A DNA stretch of 64,000 nucleotides from Spirochaetia bacterium (GTDB taxonomy: Bacteria > Spirochaetota > Spirochaetia > CADAEX01), in NCBI GenBank assembly GCA_963662795.1, contig OY759746.1, positions 1,824,001 through 1,888,000 of the forward strand, written 5' to 3'. The notes under the pieces were generated by a model. The model was not told the DNA's origin and ran no database searches. It saw nothing but the letters and a program-made list of their open reading frames with translations. The position numbers were made by a program, and so were the translations under genes. Below, one piece after another: positions 1 through 64,000 of the stretch. Every line of letters starts with the position of its first letter. Position 1 is the stretch's first letter.

Positions 1-289
1 TCCGGTTTATATAGACGGTTCATTTGATGATTTTCTTCTCTCTGACAATATTACAACAGAATCATTTACCTTCGGCAGCGGGGGAAAGGCGCCGGTTATT
101 ACCGGAAAAATGATGGGTTATGATGTTGATACCGGCAAACTGGGGAAGGGCATTGTCCTTATTTGATTTGCTTTTCCACCGGCCCTGCGGGTACGCGGAC
201 ACTGCCACAATTGTCAGATTTATAAAATTATTTTTAAAAAAGTTTATGGGTCCTGATGCCGATAGTGAAACAGGAGAACCTGAAGCCTG

Positions 290-2179
290 ATGTCGAAAAG
301 CAATGCAGTAAAGAGAATTCGAAAGAAAGCCAATCCTCTTAAAAATGCATTACCGCAGGAAGTGTACAATGAAGTAAGCTGTTTAAATATCAAAGCCGTA
401 TATGAATATGTAAAGAACAGGATCCCCAAAAAAGCAAATCTTGTATTCAGGGATTTACCTGGAGTTTATGCCAAGATCAAAAACCCAGTTGAGGTGCTGA
501 CTGATGAGAACAACTGGGTTTCAAACAAGGTTACGGTAAAGATATTTCAAAACGCTAAAGAGATACTCGGGGATGAAAATGCCCCTTACTCTATTGGACT
601 GGAATCGATTACACGCAAACATTTCGGCTATATACAAAAAATATTTTTACATGCGTTCGGGGGGCCTTTAGGTATACTAAAGAGGATTAACCATATAAAC
701 AGCCAGTTTAATACAAACAAGGTTGTGGAGACGGTTTACACTTCTACACGGCATGCTGTTGTAAGGCTCCACTGGAAGGAAAACAGGGGAATAACAAGCG
801 ATATCTGCGCTTTTAACCGGGGGATATATTCTGCTATTCCTACCCTCTGGAAGCTCCCTCCCGCAGAGGTTGAAGAGCCTTACTGTTTTTTTAAGGGAGA
901 CCCCTACTGCCAGTTCAATATCCACTTTCAGCACGGAACACATAATATATACAGCCTGTTCAATCACTTCCAGACACGTAAAAGCCAGCTGCTTTCAGCG
1001 CTTGAACAGATTGAAAGCGACAAGCTGGTACTGAAGAAAAAATATGATGAGGTAAACCGTCTCAATGATGAGCTGGCTGATGAGGTTGACAAGCTTAAAG
1101 CCATAAACGTTGCGTCAAATATGCTTGTTTCCCAGGACAATACCGAGGAGATCCTGAAAGCGACAATGAAATCCATGAGCGAGGTTCTTAAATACGACAG
1201 GGCAATTATTATGCTTACTGATAAATCTGAAAAGTTTCTTGATTTTAAATACGCATTCGGAGAAGATCCGCTTTTTATCAAAAAATATCTGCAAAATTAT
1301 AAAATACCAATGGACAGGGAAAATAATATAATTGCCAGGGCAGCCAGACTGGGCCGTCCAATACATATTGCTGATCCGGGCAAGGCAGGCCTCCGCAGGG
1401 GCAATCTTATCCTGAGTAATTTTAATGTTTCCTCTTTTATTATTGCACCTCTTGTCGTGAATGATAAGGTAATAGGGGTAGTTGCCGCGGACCGGATCAG
1501 GGGCGACCAGAAAGTTACATCAAGAGACCTTGATGAACTTTCCATTTTTACCAACAACATTGCAGAGACTCTTCACAAGGCGCAGCTTAAGGAAGAGATT
1601 GAGAGCAGCTATCTGAATACTGTCAAAGCGCTTGTACAGGCAATTGAGGAGAAGGATGCCTATACCAGAGGCCACTCTGAACGGGTCGCCCTGATTTCAG
1701 TTCAGATCGGGGAAAAAATCGGACTTGAGGAAAAAGAGATTGAATACCTGCGTCACGGGTGTCTCCTTCACGATGTCGGTAAAATAGGGATTTCCGAAAG
1801 TATAGTCTGCAAAAATGCCGAACTCACTGATGAGGAGTATGATATTATAAAGCAGCATCCCATAAAGGGAGAAGAGATTGTAAGGCCAATCAGCTTTCTC
1901 CAGAATCACCTCTACCTTATCAGGAACCATCATGAATGGTACGATGGTTCGGGATATCCGGACGGTCTTTACGCTGAGGAAATCCCAATCGGGGCCCAGA
2001 TTGTAGGAGTCGCGGATGCCTATGATGCCATTACATCAACACGACCGTACAGAAGGGGCCTGCCTCCCGGAGAGGCCCTTGCCCGTATAAACAACTATAG
2101 CGGGATCCAGTTTTCTCCGCTTGTGGTAAATGCCTTCAGGGAAATATTCCCTTTCATAAAAGAAAACCTGATTAATTGA
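290..2179 (+). CDS. HD-GYP cyclic-dinucleotide phosphodiesterase with GAF domain and N-terminal V4R-like sensor region
   Basis: C-terminal YTRGHSERV...LHDVGKIG...HHEWYDGSGYP...ADAYDA motifs; central GAF-like segment; CFFKGDPYC V4R-like motif. Confidence 0.85.
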   Translation: MSKSNAVKRIRKKANPLKNALPQEVYNEVSCLNIKAVYEYVKNRIPKKANLVFRDLPGVYAKIKNPVEVLTDENNWVSNKVTVKIFQNAKEILGDENAPYSIGLESITRKHFGYIQKIFLHAFGGPLGILKRINHINSQFNTNKVVETVYTSTRHAVVRLHWKENRGITSDICAFNRGIYSAIPTLWKLPPAEVEEPYCFFKGDPYCQFNIHFQHGTHNIYSLFNHFQTRKSQLLSALEQIESDKLVLKKKYDEVNRLNDELADEVDKLKAINVASNMLVSQDNTEEILKATMKSMSEVLKYDRAIIMLTDKSEKFLDFKYAFGEDPLFIKKYLQNYKIPMDRENNIIARAARLGRPIHIADPGKAGLRRGNLILSNFNVSSFIIAPLVVNDKVIGVVAADRIRGDQKVTSRDLDELSIFTNNIAETLHKAQLKEEIESSYLNTVKALVQAIEEKDAYTRGHSERVALISVQIGEKIGLEEKEIEYLRHGCLLHDVGKIGISESIVCKNAELTDEEYDIIKQHPIKGEEIVRPISFLQNHLYLIRNHHEWYDGSGYPDGLYAEEIPIGAQIVGVADAYDAITSTRPYRRGLPPGEALARINNYSGIQFSPLVVNAFREIFPFIKENLIN

Positions 2180-2327
2180 TCAGCAAAGCCGTTTTATCCC
2201 GAATATTACAAAAAAGCTTGAAATATCAGACACTCCGTCAGACAATGTTAAAATACCCCATTTAAGGCGGAATTATTAAAATAATGCCATCCGGAATGGG
2301 TAAATATTTTATTCTGTGAGGTGTGAT

Positions 2328-3215
2328 ATGAAGGTAAATCTGTCAAATTTTTTTCAGGCAAAGTTTAATGTAATGCTTTTTAAGGTTCTTCCCTACTGCT
2401 GCAGTTATTCCTACATGCAATTAATCGGCCGTCTTTACTATCTTATTTTTCGCAGGGAAAAGCACATAATTGAAAAGAACGTACAGGACCTGCTTAAGGA
2501 TAAACCTGCCTCCTATGTCAGGCAGAAAACAAAACTGGCTTTCAGGGGTATTTTTGACCACTACTTCGAGAAAATGTATTCTGCCTTTAAAAGCATGGAT
2601 GATATCAGCAGCCTTGTGGAGAAACGGTTCAGTATTGAAAATGAACAGATTCTTAAAGACGCATTTGCCATGGAGAAGGGCGTAATCCTTGTTACCGCGC
2701 ATTGGGGAGCGGTTGAGTTTATCCCCTGGGTGATGGCTTTAAGGGGTTATCCGATAAGCGTAATTCTTGAATGCCGGACAGAGCATCTTGCTAGGTCACT
2801 GCAGAAAAAGACCGAACATCTTGACGCGGACCTTATCACCTCATCTTCCTGCGAATCTGTTTACGCGACAGCGCTTGAAAGCCTTCAGAAAAACCGGCTT
2901 CTGATGACGGAATGCGATGAAGTTGATAAATGGCGGATAAAAAGCAACCGCACAATGGAACTTTTCGGACATAAGCTCTATTTTGACAATACTCTCGATG
3001 TCATGGCCCAGCGCTCAGGCGCTCCTGTTGTGGGTGTGTTCCTTAAACGGACAGGGAAAGGCAAATTTACCCTTATCTGTGAAATGATAAGCAGCGGACA
3101 GAGGGGAGAAAATACTGCGGCAAGATCATTTGAGCTGCTTCAGAAATATGTTTACCAGGCCCCGGAACAGTGGTACCAGTGGAAAAAATGGCAGGCAATG
3201 AAAGCTGTATCGTAA
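2328..3215 (+). CDS. LpxL/HtrB-like lysophospholipid/lipid A acyltransferase family protein
   Basis: GVILVTAHWGAVE motif and C-terminal PEQWYQW; ATG at 2328 after GAGG. Confidence 0.8.
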   Translation: MKVNLSNFFQAKFNVMLFKVLPYCCSYSYMQLIGRLYYLIFRREKHIIEKNVQDLLKDKPASYVRQKTKLAFRGIFDHYFEKMYSAFKSMDDISSLVEKRFSIENEQILKDAFAMEKGVILVTAHWGAVEFIPWVMALRGYPISVILECRTEHLARSLQKKTEHLDADLITSSSCESVYATALESLQKNRLLMTECDEVDKWRIKSNRTMELFGHKLYFDNTLDVMAQRSGAPVVGVFLKRTGKGKFTLICEMISSGQRGENTAARSFELLQKYVYQAPEQWYQWKKWQAMKAVS

Positions 3216-3646
3216 GTTGTAAACCGGCGCAGTCCGGCTGACCTCCAGGATGATGAGGGAAAAAACAGGAGCATAAAAACGGCAAAAACAGAAGTGTAAC
3301 AGAAAAAGTTTATTACTCAAAACATCGGACCGGAAAAAAGGTCAGCGGCGGATTTTTATATAATCAGGGCTCCCTTCCGTTCAGCTTTATCTCTTTTTTG
3401 CAATCGGGATTTTTACGGGAAAGAAGCGGCCGCCTGGCTGAATTGGCTGTTTTTCGCATATTATTGAGTGTTTTATTTCATTTTAATAAAAAAATATGGA
3501 AAATATTGAATTAAACTGCTAAAAATATTCCTCTTTATTGAATTTAATGCTATTTATCACCAATTTATTGACTTATTTTTCAGGCATGCTATATAATGTA
3601 AATGACTGCATTGTTAATTTTAAACAATTTTTACAGGAGCAAGTTC

Positions 3647-3874
3647 TTGTTAAAAGGTAAACCTTTAATTAACCAGGAACGGTGCAAAGGGTGCCGCCTG
3701 TGTATCGGAGTATGTCCGAAGAATATTCTTGAAATGTCGGAAGAGACGAACAGACTTGGTGTTCATTTCCCTGTCTGTACTGATGAAAATGAATGCATCG
3801 CCTGCGCGTTCTGCGCGACAATGTGTCCGGACATAGCAATAGAGATAATCAAATTCACACCGGAGAGAGAATAA
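3647..3874 (+). CDS. 2x[4Fe-4S] ferredoxin (delta subunit of 2-oxoacid:ferredoxin oxidoreductase)
   Basis: CKGCRLCIGVCP and CIACAFCATMCP; TTG start after AGGAG. Confidence 0.85.
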   Translation: MLKGKPLINQERCKGCRLCIGVCPKNILEMSEETNRLGVHFPVCTDENECIACAFCATMCPDIAIEIIKFTPERE

Positions 3875-3876
3875 TA

Positions 3877-4926
3877 ATGAATAAAAGAGTTCTCATGAAG
3901 GGTAATGAAGCTGTAGGTGAAGCTGCGGTTCTTGCCGGATGCAGATATTATTTTGCCTATCCAATTACACCGCAGAATGAAATACCTGCATACATGTCAA
4001 AAAGGCTGCCCGAAGTGGGCGGTACATTTCTCCAGGCTGAAAGCGAAATTGCGGCTATAAGCATGGTGATGGGAGCTTCCGCGGCAGGCGCGAGGGCAAT
4101 GACTTCATCCTCATCCCCCGGGATTGCCTTAAAGCAGGAAGGGATATCATACCTCTCGGGAGCGCAGCTTCCGGCAGTTGTGGTAAACATGATGAGGGGA
4201 GGCCCGGGGCTCGGCAACATAGCCGGGGCGCAGGGCGATTACTATCAGGCGACCCGCGGCGGCGGAAACGGCGATTACAGGACGATAGTCCTTGCTCCGG
4301 GTAACGTTCAGGAGCTGGCCGATTATACAATCAGGGCATTTGAGCTTGCCGATAAATACAGGGTCGTAACCCTTATCCTCGGCGACGGATATCTGGGGCA
4401 GATGTCGGAACCGCTTGTCCTGCCTGAAGAGGTTAAGAAGGTCCCTGTGAAGCCATGGGCCCTCACAGGCGCCAAAGACCGCGATCCCCATACAATAGCC
4501 TCATTAAGACTATACCCCGACAACTACCTTGAAAAACACAATATTGAGCTTGAGAGGATCTATACTGAAATAAAAAAGAATGAAGTGCTTTTTGAATCGT
4601 TTATGACAGATGACGCCGATTTTGTTCTTGCCGCGTACGGAACATCCTCAAGGGTATGCAAAAAAGCCGTAAGAATACTGAGGAAAAGCGGGATAAAAGC
4701 CGGTCTTTTCCGGCCGATAACGCTCTGGCCTTTCCCTTCGGAAGAACTGGCTGCCCTCGGAAAAAGAGTAAAAAAAATACTTACCGTCGAAATGAGCATG
4801 GGGCAGATGGTGGACGATGTCAACTTGAGCGCGGGCCGCTTTACCGATGTTGATTTTTACGGCCGGGCAGGGGGCATGATTCCCGAAGCGGAAAAAATTG
4901 TTGAAAGGATAAAAAGCTATGTCTGA
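3877..4926 (+). CDS. vorB: 2-oxoacid:ferredoxin oxidoreductase alpha subunit (VorB-like)
   Basis: MKGNEA, YPITPQNE, QAESEIAA, TSSSSPG motifs. Confidence 0.85.
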   Translation: MNKRVLMKGNEAVGEAAVLAGCRYYFAYPITPQNEIPAYMSKRLPEVGGTFLQAESEIAAISMVMGASAAGARAMTSSSSPGIALKQEGISYLSGAQLPAVVVNMMRGGPGLGNIAGAQGDYYQATRGGGNGDYRTIVLAPGNVQELADYTIRAFELADKYRVVTLILGDGYLGQMSEPLVLPEEVKKVPVKPWALTGAKDRDPHTIASLRLYPDNYLEKHNIELERIYTEIKKNEVLFESFMTDDADFVLAAYGTSSRVCKKAVRILRKSGIKAGLFRPITLWPFPSEELAALGKRVKKILTVEMSMGQMVDDVNLSAGRFTDVDFYGRAGGMIPEAEKIVERIKSYV

Positions 4927-5674
4927 AAAAATATATGAATATCCCAAATCCATTAACGATGTGCCGACTCATTACTGCGCGGGATGCGGGCATGGTATTA
5001 TTCACAAGCTTCTTGCCCAGTGCCTTGATGAGCTTGATATCGCAGGCGAAACACTGCTTGTCGCGCCGGTAGGCTGCTCTGTTCTTGCGTACAATTACCT
5101 GAAGGTCGACGGTCTTGAGGCTGCCCATGGCAGGGCTCCCGCCGTCGCGACCGGGCTTAAAAGGGTGCACAGTGACAAGATGGTAATTTCATACCAGGGC
5201 GACGGCGACCTTCTTGCTATCGGGACTGCCGAGACAATCCATGCCGCAAACCGCGGAGAGAAGATAACAATCATTTTTGTGAACAACGCGATATACGGGA
5301 TGACAGGAGGGCAGATGGCCCCTACCTCACTTGAAAATCAGGTAACAATGACAAGCCCGCACGGCCGTAATGTTAATGAGGTCGGGTACCCGATCAGGGC
5401 GTGCGAACTTATCAATACACTTGAAAAACCCTATTATATTGAAAGATGCAGCGTTCACGATGTGAAGAGCATAAATAAAACAAAAAAAGCGATAAAAAAA
5501 GCTCTCACCTGTCAGAAGGAGGGGCTTGGCTATTCATTTGTTGAAATACTTTCAACATGCCCGACAAACTGGGGAATGGAGCCTGTAAAGGCTGTTGAAT
5601 GGCTTAAAAATTCGATGATACCGTACTATCCGCTTAAGGTATTCAGGGATAAAGGGGTAAAGACAGATGCATAA
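4919..5674 (+). CDS. 2-oxoacid:ferredoxin oxidoreductase beta (TPP-binding) subunit
   Basis: YCAGCGH, PVGCS, QGDGD...NN, YGMTGGQ, CPTNW. Confidence 0.9.
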   Translation: MSEKIYEYPKSINDVPTHYCAGCGHGIIHKLLAQCLDELDIAGETLLVAPVGCSVLAYNYLKVDGLEAAHGRAPAVATGLKRVHSDKMVISYQGDGDLLAIGTAETIHAANRGEKITIIFVNNAIYGMTGGQMAPTSLENQVTMTSPHGRNVNEVGYPIRACELINTLEKPYYIERCSVHDVKSINKTKKAIKKALTCQKEGLGYSFVEILSTCPTNWGMEPVKAVEWLKNSMIPYYPLKVFRDKGVKTDA

Positions 5675-6200
5675 CGAAATTATCTTTGCCGGATTCGGCG
5701 GGCAGGGTGTAATCCTTGCCGGAAAAATACTGAGCATTGCGGCAATGATGGAGGGAAAATATGTTTCGCACATCCCCTCATACGGCGCTGAAATGAGGGG
5801 CGGAACAGCAAACTGCAGCGTTGTAATATCCGACGATGAGGTGGCATCTCCTGTTATTGAGCATCCGGACATATGCGTAGTCTTAAACGCTCCGTCCCTT
5901 GCGAAATTCGAGCCGAGAATGAAAAAAGGGGGGCTGATGATATACAACAGCTCACTTATTAATCTCAAGGCATCAAGAAATGATATTGAATACCTCTCTG
6001 TTGATGCAAACGGTCTTGCGGAAAAGCACGGCTCTGCCCGCGGTGTAAACATGGCGGCGCTCGGAGTGCTTATTAAAAAAATGCCTCAGCTTGCTTCCCT
6101 GAAATCCCTGGAAGAAGCTCTTGATCATGCTGTATCGGCGCGAAACAGGAAACACAATGCAGTCAATGTCGAAATTATAAAGGAAGCATATGATATATGA
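5667..6200 (+). CDS. 2-oxoacid:ferredoxin oxidoreductase gamma subunit
   Basis: AGFGGQG and PSYGAEMRGG motifs. Confidence 0.9.
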   Translation: MHNEIIFAGFGGQGVILAGKILSIAAMMEGKYVSHIPSYGAEMRGGTANCSVVISDDEVASPVIEHPDICVVLNAPSLAKFEPRMKKGGLMIYNSSLINLKASRNDIEYLSVDANGLAEKHGSARGVNMAALGVLIKKMPQLASLKSLEEALDHAVSARNRKHNAVNVEIIKEAYDI

Positions 6201-6285
6201 TTCCGGCCTTACGCCTTTATTGAAATTGCTATAGTCCCTCAGGGTACTGGCGTATATAAAAAACATATTGTTAAGTAGATATTGA

Positions 6286-7293
6286 TCAGTGTAAAAAGTA
6301 TTTTAACCAGCGATCTGATTTAAGAACTTCCGGATTTGCAATGTTGTCAGGAAGCTTTTTGCTGTAAACAGTCTTAATCCTTTCAGCGCTGGATGTTGCC
6401 ATTCTTATTACGCATTCTGAAGTAAGGGCTGCGGTGTGGGGGGTGAGTATTACATTCCAAAGACTCAGGAGTCTGTTGTCTTTCTCAGGCGGTTCACTTT
6501 CAAAAACATCAAGACCTGCACCTCTGATGATTCCGTTTTCAAGAGCTTTAATAAGGTCTTTTTCGTTTATTGTTCCTCCGCGGGAAGTATTTATGATAAA
6601 TGATGATTTTTTCATAAGCTTGAGCTTTTCATAATCTATAAGGTTTTTGGTTTCAGCTGTCAGAGGAATGTGTACCGATACAAAATCCGATTCAGAAAGA
6701 ATAAAATCAAGTGTCCTGAAGTCAACCCATTCAGAGTATTTTTCCTTTATGTTCCGGGGAAGATAGTCATCATGGGCAACTATCCTCATGTCAAAGGCTG
6801 ATTTGCACATCCTTGCAAGTTCAGCGCCTATCCTGCCGAATCCGACAACACCGAGTGTTTTTCCCCTGATGTCTGACGGGAGGTTTTTATAACGTATTTT
6901 GAAGTTGTTTTTTCTTACCTCGCTGTCAAGAAGGGAAAACTGTTTTGAAAGGGCAAGGATGAAAGCAAGCCCGTGCTCTGCAACAGAAGTCATGTTCACC
7001 CCAAGGCTTGATGTTACAAGAACACCCTTTTCTGTACATGCTGCAAGGTCAACATTGTCAACCCCGCCTCCTGTCCTGCTTATTGTATAAAGCTCTTCGC
7101 AGTCTTCAAGAAGTTCTTTTGTTATTTTAATCCCTGTCCTTAGTGAAATAGCATTTGCATTCTTCATGAGGGGCTTTACAGCATCAAAGGTGCATTCAGG
7201 TGAAACAGTTATTTTAAAATTACTTTCTTTGAGAACCTCAACAGCTTCATCTTCAATCATTTGCGGAAGCAGTACGTTCCATTTATTTTCCAT
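6286..7293 (-). CDS. D-isomer-specific 2-hydroxyacid dehydrogenase (SerA-like)
   Basis: GVVGFGRIG, INTSRG, GAGLDVFESEP, TPHTA. Confidence 0.9.
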   Translation of the reverse strand: MENKWNVLLPQMIEDEAVEVLKESNFKITVSPECTFDAVKPLMKNANAISLRTGIKITKELLEDCEELYTISRTGGGVDNVDLAACTEKGVLVTSSLGVNMTSVAEHGLAFILALSKQFSLLDSEVRKNNFKIRYKNLPSDIRGKTLGVVGFGRIGAELARMCKSAFDMRIVAHDDYLPRNIKEKYSEWVDFRTLDFILSESDFVSVHIPLTAETKNLIDYEKLKLMKKSSFIINTSRGGTINEKDLIKALENGIIRGAGLDVFESEPPEKDNRLLSLWNVILTPHTAALTSECVIRMATSSAERIKTVYSKKLPDNIANPEVLKSDRWLKYFLH

Positions 7294-7315
7294 AAAAATT
7301 TCCTCTTAATTTTGT

Positions 7316-8242
7316 TCAGGAGATAAAACCGCTTTCCTTAAGGTCTTTTTCAAGATTCATTTTCTGTTCAAGTGTCAGATATTTTAAAGGTCTTCTGGGA
7401 TTTCCACCTGAAAAACCTGCAAGGTCCATTGCGTACTTTACCCCTGCAACACCGTATGAACCTGATACCTTCTTGTTGAGTGAGACAAGATCGTCCCTGA
7501 GTTTCACTGCTTTTTCCTTTTCACCTGTTGCATAAAGTGTGTAAAGGTCAGCACATGCGTCAGGAAAAACATTTGCAAGAGAGAGAACGCCTCCTGTCCC
7601 TCCTGCTTCAAGAAGATCAAAAAAGTATCCTGCAGACCCTGCCAGAACAGAAAAGGCACTGTTGTCAGCTTTTACAATTTCCGGCCACGTGTCTTTTGAG
7701 CTGTCTTTGATCCCTGCAACCATCGGATGCTCCTTTACCCTTTCTATGACATCGTTTTTGATTGTAACCCCTGCAGCAACGGAAGGATTATTGTAAAGGA
7801 CAACAGGGATCTCTGAATTGTCTGCAACTTCAAGGATGTGCTGAACCATTATATCGGAATCCATTTTTTTTGCAAAAAAGTTCGGCATTAAAAGACTGGC
7901 CATGGCAGCGCCCATATCAGCCGCTCTTTTTGTCATCTGAATGCTCTCATAAGTACTTTCGCATCCTGTTCCTGCCATGACAACCTTATCCTTTGAAGAA
8001 TATTTGAGAACAGTTTCAAGTACTTTGAATTTCTCGCTTTCTGTCAGTGATTTGAATTCGCCATTTGTGCCGAGAACAAAATATCCTTTAAGGCCCGACT
8101 GGTTCATTTTCTCAATATTCTTTCTAAGCCCATCATAATCAGGTTTATCATCGGTGAATGGGGTACACATAGGTGAAAAAACACCTGATAATAATTTTTT
8201 TGGATTATCCAATATTTTCTCCTTTTTATATTTGTCAGACAA
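7316..8242 (-). CDS. Dihydrodipicolinate synthase/N-acetylneuraminate lyase family aldolase
   Basis: GTNGE, LYNNP, GIKDSS Schiff-base lysine motif. Confidence 0.9.
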   Translation of the reverse strand: MSDKYKKEKILDNPKKLLSGVFSPMCTPFTDDKPDYDGLRKNIEKMNQSGLKGYFVLGTNGEFKSLTESEKFKVLETVLKYSSKDKVVMAGTGCESTYESIQMTKRAADMGAAMASLLMPNFFAKKMDSDIMVQHILEVADNSEIPVVLYNNPSVAAGVTIKNDVIERVKEHPMVAGIKDSSKDTWPEIVKADNSAFSVLAGSAGYFFDLLEAGGTGGVLSLANVFPDACADLYTLYATGEKEKAVKLRDDLVSLNKKVSGSYGVAGVKYAMDLAGFSGGNPRRPLKYLTLEQKMNLEKDLKESGFIS

Positions 8243-8245
8243 TAT

Positions 8246-8947
8246 TTACAGCCCCAATGCGTTCAGATCTTCTTCTGCGTTTCTCAAGTGCTGACGCATC
8301 TCCTTTTCTGCAAGGTCAGGGTCATGTTTTTTCAGTGCAAGAAAAATTCTTCTGTGAGCATCACTGGCCCTTTTTATACCACCGGATTTTAATGTTGCTT
8401 CTCTGGATTCGCTTATAAGCTCTGTAACGGATGAGAGCATTATTTCAAAAACAAAACTATCTATTGATTTAAGGATTTTGTTGTGAAACTCAGTATCCTT
8501 TTTAACATAATAATCAAGAGGACGGTTTTCAATTTCCATTAAACTGATAATTTCTTCTATTTCATAAAGCTGCTCTTCAGTTATTTTTCCAGCAGCAATC
8601 CTCGCTATTTTGCATTCAAGCGCCTCGCGTGCGCTTATAAGGTCGAATAGTGACTTCTTGCTGTTTCTTTTAAGTGTAAGACTTATCATGTTTACAGCAT
8701 GCGATGCTGAAGGATAGGCAACAGTAGGTTTTTTACCCTGATTTATTTCAATAAGCCCCTGTGTTTGTGCCACACGTAAAGCTTCCCTCAGGCTGAATCT
8801 GCTTACACCCAGTTTTTCTGAAAATTCTTTTTCCGAAGGCAATTCATCTCCTGATTTTAACTCACCCTCAAAGATGTACTCGTGTATTACAGAAAGAATT
8901 TGCTCTATTTTGTCGTTACTGTTTATTTTTTTTATTGACTTAGCCAT
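8246..8947 (-). CDS. GntR/FadR-family transcriptional regulator
   Basis: LPSEKEFSEKLGVSRFSLREAL HTH plus FCD-like C-terminus. Confidence 0.9.
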   Translation of the reverse strand: MAKSIKKINSNDKIEQILSVIHEYIFEGELKSGDELPSEKEFSEKLGVSRFSLREALRVAQTQGLIEINQGKKPTVAYPSASHAVNMISLTLKRNSKKSLFDLISAREALECKIARIAAGKITEEQLYEIEEIISLMEIENRPLDYYVKKDTEFHNKILKSIDSFVFEIMLSSVTELISESREATLKSGGIKRASDAHRRIFLALKKHDPDLAEKEMRQHLRNAEEDLNALGL

Positions 8948-9065
8948 AAACCCATGATACCCTTTTTTCTACATGGTGTCAATATATGTTTTTAACATAT
9001 TATAATATGTAGATATGTTAAAAATAATGTAGATATCAAATATGTTGTAGGAATATTAACTTAAA

Positions 9066-10424
9066 ATGAGCAGAAAAAAAATACTGGCAGTAGACATAGG
9101 TACCCAGTCGTTAAAGGCATCAGTAATAGACGACAATCTTATTACTATGGAAAGAAGTAAAATAGCGTACAATCCGGTTACACACTCGGGCAACTGTGTT
9201 GAAATAGATATTCATATTCTCTGGAAAGCTTTTTTGGGCGCATGTGAAAATCTCAAAAACAGGGATATCGAAGGGATTACCTTCTCAACTCTCTGCCCTT
9301 CACTTTTACTGATGGATGAAAACGGATATCCGCTTTCTCCTGTTCTTCTGCATCTTGACAGGAGAAGTCAGAAGCAGTCTGACTGGATCATTGAAAATAT
9401 AGGGCTTGTAAAATTCCGTTCAATAACCGGGAATCCTCCAATATCAGGCGGGATATCTGTTACCAGTATGCTCTGGATAAAAGAAAATTGTAATGAAGGA
9501 CTTCCTGAAAAATCTGTATTCGGTCATGTAATAACCTATTTTATGAAAAAGCTTACAGGAAAATTTCTGATTGACCCCTCCAATGCATCTTTTACAGGTC
9601 TTTATGAAACACTTGAATATTCGAACTGGAGCAGTGAGCTCCTTGAAAAGACCGGTATAGACCGCAAGCACTTGCCTGATCTTCTGGATTCTGCTTCTGT
9701 TGCAGGATTCCTTGATCAGGAAATGGCAAAAAAGACCGGTTTTAAAATTGGGACTCCTGTAGTTATTGGTGCCAATGATACAACCTGTGCAGTTGCAGGT
9801 GCCGGAGTGGATGAGGCAGGTATGCTTTTAAATACGACAGGTACGGTTGAAATACTTGCCATGTGCTCTGATAAACCAGTTACAGGTGAAAATCATCTTA
9901 TAAGGACTCATGCCTACAGAGACAGGTGGCTTCTTATGAGGACTCTCGGCGCAGGTGGAGCTTCCATGGAATGGTTCAGGAAGAATTTCTGCAGGGATTT
10001 AAGCAGGGAATATTTTTATAATGAATACCTTCCTTCAGTTCTTGAAAAGAACAATTGCAGTGGACTTGTATTTGAACCATATCTTACCGGAGACAGACAC
10101 AGGCTGGAGAAATTAACTGCATCTTTTAAAAACATAACCCTCGATTCAACACGGGAGGATTTTTTCCATGCACTTGTTTTAGGCAATGTCAGTTATATCA
10201 TGGGGATACTGGATGAATGGAAAAATATCTGTGAACTTGACGAAACAATATTTCATGTCGGCGGCGGTGCGGGAAACGCATATACAGAATACAAACAAAG
10301 GATAATGAAGGATTTTAAGTTTGTGAATATCGGAGAGACTGCGGAGAAAGGGGCCGCAGTGATTGGTTTTAAAGCTCTTGGAATTGAAACTGAGAAAATG
10401 AAAAAGATTAGAATAGGAGTTTAA
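9066..10424 (+). CDS. FGGY-family carbohydrate kinase
   Basis: AVDIGTQSLKA, DPSNAS.TGL, GANDT, PYLTGDR. Confidence 0.85.
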   Translation: MSRKKILAVDIGTQSLKASVIDDNLITMERSKIAYNPVTHSGNCVEIDIHILWKAFLGACENLKNRDIEGITFSTLCPSLLLMDENGYPLSPVLLHLDRRSQKQSDWIIENIGLVKFRSITGNPPISGGISVTSMLWIKENCNEGLPEKSVFGHVITYFMKKLTGKFLIDPSNASFTGLYETLEYSNWSSELLEKTGIDRKHLPDLLDSASVAGFLDQEMAKKTGFKIGTPVVIGANDTTCAVAGAGVDEAGMLLNTTGTVEILAMCSDKPVTGENHLIRTHAYRDRWLLMRTLGAGGASMEWFRKNFCRDLSREYFYNEYLPSVLEKNNCSGLVFEPYLTGDRHRLEKLTASFKNITLDSTREDFFHALVLGNVSYIMGILDEWKNICELDETIFHVGGGAGNAYTEYKQRIMKDFKFVNIGETAEKGAAVIGFKALGIETEKMKKIRIGV

Positions 10425-10425
10425 T

Positions 10426-11463
10426 ATGAAAGCACTGGTTCTGGAAGAATATTCGAAACTTGTTTACAGGGATGTTGAAAAACCTGTTATCAAAAACAGT
10501 GATGATATTCTTATAAAGGTTAAGGCTGCAAGTGTCTGCGGTTCTGATGTTCACGGTCTTGACGGTAGTACGGGAAGAAGGAAACCTCCCGTTGTAATGG
10601 GTCATGAGGCTTCAGGTGAAATTGCTGATATTGGCAGCGGAGTTAAAAGATATAAAAAAGGTGACAGGGTTATTTTTAATTCAACCCTTTTTTGCGGGGC
10701 GTGTGATTTTTGCCTGCATGGAAACGTTAATCTCTGTGATGAGAGAAAGGTGTTTGGAGTTTCGTGTGACGAATACAAAATTGATGGGGCTTATGCTGAA
10801 TATATCGTGGTTCCTGAAAGAATTGTCTATCCAATTCCCGGGGATCTCTCTTATCAGAAAGCCGCTCTTATTGAACCCCTTTCTGTCGGGTTTCATGCTG
10901 TCAGAATGGGGGAACTTGGAATAAATGACAGTGTGCTTGTTATAGGGGCGGGAACAATCGGTTCATTTGTTATTCAGTCTCTTAAGCTTAAAGGAGCCGG
11001 CAGAATAATTGTTGCTGATATTGATGATGAAAAACTTGAACTTGCAAAGCTGATGGGCGCTGACTATATCATCAATTCGGGAAAAAAGGATTTTGTGGAA
11101 GAAGCACTCAAAATATCTCCTGATGGTATTGATATTGTTTTTGATATCGTAGGAAAGGAAAGTGTAACCGTCAAGAGTCTTGATTTACTTAAAAAAAACG
11201 GTAAGGTTGTAATGGTTGGTTTGTTTGATGCAAATATTTCCTTTCCTATACAGAAAATTACAACATGGCAGTATAAGATTATCGGCTCATATATATCGGG
11301 TGATGAATACCCTGCTTGCCTTGCTCTTGTTGAAAGCGAAAAAATTAATCTGGATCCTTTTATAAATAATTATGTTCCCCTTTCCGAAGCTCCGGATTGG
11401 TTTGAAAGACTTCATAAAAGGGAGAGCGGTCTTAACAAGGTGATTTTTAATCCTGAAAAATAA
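10426..11463 (+). CDS. Zn-dependent sugar-alcohol/sugar-acid dehydrogenase (MDR family)
   Basis: CGSD, GHEASG, CGACDFC..G...C, GAGTIG. Confidence 0.9.
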   Translation: MKALVLEEYSKLVYRDVEKPVIKNSDDILIKVKAASVCGSDVHGLDGSTGRRKPPVVMGHEASGEIADIGSGVKRYKKGDRVIFNSTLFCGACDFCLHGNVNLCDERKVFGVSCDEYKIDGAYAEYIVVPERIVYPIPGDLSYQKAALIEPLSVGFHAVRMGELGINDSVLVIGAGTIGSFVIQSLKLKGAGRIIVADIDDEKLELAKLMGADYIINSGKKDFVEEALKISPDGIDIVFDIVGKESVTVKSLDLLKKNGKVVMVGLFDANISFPIQKITTWQYKIIGSYISGDEYPACLALVESEKINLDPFINNYVPLSEAPDWFERLHKRESGLNKVIFNPEK

Positions 11464-11634
11464 ATTGCGTTATTAGTTATTATAAATGACTGAAATTATA
11501 TTTGATATTGTCCGGAACAGTAATTTTTAAAAGAGATCCTGGAGATTTCCTGAATCATAAATCTGTCCGGATTTTATCAGATTTAATTAATAAAAAGCAG
11601 ATATTTTCTGCTGAACAATAATTGGAGGAAATAT

Positions 11635-12630
11635 ATGAAGAAAATTATGGTATCTTTTTTACTGGTACTAATGGTTTCAACAGTCTTTGCCGGCGGAAAC
11701 AGCGAAGGCGGCAAAACAAAAATTAAAATTGCCAGTATGCAGGCTGAAGGAACTCCTGAAACAAGATCTATCTTTAAATTCAAGGAACTTGTAGAGGAAA
11801 GATCAGGCGGGAAAATAGTTATTGAAATTTATCCCAATAATCAGCTCGGTTCACCTGAAACCTATATCGACAGCACCCGTCAGGGAAATATTGAAATGTG
11901 TGTTCCGGGAACGACACTGTCAGTGCACCAGCCTATGGTAGCTGTTCCGGAAATGCCTTTTCTTTTCAGAGACTGGGCTCATGTTGAAAAAGCACTTACC
12001 GACCCCTATGTAATGAAAACGATGACTGAAGGTATTGTTGAAAAGGTAGGATTGAGAAATCTTGGGATAAGCCCGGATGCCTTTAGGGTTGTAAGCTCCA
12101 ACTCTCCCATCAGATCAATGAAGGATTTTGAAAATATGAGATTGAGAGTTCCCAATATCCCTCTTTATATTGAGTGGGCAAAGGGTGTGGGTGTCAATGC
12201 GATAGCGCTTCCTTTAAGTGAACTGTTTACAGCTCTGGAGCAGGGTGTGGCAGATGGACAGGAAAATCCCTTTGCAACAATTCAGATGATGAAATTTTAT
12301 GAAGTACAGAAATATATTACCACAACCAGACATATTTTTTCAGTTCATGGATGGTATATAAACGAAAAATTCTGGCAGACGCTGTCAAAAGAAAATCAGG
12401 ATCTTATAGCAAAAGCTGTAACTGATTCCATAAAATATAATTTTGAGATTGCGGCTGACGCAGAAAAAGATGCCATAAAATATTTAAGCGATCAGGGCCT
12501 TGAAATTATTGAGCCAGACGCAACTTTTAAACAACAACTTGTTGATTCACAGAAAAATGTTTATAACTGGTTCTATCAGAAATATCCCGGTAGCAAAGAA
12601 CTTGAAGCTTATATTCGAAGTATAAAATAA
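11635..12630 (+). CDS. dctP: TRAP transporter substrate-binding protein
   Basis: Signal peptide, YPNNQLG, RLRVP, ALEQGVADGQENP. Confidence 0.9.
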   Translation: MKKIMVSFLLVLMVSTVFAGGNSEGGKTKIKIASMQAEGTPETRSIFKFKELVEERSGGKIVIEIYPNNQLGSPETYIDSTRQGNIEMCVPGTTLSVHQPMVAVPEMPFLFRDWAHVEKALTDPYVMKTMTEGIVEKVGLRNLGISPDAFRVVSSNSPIRSMKDFENMRLRVPNIPLYIEWAKGVGVNAIALPLSELFTALEQGVADGQENPFATIQMMKFYEVQKYITTTRHIFSVHGWYINEKFWQTLSKENQDLIAKAVTDSIKYNFEIAADAEKDAIKYLSDQGLEIIEPDATFKQQLVDSQKNVYNWFYQKYPGSKELEAYIRSIK

Positions 12631-12631
12631 A

Positions 12632-12664
12632 TATTGAAGGGGAGCCATTCACTCCCCTTCAATA
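12632..12664 (+). terminator. Stem-loop between dctP and dctQ (partial terminator or mRNA stabiliser)
   Basis: TATTGAAGGGGAG-CCATTCA-CTCCCCTTCAATA perfect 13-bp stem. Confidence 0.6.
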
Positions 12665-12679
12665 CAAAAAGGATTTAAT

Positions 12680-13180
12680 ATGAGCGATAAAATACCTGAT
12701 CAAATAAATAATGGAAATGCTAACAACAGGTTTAAGTTTTTTCTGAAATTAATTGTAGTTATATCAATAACTACAATGATAATGCTTGTTTTTATTAATG
12801 CTGCACTGAGGTATCTCTTCAACAGGGGCTTTCCCGCAAGTGAAGAGCTTGCAAGGTTCTTTTTTATCTGGACGATTTTTCTTGGTATTATAGTTGCATA
12901 TAAAGAAGGCGATCATGTTTCTGTTACCATGTTTACGGATGGATTAAAAGGTAAAATCAAAACCTTTGTTAACATTCTTTCCAAGATCTCTTCCTTTGTT
13001 GCAATGATTGTGATCCTGATGGGAGGGGTTAAATATACCCTGATGTCAACAACCTACAAAAGCGTTGCAACCGAGATAAATTTTGCATTAATATCGGTAT
13101 CTATAGTGGTTATGTCTGTTGGTGTAATATTTTTAATGATTAAAAATATTTACGACACTGTAAAACATAAAAAGTCTTAA
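12680..13180 (+). CDS. dctQ: TRAP transporter small permease
   Basis: 4 hydrophobic segments, SEELARF, position between dctP and dctM. Confidence 0.85.
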   Translation: MSDKIPDQINNGNANNRFKFFLKLIVVISITTMIMLVFINAALRYLFNRGFPASEELARFFFIWTIFLGIIVAYKEGDHVSVTMFTDGLKGKIKTFVNILSKISSFVAMIVILMGGVKYTLMSTTYKSVATEINFALISVSIVVMSVGVIFLMIKNIYDTVKHKKS

Positions 13181-13191
13181 AGGAATCAGCG

Positions 13192-14478
13192 ATGGAATTA
13201 TTAATATTTATTGTTAGTTTAGCATTTTTTCTGTTTATCGGGGTACCTATTGCACTGGTGCTTGTTCTCTGCGCAATTTCTTTGATGCTTTTTATGGGTA
13301 TCGGAGATCCCACCATCATCAGTCAGTCGATGGTGACAGGTACAAACAATTTCCCCCTGATGGCAATCCCTTTCTTCATGCTGGCCGGTGAAATCATGGC
13401 TCAGGGGGGGCTTTCGGGAAGGATTGTAAAATTTGCAAACCTGCTTCTCGGAAGAATTAAAGGGGGGCTTGGGTATGCCACAATTCTTGCCTGCATTTTA
13501 TTTGCAGGTCTCTCAGGCGCAGCTGTTGCCGAAGCGGCAGCTCTTGGCAGTATTCTCATACCGCTTATGAAAGATAACGGTTATAAACCAGAACGTGCTG
13601 CCGGTTTTATCTGTGCAGGTTCCATAATTGGTCCTATTATTCCTCCCAGCATACCAATGATATTACTTGGAACAACAGTCGGAATTTCAGTCACAAGATT
13701 GTTTATGGCAGGATTGGTTCCTGGTCTTATGCTCGGGATGGGATTGATGATAGTCTGGTTCTTTATTGTCAGAAAAGACGGATACACGGATGTTGAAAAA
13801 TATACATTGAAAGAAGGATTTATCATAATAAAGGAATCTCTCCCTGCACTGTTTCTGCCTGTGATATTGTTATTTGGTATAAGATTCGGGATTTTTACCC
13901 CAACAGAAGGTGGTGCTTTTGCCGTCGTATATGCCCTTTTAATATGTCTCTTCTGGTATAAGGAACTTACCTGGATGCAGCTTGTCGATGTATGTGTGGC
14001 AGCTACTAAAACCACTGCAGTAGTTATGTTTATCGTAGCTGCAGCAACAGCAGTAGGCTGGTTTATCACGGTTGCACAGATTCCAAATCAGATGGCAGCT
14101 CTTTTAACACCTTTTATTGACAGACCCTTTCTCTTAATACTTATTATAAACGGGTTTTTGTTTTTAATGGGTATGGTTATGGATATCACACCTAATATTC
14201 TTATCTTTGCTCCGGTTATTTTCCCTGTAATTATCAAAGCTGGAATTGATCCTGTATTCTTTGGGTTAATAATGGTTTTGAACTTATGCATAGGCCTTAT
14301 TACTCCACCAGTTGGTGTTGTTTTATATGTCGGTTGCAGTGTCGCAAAAGTACCGTTTGGAAAGCTTGTAAAAGGGCTGTTTCCGTTCCTCTTAATGGAA
14401 TTACTGATTCTGATTATTCTTATGCTTTTTCCTGATATAGTAACAGTTCCTGTAGATCTGATAATGGGAACCAAGTAA
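13192..14478 (+). CDS. dctM: TRAP transporter large permease
   Basis: AIPFFMLAG, IIPPSIP, GIFTPTE, ITPPVG. Confidence 0.92.
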   Translation: MELLIFIVSLAFFLFIGVPIALVLVLCAISLMLFMGIGDPTIISQSMVTGTNNFPLMAIPFFMLAGEIMAQGGLSGRIVKFANLLLGRIKGGLGYATILACILFAGLSGAAVAEAAALGSILIPLMKDNGYKPERAAGFICAGSIIGPIIPPSIPMILLGTTVGISVTRLFMAGLVPGLMLGMGLMIVWFFIVRKDGYTDVEKYTLKEGFIIIKESLPALFLPVILLFGIRFGIFTPTEGGAFAVVYALLICLFWYKELTWMQLVDVCVAATKTTAVVMFIVAAATAVGWFITVAQIPNQMAALLTPFIDRPFLLILIINGFLFLMGMVMDITPNILIFAPVIFPVIIKAGIDPVFFGLIMVLNLCIGLITPPVGVVLYVGCSVAKVPFGKLVKGLFPFLLMELLILIILMLFPDIVTVPVDLIMGTK

Positions 14479-14489
14479 AGGTTGATGTA

Positions 14490-15776
14490 ATGAATTTTAA
14501 ACCGGTAAAAATAAATTTTAATGATGGATTATCATTTGATTTTCCTGAAATGATCAGGATAAGACAAAAATTTTCAAAAGAAAAAATAATCGGCATAGAA
14601 GAACATATAAAGAAGGAACTTGAAAAAATATCATTACAGGATTTAAAGAATAAAAGAATTGCAATAACTGCAGGAAGCAGGGGCATTTCAGATATCAGGA
14701 TAATTATCAGGGTAATTATTGATAAATTAAAAAAGCAGGGCGCAAAACCGTTTATCGTCCCTGCCATGGGAAGTCACGGCGGAGCAACGGCAGAGGGACA
14801 GCTTGAAATACTTGCCTCATATGGGATTACTGAAGATTCAATGGCGGTCCCTGTAATTTCATCAATGGACGTGGTCGAAATAGGAAGAATGCAAAACGGG
14901 ACTCCTGTTTATTGTGATAAAAATGCATATAACGCCGATGGTATAATTATAATCAACAAAATAAAACCTCATACGGATTTCAAAGGTGAACATGAAAGCG
15001 GAATATTAAAAATGATGGGGATAGGACTGGGTAAACATAAAGGAGCAATGGCTCTTCATTCGCTGGGTTTTGAATTGTTTTCAGAAGTTCTTAAAGAAGC
15101 TGCCGAAATATTTATTGAAAATGGCAAAATATTGTTCGCTGTCGGAATAGTTCAGAATGCATATGAAGAAACAATGATCGCAGAAGTAATACAGGCAGAT
15201 TGTATTATGGAAAGAGACAAAGCACTGCTGGTGACGGCAAAAAAAAATATTGCGAAACTTCTTTTTCCAAAGATAGATCTGCTTATTGTTGATGAAATTG
15301 GTAAAAATATAAGCGGAGAAGGAATGGATCCGAATGTTACAGGCCGCCCCGGTTCAGGGTTAAAAGAAGGATTTGAAGCGCCTGATATTCAAAGAATTTT
15401 TGTAAGAATGGTGGATAAGATATCACACGGAAACGGGAACGGCATAGGACTTGCAGATTATACAACTGTTGAATGTGTAAACAGTCTTGATCTTTGTTCA
15501 ATGTATACAAATGCAATTACAGCCAATGTTATTGACACAGTAAAAATACCTTTAATTATTGATACAGAAAAAAATGCAATAGCGGCAGGACTCAGCACAT
15601 GTGTCGGAACCGAACCGGGAAAAGAAAGAATTGTGCGAATCAAAAACACAAATGAACTTGACACTATTTATGTGTCAGCACAATGCGTCATTGATATTTC
15701 GGATGATGAAAACATTGAAGTAATGGATAGAAAAATATTTTTTGATTTTGATGAAAACGGAAAACTTAAAAATTAG
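14490..15776 (+). CDS. LarA (lactate racemase)-like/DUF362 domain protein, probable sugar-acid racemase/epimerase
   Basis: AGSRGI, PAMGSHGGATAEGQ, KPHTDF, GKNISGEGMDPN. Confidence 0.7.
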   Translation: MNFKPVKINFNDGLSFDFPEMIRIRQKFSKEKIIGIEEHIKKELEKISLQDLKNKRIAITAGSRGISDIRIIIRVIIDKLKKQGAKPFIVPAMGSHGGATAEGQLEILASYGITEDSMAVPVISSMDVVEIGRMQNGTPVYCDKNAYNADGIIIINKIKPHTDFKGEHESGILKMMGIGLGKHKGAMALHSLGFELFSEVLKEAAEIFIENGKILFAVGIVQNAYEETMIAEVIQADCIMERDKALLVTAKKNIAKLLFPKIDLLIVDEIGKNISGEGMDPNVTGRPGSGLKEGFEAPDIQRIFVRMVDKISHGNGNGIGLADYTTVECVNSLDLCSMYTNAITANVIDTVKIPLIIDTEKNAIAAGLSTCVGTEPGKERIVRIKNTNELDTIYVSAQCVIDISDDENIEVMDRKIFFDFDENGKLKN

Positions 15777-15785
15777 GGGTAAAAA

Positions 15786-16565
15786 ATGGATAACATAGTT
15801 GAGCAGAAATTTTCTCTTAAAGGTAAAACAGCAGTTATAACAGGAGCAGGAAGGGGTATCGGAAGATCAATAGCTTTTGCTCTGGCAAAAGCAGGTGCTG
15901 ACATTGTTATATGGGATATAATAAAGGAAAACGCTTTAAAGACAGCTGATGATATTGCAGCGGAAACCAGTGTCAAAACTTATTCATATGTTTCAGATAT
16001 TACTGTAAAGGAAAAAATAAAAGAAAGCGTTGAGAAGATTATCGCAATGACGGGAAAGGTTGATATTCTTGTCAATAACGCAGGAGTGCAGGTAAGAAAA
16101 CCTGCTCTTGAATTTTCAATTGCAGAGTGGGAACTTGTTCTTTCAACACACCTGACAGCTACTTTTCTGATAACCCAAAGCTTTGTTTCCCATATGCAAA
16201 ATAACGGCGGGGGGAGGATTATTAATTTAGGATCCCTTAATTGTTCCATAGCTGTAAAAGATATTACAGCCTATGTTGCTGCAAAAAGCGGTATCGCCGG
16301 GCTTACAAGATCAATGTGTGTGGAATATGCACAGTTCGGAATAAATGCAAATGCCATAGCACCTGGATGGGTTGAAACTGAACTGACAAGAAAACTTTTT
16401 GAGAACCCTGAAAAGAAAAAATGGGTCATGGACAGACTTCCCATGGGCAAGCTTGCTGATGCAGAAAATGACCTCGGATATCTTGCCGTTTTTCTTTCCT
16501 CGGAAGCTTCAAGATATATTAATGGTCAGGTAATCTATTCGGACGGAGGTTTTACGGCTTGCTGA
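15786..16565 (+). CDS. SDR oxidoreductase (gluconate 5-dehydrogenase-like)
   Basis: TGAGRGIG, NNAG, YVAAK. Confidence 0.88.
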   Translation: MDNIVEQKFSLKGKTAVITGAGRGIGRSIAFALAKAGADIVIWDIIKENALKTADDIAAETSVKTYSYVSDITVKEKIKESVEKIIAMTGKVDILVNNAGVQVRKPALEFSIAEWELVLSTHLTATFLITQSFVSHMQNNGGGRIINLGSLNCSIAVKDITAYVAAKSGIAGLTRSMCVEYAQFGINANAIAPGWVETELTRKLFENPEKKKWVMDRLPMGKLADAENDLGYLAVFLSSEASRYINGQVIYSDGGFTAC

Positions 16566-17451
16566 ATAATTTAGCTGATAAAAAATACCATGTGTGGTGT
16601 CTAAACATAGGTGTCCAAAACAAGGACTATTAATTGCCTGCTAACCTGAGTATAATGATTTAAGCTTGGCGGTGTGAATCATTATAACAAAAGGAAAACA
16701 GGCGATGAGTTCCAAATCTACTATAATTAAATCAAATTCTTCAAATAATACCGAGACATGAATTTGAAGAATCTGCAAAAACAAAGTTAATTATATTTCC
16801 AATAGTTTTTCATGCCGGGAGCAGTTTGTTTCAATACCGGTTGCCCGGATTTCAGGGCAACCAGGTTTTTAGAGAAATAGAAAACTCATTAGCATCAATA
16901 ATTGGTCAGCTTTGTCATTTAGGGGCTAAAAGAGATAAAATGTTCTATATTTATCCTGTGCAAATAATAATCGCAATTCTGAAATTTATGAAAATATCTT
17001 CACAGATCTTCTTGAAAAAATATTATCTATGAAGAGAATTCATAAGCATGGATTTAAAAATCTCTTTATAGTATTGATACTTTTACTATCGATTTATGCC
17101 AGAACCATGTTTTCATGGGCAGGATTTAAAAAACATTAAAGGGGAATAAAACTTAAGGGCACCTCTAATAACCCTTGTTAAAATCAATTATTTTCTGTCC
17201 ATTGCCAAATATAGAGTTCCTTTAATCAGCACAGGGTTTTCATGCTGCAGTCTATCTGCTGTCAAGCCGTTATGCTCTGCATATCTGCAGGTATTTTATT
17301 ATACTATAAGTCAGATTTGTCAGCCTGATTAGTGTATTCTCCCTGATAATTCCAATTGTTCTTATAATATTTCCTTTTATTGAAAGAAATTGACCATACT
17401 ATAAGCTTACCTGTGAAGCTGCTGGTTGACTTTTTATAGGAGGAGATTAAT

Positions 17452-17565
17452 ATGAATGCACTGGTTCTGGAAGAATATTTATAACTTGTTTACAGGGATG
17501 TTTAAAAATTTGTTATAAAAAACAGCGATGATATTCTTATAAAAGTCAAGACTCCATGTGTCTGT
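17452..17565 (+). pseudogene. Decayed copy of the 5' end of the Zn-dehydrogenase gene at 10426
   Basis: ATGAATGCACTGGTTCTGGAAGAATATTTATAACTTGTTTACAGGGATG closely matches 10426 onward but has in-frame TAA stops. Confidence 0.8.
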
Positions 17566-17842
17566 ATTTTGATGACCATAATCATGGTGATGCAGGAAAT
17601 GGGATTTCAGCTGAAATAATGAATGAAAAAACAAAAAACCATGAATAAAAGAATATCTGATTATTTCAGTAAAAAAATGATAGGGAAAAATTGTTTTGCA
17701 TGCATTATGATTATTAAAGCATTGCTAAGGAACCATGCTTGACAGTAGGAATCCTCTGGCAATGAATGATAAGTTATATTGTAAAGTTGAAATTCCAGTC
17801 AAAGGGTATAGAGTTGTTATTAAATAAATTGGAGGTACTGCA

Positions 17843-18232
17843 ATGATAAAGTATGAATTTGAGCATATCCATATAATATGCAATGATATTGAAATTACTA
17901 AAAACTGGTATGTCAGCAAAATGGGGGCAGAGGTTACCTTTGAAGCGGTGTATAAAGGTAATCAGGTTTATTATTTAAAACTGGGCGGAATAATTATAGT
18001 ACTGATTGATAAACAGTTCCCGGGAGAAACTCCGATGCCCTCTTCAATCAGGCATAGACGCGGTCTGGATCATTTTGGCGTTCTTGTTAAAGACCTGGAA
18101 AAAGCACTGGCCGAATTGAAAGCCCAGGGAGTTCATGTTATTCAGGATGTTACTCATGTCAGGGAAGGACTGAAAATATCATATATAGAAGCTCCTGATA
18201 ATGTCAGAATAGAAATATCGGAAAGAAACTGA
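17843..18232 (+). CDS. VOC/glyoxalase family protein
   Basis: EHIHI, GLDHFG, APDNVRIE. Confidence 0.85.
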   Translation: MIKYEFEHIHIICNDIEITKNWYVSKMGAEVTFEAVYKGNQVYYLKLGGIIIVLIDKQFPGETPMPSSIRHRRGLDHFGVLVKDLEKALAELKAQGVHVIQDVTHVREGLKISYIEAPDNVRIEISERN

Positions 18233-18399
18233 TCAGTAAAATCATTTGAACAAACCCGGAGCATCCATATCCGGGCCTGCCATTACACATTACCTCCCCG
18301 CCCTCTGACCTGAAAGTCGGCTTTAACAAAATCCAGTTATCAGTTATACTAAACTCCATTTTACAGGTATAAAATCAGCATAAGTAAAGGGGGATTAAC

Positions 18400-18975
18400 T
18401 TGAACGCTAAAAACAGACTTGGCAGCAGACTTAAAGCGCTCAGAGAAGCTAGAAACATCACTGTTGATGACCTTTCCGACAGGGCAAACCTCTCGGCCGA
18501 AGGGGTAAAAAAAATAGAAAACGGTGAAATGATACCCGGCCTTGCTCCGTTATTCAGACTTGCGCGTGTTATGGGGGTGCGGATAGGTACGTTTCTTGAT
18601 GACCAGGAAAACATCGGCCCTGTCGTCACAAAAAAGGGAGAAAAAAAGGGGGTCACAAGATTTTCCGACAAGGACAATCCCGCAAGCTCGGACCTTGATT
18701 TCTACTCATTGGCCCTTAATAAATCAGGAAGGCACATGGAGCCTTTTATTATCGATATCTATCCCTCATCCGAGGAGGATTACAGGACTTCTTCCCATGA
18801 GGGGGAGGAATTCCTTTATGTTATTGAAGGCGGGATTGAAATCAAATACGGCAAAGAAATATACAGTTTAAAAGAGGGTGAAAGCATTTATTACGATTCA
18901 ATTGTAATGCATCATGTACATTCAGCCGGCACCGGACCTGCCAAAATTCTGGCAGTAGTTTACGCGCCGCTTTAA
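18400..18975 (+). CDS. XRE-family HTH regulator with cupin domain
   Basis: N-terminal HTH_3; HEGEEFLYV...YYDS..HH cupin. Confidence 0.9.
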   Translation: MNAKNRLGSRLKALREARNITVDDLSDRANLSAEGVKKIENGEMIPGLAPLFRLARVMGVRIGTFLDDQENIGPVVTKKGEKKGVTRFSDKDNPASSDLDFYSLALNKSGRHMEPFIIDIYPSSEEDYRTSSHEGEEFLYVIEGGIEIKYGKEIYSLKEGESIYYDSIVMHHVHSAGTGPAKILAVVYAPL

Positions 18976-18987
18976 GGGGAGAAATAA

Positions 18988-20658
18988 ATGCTTGAAATAA
19001 CATTAAGCGCACTTTTGCGTGAAAAGACCAAAGCAGATCCTGACCGTGAGTTTATGGTTTATTCAGACAGGAACCTCCGCTTCACATACGGGGAATTTGA
19101 CAAAAGGGTAAGCGACCTGGCAAAAGGGCTTCTTTCGATAGGGATAAAAAAGGGGGACAACCTCGGCATCTGGGCCACAAATGTTCCGGACTGGCTCACA
19201 TTCCTGTTCGCGTCCGCGAGAATCGGCGCCGTGCTTGTTACAGTCAATACCAACTATAAGCTCCATGAGCTTGAGTATCTTGTAAGGCAGGCTGACCTTA
19301 CTACCCTATGCATTTCAGACGGTTTTAAGGACAGCGACTATGTCGCGATGGTAAATGAGCTGATCCCTGAACTCAAGGATTGCCAGAGGGGATACCTTAA
19401 GAGCGGCCGGTTCCCGTATCTTAAAAACCTTATCTTCATGGGACCGCAGAAGCACAGGGGGTTGTTTTCTATTCCCGAGCTGATACTCCTCGGTTCCCAC
19501 CTTGATGAAGGGGAACTTGAGGAAGCGGAAAAAAACATGCACTTTGATGAAACCATCAACATGCAGTACACATCAGGCACAACCGGTTTTCCGAAAGGGG
19601 TTATGCTTTCTCACTACAATATAATCAACAACGGCTATTACATAGGCGAGTGCCAGAAATTTACAGCTGAAGACAGACTGTGCCTTCCTGTTCCGCTTTT
19701 TCACTGCTTCGGAATAGTCCTCGGCGTACTGGCTGCCCTTTCCCACGGCAGCACAGTTGTTCTGCTTGAAAGCTTTGACCCTCTTGTCGTTCTTGCCTCT
19801 GTCCAGAGGGAAAAATGTACTGCGCTTTACGGTGTACCAACCATGTTTATAGCAGAACTCAACCATCCGATGTTTGATATGTTCAATCTTGAAAGCCTTC
19901 GTACCGGAATAATGGCAGGGTCTCCCTGTCCCATGGATGTAATGAAAAAAGTTATCGAAAAGATGCATATGAGCGAGGTTACAATCGCGTACGGGCTTAC
20001 AGAGGCTTCCCCTGTAATGACCCAGACAAAAACCGATGATCCGATAGAGAAAAAAGTAGGCACAGTAGGAAGAGAACTTGAGAATATTGAGGTCAAGGTT
20101 GCAGATCCTGAAACCGGGAAAGAATGTCCTGTCGATGTTCAGGGAGAGCTCTGCTGCAGGGGATACAATGTAATGAAAGGGTATTACAAAATGCCTGAAG
20201 AAACTGCAAGAGTCATAGATCCTGACGGCTGGCTCCATTCAGGCGATCTTGGGGTAAAAGACAGCGACGACTTTTTCAGCGTAACAGGGCGTATCAAGGA
20301 CATGATAATCCGCGGAGGAGAGAACATCTATCCGAAGGAGATCGAGGAATACCTCTACAACATGGAAGGGATAAAAGATGTCCAGGTCGCAGGTATCACC
20401 GATATGAAATACGGCGAGGTACCCGGAGCTTTTGTTATTCTGAAAGAAGGCTCGTCCCTTAAGGAAGAGGATATAATCGATTTCTGCAGGGGCCAGATAT
20501 CGCGCTTTAAGATACCGCAGTATGTGTTTTTTGTTGACTCGTACCCCATGACAGGCAGCGGCAAGATCCAGAAGTACAGGCTGCGAGAAATGGGCGATGA
20601 GCTTGTCAAAAGCAGGACTTCACAGACCAAGAGCTTTACCCTGTCAAATAAGAATTGA
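18988..20658 (+). CDS. AMP-binding acyl-CoA synthetase
   Basis: [41 protein letters not shown]. Confidence 0.92.
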
Positions 20659-20661
20659 GAT

Positions 20662-20703
20662 AAAACCGCATCTGCCCTTAAGCCGGGTAATGCGGTTTTT
20701 TTT
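20662..20703 (+). terminator. Rho-independent terminator
   Basis: AAAACCGCAT...ATGCGGTTTT followed by T tract just after stop. Confidence 0.65.
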
Positions 20704-21125
20704 AACCTGCAAAGGTGCCAAAAAAAAACAACCTCAGATCCTTCAAGACAAAATTAGACAGTATTCAGGCAATCATAAATCCGTATAAAATTCAGCATAT
20801 CCGCTTCTTTTACAGGATGAGTTCAAATGTTGGAGCTGAAGAGCTCAAATCAGACACAGTAATTCTCATAAAGATATCCCTGAGCTGTATTTTAAACGCT
20901 TAACCGGCTCCTTTTCACGGAATAAGTTTCTTTTTAAAGATACAATGATGATATTTTTATCATTAAAACACATTTATTATGCTGTTTTTGGCAATTTTAC
21001 TTGCCAAAATTGACAATCACCCCTTATGATGTAATATATTACCAAAAAGTTTTTCATTTAAAAATGTTTTTTGAATGAAAAAAGTATTTGTATAAATACT
21101 TAACAGAGGAAACAAAGGAGTAAAA

Positions 21126-22496
21126 ATGGAAGCGTTAAGTAAATTCGTTTCAATCATCGGTTCATTTGCCTGGGGGCCGATTATGATCGTCCTGTTGTTC
21201 ATGACTGGTCTTATCCTGTCTGTCGGGACTAAAATTGTCCAGTACCGAAAGCTGGGATATGCATTCAAACTGCTGTTTACCAAAGATGCCGATGCAGAAG
21301 GGGACATAAGCCCGTTTGCTGCACTGATGACAGCATTGGCCGCCACAATCGGAACAGGTAATATTGCCGGCGTTGCGACTGCAATTGCAGTAGGCGGACC
21401 AGGAGCTGTTTTCTGGATGTGGGTAACCGCAATACTCGGCGGAGCTACTAAATTCTCTGAAGCAGTACTGGCAGTCAAATACCGTGTAACTGATGAAAAG
21501 GGTGAAAAATCAGGCGGCCCGATGTATTACGCAAGCAAGGGTATGGAAGAAAAATTCGGCGGCAACTGGAAATGGCTTGGATTCCTTTTTGCGCTGTTTG
21601 CCTTCCTGGCTTCATTCGGTATCGGAAACATGGTACAGTCCAATTCGGTCGCAGCATCTCTTCAGCAGTCAATTGGACTGGCTCCATACATATCTGGTAT
21701 AGTTATCGCTATTGCAACCGGACTTGTAATTATCGGAGGAATCAAGAGCATAGGAAAAACAGCTGAAAAGATTGTTCCAATTATGGCTATTATTTATGTA
21801 CTTGGCTCACTCTGGGTAATTTTCGCAAACATTACATTCCTTCCGAGAGCATTCGGATGGATCTTCGGAAATGCATTTAACGCAAAAGCTGTAGGCGGCG
21901 GGTTCCTTGGAACTGTAGTCCGCATGGGTGTTGCAAGAGGTATTTTTTCTAATGAAGCCGGTCTTGGAAGCGCTCCTATCGCTCATGCCGCTTCAAAGAC
22001 AAGCGATCCGATCCGCCAGGGTATAATTGCCTCCCTCGGATCATTCCTTGATACAATAGTAGTCTGCAGCATGACAGCTCTTGTAATTTTAATCTCACCG
22101 ATAGTAAATATCGGAGCTGACGGTTTGATGGTAGTCAAGGACGGCCTTAACGGCGCGGCCCTTACCACAGCTGCCTACAGCGCAAGCCTTCCTGTAGTTG
22201 GACAGTACATCGTAAGTTTCGGTCTGATATTCTTTGCATACTCAACAATACTCGGCTGGTACTATTATGGTTACAAATCATTTGAATACCTTGTAGGCGT
22301 AAAAATCGCCTCATTCTACAAATGGGTATGGGTAGCGCTTGTTTATATCGGTGCGGTAATTCCACTCAGTTTTGTATGGGATTTTTCAGACGCATTCAAT
22401 GGACTGATGGCTATCCCCAACCTTGTCGCTCTTATCGGTTTGAGCTCGGTTGTATTCGGCATGCTGAAAGAATATGAAGTGAAAATGAAAAAATAG
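21126..22496 (+). CDS. Alanine/glycine:cation symporter (AGCS family)
   Basis: ATIGTGNIAGVA, GGPGAVFWMW, FSNEAGLGS. Confidence 0.92.
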   Translation: MEALSKFVSIIGSFAWGPIMIVLLFMTGLILSVGTKIVQYRKLGYAFKLLFTKDADAEGDISPFAALMTALAATIGTGNIAGVATAIAVGGPGAVFWMWVTAILGGATKFSEAVLAVKYRVTDEKGEKSGGPMYYASKGMEEKFGGNWKWLGFLFALFAFLASFGIGNMVQSNSVAASLQQSIGLAPYISGIVIAIATGLVIIGGIKSIGKTAEKIVPIMAIIYVLGSLWVIFANITFLPRAFGWIFGNAFNAKAVGGGFLGTVVRMGVARGIFSNEAGLGSAPIAHAASKTSDPIRQGIIASLGSFLDTIVVCSMTALVILISPIVNIGADGLMVVKDGLNGAALTTAAYSASLPVVGQYIVSFGLIFFAYSTILGWYYYGYKSFEYLVGVKIASFYKWVWVALVYIGAVIPLSFVWDFSDAFNGLMAIPNLVALIGLSSVVFGMLKEYEVKMKK

Positions 22497-22520
22497 GGTT
22501 AAGACTTTAATCCTTAACAG

Positions 22521-22570
22521 AAGGAGACAGGCAGAATTCCTTAATACAGGAAAGATCCTGTCTCCTTTTT
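22521..22570 (+). terminator. Rho-independent terminator
   Basis: AAGGAGACAGG...CCTGTCTCCTT then T tract. Confidence 0.7.
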
Positions 22571-22781
22571 ATTATCATTACTTTTAGGGCAGTAACGCAT
22601 GCTGCCGGGAAATAAAAATAAAAAATAATGCTAAAAATAAAAACCGGTGTATAATTACCTATTAATCATAATCGGCAGAGTATGTTTCGGCTGCCTGCGG
22701 ATATAGTATTTTTACTTAACCACATTGCCTGTTTAAACCTGAAATGAAGCAGTAATGCAGAAAGGGATGTAATATCCTGTT

Positions 22782-23801
22782 GTGGCAGGAATTATATCAG
22801 ACGGAAAAGATATAAAAGTACGCATTCCCTATTCAAGAGAAGCTGTATTAAAACTTCATCAAATTGGCGGAGGCAGATGGAATCCGGAAGAAAAAGTATG
22901 GATTTTCAGCTACAGCAGGGAAAAAGATGCTTTAATCAGGAAGAATATCGGCCCGATATCCTTTTTACCGGATATTGAAACAGAGATTGTAAAACTGAAA
23001 AAAGAACTTGCCTTGAGGGGATACAGCCCTAAAACAGAAAAAGCCTATATAAGTCATGTTGAAAAGCTGCTTAAATTCTGCCGCTCAGAATGGCTCACAC
23101 CAAACCATAAAACCACAGATAAATTTCTATTGGAATTATGTTCAGGCCTAAAGTTGTCCGGCAGTTTCATGAATCAGTTTACATCATCGATAAAATTTTA
23201 TTTCAATAATTGTCTCGGCCGTCCTGATGAAGCAATGCTTCTTCACCGGTATAAAATCGGAAAAAAACTTCCCCCTGTTTTAAGCAAAACTGAGGTTGCG
23301 CTGCTTCTTGATTCTGTAATAAACCTTAAACATAAAACTATTCTGTCGGTAATCTATTCTTCAGGTCTTAGAATAAGTGAAGTGATAAATCTGAAACCGG
23401 GAGATATTGATTTTGATACAATGAATATTCATGTCAGGCAGGGAAAAGGAAGAAAAGACCGCATAACAGTTCTTTCAAGAAAGGCCGCCCAACTGATTTC
23501 ATTGTACAGAGAAGAATATCTTCCTTCTGTCTGGCTGTTCCCCGGACAGATCCAGAGCAGGCACATAAGTGTAAGAAGCGTTGAGGCTGTTTTTGGACGG
23601 GCATTGCTCAAATCCGGAATTGAAAAAGCTGCAACCGTACATACCCTAAGGCATTCTTTTGCAACCCATTTGCTGGAAGGCGGAACAGATATCCGCTATA
23701 TTCAGCAACTCCTCGGGCATAAAAACCTTAGCACAACCCAGATATATACTCATGTATCAAGCTGGAAACTGAAAAATATAGTCAGCCCGCTTGATTGCTG
23801 A
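22782..23801 (+). CDS. Tyrosine recombinase, putative integron-type integrase of the cassette array (no IntI-specific insertion; extra N-terminal domain)
   Basis: SAM-like LALRGYSPKTEKAY; YSSGLRISE, GKGRKDR, HTLRHSFATH, LLGH, TTQIYTH; immediately upstream of attI-like site and array. Confidence 0.85.
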   Translation: MAGIISDGKDIKVRIPYSREAVLKLHQIGGGRWNPEEKVWIFSYSREKDALIRKNIGPISFLPDIETEIVKLKKELALRGYSPKTEKAYISHVEKLLKFCRSEWLTPNHKTTDKFLLELCSGLKLSGSFMNQFTSSIKFYFNNCLGRPDEAMLLHRYKIGKKLPPVLSKTEVALLLDSVINLKHKTILSVIYSSGLRISEVINLKPGDIDFDTMNIHVRQGKGRKDRITVLSRKAAQLISLYREEYLPSVWLFPGQIQSRHISVRSVEAVFGRALLKSGIEKAATVHTLRHSFATHLLEGGTDIRYIQQLLGHKNLSTTQIYTHVSSWKLKNIVSPLDC

Positions 23802-23878
23802 AGCTGAATTCTACGCATAACTGCAGATAAAATTAAATAAATAATTATATCTGCAGTTGTTCATCTATAGTCTTTGAA

Positions 23879-23906
23879 TTGATGTATTACGTATGTATGA
23901 TACAAT
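23879..23906 (+). promoter_or_regulatory. Candidate cassette promoter (Pc-like)
   Basis: TTGATG-16bp-TACAAT with TGn extended -10, pointing into the attI crossover. Confidence 0.45.
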
Positions 23907-23929
23907 CTAGGCTAAGCTAAAGCAAAGAA

Positions 23930-23957
23930 TCACAACTGCAACTACTAGGAGTTATAC
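23930..23957 (+). other. attI-like recombination site, crossover G|TTATAC at 23951
   Basis: First GTT junction, with no upstream attC; AACT-6bp-AGTT core; the following 20 nt pair with the 3' end of cassette 1. Confidence 0.7.
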
Positions 23958-24166
23958 GAAAAACCGCGCCAAGAGGCTACAATTTCGCCCCGGGGAAACG
24001 GGAAAAGCCAGGCGTCCTGCCTGGCTTAAGAAAGAAATAACAGAAAATGGTAATAATTTTTAAAAGTGTGAATTTTGTAGTTTTGGAATAGCTTCAGTTC
24101 TTGAATAGATTTGACTTACACAGCAATATGTGTTAAAATGTACACAAAAGGATTGAGGAGAAAAAT

Positions 24167-24367
24167 ATGGCTACAAACCTTGCAATTGATGATAAATTAT
24201 TAATACTTGCCCAGGGTATTGCTGGAATAAAGACAAAGAAGGATACAGTAAACCTTGCGCTTAAAGAGTTTATTCAGAGAAGAAAACAGGAAGAAATTAT
24301 AGATATTTTTGGCAAAATAGAGTTTGCAGAAGATTATGACTATAAACAAATGAGAAATAGAAAATGA
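24167..24367 (+). CDS. vapB: VapB-type antitoxin (cassette 1)
   Basis: MATNLAIDDKL RHH-like N-terminus; overlaps PIN toxin start. Confidence 0.8.
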   Translation: MATNLAIDDKLLILAQGIAGIKTKKDTVNLALKEFIQRRKQEEIIDIFGKIEFAEDYDYKQMRNRK

Positions 24368-24789
24368 AAATACTTGTAGATACTTCTGTCTGGTCATTGG
24401 CATTAAGGAAGAAAACACTCACAAAGGAAGAGGATAAAATTGTAAGAGAATTAAAGGAATTAATTTATGAACTTAGGGTCATGATAATGGGGCCTATAAG
24501 GCAGGAATTATTATCCGGCTTATCAGATGATGAAAAGTTTAAGATATTAAAGGAAAAATTAAAATCATTTGAAGATATAGAATTGAATCAGGAAGATTAT
24601 GAGAAAGCAGCTGAGATATCGAATAGTTGTAGAAAGAAAGGAATCCAAGGATCACATATAGATTTTTTAATATCAGCAGCAGCATTGAATAGAAATATAA
24701 GTATTTTTACAACAGATAAAGATTTTGAAAATTATAAAAAAATATTAAGTTTGAAATTGCATAAAGTAAGAGAAGAAATAAACAAGTAA
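24364..24789 (+). CDS. vapC: PIN-domain VapC toxin (cassette 1)
   Basis: LVDTSVW, QELLSG, DFLI, TTDKDF. Confidence 0.9.
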   Translation: MKILVDTSVWSLALRKKTLTKEEDKIVRELKELIYELRVMIMGPIRQELLSGLSDDEKFKILKEKLKSFEDIELNQEDYEKAAEISNSCRKKGIQGSHIDFLISAAALNRNISIFTTDKDFENYKKILSLKLHKVREEINK

Positions 24790-24867
24790 AAGGAAAAGAC
24801 CCGCTTTCGTACGTCCTGTACGAAAGCGAAGAGGGGCGAAATTAAGAAAAAGAAGGCGCGGTTCATC

Positions 24868-25050
24868 GTATAACAGCGGATGTTCGGTTTCGGCTGGCGG
24901 GGAGTAAATTATCAAGAAACCCAGCCTTCACCCAAATTGCCTGTCCTATAACCATTTTGATAATTTAAAATATTACGGAAGAGTTTAATCAATAGCTGTA
25001 TAATGCAATTGAATAATCAGGCAACTTCGATCATCCGCGGGACGTTATTT
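24868..25050 (+). repeat. attC-like site 1 (183 bp)
   Basis: GTATAAC-AGCGGATG...CATCCGCGGGAC-GTTATTT. Confidence 0.85.
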
Positions 25051-25305
25051 GCAATACCGCAGATTAGTGATTATGAATTATCTAATTTAGTTCGTGTTTG
25101 TTCAAACATTCCGTGCCCAAGAGGAGCCCGGCGTCCTGCCGGGCTTAAGAAGAATTATAAAATCTTAAACTTACAATAATAAATAGGGAAAATGCTTTTA
25201 GATATTTATTGTAAACTTTTCCAGCAATGTAATAATTATAAAATGAATAATAAAAAGATTGGATCTGGTGTTAAATATTAATAAGAATAAAGGGTAGGTA
25301 ATTTT

Positions 25306-25665
25306 ATGGATAAGTATTTTGAAAGTAAAATAAACAGTAGTATAACAGATCGAAAAAAACTTCATGAAAGATTTGTAAAAGGTTGTAAAACCTATAAAAG
25401 CTTTCTAGAGCTTGAGGAAAGAGCATTTTCTGATAGTGCTTTATCAAGAAAAGTAAAAGAATTAATGGCATTATCAATATCAATAGTAACCAAGTGTGAA
25501 CCTTGCATAGAATGGCATGTGCAACAAGCTTTACTTCAAGGAGCTACAGATGAAGAAATATATGAAACAATAGATGTTTCAATAGAAATGGGAGGAGGAC
25601 CAGCAGGAGCATATGCAAGGTATGCGCTTAATGCAATGGATTATCATAGAGCAAATAAAAGATAA
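25306..25665 (+). CDS. Carboxymuconolactone decarboxylase/AhpD-family protein (cassette 2)
   Basis: KVKELMALSIS..KCEPCIEWH..GAT.EEI. Confidence 0.85.
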   Translation: MDKYFESKINSSITDRKKLHERFVKGCKTYKSFLELEERAFSDSALSRKVKELMALSISIVTKCEPCIEWHVQQALLQGATDEEIYETIDVSIEMGGGPAGAYARYALNAMDYHRANKR

Positions 25666-25946
25666 AAAATGAAATATTGAGATAAACCATTAAAGAATTA
25701 AGCTCCACGATGAAGGAGAGACGATATATTTACAAAAAAAATAAAGCTGTAAGTAGAAAAGTAGTAAATATATGAATATAGGATGAAAATAAAAAGTAAA
25801 TTATTGACTTAAAATAGATAAGAGTGTTATTTGGTACTGCCATGTAAAAAGTATGGGGAGCGCCCCGTTTTCGCCGTCCTGGCTCAAACGGGAAGAAGGG
25901 CACGGGAGGAGGAAGGAAAAGAGGGAATAAATAATTGCGGTACTGC

Positions 25947-26138
25947 AAATAACAGCGATTATTTCGCTGCGCTCCCTGTGGTCGCTTGGGCTCCTGCCAG
26001 TTGAGCTGGCAGATCGCCATATTTTGTTTTCATAAAACCGGAACAACATGTGTTTTATGCTCTTCAAGTTTGTAAAAACTAAATAAAAATATTTTAGAGT
26101 TTAGCCACAAAACATCGAATAATCGCGAGACGTTATCC
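25947..26138 (+). repeat. attC-like site 2 (192 bp class)
   Basis: AAATAAC-AGCGATTATT...AATAATCGCGAGAC-GTTATCC. Confidence 0.88.
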
Positions 26139-26233
26139 ACAATGCCCCCACAAGATGCAATCGCCCGGACCTCCGGCCGACGGGCGAGGATATGTTGTAC
26201 TAGGTAAGATTTTATTCACTAAAAGGAGTAAAA

Positions 26234-27025
26234 ATGCTATTACCAAATATTGATGAATTAAGAAATCAAAATACGATTTGGCACTATACAAAAGTTGATT
26301 ATGCAATAAAATACATATTGTATGAACTGAAATTACGTCTTTCGCCCGTGGCAAAAAGTATTGATCCAATAGAAAATAGTGGACATGGTATTAATTATTC
26401 TAATTTCAACAAACAAGAAGAAATATCAGATTTTGCCCGTGAATTACGTAATAAATATATTAAACAGTCTCAAAATGTTAAGCAACTATCATTTTGCATG
26501 AATGAATATGCTGATAATAAAATGCATAAAATTGATAAATATGGTTTTATAAAACCTAGAATGTGGGATCAATATGGTGATCATTATAAAGGGGTTTGTT
26601 TTGGTTTTGATAAAAAAAAATTAAAAATCAATGAGGAAAAACAAGTTGCAGGAAAAGTTGTATATTACACATATGATGAATTTATTGGAATTGAGCATTT
26701 TTCAATAAATGCACAAATAACACCAGATATTAATATTTCAGAACCAGAATATATTCAGAATCTTAGTAAGAAATTTAATCAATTATTTTTTAAAAAGCAT
26801 ATTGATTATATTGGTGAAAATGAATACCGAATTATATCGTTTAGCGAAACTGATTTTGATTATATAGATATCGAAAAATCAATTAATTGTATTATAATTT
26901 CAGGTTTTGTAGAATCAAACTATGATTATAGGGTATTAAGAAAGTATGCAAAAAAATTAAACATACCACTTATTCAAATATTATGGATCGGAACAAGTAT
27001 TGATATACAAAGAATAGAAAAATAA
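26234..27025 (+). CDS. DUF2971-like protein (cassette 3)
   Basis: WHYT, LSFC, MWDQYG...GVCFGFD, ENEYR. Confidence 0.7.
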   Translation: MLLPNIDELRNQNTIWHYTKVDYAIKYILYELKLRLSPVAKSIDPIENSGHGINYSNFNKQEEISDFARELRNKYIKQSQNVKQLSFCMNEYADNKMHKIDKYGFIKPRMWDQYGDHYKGVCFGFDKKKLKINEEKQVAGKVVYYTYDEFIGIEHFSINAQITPDINISEPEYIQNLSKKFNQLFFKKHIDYIGENEYRIISFSETDFDYIDIEKSINCIIISGFVESNYDYRVLRKYAKKLNIPLIQILWIGTSIDIQRIEK

Positions 27026-27135
27026 TATTAAAAACAAAGAAATCTAATTTATGCAAGGATAATAATTGCCTGACAGTAAATAAAGTCCAGCCTTGGCTCC
27101 GCCGTGCGGCTTGGACAAGAAGTGGGGGCACTGGT

Positions 27136-27306
27136 GGATAACAGAGGATAATTCGCTGCGCTCGGAGTACCTCGCTTGGCCTGCGGCATATTTTGCTAGC
27201 ATTAAAGCAGTTCATATTCTATTTTACCCTATTTAAATATATTTCCCAAGACTATTACGTTGAAAATGGTTTTAGCAAAACATCGCTTATCCGCGGGACG
27301 TTATCC
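27136..27306 (+). repeat. attC-like site 3 (171 bp class)
   Basis: GGATAAC-AGAGGATAA...TTATCCGCGGGAC-GTTATCC. Confidence 0.88.
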
Positions 27307-27424
27307 ACAATGCCCCCACAAGATGCAATCGCCCGGACCTCCGGCCGACGGGCGAGGATATGCAGTAGGAGTAATATACAGTATAATAGTATATGTTAGA
27401 AGAACCATTCGGGCAGAGGAAGAA

Positions 27425-27982
27425 ATGAAAAGAGAACAATTTTTTATATTGATTTTGTCAATATTACTTATTTCCTGCACAAAGATGGAAAACGATGTAA
27501 TTCTATTAGTTCCATATAGTCAACAAGAAAAATTAATTAACTATTTTACTAAAGCCAGTATTAAAGTAAAAATTGATAATTCTTTGATGACAATTTCTTC
27601 TCCTACTGATAATGTATTATTAAACCTTCTTGATTTTCTATTTACCAATATATATTTGAATAAAAGTAATTTAAATAATTCAACTACCACAAGAACTCAA
27701 GATGGATCATATTATAAAAGAAAATATCTTGAAATACTTCCTAATTTAAAATACATAATAAGGGATGATTTGAGTAGTCCAAAGGCAGTATATGACCCAA
27801 CACATCCTGATGCAATTAAAGAAGGTAAAGACAAAGGATATGTATATTATCCAAATATAATTATAGATGATGAGGAAAATGATCTTATCAATAATGTATT
27901 TTTATATAATTCAATTCTTGAATACTTAAAAAGTAGAAACATACCAGTTATGTCTATAGAAATTGATCCAAATAATATATGA
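27425..27982 (+). CDS. Predicted lipoprotein with FlgC-like segments (cassette 4)
   Basis: Lipobox LLISC; NNSTTTRTQDG.YYKRK and VYDPTHPDAIK..GYVYYPNI resemble FlgC; upstream ORF extension crosses the attC and is rejected. Confidence 0.6.
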   Translation: MKREQFFILILSILLISCTKMENDVILLVPYSQQEKLINYFTKASIKVKIDNSLMTISSPTDNVLLNLLDFLFTNIYLNKSNLNNSTTTRTQDGSYYKRKYLEILPNLKYIIRDDLSSPKAVYDPTHPDAIKEGKDKGYVYYPNIIIDDEENDLINNVFLYNSILEYLKSRNIPVMSIEIDPNNI

Positions 27983-28247
27983 TGAGTATCATAAATATTT
28001 CTGAAATTGATAGAAATTAATGTTTTTTAAATACAAAAAGACTTCTAACTACTTTTACCTGATGTTTTCTTTGTTACATTTTGTACTGTCGCTTCGCTTC
28101 TGACGCACAAAATGCGCCAAGCCCTTCGGGCACGAAAATACAGATTAAGCAAATGTAAAATTCCAATTACTTAAACAAGGAAATAAGGGAAGAAGTCCGG
28201 CCTTGGCTTCCAGCCGTGCGGCCCGGACAAGAAGTGGGGGCACTGGT

Positions 28248-28439
28248 GGATAACAGCGATTATTTCGCTGCGCTCCCTGTGGTCGCTTGGGCTCCTGCCA
28301 GTTGAGCTGGCAGATCGCCATATTTTGTTTTCATAAAACCGGAAGAACATGTGTTTTATGCTTTTCAGGTTTGAAAAAACCAAATAAAAGTATTTTAGAG
28401 TTTAGCCACAAAACATCGAATAATCGCGAGACGTTATCC
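28248..28439 (+). repeat. attC-like site 4 (192 bp class)
   Basis: Near-identical to site 2. Confidence 0.88.
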
Positions 28440-28531
28440 ACAATGCCCCCACAAGAAGACACCGCCCGGACCTCCGGCCGACGGGCGAAGAGAATTGAAT
28501 ACCAATTAAACTACTTAAAAAAGGTAAATAT

Positions 28532-29434
28532 ATGAATGGATTAAATGAAAAAAGTATTTTATTCAAACATTTAGAGGACAATTCTTTACATACGATAAAT
28601 GAATTATATCATTATACAACAATAGAAAATTTCTACAAAATTATTGAAACTAAAACATTTTATATTTTTAATTCTTATCAAATGAATGATTATAAAGAAA
28701 ACTATGTATTGATCGAAAAACTCAAGGAATATTTAAAAAATAGAAATGATATTCCAGAGGATTATCTGAATAAACTTGATGAAACCATAAAGATAAAGTT
28801 TAGATTGAATACACCATATGTGTTTTGTTTAACTGAATTAAATGATTCGTTATCACAATGGAGAGCTTATGGAAATGATGGAAAAGGAATTTGTTTTAAA
28901 ATAGACAGTAAAAAGTTACAAATGAAATATCGTCTGCCTTTTACAGGCGCAGAAAAAGATAATAATTTATCATTACACAATGTAATTTATAATAATGAAG
29001 AGATTAAAAATATCATTGAGAATATTATCAATCAAAGTATTGATTTTGCAAAAACTCGAGATGAAAATATTAGAAATATAGTCTTTGCTGAAACAGCATG
29101 TGCTTTAATGGTAAGATTTAACCCAGTAGTAAAATTAAATGAATTTAAAGAAGAGAAAGAATGGAGAATTATTTACAATCCGGTCTGTATAAAAACCGAC
29201 GGCATTCCATTTAATACTTTAGATAATAATAAAGATATTGGATTTTTAATAACAAATAATAATTTGAGATCTTATTTTAAAATATCATTTACAAGTGATG
29301 AATTTAAAGATATTATTTCTGCTATTTATATTGGTCCTAAAAGTAGAGTAGACGATTATGAAATGCGAATATTATTAGATATTAATGCATTAAAGAATAC
29401 AGAAATATATCGTTCAAATATTCCATATAGATAA
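28532..29434 (+). CDS. DUF2971-like protein (cassette 5)
   Basis: LYHYT, MNDYKE, DSLSQWRAYG..GKGIC, EEKEWR, IYIGP. Confidence 0.8.
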   Translation: MNGLNEKSILFKHLEDNSLHTINELYHYTTIENFYKIIETKTFYIFNSYQMNDYKENYVLIEKLKEYLKNRNDIPEDYLNKLDETIKIKFRLNTPYVFCLTELNDSLSQWRAYGNDGKGICFKIDSKKLQMKYRLPFTGAEKDNNLSLHNVIYNNEEIKNIIENIINQSIDFAKTRDENIRNIVFAETACALMVRFNPVVKLNEFKEEKEWRIIYNPVCIKTDGIPFNTLDNNKDIGFLITNNNLRSYFKISFTSDEFKDIISAIYIGPKSRVDDYEMRILLDINALKNTEIYRSNIPYR

Positions 29435-29526
29435 TTATTTGTATAGGTAGAATAATTAACTGACTGTTTATGAAGTCCGGCCTTGGCTTCCAGCCGTGCG
29501 GCCGGACAAGAAGTGGGGGCACTGGT

Positions 29527-29698
29527 GGATAACAGCGGTTCAAGCGCATCGCTCGGATTACCTCGCTTGGGCTTCGCCAAACATCGCAGGGTTTATGCTA
29601 CAACTTTTTGAAATAACGAGTTAGGAGTAATAAATAATACAGCTTTATGTTAAATAGTCTTGGTCTGCGATGCTTCGCTTAACCGCAGGACGTTATCC
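29527..29698 (+). repeat. attC-like site 5 (172 bp)
   Basis: GGATAAC-AGCGGTT...TTAACCGCAGGAC-GTTATCC. Confidence 0.85.
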
Positions 29699-29836
29699 AC
29701 AATGCCCCCACAAGATGCGATCGCCCGGACCTCCGGCCGACGGGCGAAAATTAGTAAACGCAGTTTTATAATTGGAAATGGTAAGCACTTTTTCCCCAGT
29801 CATGGAAAGGAAAAGTACCCCACCTAGTGAAAAAAA

Positions 29837-30568
29837 TTAGCTCTCCTTTTTATTTGAAATTCTATATGAATCTCCCGCGAGGGAGAAAACATGTGCATGA
29901 TGCAGCAGTCTGTCCAGCAGCGCTGTTGTCATTACTTCGTCCCCAAGCATTTCCGCCCAGGAATCAAAACTTTTGTTAGATGTTATGATAATTGATGTGC
30001 GTTCATAAAGTTCACTCACCAGCGAAAAGAATAAATTGGCCTCTTTTCGGTCAATAGGTGTGTAGCCTATTTCATCGATGATCAAGACATCGGACTTCAT
30101 GATTCGATTGAGCCTGAATGTACTCGAGCGCTGAACATCCATTGTTTTCAGTAGCTTCACCAGTGATGTGATTCGCTCAAAGCAGACCTTATACCCTTTC
30201 TGAATTGCCTCATAACCAAGTGCAATAGAAAGATGAGTTTTCCCTATTCCCGGAGGTCCAAAGAAAAGAAGATTTTCCTGTTTATCTATCCAAGTGAAAT
30301 CGAGAAGATTTTTAAGCTGTAATTTGTTTATACCTTCCAGCCTATTTATATTAAAATCTTCAAGAAGTTTTATTACCGGAAAATGAGAGCCTGCAAGGTT
30401 GCGTCTCAGCCTGCGTTCCATCCGGTAGGAGATCTCTTTTTCCAGAAGAGTTTTAAGGAACTCAAGATGTGAAATTTCACTTTCAACATTCACTTCATTT
30501 AATGCTTTTGATATCCCCTGAAGTTTTAAGTTTTCCAGCACTCCGGTACAATAATCGAGCGTTTTCAT
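29837..30568 (-). CDS. istB: IS21 helper ATPase IstB
   Basis: GPPGIGKTHL, IIDEIGY, TSNK, LDRLLHH, GDSYR. Confidence 0.95.
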   Translation of the reverse strand: MKTLDYCTGVLENLKLQGISKALNEVNVESEISHLEFLKTLLEKEISYRMERRLRRNLAGSHFPVIKLLEDFNINRLEGINKLQLKNLLDFTWIDKQENLLFFGPPGIGKTHLSIALGYEAIQKGYKVCFERITSLVKLLKTMDVQRSSTFRLNRIMKSDVLIIDEIGYTPIDRKEANLFFSLVSELYERTSIIITSNKSFDSWAEMLGDEVMTTALLDRLLHHAHVFSLAGDSYRISNKKES

Positions 30569-32124
30569 AAAGCTCCTCCGATTATGCTGACCAGCGAACT
30601 ATAATAACTAAGCTTCCTTTGAACAACTTTTGGATTTCTTAAATCTGCTTTAACAGCCTGAATTCCGGTTATTAGTTTAGGGAGAATATTATCATGTAAA
30701 TCTTCAGTAACACCTTTTACATATGCATACGCTTCTTCAAGATTCATGGCGCTGCATCCCCCTGTTTCTTCACACACGATAAGGGCCTTTGAAAGTAGCT
30801 CAACATCATAGCCGCCGGATAGAAATTTACTTAAACTTGAATGCTGTTCACGAAAATAACGGGTGTAACGCCGATAGTTTTTCTGAACAAATTCCTCCCA
30901 ACCGGGAGCTGTAACTTTTTCAAGTAACTCATCTCGAAGCTGTGTTTGTTTAACAGAATTATCTTTAAAATGATTCTTTTTCGATATTATCTGTCCAGGA
31001 AGTACTGAGCGTGCGTGATGAGCAATTTCTCTTCCAGCCAATTCATCATAAATGAATAATTCATTCTCTGATCTATAAATCCAGACGGTTTTACGCCGGT
31101 ATGAAATAGGCACTGAATATTTACAGGAATCTACACTTATGAAACTTTTTAGATCTACTTTACGATCTTCCCGCTCAAGAATGGAATCTCTTTTAAACAT
31201 TGAAGCCCGCAAGGGCTTGAGTTTCTCTTGTTCCTTTTTAAGCAGGTTTGCAGGAATTATTCCGGTTGCTTGAGATATTTTCCCGTTTGCTGTTCTCACT
31301 ATCCATGAAGAGAGCTTTGATTGAACATCTTCGAAATCATCAAAGGTTCTCGCTGAAAAAAAACTTGTCTTTACGAACTTAACGAGATTTTCTACCTTTC
31401 CCTTGGATTCCGGATCTGCTTTTCGACAGACATATAGCTCAAACTGCATTTCATCTTGAAATTGGCTAAATGATTTTGTGAGAATAATATCCCCGCTGTT
31501 TTCACTGACAATCAGGGTCCGGTCCTGATCAATTACTATCTGATGTGGTATGCCACCTATGTACTCAAAACAATCAAGAAGATGTAAAATTACATCCAAT
31601 GTTGTAAACGGACGTTGCTGTACTGCAACATATCGGTATCTGCTTGCAGAGAGCACTGATGCAAAGATATAGACGGTCTCTCCAGTGTTTATCTTTAGCT
31701 GGCCAAAATCAACCTGCAATTGTTTTCCAAACGGCAGTTCATCTACCGGAGTATAGGACCTATATAGCGGTGATGTAAGAATTCCACCTGTTCTTACCAG
31801 ATATGAAATATAATTTCTCAAAGTACGGGGTGTTCCCGGAAGATTCTCCTCCCCGTATTTTTCCTCCAGCAAATCATAGACTGAAGACGAATATACCTTG
31901 CTTTCATTCAGCCGGTAAATCTCAATGACTTCGTCTCTGAAGGGTTCGAAGACTTGTTCTTTTTTATGAGCGATTTTTTGATACTCAACATATTTTTCAG
32001 CGCTCATCTTGTAATATTTTGAGACAGTTTTCCGAGAAACTTCAAGCTTTTTGCTTATTTGACGGATTCCCATACCTGCCTTCTTGTGTTTTCTGATAGT
32101 TTGAAATAAGTTCATTGTAATCAT
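30565..32124 (-). CDS. istA: IS21 transposase IstA
   Basis: N-terminal HTH, QVDFG, IVIDQD, ESKGKVEN DDE core. Confidence 0.92.
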   Translation of the reverse strand: MITMNLFQTIRKHKKAGMGIRQISKKLEVSRKTVSKYYKMSAEKYVEYQKIAHKKEQVFEPFRDEVIEIYRLNESKVYSSSVYDLLEEKYGEENLPGTPRTLRNYISYLVRTGGILTSPLYRSYTPVDELPFGKQLQVDFGQLKINTGETVYIFASVLSASRYRYVAVQQRPFTTLDVILHLLDCFEYIGGIPHQIVIDQDRTLIVSENSGDIILTKSFSQFQDEMQFELYVCRKADPESKGKVENLVKFVKTSFFSARTFDDFEDVQSKLSSWIVRTANGKISQATGIIPANLLKKEQEKLKPLRASMFKRDSILEREDRKVDLKSFISVDSCKYSVPISYRRKTVWIYRSENELFIYDELAGREIAHHARSVLPGQIISKKNHFKDNSVKQTQLRDELLEKVTAPGWEEFVQKNYRRYTRYFREQHSSLSKFLSGGYDVELLSKALIVCEETGGCSAMNLEEAYAYVKGVTEDLHDNILPKLITGIQAVKADLRNPKVVQRKLSYYSSLVSIIGGAL

Positions 32125-32276
32125 TTGAGTCCATCCTGGTTGATTGTTTCATAGCTACAACCTTATAGGATGGACTCTTTCTTTTCACTAGGTGGGGTAC
32201 TTTTCCTTTCCACCTCTGGGGTAATTTAGCTTACCATTTCCATTTATAATTTATTTTACATATTAGGAGGTAATAT

Positions 32277-33092
32277 ATGTCCTATTTAATGCATATTACA
32301 TTTGACAACACTCGCCGCTTAAAAAAAAATATTTACTATTTTAGCTATAAAAATGTAATCTTTAAATTAATACAGAACAATCCTCGAATACATTCAGACG
32401 TTTTATTAACAATTGTTTCAAAAAGTGGAAATATTGAAGAAGAAAATGCATATTCAGCAGCATCTGAATTTTTAAGTGCATTAAGTTGGGAAATTAATTC
32501 GCAAATTATCATGAGCTATAGTGGTGGATATGGCTGGGATGAAAAAAAAAGTCTTAGATATGCAAAACAAGGTATTTATATTCCACCAGTATTTCCTGTT
32601 GGAAGAGGTAGAATGTTGGGGTATGATTTGAATGAAATACCAGCAATTATTAATTCTGAACAAATTACTGCTTTAACTCTTTATAGAGAAGCACATAGTT
32701 CAAATAATCCTTATCTTTCATTTTTATTTTATTGGCAAATATTGGATGTTTATGGGACTAAAGCTGCAACATGGACAAATAACATATTTAAAAAAAATGT
32801 TTCTGAACTTCAAATAAAAGAATATTTAAGTCAAATTAATCTTCAAGATAAACCTCTTGGAGATTATTTAGAAAAAGAATGCAGAGATGCAATTGCGCAT
32901 ATAAAAAGAGCACCAAATAAAACAAGAATTGATCTAGATTCAGCTAAGGATAATCAGCGAATATTAATAGCTGTAAAAATTGTTCAAAAATTAGCTGAGG
33001 TATATATAAAAAAACATCTAAATCTTAACAAATCATGTTTTTTAGTAAAGAAAAACAATTGGAGCTATCCTGAATATGTTTGTATAAATTAA
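32277..33092 (+). CDS. HEPN-like (MauJ-like) protein (cassette 6)
   Basis: LYREA..SNNPYLSFLFYWQIL and RDAIAH Rx4H motif. Confidence 0.6.
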   Translation: MSYLMHITFDNTRRLKKNIYYFSYKNVIFKLIQNNPRIHSDVLLTIVSKSGNIEEENAYSAASEFLSALSWEINSQIIMSYSGGYGWDEKKSLRYAKQGIYIPPVFPVGRGRMLGYDLNEIPAIINSEQITALTLYREAHSSNNPYLSFLFYWQILDVYGTKAATWTNNIFKKNVSELQIKEYLSQINLQDKPLGDYLEKECRDAIAHIKRAPNKTRIDLDSAKDNQRILIAVKIVQKLAEVYIKKHLNLNKSCFLVKKNNWSYPEYVCIN

Positions 33093-33334
33093 TTAATAAT
33101 ATTAAAAGATTATATGGCAGAAGAAAAAAGGTTAAATAATATTAGGTGGTGTTGTAGCATTAGACAAAACAATGGAAATATGAATTGTAAATAAAGATCT
33201 AACTATCGTAAAAAAATACAAATCATACGAAATATTTGCAAAAAAATATACGGGTCGAGTAATTCACTGACATTTTAAGAAGTCCGGCCTTGGCTTCCAG
33301 CCGTGCGGCCTGGACAAGAAGTGGGGGCACTGGT

Positions 33335-33505
33335 GGATAACAGAGGATAATGCGCTTCGCTCGGAGTACCTCGCTTGGGCTTCGCCACACATCGTAGGGT
33401 TTGAACAATAACTGTTAAAACAACCAGTTTTGGAAAACATATAATACAGCTTTTAAAATATCATAGTTAATCTACGATGCGTCGCTTATCCTCAGGACGT
33501 TATCC
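33335..33505 (+). repeat. attC-like site 6 (171 bp)
   Basis: GGATAAC-AGAGGATAA...TTATCCTCAGGAC-GTTATCC. Confidence 0.88.
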
Positions 33506-33623
33506 ACAATGCCCCCACAAGATGCGATCGCCCGGACCTCCGGCCGACGGGCGAGGATATGCAATATGGATAATCTACTTTATAAAGTATTCTACGGTAA
33601 TTACAAATGTATGGAGTTAACTT

Positions 33624-34841
33624 ATGAAAATAGATAATGTAAATGTAGTTAAGCTAGTTAAATATATAATTACACATTCAAGAATAAGTGAGTCTGGTAT
33701 TGAATATTCAATGGACAAAGTAGATTATGCCCTTGATGAACTTTGTTTGTATTTTCCTAAATATTCTTATAATTCCATACAAAAAACTCTATTAACAATA
33801 TCAAGCAGTAAGGAAAACATTACATATGAAATGTTTGAAGATTTATTAAGAGATAATGAGGATAAAAAAACAATAAAAAGTGAATTGTATCCATACATAT
33901 TTATTATCCCAATTGGAATTACTATTGAAGAAAATACAAGTATTAAACTTTTTAAGAAAAAATTAGACTTTATTACATTTAATGATATTCAAAAAATTGT
34001 GCCAAATGAAATACTGAAGATAGAAACAATAAAAAAATCAATTCATCGAAATGAAAATATTTATATTCCAAAGACCTTTATTAAAATAAATGTTTCCGCT
34101 TTATCTCGTTCTTCAGCAGTGCTTGAATTATGGAATATTTATCAAATAATCAAAGCATTAATTGAATTACGAAAAAGTTGGGGCACGCAATACATAATTC
34201 ATAACACTCTTGATGCTCGTGGCAAGATAAATATGCCAGATTGGATAATAATAAAAGATAAAAAAAAATTTAGCATTCATCATTTTAAACTATCTATTCA
34301 GCGGCCAAAGCAAGCAATTAAATTGTCACCAGAGGATTTTAATTCAATAAAAAATATGATAAATCTCATAAAGAAAAAATCAAATGAAAAGTTATTAGAT
34401 TTTGTTATTTATAGATCTTTTTTGCTTTATAATGATGCACTTGAACAAAATGATTTCAATTATTGCTTTTTAGCTTTTTGGCAAATACTTGAAACAATTT
34501 CATTAGCAGAGAGAAATGGAGGCGATACAAAAGTAATTGTTAATCGAATTATTCCATTAACTGAAAAAATATTAGGTGACAAAATACAACTAACTCAAAT
34601 CTTAAATTTATTCGCAAAAAAAAGATGTGATTTAGTACATAGTGGAATAGGTAGTATAAGTAATGATAATATCAATAAAATAAAATATATATGTGAAATA
34701 GCTTTAGAATGGATTATTGATAATAAGGAACAATATAGAACTGTTAATACTCTTTTTCAATATTATTCTCTTCGTTCAACGGATAAAACAACAATTGACT
34801 CAATAAAATCAGCAATTAAAATATTAAAAAGAAATACGTAG
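33624..34841 (+). CDS. Protein with C-terminal ApeA-like HEPN domain (cassette 7)
   Basis: YNDAL...FLAFWQILE and KRCDLVH Rx4H motif. Confidence 0.6.
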   Translation: MKIDNVNVVKLVKYIITHSRISESGIEYSMDKVDYALDELCLYFPKYSYNSIQKTLLTISSSKENITYEMFEDLLRDNEDKKTIKSELYPYIFIIPIGITIEENTSIKLFKKKLDFITFNDIQKIVPNEILKIETIKKSIHRNENIYIPKTFIKINVSALSRSSAVLELWNIYQIIKALIELRKSWGTQYIIHNTLDARGKINMPDWIIIKDKKKFSIHHFKLSIQRPKQAIKLSPEDFNSIKNMINLIKKKSNEKLLDFVIYRSFLLYNDALEQNDFNYCFLAFWQILETISLAERNGGDTKVIVNRIIPLTEKILGDKIQLTQILNLFAKKRCDLVHSGIGSISNDNINKIKYICEIALEWIIDNKEQYRTVNTLFQYYSLRSTDKTTIDSIKSAIKILKRNT

Positions 34842-34955
34842 TAAAATGTGTATAAATATAATATATGTCTACAGGTATAGTTATTACTTGAAACTATAAG
34901 AAGTCCGGCCTTGGCTTCCAGCCGTGCGGCCTAGACAAGAAGTGGGGGCACTGGT

Positions 34956-35125
34956 GGATAACAGAGGATAATGCGCTTCGCTCTCTTTGGTCGCTTGGGC
35001 TTCGCCACACATCGTATGGTTTTAATTACAACATCTATAAACGACAAGTTTTAGAAGAAAATATTTTGACTTTGAAATATTAATTCTCGGACTCCGATGC
35101 GTCGCTTATCCTCGGGACGTTATCC
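34956..35125 (+). repeat. attC-like site 7 (170 bp)
   Basis: Same core arms as site 6. Confidence 0.88.
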
Positions 35126-35361
35126 ACAATGCCCCCACAAGAGAAAATCGCCCGGACCTCCGGCCGACGGGCGAGAGAAAAAACAAAGAATGATTTTAAA
35201 AAATATTTGTGTAAATAAAAAAAAAGAATATAATATTAATAATGGATAAAATCAGTCTCCAATAATCTAGTTATTATTGGTTATGTTAATGTTCAAGAAT
35301 GAAGATTAAAACATAATATTCTGCTATATTAAAAAATAGATATAATGGATGATGTATTGAT

Positions 35362-36237
35362 ATGATTTTTATTAATAATAAACCTTTATTACCGTTTGAG
35401 TATAAAAGTTGTGATCTAAATACTAAAATTAAAAAATATGATGAATATTCAAAAGAAGGCTTTTTAGTAAAAAAATATAAAAAAACAGGATTTAATGAAT
35501 ATAATCAAAAAGGGTTTTTAATTAAATCCGAATACATTAACGATTTTGGTCAAAAAGTTTATCGGTCATTTACATATGACTATGATAAAGATATTATAAA
35601 CGCCATTGAAAATATTGAAATATATAATACTGCAAATGTAACAAAAAGATATAATATTATTCTATTTGAAAACATTATTAAAAAAATAGTGATTGAGGAA
35701 ATATACACTGAAAAATATATGTCTAGAAATTATTATGATGAAAAAGAATATGAATATAATAAAAAAAATATTCTCATTAAAGAAACACAAAAAAACAATT
35801 TTGATAAAATTACTATCAATTACAAATACAATAATGACAAATTAATTGAAAAAATAACATCTAGTGAAAAAGAAGTATACAATTATTCTAATAATACAAT
35901 ATCTGTTGTTGTTTATGATAACCTAAATAATATTGTCAAAAACGTTTATTATAAAATAGAATCAGATAACATAACGTATATGCTTTCTTCTAATTCAGAT
36001 AATTCAAAAAATGAAGAACAAAATGCTTATTTTTATAATGACATAATTAAAAATAAAACAATTACAAAATATTACAAATTTAATGATTGTTATTCGCATA
36101 ATAAAATAAATACAGTTGAAAACTATGATTATGATTTAAAAGGAAATTGGATTAACTATGAATGTGAGTATTTTGATAAATATAAAAATAATAAACCTTA
36201 TAAAGTAGCCATAATAAAAAGAGACATTATTTATTGA
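35362..36237 (+). CDS. Hypothetical Tyr/Asn/Lys-rich protein with YD-like repeats (cassette 8)
   Basis: YEYNKK, YKYNND, YDYDLKGNWI, KRDIIY C-terminus. Confidence 0.55.
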   Translation: MIFINNKPLLPFEYKSCDLNTKIKKYDEYSKEGFLVKKYKKTGFNEYNQKGFLIKSEYINDFGQKVYRSFTYDYDKDIINAIENIEIYNTANVTKRYNIILFENIIKKIVIEEIYTEKYMSRNYYDEKEYEYNKKNILIKETQKNNFDKITINYKYNNDKLIEKITSSEKEVYNYSNNTISVVVYDNLNNIVKNVYYKIESDNITYMLSSNSDNSKNEEQNAYFYNDIIKNKTITKYYKFNDCYSHNKINTVENYDYDLKGNWINYECEYFDKYKNNKPYKVAIIKRDIIY

Positions 36238-36332
36238 TATTTTTTACTCAGTTAGAATAATTACCTGACAGTAGAAAAAGTCCGGCCTTGGCTTCCAGCC
36301 GTACGGCCTGGACAAGAAGTGGGGGCACTGGT

Positions 36333-36504
36333 GGATAACAGAGGATAATTCGCTGCGCTCGGAGTACCTCGCTTGGCCTATGGCACACATCGCAGACTTT
36401 TAACAACAAATACAGAGAACAACCAGTTTTGAAAGAAAAATACAATAGCTTTTAAATATCAATACTTTATCTACGATGCGTCGCTTATCCTCAGGACGTT
36501 CTCC
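36333..36504 (+). repeat. attC-like site 8 (172 bp)
   Basis: GGATAAC...CCTCAGGAC-GTTCTCC. Confidence 0.88.
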
Positions 36505-36606
36505 GAAATACCGCCCTAAGAGAAAATCGCCCGGGCCCCTGGCCGACGGGCGAGGATATGCAATACTTAATGTAGTTAGAAAGAAATATAATGTATAGGA
36601 TGTTTT

Positions 36607-37833
36607 ATGAAAGATAGTAATATATTTAATAGTTATATAAATGAATATAAAGAAAAAGGTTTTTTATATTTAAAAAAAGAGGATGTAGAATATGAAAGAA
36701 TTTACAAGGAAAAGAATGATGTTTTAACGAAGAAATATAAAATGAAAATTGGTTCAAAACAACCAGAAAAATACAGTGGAGACATGTTTGTTCAACGAAT
36801 GCTTTCTGAAACAGATCCTCTTGAAAAAAGAAAATTACTATTTGAGAATGAATTAATTATCCCAAGGATAATATATTTTAAAGAAAACAAAATATTTTCT
36901 ACTCACTACAGAAAAAGAATTAATCATATATATAATAAAATTAAAAGAAATGAAGAAGATGAAATATATAAAGAACAATTTATTTACAATAAAAATAAGA
37001 TAATTATCCGCGAAATTAGAACTGTAGATGACTATTTGAAAGTGATTGAAGAATATAATGTTAATTATTTTAGAGGACATAGTAATATGAATTATAAATT
37101 GATTCCAGCAGTTTATAGAAATGGGAACATAAAAATGGAATCAAAATATTTTAAAGAAATGATTCTTAGATATCCTGAAGAATTTGAAAATATGAAATCG
37201 GCGATTGAAATACTATCTAAAATGCAGCATTATGGTTGTCCTACTAGATTACTTGATATTACAAAAAATCCGTTAGTAGCATTATATTTTGCTTGTTCAG
37301 AAAATATTGATACAATTGGAGAAATCATTTGCTTCAGTGTAAATGATGATGATATTAGATATAATGATAGTGATACTGTAAGTATTTTGGCGAATCTTGC
37401 AAAAATAGATGAAAAATTTGATATATCTAAAATTAAAAAAAGGGAAAAAAGATTCTTTAATAAACATAGAATTATAGATAGATTGCATCATGAAATAAAA
37501 CAGGAAAAATCATATTTTAGACCAATAATAAATCCTAAAGATATTGAAGAAGTATGCTTTGTTCGTCCAAAGCTCAATAATAAACGAATACTTATTCAAG
37601 ATGGGGGTTTTATTATATTTGGTATTTCTAATATAAAAGAAAAACCTGCAATAGTCAAAAATGATATAACAATCGGCAATAAAAAATTGAAGGTTTTAGT
37701 ACTAAATAATGAAGTTAAAAAGCAATTTCTTAATAAACTAGATCTTATGGGTATAAATAGAGGAACTTTATTTCCAGAGATTAATAATTACTCACAGTAT
37801 TTAAAAGCAAAATATGAAGAAAAATTGAAGTAA
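36607..37833 (+). CDS. FRG-domain protein (cassette 9)
   Basis: YFRGH, MQHYGCPTRLLDIT.NPLVALYFAC, RILIQDGGF. Confidence 0.88.
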   Translation: MKDSNIFNSYINEYKEKGFLYLKKEDVEYERIYKEKNDVLTKKYKMKIGSKQPEKYSGDMFVQRMLSETDPLEKRKLLFENELIIPRIIYFKENKIFSTHYRKRINHIYNKIKRNEEDEIYKEQFIYNKNKIIIREIRTVDDYLKVIEEYNVNYFRGHSNMNYKLIPAVYRNGNIKMESKYFKEMILRYPEEFENMKSAIEILSKMQHYGCPTRLLDITKNPLVALYFACSENIDTIGEIICFSVNDDDIRYNDSDTVSILANLAKIDEKFDISKIKKREKRFFNKHRIIDRLHHEIKQEKSYFRPIINPKDIEEVCFVRPKLNNKRILIQDGGFIIFGISNIKEKPAIVKNDITIGNKKLKVLVLNNEVKKQFLNKLDLMGINRGTLFPEINNYSQYLKAKYEEKLK

Positions 37834-37895
37834 TACAAGACTCGTCCAGACCTTGCCTCCGGCCTATCGGTCTGGACAAGAAAGGGCGGTACTTC

Positions 37896-38066
37896 CGAGA
37901 ACAGAGGATAATGCGCTGCGCTCGGAGTACCTCGCTTGGCCTGCGGCATATTTTGCTATCATTAAAACAGTTCATATTCTGTTTTACTCTATTTAAATAT
38001 ATTCCCCAAGACTATTACAAAATAAAAGATTTTAACAAAACATCGCTTATCCTCAGGACGTTCTAC
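37896..38066 (+). repeat. attC-like site 9 (171 bp)
   Basis: CGAGAAC...CCTCAGGAC-GTTCTAC; similar to site 3. Confidence 0.88.
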
Positions 38067-38191
38067 GAAATACCGCCCAAGAAGACATCGCCCGGACCTT
38101 CGGCCGACGGGCGAGAGAAAATTAATATTAACCCCAAAAGAATATAGACAATAATTTTTATGTGTTATATGGAAATACCAGGGGGTTAAAT

Positions 38192-39229
38192 ATGTATCAT
38201 CCAAGATTTAAAGGAAACCATTATGAAATGGGAAAGAAGATGGGAAAGATCTTTAAAAACGAAAATGTTCAGTTTCCTATCAAACTTGATTCATTACAAA
38301 CTGAGTATGGCAGAGAAAGCGGAAAACTGCTAAAAAAGTATTTTCCAGAAGCAGCAGAAGAAATAAAAGGCATTACTGATGTAATAGGATATGATAATGA
38401 GCAATTCACTTCCTGGCTGATGTGTATGGGTTGTTGCATGTATAATTTAGAAGAATCAAATAGTGTAGAAGTAAGAGGTTGTACTGCGTTTAGTTTTACC
38501 CATAATGGAGGGATATTTTACGGAAGAGATAATGATTTGCCACCATTTTTAAAGAAGCCAAGTAAAAGCGTATATTATAAACCAGAGAATAAGAATAGCT
38601 TTATTCTAAACACATCATCTTTTATAAATGGTGAGGAAGGAATAAATGATTATGGATTGATTGTAGCCATGACTTTTGTTTTACCAAAAATGGAAGAAAT
38701 AAAGCCGGGTTTAAATTCTGTATTTCTTGTCCGTTATATTTTAGAAAAATGCAGGACAGTTGAAGAAGGAATTGAAGTTTTAAAAAAACTACCAATAGCT
38801 TCGAGCTGTAATATTCTTTTAGCTGATAAAAGCAAAGCAATGGTTGTAGTAGAATGCAATCCATTGGAAATGAACATAAGATATCCTGAAGAAAAAGATA
38901 ATGGTGAGAGTTTTATAGTTACAGTAAATCATTTTACTTCAGAGAAAATGTGGAAACACGATGCGAGCGATCGTAATATATACTTCTCCGAAGTCAGATA
39001 TCAAACCGCACATTATGCATTAAAGAATATAGATTTCAAAGATAGTGTCGAGCATGCTGAGAAAATACTAAGCGGAGATTATGGTTTTATGTGTCAGTAT
39101 GAAAAAAAATTGAATTTTGAGACTATATGGTCATCAGTATTCGATGTTAAAAATAAAAAGATATATAGAGCAGAAGGAAATCCTATAAAAACAAAATATA
39201 TCAAAGATGAGAGACTCATTTTTATATAA
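38192..39229 (+). CDS. Peptidase C45 / Ntn-hydrolase (acyl-CoA:6-APA acyltransferase-like) (cassette 10)
   Basis: GCTAF nucleophile site, GRDND, EGINDYGL, TVNHF. Confidence 0.8.
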   Translation: MYHPRFKGNHYEMGKKMGKIFKNENVQFPIKLDSLQTEYGRESGKLLKKYFPEAAEEIKGITDVIGYDNEQFTSWLMCMGCCMYNLEESNSVEVRGCTAFSFTHNGGIFYGRDNDLPPFLKKPSKSVYYKPENKNSFILNTSSFINGEEGINDYGLIVAMTFVLPKMEEIKPGLNSVFLVRYILEKCRTVEEGIEVLKKLPIASSCNILLADKSKAMVVVECNPLEMNIRYPEEKDNGESFIVTVNHFTSEKMWKHDASDRNIYFSEVRYQTAHYALKNIDFKDSVEHAEKILSGDYGFMCQYEKKLNFETIWSSVFDVKNKKIYRAEGNPIKTKYIKDERLIFI

Positions 39230-39324
39230 ACCAAAAGTAATAAATGCATTTACTTTTCAATTAGAAAAGGATAGTCCAGACCTTGGCTCCGCCCTATCGG
39301 TCTGGACGGGAAGGGCGGTACTTC

Positions 39325-39407
39325 GTAGAACACAGCATAACCGGTTCCGGCCATTCGGCCTTCACCAAAATTGCTTCGCAACTTCGGTTATGCTGGGAAC
39401 GTTATGC
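39325..39407 (+). repeat. attC-like site 10 (83 bp, minimal form)
   Basis: GTAGAAC-ACAGCATAACCG...CGGTTATGCTGGGAAC-GTTATGC. Confidence 0.85.
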
Positions 39408-39528
39408 TCAATACCAGCCGCAAGAGGAAATCGCCCGGACCTCCGGCCAACGGGCGAGAGAGAAGAAGAAACAATAAGTATAGATTAAACTGTAAAAGAT
39501 AAGAAATGCTTATGGAAAGTGAAAGAAC

Positions 39529-39557
39529 TTGACAATAATATGTAATAACAATATAAT
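39529..39557 (+). promoter_or_regulatory. Sigma70 consensus promoter of TA cassette 11
   Basis: TTGACA-17bp-TATAAT exact consensus. Confidence 0.8.
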
Positions 39558-39575
39558 TACAGCAAGAGGTAAAGA

Positions 39576-39824
39576 ATGATAGTTTCTGTTGTTTCCATCG
39601 GCAATTCAAAAGGAATACGTCTTCCAAAAGCATTATTAAATCAACTAAAAATATCAGATAAACTGGATTTAGAAGTAGAAGATCAGAAAATAATACTTAA
39701 ACCTGTATCTGATAATCCAAGAGCAGGATGGAATTTGGCTTTTAAAGATATGCATGAAAAAAATGAAGATCAATTATTGATAAATGAAAGTATTGATTCT
39801 AAGGATTTCAAATGGGAATGGTAA
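39576..39824 (+). CDS. mazE: AbrB/MazE-type antitoxin (cassette 11)
   Basis: IGNSKGIRLPK AbrB fold. Confidence 0.85.
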   Translation: MIVSVVSIGNSKGIRLPKALLNQLKISDKLDLEVEDQKIILKPVSDNPRAGWNLAFKDMHEKNEDQLLINESIDSKDFKWEW

Positions 39825-40141
39825 TAAATCAGTATGAAGTCTATCTGGTTGAGCTTGATCCAACAAAGGGACATGAAATACAAAAAACAAGACCATGTTT
39901 AATTATTTCCCCCGATGAAATGAATCACAATATAAGTACTGTTATTATTGCTCCAATGACAACAAAATCACATAATTATCCGACACGTGTAGAATTAAGG
40001 TTTTTAGGAAAAAAAGGATGGATAGTTTTAGATCAGATAAGAACGATAGACAAACAGAGATTATTAAAAAAAATTGGCAAGATTGAAATTAAAGAAATTC
40101 TAAAAGTTAAAGAAATCATTAAAGAAATGTTGGTTGATTGA
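39812..40141 (+). CDS. mazF: PemK/MazF toxin (cassette 11)
   Basis: LDPTKGHEIQKTRPCLIIS, DQIRTIDK. Confidence 0.9.
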   Translation: MGMVINQYEVYLVELDPTKGHEIQKTRPCLIISPDEMNHNISTVIIAPMTTKSHNYPTRVELRFLGKKGWIVLDQIRTIDKQRLLKKIGKIEIKEILKVKEIIKEMLVD

Positions 40142-40227
40142 TAAAAAAAATTAAAATATTAATGCAAGAGAAAAAGTCCGGCCTTGGCGTTGCCGTGCGG
40201 CCTGGACAAGAAGCGGCTGGTACTGGA

Positions 40228-40418
40228 GCATAACAGCGATTATTTCGCTGCGCTCCCTGTGGTCGCTTGGGCTCCTGCCAGTTGAACTGGCAGATCGCCA
40301 TATTTTGTTTTAATAAAACAGAAACAACATGTATTTTATGCTTTTCGAGTTTTAAAAAATAAATAAAAGTATTTTAGAGTTTAGCCACAAAACATCGAAT
40401 AATCGCGAGACGTTATGC
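40228..40418 (+). repeat. attC-like site 11 (191 bp)
   Basis: Same family as site 2. Confidence 0.88.
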
Positions 40419-40497
40419 TCAATACCAGCCGCAAGAAGAAATCGCCCGGACCTCCGGCCGACGGGCGAAGAAAAATAAATAGTAAGGAATATACTTT

Positions 40498-41517
40498 ATG
40501 AAAGAAGTTTTTATATTAGGAGCTGGTTTCTCCAAATGGTTTTCACCAGCAATGCCTTTATTAAAAGAATTAATTCCTTTATTAAGTAAAAATACTATAA
40601 ATGATATAAAGAAAAAACAGGTATTGAAAATAATAATAGAAAAGGAAAAAAATGTAGAAAAGTTGTTATCATATTTATCAATTGATTATCCATGGAAAAC
40701 AAAAGATGAAGTGTATTCTGATAAATCATTGTATATCAGAATAGTCAAAGAAATATCTGAAGGTTTACTAAAAATACAATCGCAGCAACTGTTTGATATT
40801 AAACCCGAAGATAATAAATATAAACTTTTTAGTTATTGGTATAAAAATAGATCTAAGATATTAACATTTAACTATGATAATATTTTAGAATTAACTTTTA
40901 CAAAAATGTATACATATTATGATTGGTATTATTTTTACGATATACCGATAAAAAGCTTAATTGATAGAAGCGAACCTAAAATATTTCATGGTACAATTTC
41001 TGGAACACCGACAATAGAACCAAAATTCCCAACTATTTTAAAACTGCATGGATCAATTAATTGGCTGTTTCAAGGAGATTTTGTAGATCAAAATAGTGAT
41101 ACTGTATATCACTATAATCCCCGTTTAAAATTACCTTCGATAGAGATAAATAAAAAGGGATTAACTGAGTACATTATACCTCCATTATTAGAAAAAAATA
41201 ATTATATAAATCATTATCTTATTAAATGTATTTGGCAGAGTAGTAAAAAAGAAATTAATGATGCAGATAAAATAATTATAATAGGATATTCTTTTCCGCC
41301 CTCTGATATATATATGGATTTATTTTTCAAATCAGCTATTAATAAAATGCAAGAAATAGTCATTGTAAATGTAGATGAGAAAAAGGAATATGAAAATAAA
41401 GTAAGAAAAATATTTTCACCAATGTACAAAAGAGGGAAACTAAATATAAATTTTATTACTGGTAGCAAATCTATAGATGAATATACTGATAACTTAAGAG
41501 ATAACAATTATCCTTGA
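40498..41517 (+). CDS. SIR2-like domain protein (cassette 12)
   Basis: ILGAGFS, TFNYD, KLHGS, IGYSF. Confidence 0.85.
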   Translation: MKEVFILGAGFSKWFSPAMPLLKELIPLLSKNTINDIKKKQVLKIIIEKEKNVEKLLSYLSIDYPWKTKDEVYSDKSLYIRIVKEISEGLLKIQSQQLFDIKPEDNKYKLFSYWYKNRSKILTFNYDNILELTFTKMYTYYDWYYFYDIPIKSLIDRSEPKIFHGTISGTPTIEPKFPTILKLHGSINWLFQGDFVDQNSDTVYHYNPRLKLPSIEINKKGLTEYIIPPLLEKNNYINHYLIKCIWQSSKKEINDADKIIIIGYSFPPSDIYMDLFFKSAINKMQEIVIVNVDEKKEYENKVRKIFSPMYKRGKLNINFITGSKSIDEYTDNLRDNNYP

Positions 41518-41576
41518 TTAGGAAGTCCGGCCTTGGCGTTGCCGTGCGGCCTGGACAAGAAGCGGCTGGTACTGGA

Positions 41577-41748
41577 GCATAACAGAGGATAAGGCGCTTC
41601 GCTCCCTTTGGTCGCTTGACCTTCGGCATATTTTGCTATCATCAAGCTTGAACAGTAAAAGATAAACCGTTTTAACATTTAACAAAAAAGACATTAATGT
41701 TTTAGAGTTTTTAACCGCAAAACATCGCTTATCCTCGAGACGTTATTT
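41577..41748 (+). repeat. attC-like site 12 (172 bp)
   Basis: GCATAAC-AGAGGATAA...TTATCCTCGAGAC-GTTATTT. Confidence 0.88.
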
Positions 41749-41835
41749 GCAATACCTCCGCGAAGAGAATACCGCCCGGACCTCTGGCCGACGGGCGAAG
41801 AAAAATAATATATTATAATTTAAAACTGAGGAATT

Positions 41836-42993
41836 ATGAGTGAAAATAATCGATTATTGATTATAGGCGCCGGATTTTCTAAATTAGCTGGATTGCCACT
41901 TGGGAATGAACTGTTTAATCTAGTTAGAAATTATGCAAAAAAAATACATGGAAATGATAATATCTTGGAAGCAGAAATTGAAGATTATAAAAGATATAAT
42001 AAAGATTCGTTCAGAAAAGAAATTGATGATAATAATATTTCTTTAGAAGAATTATTATCATTTATGGATATTGAACATGTTCTCAGACTACGTGGAAAAG
42101 ATACATGGAGTAATGATGGTAATGAAGCTCAAGAAATGATAAAACGATTAATTGCAAAAATTATTCACAACAATACTCCTAATTTTGAAAGATTACCAAA
42201 AGAATATTTAGAATTTGCTAAGAATCTCAGAACTTGTGATATTATTATTACTTTTAATTACGATACAATAATTGAAGATATTTTAGATAACATAGGATTA
42301 CCTTATAGATTATTTCAGCATAGATTTAAAACAGTTAATGGAGATACAGGTTTTATTGATGATGAAAAGAAAGAAATTACAGTATTAAAACTTCACGGAT
42401 CAATTGATTGGTTTGATAAAACTGAGTATATCGAATTAAAAGAATCAACTTCGCAAAAATTAAAAAAAGAATATAATCCTGTTGATCCAATTTTTAATTC
42501 TAAAGAGGATTGGGGAATTGAGCCAATTCTTTCCGGGCCAAGATTGCCAATAGATTCGATGAAAAATATTTATAGAATCAGAAAATTAAATAAATATTAT
42601 TCTTATGAATATCCTCCTGCAACACCATATATTATATCTCCTTCATATTGTAAATATGTGTATACACAAAGATTAAAAGATCTTTGGGATGGAATATTAT
42701 TTGGTGGCAGCTTAAACTTTGGTCTTGCAATTATTGGATTTTCATTAACAAATCACGATGAATATATCCATAGAATTATATATACAATATCAAAAAATTA
42801 TCAAAATAATTATTGGGGTGAAGATTTATATGGGTTTAAAAAAACAAAACTTAAACTTATAGATTTTAGAGCCACAGAAGATGATATTAATAATTTAAAG
42901 AAAAGATATTGTTTCTTGGATGAAAAAAAGACTTTATATCATTTAAAAGGTTTTAATTCTGAAGCTATAGAAATTATTTTTAATAATGAATGA
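41836..42993 (+). CDS. SIR2-like domain protein (cassette 13)
   Basis: IIGAGFS...GLPL, TFNYD, KLHGS, IIGFS. Confidence 0.85.
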   Translation: MSENNRLLIIGAGFSKLAGLPLGNELFNLVRNYAKKIHGNDNILEAEIEDYKRYNKDSFRKEIDDNNISLEELLSFMDIEHVLRLRGKDTWSNDGNEAQEMIKRLIAKIIHNNTPNFERLPKEYLEFAKNLRTCDIIITFNYDTIIEDILDNIGLPYRLFQHRFKTVNGDTGFIDDEKKEITVLKLHGSIDWFDKTEYIELKESTSQKLKKEYNPVDPIFNSKEDWGIEPILSGPRLPIDSMKNIYRIRKLNKYYSYEYPPATPYIISPSYCKYVYTQRLKDLWDGILFGGSLNFGLAIIGFSLTNHDEYIHRIIYTISKNYQNNYWGEDLYGFKKTKLKLIDFRATEDDINNLKKRYCFLDEKKTLYHLKGFNSEAIEIIFNNE

Positions 42994-43048
42994 AAAGTCC
43001 AACCCTTGGCTCCGCCCTATCGGGTTGGACAAGACGCGGAGGTACTGC

Positions 43049-43221
43049 AAATAACAGAGGATACTGCACTACGCTCGGAGTACCTCGCTTGGCCTGACGG
43101 CATATTTTGCTATCATCAAACTTGAATAGTAAAAGTTAAACCCTTAACAAGATTAACAAAGTAGACATAAATGTTTTAGAGTTAGAACCGCAAAACATCG
43201 CGTATCCTCAGGACGTTATAG
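43049..43221 (+). repeat. attC-like site 13 (173 bp)
   Basis: AAATAAC-AGAGGATAC...GTATCCTCAGGAC-GTTATAG. Confidence 0.88.
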
Positions 43222-43308
43222 GCAATACCTCCGCGAAGAGAAAATCGCCCGGACCTCCGGCCCACGGGCGAGAGAACCGGGGCAAAGAAAAAGTGTGAGG
43301 GAAAACTC

Positions 43309-43752
43309 ATGGACGATTTAATTATTCGAAAACTTGAAGAGAAAGATTTAGATGAATTATCACTTCTTTATAAACAGTTCTGGAATGAAGAATCAAACAT
43401 TGAAACGATGAAGAAAAAATATCAGGAGATAAAAAACAACCCAAACTATATAATATTATCAGCAGTTATTAATGGAACACTTGTAGGTTCAATTTACGGT
43501 GTGGTGTGTGAAGAATTATATGGAGCATGCAGACCCTTTCTTGTCATGGAAGATTTGATTGTAGATAAAAATATGAGAAAAAAGGGAATAGGCAAAGCAT
43601 TACTTGAAAAAATTGAAAACTTTGGAAAAGAAAAGAAATGCAGCCAGATAATATTTATTACAGAAACAAATAGAATTGATGCAGTTTCCTTTTACGAGAA
43701 AATGGGATTTAAATCAAAAACGCATACTGGCTTTAAAAAACTATTGAATTAA
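43309..43752 (+). CDS. GNAT N-acetyltransferase (cassette 14)
   Basis: LIVDKNMRKKGIGKAL, AVSFYEKMGF. Confidence 0.9.
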   Translation: MDDLIIRKLEEKDLDELSLLYKQFWNEESNIETMKKKYQEIKNNPNYIILSAVINGTLVGSIYGVVCEELYGACRPFLVMEDLIVDKNMRKKGIGKALLEKIENFGKEKKCSQIIFITETNRIDAVSFYEKMGFKSKTHTGFKKLLN

Positions 43753-43817
43753 ATAATGGACAAAGAAAAGAAAAAGTATTAGATTATAAAAGTACGCTAA
43801 TGCGTACGGAGGAAAAC

Positions 43818-44060
43818 ATGGGAGCAATAAACATAACAAATGCAAGGAAAGATTTGTATAATATAGTAAAAGCAGTAAATGATTCACATGAACCAGTGAT
43901 AATTACCGGAAAAAACTCATCAGCAGTAATTGTAGGGGAGAGAGACTGGAGAAATATAGAGGAAACTCTTTATCTTGTATCAATTCCAGGAATGAGACAG
44001 TCAATTCTTGATGGAATGAAAGAACCAATTAGCAAATTATCAGATAAGTTAGATTGGTAA
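43818..44060 (+). CDS. yefM: Phd/YefM antitoxin (cassette 14)
   Basis: NARKDLY, EPVIITGK, ETLYLVSIPGM; GTACGC-TAAT-GCGTAC palindrome upstream. Confidence 0.88.
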   Translation: MGAINITNARKDLYNIVKAVNDSHEPVIITGKNSSAVIVGERDWRNIEETLYLVSIPGMRQSILDGMKEPISKLSDKLDW

Positions 44061-44062
44061 TT

Positions 44063-44323
44063 ATGTACAAAATATTATTTACCAAACAGGCACAGAAAGA
44101 TGCAAAAAAACTATCATCATCGAATTTAAAAAAACAGGCCGAGGAAATTCTTGAGATATTGAAAGAAGACCCTTTTAAAGATTACCCACCTTATGAAAGG
44201 TTGATTGGAGATTTGACAGGAGCTTTTTCAAGAAGAATAAACATCCAGCATAGAATTGTTTATCAGGTGTATGAAAAAGAGAAGATAATAAAAGTAATCA
44301 GGATGTGGACACACTACGAGTAA
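44063..44323 (+). CDS. yoeB: Txe/YoeB toxin (cassette 14)
   Basis: SRRINIQHRIVY, RMWTHYE. Confidence 0.9.
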   Translation: MYKILFTKQAQKDAKKLSSSNLKKQAEEILEILKEDPFKDYPPYERLIGDLTGAFSRRINIQHRIVYQVYEKEKIIKVIRMWTHYE

Positions 44324-44391
44324 TTAATAAGAAAAGAATACGCCCAGCCCTTGGCGGTGCCGTGCGGGCTGGAAGACGCGGAGGTACATGC

Positions 44392-44583
44392 CTATAACAG
44401 CGATTATTTCGCTGCGCTCCCTGTGGTCGCTTGGGCTCCTGCCAGTTGAGCTGGCAGATCGCCATATTTTGTATTCATAAAACCGGAACAACATGTGTTT
44501 TATGCTCTTCAAGTTTGTAAAAACCAAATAAAAGTATTTTAGAGTTTAGTCACAAAACATCGAATAATCGCGAGACGTTAGCA
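44392..44583 (+). repeat. attC-like site 14 (192 bp)
   Basis: Same family as site 2. Confidence 0.88.
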
Positions 44584-44668
44584 GCAATACGTCCCCAAGA
44601 GGCAATCGCCCGGACCTCCGGCCAACGGGCGAAGAAAATATATAAATATACACAGTTTTAAAATAGAG

Positions 44669-46066
44669 GTGATAATTATGTATGGCAAAGTTCTGTTTTA
44701 TAATTCTATCAAAGGTATAGGTAGAATATTGGGAGAGGATTCTGAATTGTATTTTGTTCATTATTCAAAAATTGTTGGAAGAGATTACAAGATTCTTTAT
44801 AAAGGAGAACGGGTATCATTTGAGGTTAAATATCTCCCGCCTAATGAAAATGATGGAGAAAAGCATCATATGGCGATAAATATTAATGTTATAGAAGAAA
44901 AAAATGATACTAAATATTTAAGATTGAATCCTTTTACACCTGATAGACCTGTGAATAGTCCAGACCGCTTTGCTGGTAGAAGAAAAATCATTATTGACAC
45001 TGTTACCGCTCTGCAAAATAATGAAAACATATTGATTACTGGTGATAGAGGAATTGGAAAAAGTTCATTAGCGAATCAATTGTATCTTTTAAGTACAGGT
45101 AATAAATGCTTATTAGAAAGGTACGATATTAAGATAGAAAATAATTTAGATTATGCCCCAATCTCAATAAGATTGTTAAAAGATTATGATATAGCTACAA
45201 TGTCAAAAAAAATTATTCATGAGTATATTCAAAAATATGAATTATTTAAAATAAAAACCGAACATGAGTTTGATTTTAAAATATATAAATTAAAAGTAAA
45301 ACATGAAGATGAAGAAAAAGATATTACGGATTTATTTAATTACGATATTATTAAAATTGCGGAAGCATTAAAAAAGAAAAATGGTTTATTGATTTTTATT
45401 GATGAGATTGAAAATATTGACCCAGAAGCTGGTTTATCTAATTTTATAAAAAATGTAACAGAATATTTCAATATTGAAAGAAAAAAAATTAACTTTATAA
45501 TGTCGGGTATTAATTCAGCATCAACAAAACATTTTTTAGTTCATAGATCGTTTAATAGGTTATTTACTTCAATACAATTAAAAGAATTATCTATGATTGA
45601 GGCCGATGAATTTTTAACTTTATATTTAGAAAATAATTCTACACATATTATGGATTCCACTAGATCAAAATTAATAAAAGCATCTCGAGGACTACCTGTT
45701 AATCTACAATTATTAGGGTTTTATTCATATCAATTGGATGATGATAATAGAATATCAAAAAATGATTTAGATGATGCAATAGAACACATATTAGAAGTCA
45801 AAAAAAATGAATATGCTAATCGACATGAAAGTATTGGTTTTGGTCTTCCTGAAGAAATATTAAAATATATTTATAAAGAAAAAAAATTCAATGAAATAAA
45901 GATTGATTTTCTTTTAGAAAAGTTTCAAACCGATGAAATAAAAGTTATAGAATCATTAAATAAATTAGAAAAGTGTGAACTTATAACAAAGTATGCTAAA
46001 GGTAGGTATTTTATAAAAGATTATTTATTCCATTTATATTTACAAAAACATTATTATACATTTTAA
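44669..46066 (+). CDS. Cold-shock-domain + P-loop (STAND/AAA-like) NTPase + probable winged helix (cassette 15)
   Basis: GKVLFYNSIKGIGRI...FVHYSKI (CSD); NPFTP..FAGR, GDRGIGKSS, IFIDEIE, SRGLP. Confidence 0.75.
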   Translation: MIIMYGKVLFYNSIKGIGRILGEDSELYFVHYSKIVGRDYKILYKGERVSFEVKYLPPNENDGEKHHMAININVIEEKNDTKYLRLNPFTPDRPVNSPDRFAGRRKIIIDTVTALQNNENILITGDRGIGKSSLANQLYLLSTGNKCLLERYDIKIENNLDYAPISIRLLKDYDIATMSKKIIHEYIQKYELFKIKTEHEFDFKIYKLKVKHEDEEKDITDLFNYDIIKIAEALKKKNGLLIFIDEIENIDPEAGLSNFIKNVTEYFNIERKKINFIMSGINSASTKHFLVHRSFNRLFTSIQLKELSMIEADEFLTLYLENNSTHIMDSTRSKLIKASRGLPVNLQLLGFYSYQLDDDNRISKNDLDDAIEHILEVKKNEYANRHESIGFGLPEEILKYIYKEKKFNEIKIDFLLEKFQTDEIKVIESLNKLEKCELITKYAKGRYFIKDYLFHLYLQKHYYTF

Positions 46067-46152
46067 TAAAATGTGTTATTTATTTTAATATCAATAAAAT
46101 AAGTCCAGCCTTGGCGTTGCCGTGCGGCTTGGACAAGAAGGGGACGTACAGC

Positions 46153-46344
46153 TGCTAACAGCGATTATTTCGCTTCGCTCCCTGTGGTCGCTTGGGCTCC
46201 TGCCAGTTGAGCTGGCAGATCGCCATATTTTGTTTTCATAAAACCGGAAGAACATGTGTTTTATGCTCTTCAAGTTTGTAAAAACCAAATAAAAGTATTT
46301 TAGAGTTTAGTTACAAAACATCGAATAATCGCGAGACGTTAGCA
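46153..46344 (+). repeat. attC-like site 15 (192 bp)
   Basis: Same family as site 2. Confidence 0.88.
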
Positions 46345-46442
46345 GCAATACGTCCCCAAGAGAAATCGCCCGGACCTCCGGCCGACGGGCGAATAGGTTT
46401 TTATCTGATTAGGAACGTTTTATAAACAAAATAGAGATAACA

Positions 46443-47180
46443 GTGAATAGTCTTAAAAAAGCCATTAAATTAGAAAAAAAAGGAAACTATAAAGCAGCTT
46501 TAGTTTCATATAAAAAGATTGAGACAGATGATTTATCTGAAAAAGAACATTTATATGTAAATAGATCGATCGCTGCCTGTTTATTCTATCTAAGAGAATA
46601 TGATAAAGCAATTCAGGAATATGAAAAAATACTCAAAGAATTCTTTTTGGATACATTTTTAAAAAATCAAATAGAAGAGAATATGCAATTATGCTTTTTA
46701 TATGGTTCTTCAGCACAGAAAGCAATAGAGTATTTTAAAAATAGAATATTGAATGAAAAAAGCAATATAGAAAAGAAATGCTGGTGGTATTGGTATACAG
46801 GACAAGGATTTCAAAGATTAAAAGAATTTAAAGCAGCTGAAATAGCTTATGAACATGCATATCAAACATCAAAAGAATTAAACAGTCCAAAGGAAGATTT
46901 TTATCTTCTTTATATAGCAGTAATAAAAATATTTCAAAAACAATTACAAAATGCTGATGAAATATTAGTTTTATATAAAGAAATATATAATCAAAAAGAT
47001 ATAACTGGGTTGTTTCAAATAATTACGGGTTTAGTTGCTATGCAAAAAGATTTTACTAAAGGACGGAAGCTTTATCATAATGGAATCAAAAAAGCCAAAA
47101 AAGGAAAGTGGATAGAAAACATTGAACTTGCCGAAGAGTTGTTAAAAGTCTGTAAAGAAGAAAGCTATGTCAAAAGATGA
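46443..47180 (+). CDS. TPR-like repeat protein (cassette 16)
   Basis: Helical repeats such as ACLFYLREYDKAIQEYEK, GQGFQRLKEFKAAEIAYEHA. Confidence 0.65.
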   Translation: MNSLKKAIKLEKKGNYKAALVSYKKIETDDLSEKEHLYVNRSIAACLFYLREYDKAIQEYEKILKEFFLDTFLKNQIEENMQLCFLYGSSAQKAIEYFKNRILNEKSNIEKKCWWYWYTGQGFQRLKEFKAAEIAYEHAYQTSKELNSPKEDFYLLYIAVIKIFQKQLQNADEILVLYKEIYNQKDITGLFQIITGLVAMQKDFTKGRKLYHNGIKKAKKGKWIENIELAEELLKVCKEESYVKR

Positions 47181-47673
47181 TATAATTGTTAAAAAAATAT
47201 TTCCGCCGCTTGATGATTTATACATGCTTTTGAAAAAAATGCAAAAAGTATTGAATGTGGAAATCAATGAAGAAGATTTTGTTATAGGTAAAAAGCAATT
47301 ATTTTATATTTTTATGCATGAGACAATGCATGCCTTTATCTCTAAAAAAGCACATTGGATATATGATCTTGCTGAATATGAAACAGATTTTATTGATGAA
47401 GTAGTCGCAAGAATAATAATTGATGATTTGATAAAAGAATTAAATATCTACGAAAAGTTGGATTTATTTTATGAAAACCATATTAATCACAGAAAAGATC
47501 TTCCAAAATATGGTTACAATTTAACCCCAGAACAGTATGACGGAATCGAAAGAGAATATTATAGAAATCATTCGAAAGAAAAAGATATTAATGGCTTCTG
47601 TCATTTTGTTCATGATGAGTATAAAAGACTTGGTATTAAACGGAGAGAAGATTTTTCATATAAACAGAATTAA
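47167..47673 (+). CDS. Hypothetical protein with HExxH motif (cassette 16)
   Basis: FMHETMHAF...IDEVVAR zincin-like signature. Confidence 0.55.
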   Translation: MSKDDIIVKKIFPPLDDLYMLLKKMQKVLNVEINEEDFVIGKKQLFYIFMHETMHAFISKKAHWIYDLAEYETDFIDEVVARIIIDDLIKELNIYEKLDLFYENHINHRKDLPKYGYNLTPEQYDGIEREYYRNHSKEKDINGFCHFVHDEYKRLGIKRREDFSYKQN

Positions 47674-47755
47674 GAAAATATTTAATAGCTAATATATAAA
47701 GAAGTCCGGCCTTGGCTTCCAGCCGTACGGCCTGGACAAGAAGGGGACGTACAGC

Positions 47756-47947
47756 TGCTAACAGCGATTATTTCGCTGCGCTCCCTATGGTCGCTTGGGC
47801 TCCTGCCAGTTGAGCTGGCAGATCGCCATATTTTGTTTTAATAAAACTGGAACAATATGTATTCTATGCTTTTTAAGTTTAAAAAAATTAAATAAAAGTA
47901 TTTTAGAGTTTAGCCGCAAAACATCGAATAATCGCGAAACGTTAGCA
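47756..47947 (+). repeat. attC-like site 16 (192 bp)
   Basis: Same family as site 2. Confidence 0.88.
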
Positions 47948-48174
47948 GCAATACGTCCCCAAGAGGAAATCGCCCGGACCTCCGGCCGACGGGCGAGAAA
48001 ATATAGTTAACAGTGTATGTACAAAAAGTAAAGCTTTCATATTAAATCATTACTTGGATAGATGCTACCTGCGTTGCGTCCAAAACTATTATACTTGGAT
48101 TAAATCATTACATATGCTACTATGTTGTTTCATAATATCTTCGAGGGAAATATCCATTTAAGGGAAAATAATAG

Positions 48175-49665
48175 ATGATTCAAGGCACACTTTTTGACAT
48201 AGAATCAAAGACAATTGAAAGCATTTCAAACCCTGAAACCTATAAAGGAATTTATGCATTCCATAAATATTGGGGTAAAAAACCTTCTGAAAGCCTTTGC
48301 TACTTTATTCAAACTTGTACAAAAGCAGGAGATTTAGTTCTTGATCCATTTCTGGGATCAGGTCTTATAAGTATTGAAACCAATGCATTATCAAGAAGAT
48401 TTATAGGTATAGATATTAATCCTTTCTCGATAGAGCATACATCTTTTTTATTATCATTGCCAAAACCTAATGATTATATTTCAGCAGTACAAGAAATTAA
48501 AAAGAATACACAACAGAAAATATTAGAAACATATAAAATGACTGATGGTAAATATGCATCTCATTATTTATGGGAAAAAGAAGATTTAATTAAAGTATGG
48601 AGAAAACCAGAAACTGGAAAAAATAGAATTGAATATAATCCTACAAAACATGATCTTGAAGTGATCAAAAGTTTTGAGGATTATAAAATACGCAATATAA
48701 ATAAAGGAACTTTTTTTGAAAATGCAAGAATAAATGCAAAAAAAGATATGAGCATTTATGATTTATTTACAAAAAGAGCACTTCATAATATTGATCTATT
48801 ATTAGATGAAATTAAAAAATATCCAGAAATAATTCAAAGAGCATTACTATTAACCCTTACCTCTTCTTCAGGCCAAATGTCATCTATGGTATTTGCGATA
48901 ACTGGTCGTGGAAAAACAAAAAATGAAGAGTCTACAAAAATTGAAGTTGGAAGCTGGGTGATTGGATTGTGGCGTCCTGAATTACATTTTGAGATAAATG
49001 TATGGAATTGTTTTGAAAATCGAACGAAAAAATTGTATAAGGCTTTATCTGAGACTGAAAATCGGAATATACCTTTTACAAAAGATGTACTGAGTGTTTT
49101 TTCTAAAAAGACAAATATCGCTATAGTTCAAGGAAATTCATTAAAAGTTTTATCCGCCTTCCCTGAAAAATCTATAATGTTAATCATTACTGATCCACCA
49201 CATAGTGACAGAATACCTTATCTTGAATTAAGTGAAATGTGGAATTGCTTACTAAACAAAGAGTCCGATTTTTCAGAAGAAATTGTTGTTTCCAATGCAA
49301 AAGAACGTAATAAAAATAAACAAAAGTATTCAGAAGATATGAGTGAAATATTAATTGAATCAAGTAGGATACTTCATGAAGATGGTTTTCTATTAATGTA
49401 TTTCAACGCTCGCGATAAGCAAAGTTGGGATTTTTTTAATGTAATTAATAGTAAAACAGATTTAGTATTTATTGGAGCTTTTCCTATGGAATATTCCGCC
49501 AATTCTGTAGTTCAAGATAATAGAAAAGGCTCAATGAAAACAGACTTTCTATTAGTTTTTAAGCATAATAATGGTAAAAACAATTTACATGCTCTCCGTA
49601 AGATACCTGGATGGATTCAAGAGCTGCCAAAACAAGCAACTATATTAGGAGAAATAAATGAGTAA
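48175..49665 (+). CDS. Amino-(N4C/N6A) DNA methyltransferase (cassette 17)
   Basis: HKYWGKKP, LDPFLGSG SAM motif, IGIDINP, TDPPH catalytic-like motif. Confidence 0.82.
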   Translation: MIQGTLFDIESKTIESISNPETYKGIYAFHKYWGKKPSESLCYFIQTCTKAGDLVLDPFLGSGLISIETNALSRRFIGIDINPFSIEHTSFLLSLPKPNDYISAVQEIKKNTQQKILETYKMTDGKYASHYLWEKEDLIKVWRKPETGKNRIEYNPTKHDLEVIKSFEDYKIRNINKGTFFENARINAKKDMSIYDLFTKRALHNIDLLLDEIKKYPEIIQRALLLTLTSSSGQMSSMVFAITGRGKTKNEESTKIEVGSWVIGLWRPELHFEINVWNCFENRTKKLYKALSETENRNIPFTKDVLSVFSKKTNIAIVQGNSLKVLSAFPEKSIMLIITDPPHSDRIPYLELSEMWNCLLNKESDFSEEIVVSNAKERNKNKQKYSEDMSEILIESSRILHEDGFLLMYFNARDKQSWDFFNVINSKTDLVFIGAFPMEYSANSVVQDNRKGSMKTDFLLVFKHNNGKNNLHALRKIPGWIQELPKQATILGEINE

Positions 49666-50767
49666 GTCATTCAGAACATGGAAAAAACAACACGATAGTA
49701 AAGATCTTCAACCGTTTAGTTATGATAAAGAAGGCCTTTTATGGCTAAAAATTAAATCGATTGTAAGAAAAGAAATAATTTCAGAGTTTCTTACAACAAC
49801 CGGAATTACATTATCATCAACTACTTTAACAAAGCAATTTGAAGAATTATATAATCTTCTTTCAAATGATGTTGAAGGTTCTCATGAAATCATTAATCAT
49901 TATATACTTAAAAAAAATATAGAAATTATTGGAAATCTTGATCAAGAGCAACTCGTTTCTGAACTTTACAAGTTAAAAGTATTTGAATGGGGTGGTGATT
50001 ATCAAAATTCTCTTGATAAATACTTAGTCAGCCGTTATGTAAAAGCAATTTCTTCTTATGATTTATTATTGACAAAGTTTGATACTGAAATCAATAGAGC
50101 AGTACAAGGGTATGTATTAAATAGCTGGTATAATCATTGGTCAAGCATATTGATTGAACATTTATTTAAGTCGCATTCTTCAGTACTTCCTACTGTCGGA
50201 CAAATAAAAAGTGTTGATTTTTTCATTAATGATGTACCATTTGATCTCAAAGTAACTTATTTCCCCACTGAATATCTAAAGCAAAAAAGAAAAGAAAAAG
50301 GGTTCCCTGTTGAGTTAACATTTTTAAAATCAAAAGCTCGTGAACTTGGAATCCCATTTAATTCAGATAATTCTCCTTCAAATATTTATTATGAAATAAC
50401 TGAGAAACTTAAAGATCGTGGAGATAAAAAAAGTCTAAACGTATTAAAAGAAATTAAAGAGAGTAATCTTTTAATTGTTAAAGAGACAATTGAATCTCCG
50501 AAAATACTTGCCAAATGGCTCTATGAAAATCAAGGAGAAATGAGATTTGGCTCAGAAAATAGGTTGTTTCTTGTTCTAATAGATATTAATGATTTTTCTA
50601 GCTCTTGGAAGCTTAAGCGAAATATTGATTTACTTAGACCTTCAATATATTCTTTTCTCGATGAATTTTGCAACAAAGATATTCAAGATTTGAAAATTGA
50701 ATTTACATATCCTGGACGCCCACAAATATTTAATACGTTAGCAGATGTAATATTTATTATAAAATAA
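49658..50767 (+). CDS. Putative restriction endonuclease partner (cassette 17)
   Basis: Overlaps MTase stop; VDFFINDVPFDLKVT PD-(D/E)xK-like motif. Confidence 0.6.
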   Translation: MSKSFRTWKKQHDSKDLQPFSYDKEGLLWLKIKSIVRKEIISEFLTTTGITLSSTTLTKQFEELYNLLSNDVEGSHEIINHYILKKNIEIIGNLDQEQLVSELYKLKVFEWGGDYQNSLDKYLVSRYVKAISSYDLLLTKFDTEINRAVQGYVLNSWYNHWSSILIEHLFKSHSSVLPTVGQIKSVDFFINDVPFDLKVTYFPTEYLKQKRKEKGFPVELTFLKSKARELGIPFNSDNSPSNIYYEITEKLKDRGDKKSLNVLKEIKESNLLIVKETIESPKILAKWLYENQGEMRFGSENRLFLVLIDINDFSSSWKLKRNIDLLRPSIYSFLDEFCNKDIQDLKIEFTYPGRPQIFNTLADVIFIIK

Positions 50768-50823
50768 AAAAGTCCAGCCTTGGCTTCCAGCCGTGCGGCC
50801 TGGACAAGAAGGGGACGTACTGC

Positions 50824-50977
50824 TGCTAACAGCGAATGACCGGTTCCGGCTGTTTCTAAGGAAGCAGCCTCCACCCAAATTGCCTAAATAATACATGTTA
50901 AGAATAATGGAATAGAGTATAAACTTCTGGAATGAAAAGCATAATCGGCAACTTCGGTCATTCGCGGGACGTTATAA
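50824..50977 (+). repeat. attC-like site 17 (154 bp class)
   Basis: TGCTAAC-AGCGAATGACCG...CGGTCATTCGCGGGAC-GTTATAA. Confidence 0.88.
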
Positions 50978-51073
50978 GCAATGTTCCCGCAAGAGGACAC
51001 CGCCCGGACCTCCGGCCGACGGGCGAGGATATGAAGTATAATATATAAGAACACTAAACTTTACGAGGGGAGA

Positions 51074-51910
51074 ATGATGTATTGTTACAATTGTAGAAAA
51101 GAGTTTTTTATTGAAGATGAATTAATAAAAGCAAAAAAAATTGTGAAATATTTCCAATCCATGTCAATGCCAATAGGTGATATCAATAATATTGAATATA
51201 TAAAGAAAGAATTATCTAAAAAATTTTTTAACAATATAATTTCTGATATTAGTTTCATTGATAAATATGAAGATTTTGCTAAATCTTTAAATAACGATGA
51301 AGTTATATGTCCTGAATGCGAAAATAGAGTTCATTATAATATTTTAGATAAGATTGAATCTCACTTATATTCAGAACTTAGCGATTTAGAGTTTAAATAT
51401 ATTGAAGAATACTTTCAAAAAAAATGCGGAAAAAATGTTACGAAATTATTTTCTTTACCAAAAGAATATTCTGGAACAATAACTTACTACCATAAAATGC
51501 TAAAAGAATATTTTCCTGATGATTATCAGAACTTTATGAAAATGCATGACTTTATCTATAGGTTTAATCCATGTGGCGGGCGTGGTGGTGATGGAGAATA
51601 CCAAATATTTTCAATTATTTATAATTTCCTTACCGACGAATTTGTTAAAAACGTGTTTTATGATCTTTTAAAAGGTTCCTCCGTTTTTCTATTTACAAAA
51701 TATTGTATCCATCTTAAGAATAAGAAAGTAATTGAAAAGGCTAAATTAAAAGCTGAACAATTGATTGAAGACACAGAAACAAGAGAATATTATTATGAAG
51801 GGTTATTGTTTTCCTTTCTTACGAAGAAAGAGAAAAAGAAGCTTATAAATACAGTGTCAAAAAAAATGAGTAAAGAAATAATAAAGAAAATAAAAAAGGC
51901 ACTTATGTAG
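51074..51910 (+). CDS. Hypothetical protein with two CxxC motifs (cassette 18)
   Basis: YCYNC and ICPEC; long open frame. Confidence 0.55.
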   Translation: MMYCYNCRKEFFIEDELIKAKKIVKYFQSMSMPIGDINNIEYIKKELSKKFFNNIISDISFIDKYEDFAKSLNNDEVICPECENRVHYNILDKIESHLYSELSDLEFKYIEEYFQKKCGKNVTKLFSLPKEYSGTITYYHKMLKEYFPDDYQNFMKMHDFIYRFNPCGGRGGDGEYQIFSIIYNFLTDEFVKNVFYDLLKGSSVFLFTKYCIHLKNKKVIEKAKLKAEQLIEDTETREYYYEGLLFSFLTKKEKKKLINTVSKKMSKEIIKKIKKALM

Positions 51911-52557
51911 TGAATATACTTGATATTGATGTTGATTTTTTTCAAGATAAAATAATTAGAAATCCAGAATATGAACTAGAAAATATTGCTGATATAAATT
52001 TATGGGAATTATCTGAAATAGAAATCTTCCTAACAAATAGGTGTAATATTATAAAGAGTAAAAATATCTCTTTTTTTAAGGAGCATTTTGAAGTTTATTA
52101 TCAAATAGAAACCATTCATAGAAATATTACTAATAAACGAAATTTAATTATAACTCATATAGATGCCCATAGTGATCTTGGATATGAAAAAGAATTAAAC
52201 ACTACTTACTACCATAATTCTATAAAATCGAGTAATTTTTTATTCTTTGTATTAAAAAACTATCAGGTTATTAAGATGAATATTGTTTTTCCTGAATATT
52301 CTACATTAGATATCCCAGAATACTTATTAGGTCAATTTTATAAATTATCCAATAAGAGAATTAGTAAAATCAAACAGAGAAATATATATCTCAATATCTA
52401 CGACAAGATAATTCCTGTTGATTTATATACCAAAAATACTTTTAACAATAAAACCATATATGACTATGTTTTTATTACGCAATCACCTAAATTCACTTCA
52501 AAAAAATCAGAAGATTTAATTAAATCATTAAGAAAATTATATAGTTTCAAGTGCTGA
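51910..52557 (+). CDS. UPF0489-like (arginase/deacetylase-fold) protein (cassette 18)
   Basis: LDIDVDFF, THIDAHSDL, ITQSPKFT. Confidence 0.65.
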   Translation: MNILDIDVDFFQDKIIRNPEYELENIADINLWELSEIEIFLTNRCNIIKSKNISFFKEHFEVYYQIETIHRNITNKRNLIITHIDAHSDLGYEKELNTTYYHNSIKSSNFLFFVLKNYQVIKMNIVFPEYSTLDIPEYLLGQFYKLSNKRISKIKQRNIYLNIYDKIIPVDLYTKNTFNNKTIYDYVFITQSPKFTSKKSEDLIKSLRKLYSFKC

Positions 52558-52645
52558 CAATATTTTAAAATATTAATGACATTTGATAAAAGAAAGTCCA
52601 GCCTTGGCTCCGCCGTGCGGCTTGGACAAGAAGCGGGAACACTGC

Positions 52646-52799
52646 TTATAACAGCGAATGACCGGTTCCGGCTGTTTCTAAGGAAGCAGCCTCCACCCAA
52701 ATTGCCGAAATAATACATGTTAAGAATAATGGAATAGATTATAAACTTTTGAAGTGAAAAAAACCAACGGCAACTTCGGTCATTCGCGGGACGTTATCC
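52646..52799 (+). repeat. attC-like site 18 (154 bp)
   Basis: Near-identical to site 17. Confidence 0.88.
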
Positions 52800-52887
52800 A
52801 CAATGCCCCGCCAAGAGAAGCGCGTGCCGTCCTGGCACGCAAGAATATAGGAAGCAATTATTCAAAAAGTAAACAAAAGGACTCAAA

Positions 52888-53379
52888 ATGAAAACATTAA
52901 ATGACTATGTAGACGAATATAAGAATCAACTTGAGAAAGGCGATATCCAAATAGCTTATAGATCAATCATGAATTTCATGATGAGTCTAAGGGCATATTT
53001 TGAAAAAAAATATAGTGAATATTATATTTCCGGAAGTATTTATTATGGGTATATGGATATGACATATTTTTCATTCACTCCGGAAGTATTAAAAGAAAAA
53101 AAGTTAAAAATAGCAATTGTTTTTATCCATGAGAGTGTAAGTTTTGAAGTCTGGCTTTCAGGATATAATAAAAGTATTCAGGATAAATACTGGAAGTATT
53201 TTAAAGAAAAGAAATTGAAAAAATACCATGTACCAGAAGATATAAAAGGAAAGGATTCTATAGTTGAATATAAAATAAAAGAAAAAGCTGATTTTAATGA
53301 TTTAAACAAGTTAACAAGTAAAATAGAGAAAGAAATACTTTTATTTATTGAAGATATAACAGCTTATCTTGAAAATTAG
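52888..53379 (+). CDS. Hypothetical protein (cassette 19)
   Basis: 163-aa ORF with RBS; GYMDMTYFSF, FEVWLSG. Confidence 0.7.
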   Translation: MKTLNDYVDEYKNQLEKGDIQIAYRSIMNFMMSLRAYFEKKYSEYYISGSIYYGYMDMTYFSFTPEVLKEKKLKIAIVFIHESVSFEVWLSGYNKSIQDKYWKYFKEKKLKKYHVPEDIKGKDSIVEYKIKEKADFNDLNKLTSKIEKEILLFIEDITAYLEN

Positions 53380-53446
53380 AAATGTTTAAAGAAAACTTGA
53401 TTTATAGTATAAACATAGTATATACTATGGATAGAGGTTAATTTAT

Positions 53447-53683
53447 ATGCAAACTGTAATAAAGAAATGGGGAAACAGCCTTGGAATAAGAATCCCAAGC
53501 CTTATAGCTAAAGATTTATCTCTTAAAGAAGGATCTTGTGTTGATATTGAAGATGAGAGAGGGAGAATAGTAATAAAACCCAAGAAAAAGAATGATTTAA
53601 AGGAAATGCTTAAAAATATCAGTGATAATAACCTCCATGGCGAATTTGAAACAGAAAGTCCTGTAGGAAATGAGGCATGGTAA
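53447..53683 (+). CDS. mazE: AbrB/MazE antitoxin (cassette 19)
   Basis: KKWGNSLGIRIP, PVGNEAW. Confidence 0.9.
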   Translation: MQTVIKKWGNSLGIRIPSLIAKDLSLKEGSCVDIEDERGRIVIKPKKKNDLKEMLKNISDNNLHGEFETESPVGNEAW

Positions 53684-54021
53684 AGAAAGATTATGTACCA
53701 GAAAGGGGTGATATAATCTGGTTAAACTTTACCCCGCAATCAGGACACGAGCAGATGGGAAAAAGACCTGCGATAGTAATATCTCCTAAAGAATATAATG
53801 AAAAGGTAGGTCTTGGAATATTTTGTCCCATAACCAGTAAAGAGAAAGGCTATCCATTTGAGATTAAAATAAAAAGTAAGAAAATAGATGGGGTAGTATT
53901 ATCAGATCAGGTAAAAAGTCTTGACTGGAAGGCTCGGGATGCAGAGTTTATAGTTAAAGCAAGTAAAGAAGAGATAAAAGAAGTAATAGAGAAAATAACT
54001 GTTTTAATACTTGAAGAATAG
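53677..54021 (+). CDS. mazF: MazF toxin (cassette 19)
   Basis: PERGDIIWLNF.PQSGHEQ.GKRPA, CPITS, DQVKSLDW. Confidence 0.92.
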   Translation: MVKKDYVPERGDIIWLNFTPQSGHEQMGKRPAIVISPKEYNEKVGLGIFCPITSKEKGYPFEIKIKSKKIDGVVLSDQVKSLDWKARDAEFIVKASKEEIKEVIEKITVLILEE

Positions 54022-54076
54022 GAAAAGGAGAATCAAGCTGCCGTCCATGGCAGCTTGATTAAGGCGGGGCACTGGT

Positions 54077-54247
54077 GGATAACAGAGGATAATGCGCTTC
54101 GCTCCCTTTGGTCGCTTGGGCTTCGCCACACATCGTAGGGTTTGAACTACAACTTTTAGAATCAACAGGGTTTGGAAGAGAAATACTACAGCTTTTAGAT
54201 ATACATGCATATTCTGCGATGCGTCGCTTATCCTCGAGACGTTATAT
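54077..54247 (+). repeat. attC-like site 19 (171 bp)
   Basis: GGATAAC...CCTCGAGAC-GTTATAT. Confidence 0.88.
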
Positions 54248-54390
54248 GCAATACGACCCCAAGAGGACATCGCCCGGACCTCCGGCCCACGGGCGAAGAA
54301 AATGGTATCTGCTGTATAATATACTTTTACTTTATACATAAGATATATAGTTTTCTAGTTATTTAATATGTTATGTGTATATAGGGTAAA

Positions 54391-56331
54391 ATGAAAAGAA
54401 AATTTACATTAGATGATATGAAATTACTCGCTAAAAAGCATGGAGGAGAATGCCTTTCAAAAGAATATAAAAATAAGAAAACTAAGTTGACCTGGAAGTG
54501 TGGAAAAGGACACATATGGGAAGCTGCTCCAAATTCTTTGTTATATACGGATACGTGGTGCCCAGTCTGTGGAAGGGAGAAAAGTATTGAGGGTAGACGT
54601 TTAGGGATAGAAAAAGTAAGAGATATTGGTAAAAAGAGAGGATTTATTCTAATAACAAAATTGTATATAAACTCTGAGCAAAAACTTGACTGGCAATGTA
54701 TAAATGGCCATATTTTTAAAGCTAATATAACCACAATAAAAAATGGAAAGTATCCTTGTCCAGATTGTAGAAAAGAACAAAGAACAGCTCATAATAAGAA
54801 GAAAATAGATTATTTCTATAAATATGTAAAAAACCGTAATGGTAAATTAGTTAAGGTAATAAGTGATAATGAATTTCTTTTTGAATGTGATCAAGGACAT
54901 CAATGGATTGGAACTAGAACAAGTGTAATTTCTGGTAGCTGGTGTGTAAAATGTTCATATAAAAAAAGAGGTATAGAGAAAAGAAATAAAATAGATGAAT
55001 ATCAGCTTATAGCAAAGGAACGTGGTGGTAAACTTTTATCAACGGAATATAAAAGAATATCAGATAAATTAAAATGGGAATGCAAACAGGGGCATGTTTG
55101 GGAAGCTTCGGCAGGAAGTGTTAAAGCAGGGAGTTGGTGTCCTCAGTGTTCGTCAGGTTTAGGTGAAAGAATATGTAGATTATATTTTAATAAAATATTT
55201 AGTGAAAAATTTATAAGGGCATATCCTGAATGGTTTAGAAATGAACGTGGGAATTTGATGGAGCTTGATGGATATTCAAAGAAATTGAGTATAGCTTTTG
55301 AACATCAGGGTGAGCAACATTATTCTTTAAAGACAAGATATATTAATGATAAAGAAAATTTAAAAAAAAGGATTATGGATGATGAATTAAAAGCTGAGCT
55401 TTGTAATAAACATAATGTTGCTTTATTCATAATACCATCGATAAATCATATAATCCAAATCTCTGAAATGATTGGGGTTATAAAAGATGAAGCTAAAAGA
55501 TTGAATATACAATTACCAAGTAATATTGATGATATAGAAGTTGATATTAATTCAGCATATAAAGTAGATTTCCATCGTGAAAAATATATGGAGTTAAAGG
55601 AAATTGCGCATAAAAAAGGTGGAGAAATCATATCTGAAATTTATGAAAGCGATAGAAAGAAATTAAAATTTAAATGTAAAGAAGGTCATATCTGGGAAAC
55701 AATTCCAAAAGATGTTTTTAGAGGGCATTGGTGCAGGAAATGTGCTGCAAAAGAAAGAGCAGAAAAACAAAGAATTACAATTTCTGAAATTAATGACTTG
55801 GTAAAGAATAAAGGTAGATGTCTTTCTGAAGAATATCTTGGATATGATGAGCCTTTATTATTTATTTGTAATGAAGGACATAAATTTAAATTAACTCCAA
55901 AAGCCATTAAAAGAAGAACTTGGTGCCCTGAATGTATGAAAATTGATAAAAGTAAATTATCAAAGCCTAAATTTAAAGAATATAATGAAATTGCAAAAGC
56001 AAGAGGTGGAAAATTACTTTCAAAAGATTATATCAATGATAAGAAGGATTTATTATGGGAATGTTCAAAAGGGCATACATGGCAGGCAAATGGTTACAAT
56101 ATAAAAAATAGTAAAACATGGTGTCCTATATGTGCAAAAAATCAACCCTTTACAATTGAATATATAAAAGAATATATATCTAAATATGAAGGTGAGTGTT
56201 TAAGTACAGAATATAAAAATTATAGAACAGTTTTGAAATTTAGATGTAAAAATGGTCATGTTTTTGAAAATAGCTTTATTAATATAAAACGTGGTGTCTG
56301 GTGTCCTAAATGTAAAGAAAATAACACATAA
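54391..56331 (+). CDS. Zinc-ribbon repeat protein (8 CxxGH...CxxC repeats) with central PD-(D/E)xK/Vsr-like nuclease domain (cassette 20)
   Basis: 4 repeats, then GERICR...ELDGY...AFEHQGEQHY, then 4 repeats. Confidence 0.75.
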   Translation: MKRKFTLDDMKLLAKKHGGECLSKEYKNKKTKLTWKCGKGHIWEAAPNSLLYTDTWCPVCGREKSIEGRRLGIEKVRDIGKKRGFILITKLYINSEQKLDWQCINGHIFKANITTIKNGKYPCPDCRKEQRTAHNKKKIDYFYKYVKNRNGKLVKVISDNEFLFECDQGHQWIGTRTSVISGSWCVKCSYKKRGIEKRNKIDEYQLIAKERGGKLLSTEYKRISDKLKWECKQGHVWEASAGSVKAGSWCPQCSSGLGERICRLYFNKIFSEKFIRAYPEWFRNERGNLMELDGYSKKLSIAFEHQGEQHYSLKTRYINDKENLKKRIMDDELKAELCNKHNVALFIIPSINHIIQISEMIGVIKDEAKRLNIQLPSNIDDIEVDINSAYKVDFHREKYMELKEIAHKKGGEIISEIYESDRKKLKFKCKEGHIWETIPKDVFRGHWCRKCAAKERAEKQRITISEINDLVKNKGRCLSEEYLGYDEPLLFICNEGHKFKLTPKAIKRRTWCPECMKIDKSKLSKPKFKEYNEIAKARGGKLLSKDYINDKKDLLWECSKGHTWQANGYNIKNSKTWCPICAKNQPFTIEYIKEYISKYEGECLSTEYKNYRTVLKFRCKNGHVFENSFINIKRGVWCPKCKENNT

Positions 56332-56473
56332 CAAAAAAAATGCAGTTGTCGCCGTCTATTGTCACGATTCTGGCAGAGACGTTCCGCGCTGATCGCGCTC
56401 CACTCCAGAATCGCGCCAATTCCTTCAGCCTACGGCTTCAGGATCGAGGGCGCAACTGATTTTGTCGTTATAC
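56326..56473 (+). repeat. Foreign-type attC nested inside cassette 20
   Basis: ACATAAC overlaps stop codon; AAAATGCAGTTG...CAACTGATTTT arms; ends GTTATAC. Confidence 0.6.
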
Positions 56474-56547
56474 TGGAATATTTAGAAAAGAGGAAAAGTC
56501 CGGCCTTGGCGGTGCCGTGCGGCCTGGACAAGAAGGGGTCGTACTGC

Positions 56548-56719
56548 ATATAACAGAGGATAATTCGCTTCGCTCGGATTACCTCGCTTGGCCTTCGGCA
56601 TATTTTGCTATCATCAAACTTGAACAGTAAAAGTTGAACCCTTTTCAAGATTAACAAAGTAGACATAAATGTTTTAGAGTTTTAACCGCAAAACATCGCT
56701 TATCCTCGGGACGTTATGC
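56548..56719 (+). repeat. attC-like site 20 (172 bp)
   Basis: Similar to sites 12/13. Confidence 0.88.
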
Positions 56720-56840
56720 TCAATACCAGCCGCAAGAGGAAATCGCCCGGACCTCCGGCCAACGGGCGAGAGAGAAGAAGAAACAATAAGTATAGATTAA
56801 ACTGTAAAAGATAAGAAATGCTTATGGAAAGTGAAAGAAC

Positions 56841-56869
56841 TTGACAATAATATGTAATAACAATATAAT
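56841..56869 (+). promoter_or_regulatory. Sigma70 consensus promoter of TA cassette 21
   Basis: TTGACA-17bp-TATAAT, identical to 39529. Confidence 0.8.
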
Positions 56870-56887
56870 TACAGCAAGAGGTAAAGA

Positions 56888-57136
56888 ATGATAGTTTCTG
56901 TTGTTCCAATTGGAAATTCGAAAGGAATACGTCTTCCAAAAGCATTATTAAATCAACTAAAAATATCAGATAAACTGGATTTAGAAGTAGAAGATCAGAA
57001 AATAATACTTAAACCTGTATCTGATAATCCAAGAGCAGGATGGAATTTGGCTTTTAAAGATATGCATGAAAAAAATGAAGATCAATTATTGATAAATGAA
57101 AGTATTGATTCTAAGGATTTCAAATGGGAATGGTAA
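56888..57136 (+). CDS. mazE: AbrB/MazE-type antitoxin (cassette 21; near-identical to 39576)
   Basis: IGNSKGIRLPK; one residue differs from the cassette 11 copy. Confidence 0.85.
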   Translation: MIVSVVPIGNSKGIRLPKALLNQLKISDKLDLEVEDQKIILKPVSDNPRAGWNLAFKDMHEKNEDQLLINESIDSKDFKWEW

Positions 57137-57453
57137 TAAATCAGTATGAAGTCTATCTGGTTGAGCTTGATCCAACAAAGGGACATGAAATACAAAAAAC
57201 GAGACCTTGTTTAATTATTTCCCCTGATGAAATGAATCATAATATAAGTACTGTCATTATTGCTCCAATGACAACAAAATCACATAATTATCCAACACGG
57301 ATAGAATTAAAGTTTTTAGGAAAAAAGGGATGGATAGTATTAGACCAAATAAGAACGATAGACAAACAAAGATTAATAAAAAAAATTGGTAAAATTGAAA
57401 TTAATGAAGTAAGAAAAGTAAAAGAAACTATTAAAGAAATGTTGGTTGATTAA
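57124..57453 (+). CDS. mazF: PemK/MazF toxin (cassette 21; paralogue of 39812)
   Basis: LDPTKGHEIQKTRP, DQIRTIDK. Confidence 0.9.
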   Translation: MGMVINQYEVYLVELDPTKGHEIQKTRPCLIISPDEMNHNISTVIIAPMTTKSHNYPTRIELKFLGKKGWIVLDQIRTIDKQRLIKKIGKIEINEVRKVKETIKEMLVD

Positions 57454-57691
57454 TAAGTCAAATTACATATAGAAAAGAGATTAAATATTTTAAAAATAAA
57501 GAAAAGCAGTCGTACAACTTGGAGAAGAAGTAAGGCAATTGTGGATAATTGCGATTAGTTCACAGCATTCCCTGTGGTCGCTTAGATTTAGCTAAACATC
57601 ATAATTAAAAATATTAAGCAAATTTAAAAATACCCCCATGATTTGCAATTTTTCAATTCTCAACAAACGCTAAGCGGTAATCTGCCATATT

Positions 57692-58575
57692 TTATGAGGC
57701 AAGTGGTAATTCTAATTGTTTCATGACGCTTATTTTGGGAATATCAACTTCGATTGAATCAATTGGACTTTTAATATTCAAAAGATCAAACCTTTGTGCA
57801 TGCAAGTATATCATTGTAGAGTTTATTGAAGAGTGCCCTAAGAGTCGCATAATATAAAATATATTTACATTATGCTCTAATAGATGTGTTGCAAAACTAT
57901 GCCTTAATGTGTGAACATGTGCAGATTTATTTATATTTGTTTTACTAAAATATTTCTGAAAAACCTCCTGAACACGCCTTATTTTCATAGGTATAGCTTT
58001 ATTTCGAAGATTAAAAAATAAATAATTAATAGGAACATAATTCTTTATATATTCTTTTAATAATTTAATTGTATTGTCACCAATTATCGCATATCTTTCT
58101 TTTCTATTTTTTGATTCTGACACAAAAATAAGTTTTCTGTTAAAATCTATATCAGATATTTTAATGTTTAAGCCTTCTGATATACGAAGCCCTGAAGAAT
58201 ATAGTAATGTGAACAAAGTTTTATATCTAAAATCATAACAGTTGTCTAAAAACAGTTTTACTTCTTCTTTTGTCAGAATAGTTGGAACTTTAAAACTTTT
58301 TTTGGTCTTGGGATGGAAATAATATATTCTCTCATATTGTGAAGAGAAAAGAAAAATAAAAGAGCATGATAATAACAATGAATTATGGAGGGACTATTAC
58401 CTGAATCATATAAATAAAAGAAAAATCGTCTTAATTCCTGTTTTGTTATATCTGTGGGTTTTTTATTGAAAAATAAAGCAAGTTTATTAACATAAAAGAC
58501 ATATTGATTTATAGTTCTTTGGCTATATCCTTGTAAAGTCATTTCTTCAATCATGTGTTCACGTAAATATCCCAT
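57692..58575 (-). pseudogene. Second tyrosine recombinase, frameshifted at an A7 run (58297-58303)
   Basis: SAM-like N-terminus (LREHMIEEMTLQGYSQRT) in one frame, catalytic domain (YSSGLRISE, HTLRHSFATH, LLGH, TMIYLH) in the -1 frame. Confidence 0.8.
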
Positions 58576-58675
58576 AATTATCTCCTATAAAAAATAAGTA
58601 TTTCAGTATGGAAAATATTTGAAAATGTTTAAAGCTATTATTTTATACTTTTAGAATTATATAATAAAAAATGTA

Positions 58676-58800
58676 AAGCAAGATAGATAATAACCGCTTA
58701 AAACAGCACCTCAAGCTGGGGAAGTTAAAATTAAAAAAGATACTGTAAATATATTGCTTTAGAAGAATTTATTAAATGAAGGGACATAGAAAATATTTTT
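58676..58800 (+). pseudogene. vapB-like antitoxin remnant
   Basis: Reads IDNNRLKQHLKLGEVKIKKDTVN then shifts to ALEEFIK*, resembling KTKKDTVNLALKEFIQ of 24167. Confidence 0.5.
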
Positions 58801-58963
58801 GTGATCAAAAAAATAAGAGATTCCAGTAGATGGTTTTAGAAAGAAAAAATATTTTTAACAACATCTGAAATAACAGAAATTGATTATGTCATTTTAAAGA
58901 ATAAGAATTGAGTCCGGCCTTGGCGGTGCCGTGCGGCCTGGACAAGAAGCGGCTGGTACTGGA

Positions 58964-59134
58964 GCATAACAGAGGATAATTCGCTGCGCTCGGAGTACCT
59001 CGCTTGGCCTGCGGCATATTTTGCTATCATCAAAACAGTTCAAATTATGTTTATACTCTATTTAAATATATTTCTTAAGACTATTCGTTGAAAAAGGTTT
59101 TAGCAAAACATCGCTTATCCTCGGGACGTTATAA
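58964..59134 (+). repeat. attC-like site 21 (171 bp)
   Basis: Similar to sites 3/9. Confidence 0.88.
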
Positions 59135-59362
59135 GCAATGTTCCCGCAAGAGAAAATCGCCCGGACCTCCGGCCGACGGGCGAGGAATAATGATAAAAAT
59201 TCTATATTATGAATATCTTCTGCATATATGAAGGTTTTTAATGAAAGTAAATTGTCAATACCAGAGAATACAGAATATAAAAACCAAATATTTATTGTAG
59301 ATTATAAAAATGATTTGATATATCTGCTTGACAGATATATCTGTATGGCATATATTATTTGT

Positions 59363-59644
59363 ATGATTCGATCTTTTGGGGATGAGGAGACAGAAAAGAT
59401 TTTTAGGCAAGAAAAATCAAAGAAATTGCCTCCAGAGATACAAAAGAGAGCTTTAATAAAATTATTGCTCCTTGAAGCTGCAACAACAGAAGATGATTTA
59501 AAGGTTCCACCATCGAATCGTTTTGAACATCTAAAGGGTAAATTAAAAGAATATTGTTCAGTGAGAATCAATAATCAGTGGCGTGTACAATTCAAAATGA
59601 AAAATGGGGAATTATATGATGTTTCAATTGTGGATTATCACTGA
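59363..59644 (+). CDS. higB: HigB (RelE/ParE-family) toxin (cassette 22)
   Basis: MIRSFGDEETEKIF, PPSNRFEHLKG, SVRINNQWR, DYH; TTGACA and ACAGATATATCTGT palindrome just upstream. Confidence 0.88.
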   Translation: MIRSFGDEETEKIFRQEKSKKLPPEIQKRALIKLLLLEAATTEDDLKVPPSNRFEHLKGKLKEYCSVRINNQWRVQFKMKNGELYDVSIVDYH

Positions 59645-59657
59645 GAGGAAGGATTAA

Positions 59658-59960
59658 ATGAGAAAAGATACTATCGAAACACCAAAAATTGGAGATATTC
59701 TAAAAGAAGAATTTCTCGAACCATTAGATATTTCTGCATACCGGCTTGCAAAAGAAATAAATGTTTCAACAAGTTCTATACTGGATATACTACATAATAA
59801 ACGGAAGATATCTGTGGAAATGGCATTAAGATTAGCTAAGTATTTTGGTACATCATCAAAATTTTGGTTAAATTTGCAAAACGAATTAGATCTTAGAGAA
59901 ACAAAACACAAAATAGAAAAGGAATTAGAAAAAATCACATTACATGCACATATTGCATAA
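59658..59960 (+). CDS. higA: HigA antitoxin (cassette 22)
   Basis: GDILKEEFLEPL, AYRLAK, MALRLAKYFGTS..FWLNLQ. Confidence 0.92.
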   Translation: MRKDTIETPKIGDILKEEFLEPLDISAYRLAKEINVSTSSILDILHNKRKISVEMALRLAKYFGTSSKFWLNLQNELDLRETKHKIEKELEKITLHAHIA

Positions 59961-60072
59961 ATCAAATACACCTTATAAAAATAGCTTTATCTGATAGGTT
60001 TGTAATTACTTTATAATAAAGTCCGGCCTTGGCTTCCAGCCGTACGGCCTGGACAAGAAGCGGGAACACTGC

Positions 60073-60243
60073 TTATAACAGAGGATACTGCGCTACGCTC
60101 GGAGGACCTCGCTTGGCCTGCGGCATATTTTGCATTTTGATAATCAACACAATTAAGAATATCTTGTTTTCAGTATTGATAACCACAAAATATTAAATCT
60201 TTTAGTATTTTGCAAAACATCGCGTATCCTCAGGACGTTATAA
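60073..60243 (+). repeat. attC-like site 22 (171 bp)
   Basis: TTATAAC-AGAGGATAC...GTATCCTCAGGAC-GTTATAA. Confidence 0.88.
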
Positions 60244-60438
60244 GCAATGTTCCCGCAAGAGGAAATCGCCCGGACCTCCGGCCGACGGGCGAAGATATAT
60301 GAATCAGAATATCTCTTTGAGAAAGACTCAGAAGTTAATTCAATAACAAAGGTAAAAATATTTACATAAGTATACAGTTTTTAAAAATAATTCAGAAAAA
60401 GCTTGTTAAATACGATATATTATCGTATATTTCATCTT

Positions 60439-60648
60439 ATGAAAGTAACTGCAATAATCGCTGATGAACTAATAAATGAAGTTAAACACTATTCAAATAG
60501 TACCACAACAACAGAGGCCATAACTATAGCCTTGAGAGATTGGCTTGATATTCATCATATTAAAGAATTAAATGCGCAAATATCAAAAACCCCTATTACT
60601 TTTAATTATTCTGCAAAAAAGATAAGAGAAGTAAATAGAAAATCATGA
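60439..60648 (+). CDS. VapB-like antitoxin (cassette 23)
   Basis: MKVTAIIADELI RHH-like; overlaps PIN gene; ATACGATA-TAT-TATCGTAT palindrome upstream. Confidence 0.7.
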   Translation: MKVTAIIADELINEVKHYSNSTTTTEAITIALRDWLDIHHIKELNAQISKTPITFNYSAKKIREVNRKS

Positions 60649-61019
60649 TAATTCTTGATACTTCTGTTTGGATAGAGTTTTTAAAAGCAAATACGGAATA
60701 TTACAATCAAATTGCACAATTATTAGAAAAAAAGGAAGTACTTGCGGTAGAATGTGTATTTGGAGAATTATTTCAGGGAATAAAGAGTGAAAGAGAAAAA
60801 TCTTTAATATCAGAATACTGGAAATACCTTCCTAAAATTGACAGTTCAGGATTATTTATAGAGGCAGGAATATATTCGAATAAAAACAAATTATTGGATA
60901 AAGGAGTGGGTCTTATTGATTCATTAATTTTGGTACATGCATTGAAATTAAAAATATCAATATGGACTCTCGATAAAAAATTACTAAAAATAATACCAAA
61001 AGAACTTATTTATAAATAA
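60645..61019 (+). CDS. vapC: PIN-domain VapC toxin (cassette 23)
   Basis: ILDTSVWIEF, GELFQG, IDSLI, WTLDKKL. Confidence 0.88.
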   Translation: MIILDTSVWIEFLKANTEYYNQIAQLLEKKEVLAVECVFGELFQGIKSEREKSLISEYWKYLPKIDSSGLFIEAGIYSNKNKLLDKGVGLIDSLILVHALKLKISIWTLDKKLLKIIPKELIYK

Positions 61020-61108
61020 TTAATTACAAATAAAAATATAACAAAAAAAACAATATTAGTCCGGCCTTGGCTCCGCCGTACGGCCAGGACAAGAAGCGGG
61101 AACACTGC

Positions 61109-61295
61109 TTATAACAGCGGATGACCAGTTCCGGCTGGTGGAAAGTAAAATATAAGGGAAAGACCAGCCTTCACCCAAATTGCCTATTTTGGAAATCCTT
61201 TTGAATAATATAAAATATTAGGGAAGAGTTTAAACAGTTGTTGTACAATTCAATTGAATAATCCGGCAACTTCGGTCATCCGCGGGACGTTAGCA
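61109..61295 (+). repeat. attC-like site 23 (187 bp)
   Basis: Similar to site 1; TTATAAC-AGCGGATGACC...GGTCATCCGCGGGAC-GTTAGCA. Confidence 0.85.
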
Positions 61296-61414
61296 GCAAT
61301 ACGTCCCCAAGAAGACAATCGCCCGGACCTCCGGCCAACGGGCGAGGATAGGTGGTAATAATATTTTTTCAAAAACAGTTGAAATTAAAAATATGAGAAA
61401 TAACTGATAAAATT

Positions 61415-62128
61415 ATGAAAATATTAACATGGAATTGTAATATGGCATTTCGAAGAAAATATGAAATCTTAAAAGATTTTCAACCGGATATTGCTGTAAT
61501 ACAAGAATGTGAAAACAGCAGTGTCTTAGAAAAGTTTAAAAATGAAATAAATTATTCAGATATATTATGGTATGGTCATAATAAAAATAAAGGCTTATGT
61601 ATCCTGACTTTTGATAAATACTACATAAAAGATATAATTCAAAAAGAAGATTTCAAGTATGTCCTTCCTGTTAAAATTGGTAATGATATATTTTCGATGA
61701 AATTAATAGCTGTATGGACACAATTTGTAAATAAAAATATTTATGAAAGCTATGTTGTTCAGGCTACAAGAGCATTTCAATATTACAGAAAAGCATTGGA
61801 GCAGGAAGATATTTTTATAATAGGAGATTTTAACAGTAATTCGATCTGGGATAATGAATCTCCAAAAGAATACACACATTCACAAATGGTAGATTTGCTG
61901 AAACAAGAAAAAATTGAAAGTATTTATCATTTTTTAAAAAAAGAAAAACACGGAAAAGAAACAATTCCTACATTATTTTTTCAGAAGAATATAAATAAAA
62001 CATATCATATCGATTATTGTTTTTGTAAAATATCGAGAATGAATAAAATTAGAGATTTCAGAATTGGAGAATATGACAAATATATCACCAAAAGTGATCA
62101 TATGCCTCTGTTTATTGAAATAGAATAG
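61415..62128 (+). CDS. Endonuclease/exonuclease/phosphatase (EEP) family protein (cassette 24)
   Basis: LTWNC, IQEC, GDFNS, HIDY, SDHMPL. Confidence 0.88.
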   Translation: MKILTWNCNMAFRRKYEILKDFQPDIAVIQECENSSVLEKFKNEINYSDILWYGHNKNKGLCILTFDKYYIKDIIQKEDFKYVLPVKIGNDIFSMKLIAVWTQFVNKNIYESYVVQATRAFQYYRKALEQEDIFIIGDFNSNSIWDNESPKEYTHSQMVDLLKQEKIESIYHFLKKEKHGKETIPTLFFQKNINKTYHIDYCFCKISRMNKIRDFRIGEYDKYITKSDHMPLFIEIE

Positions 62129-62182
62129 AAATATTGACAATTCTCACGAAGTACAATATATTGTACAATAAGGAGAAAGGAA

Positions 62183-62440
62183 ATGGATGCTGTAACATAT
62201 TCGGATTTAAGACAAAATCTGAAATCTTATTTAGACAGAGTTTACCATGATCATGATCCGATGATTATAACAAGAAAAAATAATGAAAATCTTGTTTTAC
62301 TTTCAATTGCAGAATATAACAGTCTGATTGAAACAAGTTACTTATTAAGCAATGAGGCTAATGCAATGCACCTTAAAAAATCAATAGAGCAGCTTAATGC
62401 CGGAAAGGTTGAAGAAAAGGAATTACTGGCAGATGAATAA
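62183..62440 (+). CDS. yefM: Phd/YefM antitoxin (cassette 24)
   Basis: YSDLRQNLK, IITRK, ETSYLLS; TTGACA and GTACAATATATTGTAC palindrome upstream. Confidence 0.9.
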   Translation: MDAVTYSDLRQNLKSYLDRVYHDHDPMIITRKNNENLVLLSIAEYNSLIETSYLLSNEANAMHLKKSIEQLNAGKVEEKELLADE

Positions 62441-62693
62441 ACTATTCACAGATGAGGCATGGAAAGACTATTTATATTGGTTTGAAAATGATAAGAAGCA
62501 ATTAAAAAAGATTAATGATCTTATAAAAGAGATTGAAAGGTCTCCATTTTCTGGAATAGGCAAGCCGGAATCATTAAAATTTAATCTAAAAGGATTTTGG
62601 TCAAGAAGAATAGATCATGAACATAGAATAGTGTATCAGGTAGAAGGATCTCAGCTTAGAATAATATCTTTAAGATATCATTACGAAAAATAA
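62433..62693 (+). CDS. yoeB: Txe/YoeB toxin (cassette 24)
   Basis: AWKDYLYW, GIGKPE, WSRRIDHEHR, RYHY. Confidence 0.92.
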   Translation: MNKLFTDEAWKDYLYWFENDKKQLKKINDLIKEIERSPFSGIGKPESLKFNLKGFWSRRIDHEHRIVYQVEGSQLRIISLRYHYEK

Positions 62694-62771
62694 TAAAGCA
62701 AATAATTAAAAAAAGGAAGAAGTCCGGCCTTGGCGTTGCCGTGCGGCCTGGACAAGAAGGGGACGTACTGC

Positions 62772-62942
62772 TGCTAACAGAGGATAATTCGCTACGCTCG
62801 GAGTACCTCGCTTGGCCTACGGCACACATCGTAGGTTTGATCTGCAATTTTTAAAAACAATAAGTTTTGGATAAAAAATATTGTAACTTTGAAATACTAG
62901 TTCTTTGGCTACGATGCGTCGCTTATCCTCAAGACGTTAGCA
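62772..62942 (+). repeat. attC-like site 24 (171 bp)
   Basis: TGCTAAC...CCTCAAGAC-GTTAGCA. Confidence 0.88.
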
Positions 62943-63047
62943 GCAATGCCCCCGCCAGGAGGAGAGCTGCGTGCCGTCCTGGCACGCAAAGAAAAAAATA
63001 AGTGTTTGATATCTATTGAAAGTGTGAACATGTAAAAATCTTACTTT

Positions 63048-63300
63048 TTGAAAAAAGGTTTAAATTCAGTATTTCATAAATCCAAAATAATTGTAGAAAT
63101 TGAGGAAGAACGGGTTAAAATAGTTATAAAGCAAAAGAACAAGGCTAATTTAGAAAAGATGCTTAAGAACATAGATATTAATATTCTTCATGGCGAAATA
63201 GAAACAGAAAGCCCAGAGGGGAAAGAAATATGGTAAAGAAAGACTATGGTACAGAAAGAAAGGAAGGTTGTATCCATTAGAATTGAAGAAATAAAATAAG
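63048..63300 (+). pseudogene. Decayed mazEF pair (cassette 25)
   Basis: LHGEIETESPEGKEIW and ATGGTAAAGAAAGACTAT match the mazE end/mazF start at 53620-53700; toxin frame broken. Confidence 0.7.
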
Positions 63301-63488
63301 AAAATTGATGGAGTAATATTGTCAGAACAGTTTAAAATCTTTAATTAGAAAAAGAGTAAAACTTAGTTTATAGAAAAACCAAAAAGAAGAAGAAATAGAT
63401 AAAAAGTGTATTGATATGTGAGTAGAAATCCCTGAATAAGAAATCAATCTGCCGTCCATGGCAGCTTGATTGAGGCGGGGGACACTGC

Positions 63489-63642
63489 AGCTAACAGCGA
63501 ATGGCCGGTTTCGACTGTTTCTAAGGAAACAGCCTCCACCCAAATTGCCGAAATAAATCATGGTAAGAATAATGTTATAGAGTATAAACTTTTAGAGTTA
63601 AAAACACCATCGGCAACTTCGGTCATTCGCGGGACGTTATCC
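63489..63642 (+). repeat. attC-like site 25 (154 bp)
   Basis: Same family as sites 17/18. Confidence 0.88.
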
Positions 63643-63798
63643 ACAATATCATCGCAAGAGAAAATCGCCCGGACCTCCGGCCAACGTGCGAAGAAAATAA
63701 AATCTGCTGTATAATATATTTTATACATACCATATATAGTTTTCTAGTTATTTAATATATTAAATGCGCAGAAATATTATCATGTGGTGAGGTGAAAA

Positions 63799-64000
63799 AT
63801 GATAGTAAGTAATGAAACTGGTGAAAATCAATATCCTAAAGGTTCCGAATGGCGTAAGTGGGATTTACATATTCATTCAAACGCATCAGATGGTAATATG
63901 ACATGTGAAGAAATTATTGAAGAAGCAAAAAGAAAAGATATATCAGTCATTGGTCTAACTGACCATCATACTTCAAAAAATATTGATATAATTAAAAAAA
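63799..64000 (+). CDS. PHP-domain protein, N-terminus only (TrlF/Ppl-like), cassette 26; truncated by window
   Basis: Own translation: MIVSNETGENQYPKGSEWRKWDLHIHSNASDG...VIGLTDHH. Confidence 0.75.
   Translation, partial: MIVSNETGENQYPKGSEWRKWDLHIHSNASDGNMTCEEIIEEAKRKDISVIGLTDHHTSKNIDIIKK

Follow-up and report, generated by a model that had tools for sequence, protein, structure and literature searches.

Own-end complementarity of cassettes in a large integron-type array of a Spirochaetia genome suggests a folded site with a long R-arm helix

In an integron-type array of a Spirochaetia genome the two ends of a cassette are, as a rule, complementary to each other over about 20 nt, the stretch starting with GTT pairing with the stretch that ends in AAC (own-end score at least 13 in 187 of 193 cassettes, 11–13 in two, and below 11 in four). 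We consider it rather likely that these terminal “barcodes” make up the outer portion of the R-arm helix, here unusually long, in a folded site of the attC type, split at G|TT and probably served by an IntI/Xer-like recombinase without the IntI insertion.

The pairing was proposed in the initial annotation of the window (a stretch of 64,000 nt, contig OY759746.1, positions 1,824,001–1,888,000), and it is seen in all 25 complete cassettes there, with scores of 15–19 of 21 (Table 1). The start and end strings quoted in that annotation are present in the window sequence, the claimed 13 variants coincide with our count of distinct 19-nt start barcodes, and the end of cassette 26, predicted from its start, was found at genome position 1891016 (window coordinate 67016) as GCGATGATACTGGTGGATAAC, in agreement with the prediction. 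The junction of cassette 10 was located via the barcode and not via the junction pattern.

Table 1. Recombinase, attI-side region and cassettes in the window (window coordinates; X, inter-cassette element).
Feature	Positions	Strand	X element	Own score	Remarks
Tyrosine recombinase, 339 aa, IntI/Xer-like	22782..23801	+ (cassette strand)			Pfam Phage_integrase + Phage_int_SAM_4
attI-side region, recombinase stop to first GTT	23802..23950	+	none		sequence read
Cassette 1, VapB/PIN pair	23951..24874	+	24875-25043	15.0	arms 23951-23970, 24855-24874; Pfam
Cassette 2, CMD family	25044..25953	+	25954-26131	16.5	arms at both ends; Pfam
Cassette 3, DUF2971	26132..27142	+	27143-27299	15.5	
Cassette 4	27300..28254	+	28255-28432	15.5	
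Cassette 5, DUF2971	28433..29533	+	29534-29691	15.5	
Cassette 6	29692..33341	+	33342-33498	15.5	minus-strand Mu-like transposase inside; Pfam
Cassette 7	33499..34962	+	34963-35118	15.5	
Cassette 8	35119..36339	+	36340-36497	15.5	
Cassette 9	36498..37902	+	37903-38059	15.0	
Cassette 10	38060..39331	+	39332-39400	15.0	short X (69 nt)
Cassette 11, MazE/PemK pair	39401..40234	+	40235-40411	17.5	Pfam
Cassette 12	40412..41583	+	41584-41741	17.5	
Cassette 13	41742..43055	+	43056-43214	19.0	
Cassette 14	43215..44398	+	44399-44576	17.5	
Cassette 15, STAND NTPase-like	44577..46159	+	46160-46337	15.0	Pfam
Cassette 16	46338..47762	+	47763-47940	15.0	
Cassette 17	47941..50830	+	50831-50970	17.0	
Cassette 18	50971..52652	+	52653-52792	17.0	
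Cassette 19	52793..54083	+	54084-54240	15.5	
Cassette 20	54241..56554	+	56555-56712	17.0	
Cassette 21	56713..58970	+	58971-59127	17.5	
Cassette 22	59128..60079	+	60080-60236	17.0	
Cassette 23	60237..61115	+	61116-61288	17.0	
Cassette 24	61289..62778	+	62779-62935	17.0	
Cassette 25	62936..63495	+	63496-63635	15.5	
Cassette 26, start	63636..64000	+		15.5	end outside window, genome 1891016

The array spans genome positions 1,847,951 to at least 2,180,725 (about 333 kb, 193 cassettes annotated) and constitutes 8.5% of the genome, while integrons reach at most 3% according to the available text of PMC2674596. The cassettes are 483–5864 nt long (n = 193), and all of them start on one strand, as in integrons, where co-oriented cassettes contain one or a few genes and frequently toxin-antitoxin pairs; such pairs are present among them (VapB/PIN and MazE/PemK, by Pfam). 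Duplicated cassettes sit in differing contexts (49 pairs), and a multi-copy 1.3-kb element resides in two of the four cassettes with own-end scores below 11. By description, the array resembles Vibrio-type large sedentary chromosomal integrons, with hundreds of cassettes and site families homogeneous within a host. The largest arrays, as far as the available text of PMC5371416 goes, contain up to 203 cassettes and have the bottom strand on the leading-strand template, an orientation that GC skew suggests here as well. A two-sided scaffold combined with a long own-end helix is not described in the available text on such integrons.

With junctions set from the inter-cassette element alone, that is, independently of the barcodes (172 cassettes), the own end scores at least 13 in 166 cassettes and the next cassette in 48, whereas 9.6% of random start/end pairs reach this level. 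For the 128 cassettes with a differently barcoded neighbor, the respective counts are 122 and 4. Forty-one distinct start barcodes are found across the array, with matching changes at the opposite end, and 14–15 of the 20 arm positions are free to vary if the other end matches. The initial reading of one barcode per cassette holds with regard to the own-end match, but not with regard to a unique label, as barcode classes are common to unrelated cassettes, the commonest one occurring 39 times. Cassettes with the same barcode cluster (46 adjacent pairs vs. 15.5 expected), and the barcode is flanked by conserved 5′ and 3′ modules.

Canonical integrons, with attC core sites RYYYAAC/GTTRRRY and crossover at G|TT, also have the first bases after this point belonging to the cassette and pairing with its own inverse core, but over 7–8 bp, as observed in two control arrays of the same phylum, each adjacent to a canonical IntI gene: perfect own-end runs have means of 7.0 (11 cassettes) and 7.6 (14 cassettes), the longest one being 9. 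Complementarity in the studied array, 20–21 bp in place of R″/R′ pairing of about 7 bp, is approximately three times as long, which bears out the earlier claim that it exceeds that of ordinary integron cassettes. The helix is composed of two parts of 9–10 bp each (perfect runs with a median of 9 in both) around a conserved central mismatch at position 11, start A opposite end C, and the central element ends in this way in 170 of 189 cassettes. On either side, pairing breaks off at AAGA, sharply and in almost every cassette at the same point; no further own complementarity is seen beyond the helix in 181 of 189. The terminal inverted repeats open with a conserved GTTAT.

On the top strand of a circularized cassette, the site consists of the 3′ arm of about 20 nt ending in AAC, one nucleotide (A), L″, a variable loop of about 50–150 nt, L′, five unpaired nucleotides (GGGAC or similar), and GTT with the rest of the 5′ arm of about 20 nt. 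This is the attC-type order R″(..AAC)–L″–loop–L′–R′(GTT..), and 183 junctions have AAC...GTT with pairing L arms; attC itself is described in the available text of PMC3053210 and PMC5371416 as an imperfect palindrome with AAC and GTT at its borders. From one X type to another the L arms show covariation, and the AAC-to-GTT sequence folds as a hairpin; Rfam gave no match at gathering scores. The AAC–GTT distance is 69–181 nt across junctions, mostly 140–180 nt, compared to 57–141 bp given for whole canonical sites in the available published text, and, unlike in canonical integrons, an asymmetric loop lies beside the R arm, with 1 nt on one side and 5 nt on the other.

Comparison of cassette copies would indirectly place the crossover at G|TT. 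When copies of one cassette from different contexts are compared, identity ends 3–20 nt to the left of GTT; on the right side it ends just after the next GTT in 13 of 27 duplicate pairs, but right after AAC in 10. The GTT of cassette 1, at 23951, directly follows the attI side without a preceding X element. Because such a crossover point sits in the middle of the site and not near its edge, each integrated cassette has half a helix at each end. The X type is identical in just 19 of the 49 duplicate pairs, so that X seems loosely tied to the preceding cassette, a feature not expected from crossover at G|TT alone.

In the array, pairing is limited to GTTAT and ATAAC at most junctions. DNA folding of 142 cassettes with unlike neighbors yields predicted energies of the junction hairpin of –39.0 (top strand) and –43.0 (bottom strand) kcal/mol with the cassette's own start, vs. 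–26.9 and –29.0 kcal/mol with the start of the neighbor, and the bottom strand is more stable in 177 of 188 predicted folds. For cassette 17 the prediction is –56/–59 kcal/mol in the circle vs. –40/–42 in the array; cassettes 4 and 13 were also folded individually. The helix would be complete only when the cassette's own ends meet, either in the excised circle or by own-end pairing in single-stranded DNA; the stem in the circle or whole-cassette panhandle suggested in the initial annotation is indeed the sole geometry allowing the extended pairing, which would then have to form in cells.

We infer that the helix forms in vivo, as well as the strand used and a bias toward integration. The excised cassette would constitute a complete and stable site for integration at attI, while junctions of unlike cassettes would be poor excision substrates, favoring accumulation; the very large size of the array may be due to this. 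Inert heterotypic junctions, however, would hardly permit any rearrangement of cassettes, and yet the duplicates occur in different contexts. Xer-type enzymes require a full-length duplex arm next to the cleavage site, and by analogy with them the recombinase of the array would need such an arm too.

The recombinase encoded at 22782 has an extra N-terminal stretch of about 65–70 aa. It does not reach the cut-off of the IntI model TIGR02249 (200.1 bits in two stretches vs. 265), while IntI proteins of other Spirochaetota score 335–508 bits, and it is also below the Xer cut-offs (XerA NF040815, 214.5 vs. 220; XerC, 175.4 vs. 335; XerD, 173.2 vs. 330). It lacks the additional domain that is specific to IntI and inserted into the catalytic domain: in the alignment to VchIntIA (2a3v), residues 235–258 of the query (24 residues) face residues 173–238 of the chain (66 residues), and the same block is missing when the protein is aligned to IntI from other Spirochaetota. 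This absence, unremarked in the initial annotation, changes the possible purpose of the longer stem. Adjacency, recurring in several genomes, suggests that this recombinase probably uses the long-helix site. A second intI elsewhere in the genome is of the canonical type and broken, and could once have served the array.

Among known systems, canonical integrons resemble the studied array in the co-oriented cassettes beside a tyrosine recombinase, the imperfectly palindromic sites with AAC and GTT at the borders, and the toxin-antitoxin cassettes; the studied array differs from them in the long own-end helix with its conserved internal mismatch and in the missing IntI insertion of its recombinase. 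In “inverted” integrons of Treponema, from the same phylum, intI is on the cassette strand, as here (available text of PMC4889954). Their IntI (435–439 aa) likewise has an N-terminal extension but contains the insertion and scores 400–508 bits, and in a quick tree the window recombinase falls outside their clade. In the Treponema cassettes a short GC hairpin comes after the initial GTTAG, the sites measure about 50 nt between AAC and GTT, or in a few cases about 130, and own-end pairing does not go beyond 7–9 bp.

Xer recombinases act on a single dif-type site with two 11-bp arms and a 6–8-bp spacer, and in pdif modules Xer sites lie at both borders in inverted orientation. The likeness to Xer/dif lies in a simple tyrosine recombinase, likewise devoid of the IntI insertion, and in arms ending with ATAA/TTAT by the cleavage point; on the contrary, the arms here are variable yet mutually pairing, a hairpin of 70–180 nt separates AAC from GTT, and no 28-bp dif-type site was noticed. 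The 41 repeat variants and the conserved hairpin element abutting the units on both sides argue against a transposon or MITE, whose inverted terminal repeats form one conserved family. No target-site duplication was seen at the cassette units.

Own-end pairing is conserved across genomes together with the recombinase clade. Five cassettes with an own-end helix are located near a homologous recombinase in the Spirochaetia genome L010, and three further Spirochaetia genomes have GTT...AAC pairs of 19–24 nt. Among related loci, 24 (mostly from Bacteroidota) are covered on both flanks and contain 39 such pairs downstream of the recombinase, compared to 8 upstream. The position-11 mismatch is present in 37 of the 39 downstream pairs, with start A against end G in 37, and the same asymmetric 1-nt/5-nt loop lies beside AAC/GTT.

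Data on own-end pairing apply equally to a rather unlikely alternative, in which a panhandle of the whole cassette steers excision: own-end pairing in single-stranded DNA would gather the hairpins that precede and follow the cassette at one three-way junction, with both G|TT cleavage points adjacent to each other, exactly one cassette would be excised with its own ends, and the helix would serve precision of excision and not integration. The geometry agrees with it, as one helix strand leads into L′ of the X located upstream and the other into L″ of the X located downstream, and so do the single cassettes duplicated in many contexts. Still, it requires 0.5–5.9 kb to be single-stranded at once, and on the leading-strand template, where GC skew would place the bottom strand, long single-stranded stretches are rare according to the available text of PMC5371416. 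It is improbable that the pairing is a by-product of cassette making, with the arms derived from one palindromic scaffold, or copied one off the other at gene-site joining, and inherited without function. The two-sided scaffold shared by unrelated genes, with its recurring commonest barcode and conserved flanking modules, as well as the clustering of same-barcode cassettes, would fit such an origin, but arms under neutral descent would drift apart, while the pairing is held in 41 variants and in distant phyla, with fixed length, a fixed position-11 mismatch, and a sharp helix end. The suggestion of the initial annotation that barcodes record cassette construction gained no direct support from these data.

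We regard as very improbable that the arms are two inverted double-stranded binding sites, akin to transposon ends or pdif, with the base at position 11 marking the left vs. the right end. The conserved GTTAT opening, the systematic difference between start and end at position 11, and the recombinase lacking the insertion employed by IntI on folded DNA would all agree with this. On the other hand, binding sites should be conserved among cassettes and not vary freely given a matching end, recombination at inverted sites would invert cassettes, whereas all 193 start on one strand, and neither the AAC–GTT hairpin with covarying L arms nor the lack of observed target duplication is in line with it.

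A broader version of the long-helix reading is speculative, and we hold it rather doubtful: a separate integron class in Spirochaetota and Bacteroidota, whose recombinases, devoid of the insertion, would recognize a long duplex R arm bearing the position-11 mismatch in place of the features recognized by IntI, the arm sequence defining a compatibility class. If so, a competent site would arise only from the two ends of one cassette or at a junction within the same class, and the barcode would decide which cassettes leave and where incoming ones enter within the array; this would account for same-barcode runs carrying unrelated genes.

Assembled contigs break at the repeats. In cassette 18, positions 51004–52620 are covered with zero differences by a contig from a run under another organism label.

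The cassettes constitute a single array of approximately 333 kb, extending to at least genome position 2,180,725, where an insertion sequence breaks into a cassette start. The window itself corresponds to G000:C1:1824001–1888000. About 193 cassettes belong to the array, which takes up 8.5% of the genome (3.93 Mb); its GC content is 31%, compared to 41–43% in the flanks. A cassette starts with GTT and about 18 variable bases (the start arm, or barcode) and ends with about 18 bases and AAC (the end arm). The element between the AAC of one cassette and the GTT of the next one, here called X, is 69–181 nt long, most commonly 140, 157–159 or 178 nt. Its first 8–12 bases are complementary to its last bases ahead of a 5-nt tail (GGGAC, GAGAC or AGGAC), and hence X has the form of an AAC–L''–loop–L'–GTT hairpin of the attC kind. 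X-like junctions are confined to this one array in the genome (189 of 206 pattern matches, the remainder looking random). Most cassettes also contain two conserved modules, each folding by itself, AAGAG with a GC-rich hairpin after the start arm, and a hairpin with AAGAA before the end arm. A short GC hairpin after GTTAG also opens Treponema-type cassettes beside canonical IntI. The GC skew puts the origin at roughly 1.38 Mb and the terminus at roughly 3.42 Mb, so that the bottom strand of the array is on the leading-strand template; the available text of PMC5371416 gives the same orientation for the largest chromosomal integrons.

Features of the array, its cassettes and the second integrase gene (window positions unless stated otherwise)
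Feature	Position	Strand	Remarks
Tyrosine recombinase gene, 339 aa	22782–23801	+	Read from sequence
Start of the cassette series	23951	+	Same strand as the recombinase; read from sequence
Start-side module, example in cassette 1	23971–24030		Equivalent places in most cassettes
VapB/PIN toxin-antitoxin pair	24167–24789		Cassette genes
Mu-like transposase	30565–32124	-	Inside cassette 6
MazE/PemK toxin-antitoxin pair	39576–40141		Cassette genes
STAND NTPase-like protein	44669–46066		Cassette gene
Second intI, canonical type	G000:C1:412371–413302 (same contig, outside the window)		Matches the IntI model, insertion region included, with 175.8 + 195.7 bits

The start arm of a cassette is complementary to the end arm of the same cassette. 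The initial annotation had claimed such matches for all complete cassettes of the window, and all 25 indeed match their own ends, with scores of 15–19 out of 21; the barcode strings quoted there are present in the window sequence, and the reported 13 variants are reproduced as 13 distinct 19-nt start barcodes. The end of cassette 26, predicted blindly, is found at genome position 1891016, which reads GCGATGATACTGGTGGATAAC, as predicted. For a test free of circularity, junctions of 172 cassettes were set from the X flanks alone and the arms were scored afterwards, with a threshold of ≥13. It was reached by the own end in 166 of the 172 cassettes and by the start of the next cassette in 48 of them; for random pairs the share was 9.6%. 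Where the neighbor has a different barcode (128 cassettes), the own end scored ≥13 in 122 cases and the neighbor in four. The full annotation of 193 cassettes, with ten junctions located via the barcode and left out of the 172-cassette test, has own scores ≥13 in 187 cassettes, 11–13 in two, and failing in four. A first count on a superseded annotation gave own scores ≥14 in 161 of 183 cassettes and own scores below that of the next cassette in nine, most failures being missed junctions. A multi-copy 1.3-kb element sits in two of the four cassettes whose ends do not match, which suggests a secondary rearrangement. This element, probably an insertion sequence, is present in both orientations inside genome cassettes 34, 123, 134, 140, 161, 178, and 181.

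A textbook integron site is a hairpin with the AAC/GTT triplets as its sole fixed sequence, and the integrase that recognizes it has a special insertion. Of 301 genomes sampled from the same phylum, 29 have an IntI that scores above the curated cut-off, and the arrays beside intI in two of these 29 served as controls (11 and 14 cassettes, both arrays from one genus). Their AAC-to-GTT span is about 50 nt, in a few cases about 130 nt. Perfect runs from GTT average 7.0 and 7.6 bp with the own end (maximum 9) and 5.6 and 5.9 bp with the array partner, that is, the controls show the 7-bp core-site relation known for integrons (accessible text of PMC3053210). The 20–21 bp observed here are therefore a real departure from it, and the assertion that the complementarity exceeds that of ordinary integron cassettes stands. 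The available texts of PMC3607928, PMC8138268, PMC4889954, PMC3053210, PMC8618304, and PMC5371416, supplements and possible attC alignments aside, describe no own-end helix longer than the core sites.

The helix has a regular anatomy with widely varying sequence: across the whole array, 41 different start barcodes occur, in 92 different start/end combinations. In the first perfect run, 9 or 10 bp long, GTTAT (or GTTAG, GTTCT) is joined by 4–5 free positions. This run is followed by a central element, at whose last position, in 170 of 189 cassettes, an A of the start arm faces a C of the end arm, with an occasional additional A·A mismatch or 1-nt bulge, and by a second perfect run of 9–10 free positions. 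Pairing ends sharply at AAGA on the start side and AAGAA on the end side, and beyond this point no own-end complementarity is seen (score 6.75 for own and 6.24 for non-own pairs), except that eight of the 189 cassettes, the majority belonging to the cassette-1 type, have a second helix. The predicted fold of the bottom strand is more stable in 177 of 188 cassettes, in accord with the A·C mismatch turning into a T·G wobble when this strand is read. The predicted junction hairpin is 12–14 kcal/mol more stable with the own start than with the start of an unlike neighbor.

The array-adjacent recombinase has Phage_integrase and SAM-like domains and scores under all cut-offs, those of IntI (200 vs. 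265) and XerA (214.5 vs. 220), as well as XerC and XerD. It aligns to the solved Vibrio IntI in two blocks, between which 24 recombinase residues stand opposite 66 IntI residues. In the multiple alignment, the six IntI sequences from other Spirochaetota genomes all contain a block of some 45 residues that is missing from this recombinase and likewise from its array-associated relatives. In a quick tree, constructed without one row in a wrong reading frame (L104), the IntI sequences form one clade (support 100), and the window protein groups with two Spirochaetia homologs in a clade whose position relative to IntI has no resolution; IntI and the Bacteroidota clade join with support 88, below the starred level. 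The N-terminus (window 22782–22990) has a sub-threshold match to Pfam HARP (E 0.15), a domain known from forked-DNA-binding enzymes, and BLASTP of the N-terminal domain against the N-terminus of Treponema-type IntI yields E 0.17. Given these values, the likeness to Treponema-type IntI in the MAFFT alignment may be taken only as a hint, and the HARP likeness also would be a hint only. Recombinases of several Bacteroidota loci (L026, L044, L066, L076, and others) are apparently about 580 aa long by unconfirmed gene starts, and their N-terminal extension of about 300 aa resembles three repeats of the ~65-aa N-terminal domain of the window protein. The second intI of the genome is broken by one frameshift and three stops; its neighbors are insertion-sequence genes and an rRNA operon, with no cassette array beside it.

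The system would operate much as an integron does, and shares its site logic, orientation variants, and toxin-antitoxin cassette content. It differs by the long own-end helix and lacks two features that define a strict integron, namely an integrase with the insertion and a curated IntI score.

The same architecture is observed in other genomes. In a Spirochaetia metagenome-assembled genome, the gene of a 54% identical recombinase is followed by five cassettes with own-end pairs of 16–19 nt and X of about 150 nt, their own scores being 14 and neighbor scores, 4–8.5. Three more Spirochaetia genomes, with 39–45% identical recombinases, have GTT…AAC pairs of 19–24 nt downstream of the gene. Among 24 related loci with both flanks, mostly from Bacteroidota (recombinases 37–47% identical), 39 pairs with at most two mismatches over 16 nt lie downstream and eight upstream, at least some of the latter stemming from a wrong split point. 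Of these 39 pairs, 37 have a mismatch at position 11 and 37 oppose A in the start to G in the end; position 16 is mismatched in 32, which sets the helix of the related loci at about 15 bp. Their X is about 116–125 nt long, with the same asymmetric loop (1 nt/5 nt) beside AAC/GTT. Such retention of position, length class, and a specific mismatch across two phyla despite free sequence change is hard to explain without a pairing constraint. A repeat on a Chryseobacterium plasmid (NZ_CP041688.1, locus 9900–18990), where a 39% identical homolog is followed by co-oriented genes, was considered and rejected as own-end pairs, being a repeated element of different build: each of its four copies, about 175 nt long, consists of a 40-nt GTT..AAC palindrome and an AAC..GTT hairpin. 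On the opposite strand, this locus encodes a group II intron reverse transcriptase.

Duplicated cassettes bear on the unit that would move. Cassette 1 begins at the GTT directly after the attI side (the DNA between the recombinase stop and the first GTT), with no X ahead of it. Of 49 duplicate pairs found in different contexts, 48 have a common barcode, 19 are followed by the same type of X, and four are preceded by the same type, the last number being about as expected by chance; X is only loosely tied to the preceding cassette. The mutual information between the barcode and the downstream X is 1.68; shuffling gives 1.565 ± 0.055 and reaches the observed value in 37 of 2000 cases, and no association is seen for the barcode and the upstream X; hence, the barcode is not defined by X. 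In 27 close duplicate pairs, identity on the left side is lost 3–20 nt left of GTT, which is the visibility limit set by the conserved X tail. On the right side, 13 pairs remain identical until just past the next GTT, which fits the integron pattern of a cassette that would begin with TT and end at the following G; ten pairs diverge 2–5 nt after AAC, showing that X can be exchanged as one unit. Such an exchange would be explained by unequal homologous recombination between same-barcode cassettes, within the conserved ~50-nt module and the arm that they have in common; a second site-specific crossover between AA and C could also produce it. The interior of cassette 18 is matched with zero differences by a contig from a run labeled as another organism, in line with cassettes being shared as units; the comparison covers four sequencing runs, whose assembled contigs are broken at repeated modules with ambiguous joints that reveal neither circles nor deletions, and uncovered parts in the runs of that other label were not counted.

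Most likely, the crossover takes place within an attC-type hairpin whose R arm is long. From this anatomy it follows that each cassette carries both halves of the arm, one per end. At the double-stranded attI, the arm at the cleavage point would always be duplex, whatever the first cassette, and in a folded site it would be duplex only when both arms match. An enzyme requiring a duplex arm of at least 15 bp would select for own-end complementarity, indifferent to its sequence, and the insertion-less recombinase may be such an enzyme. The recombinase would then act well on an excised cassette and poorly on a heterotypic array junction, between cassettes with different barcodes, so that gain would be favored over loss, which fits the array size. 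The arms could instead be double-stranded terminal binding sites, a very improbable reading given their free sequence variation.

A panhandle bringing both cleavage points to one junction and thus guiding the excision of a single cassette is compatible with all sequence data, and we consider it rather unlikely, but less so than the helix being a neutral by-product of cassette formation. The latter fits the shared scaffolds but not the conservation of the helix, and seems improbable. A bolder reading of the R-arm hairpin is that barcodes act as compatibility classes, since same-barcode cassettes cluster: adjacent same-barcode pairs number 46, compared to 15.5 ± 3.5 expected (none of 5000 shuffles as high). 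The clustered cassettes carry unrelated genes, the sole adjacent duplicates listed being cassettes 102 and 103.

New compared to the textbook system is an insertion-less IntI relative beside arrays whose sites carry a long extra helix, formable only from the cassette's own ends. If this helix is functional, the site would be complete in the excised and incomplete in the integrated cassette, a simple physical route to directionality and very large arrays. The 41 variants of this array, and further ones in other phyla, would also constitute a natural experiment on how DNA is recognized through its structure and not its sequence, and the helix would provide exact cassette boundaries in genomes where integrase-based tools would miss the integron. 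The two-sided conserved scaffold bears on how cassettes are made.

Rfam models at gathering scores have no match within the window. A simple promoter scan of window positions 39300–48100 yields 63 promoter-like sites compared to 46.3 ± 6.9 in shuffles, and four terminator-like sites compared to 4.1, with no regularly placed site in X. The cassette contents also include DUF2971 proteins.
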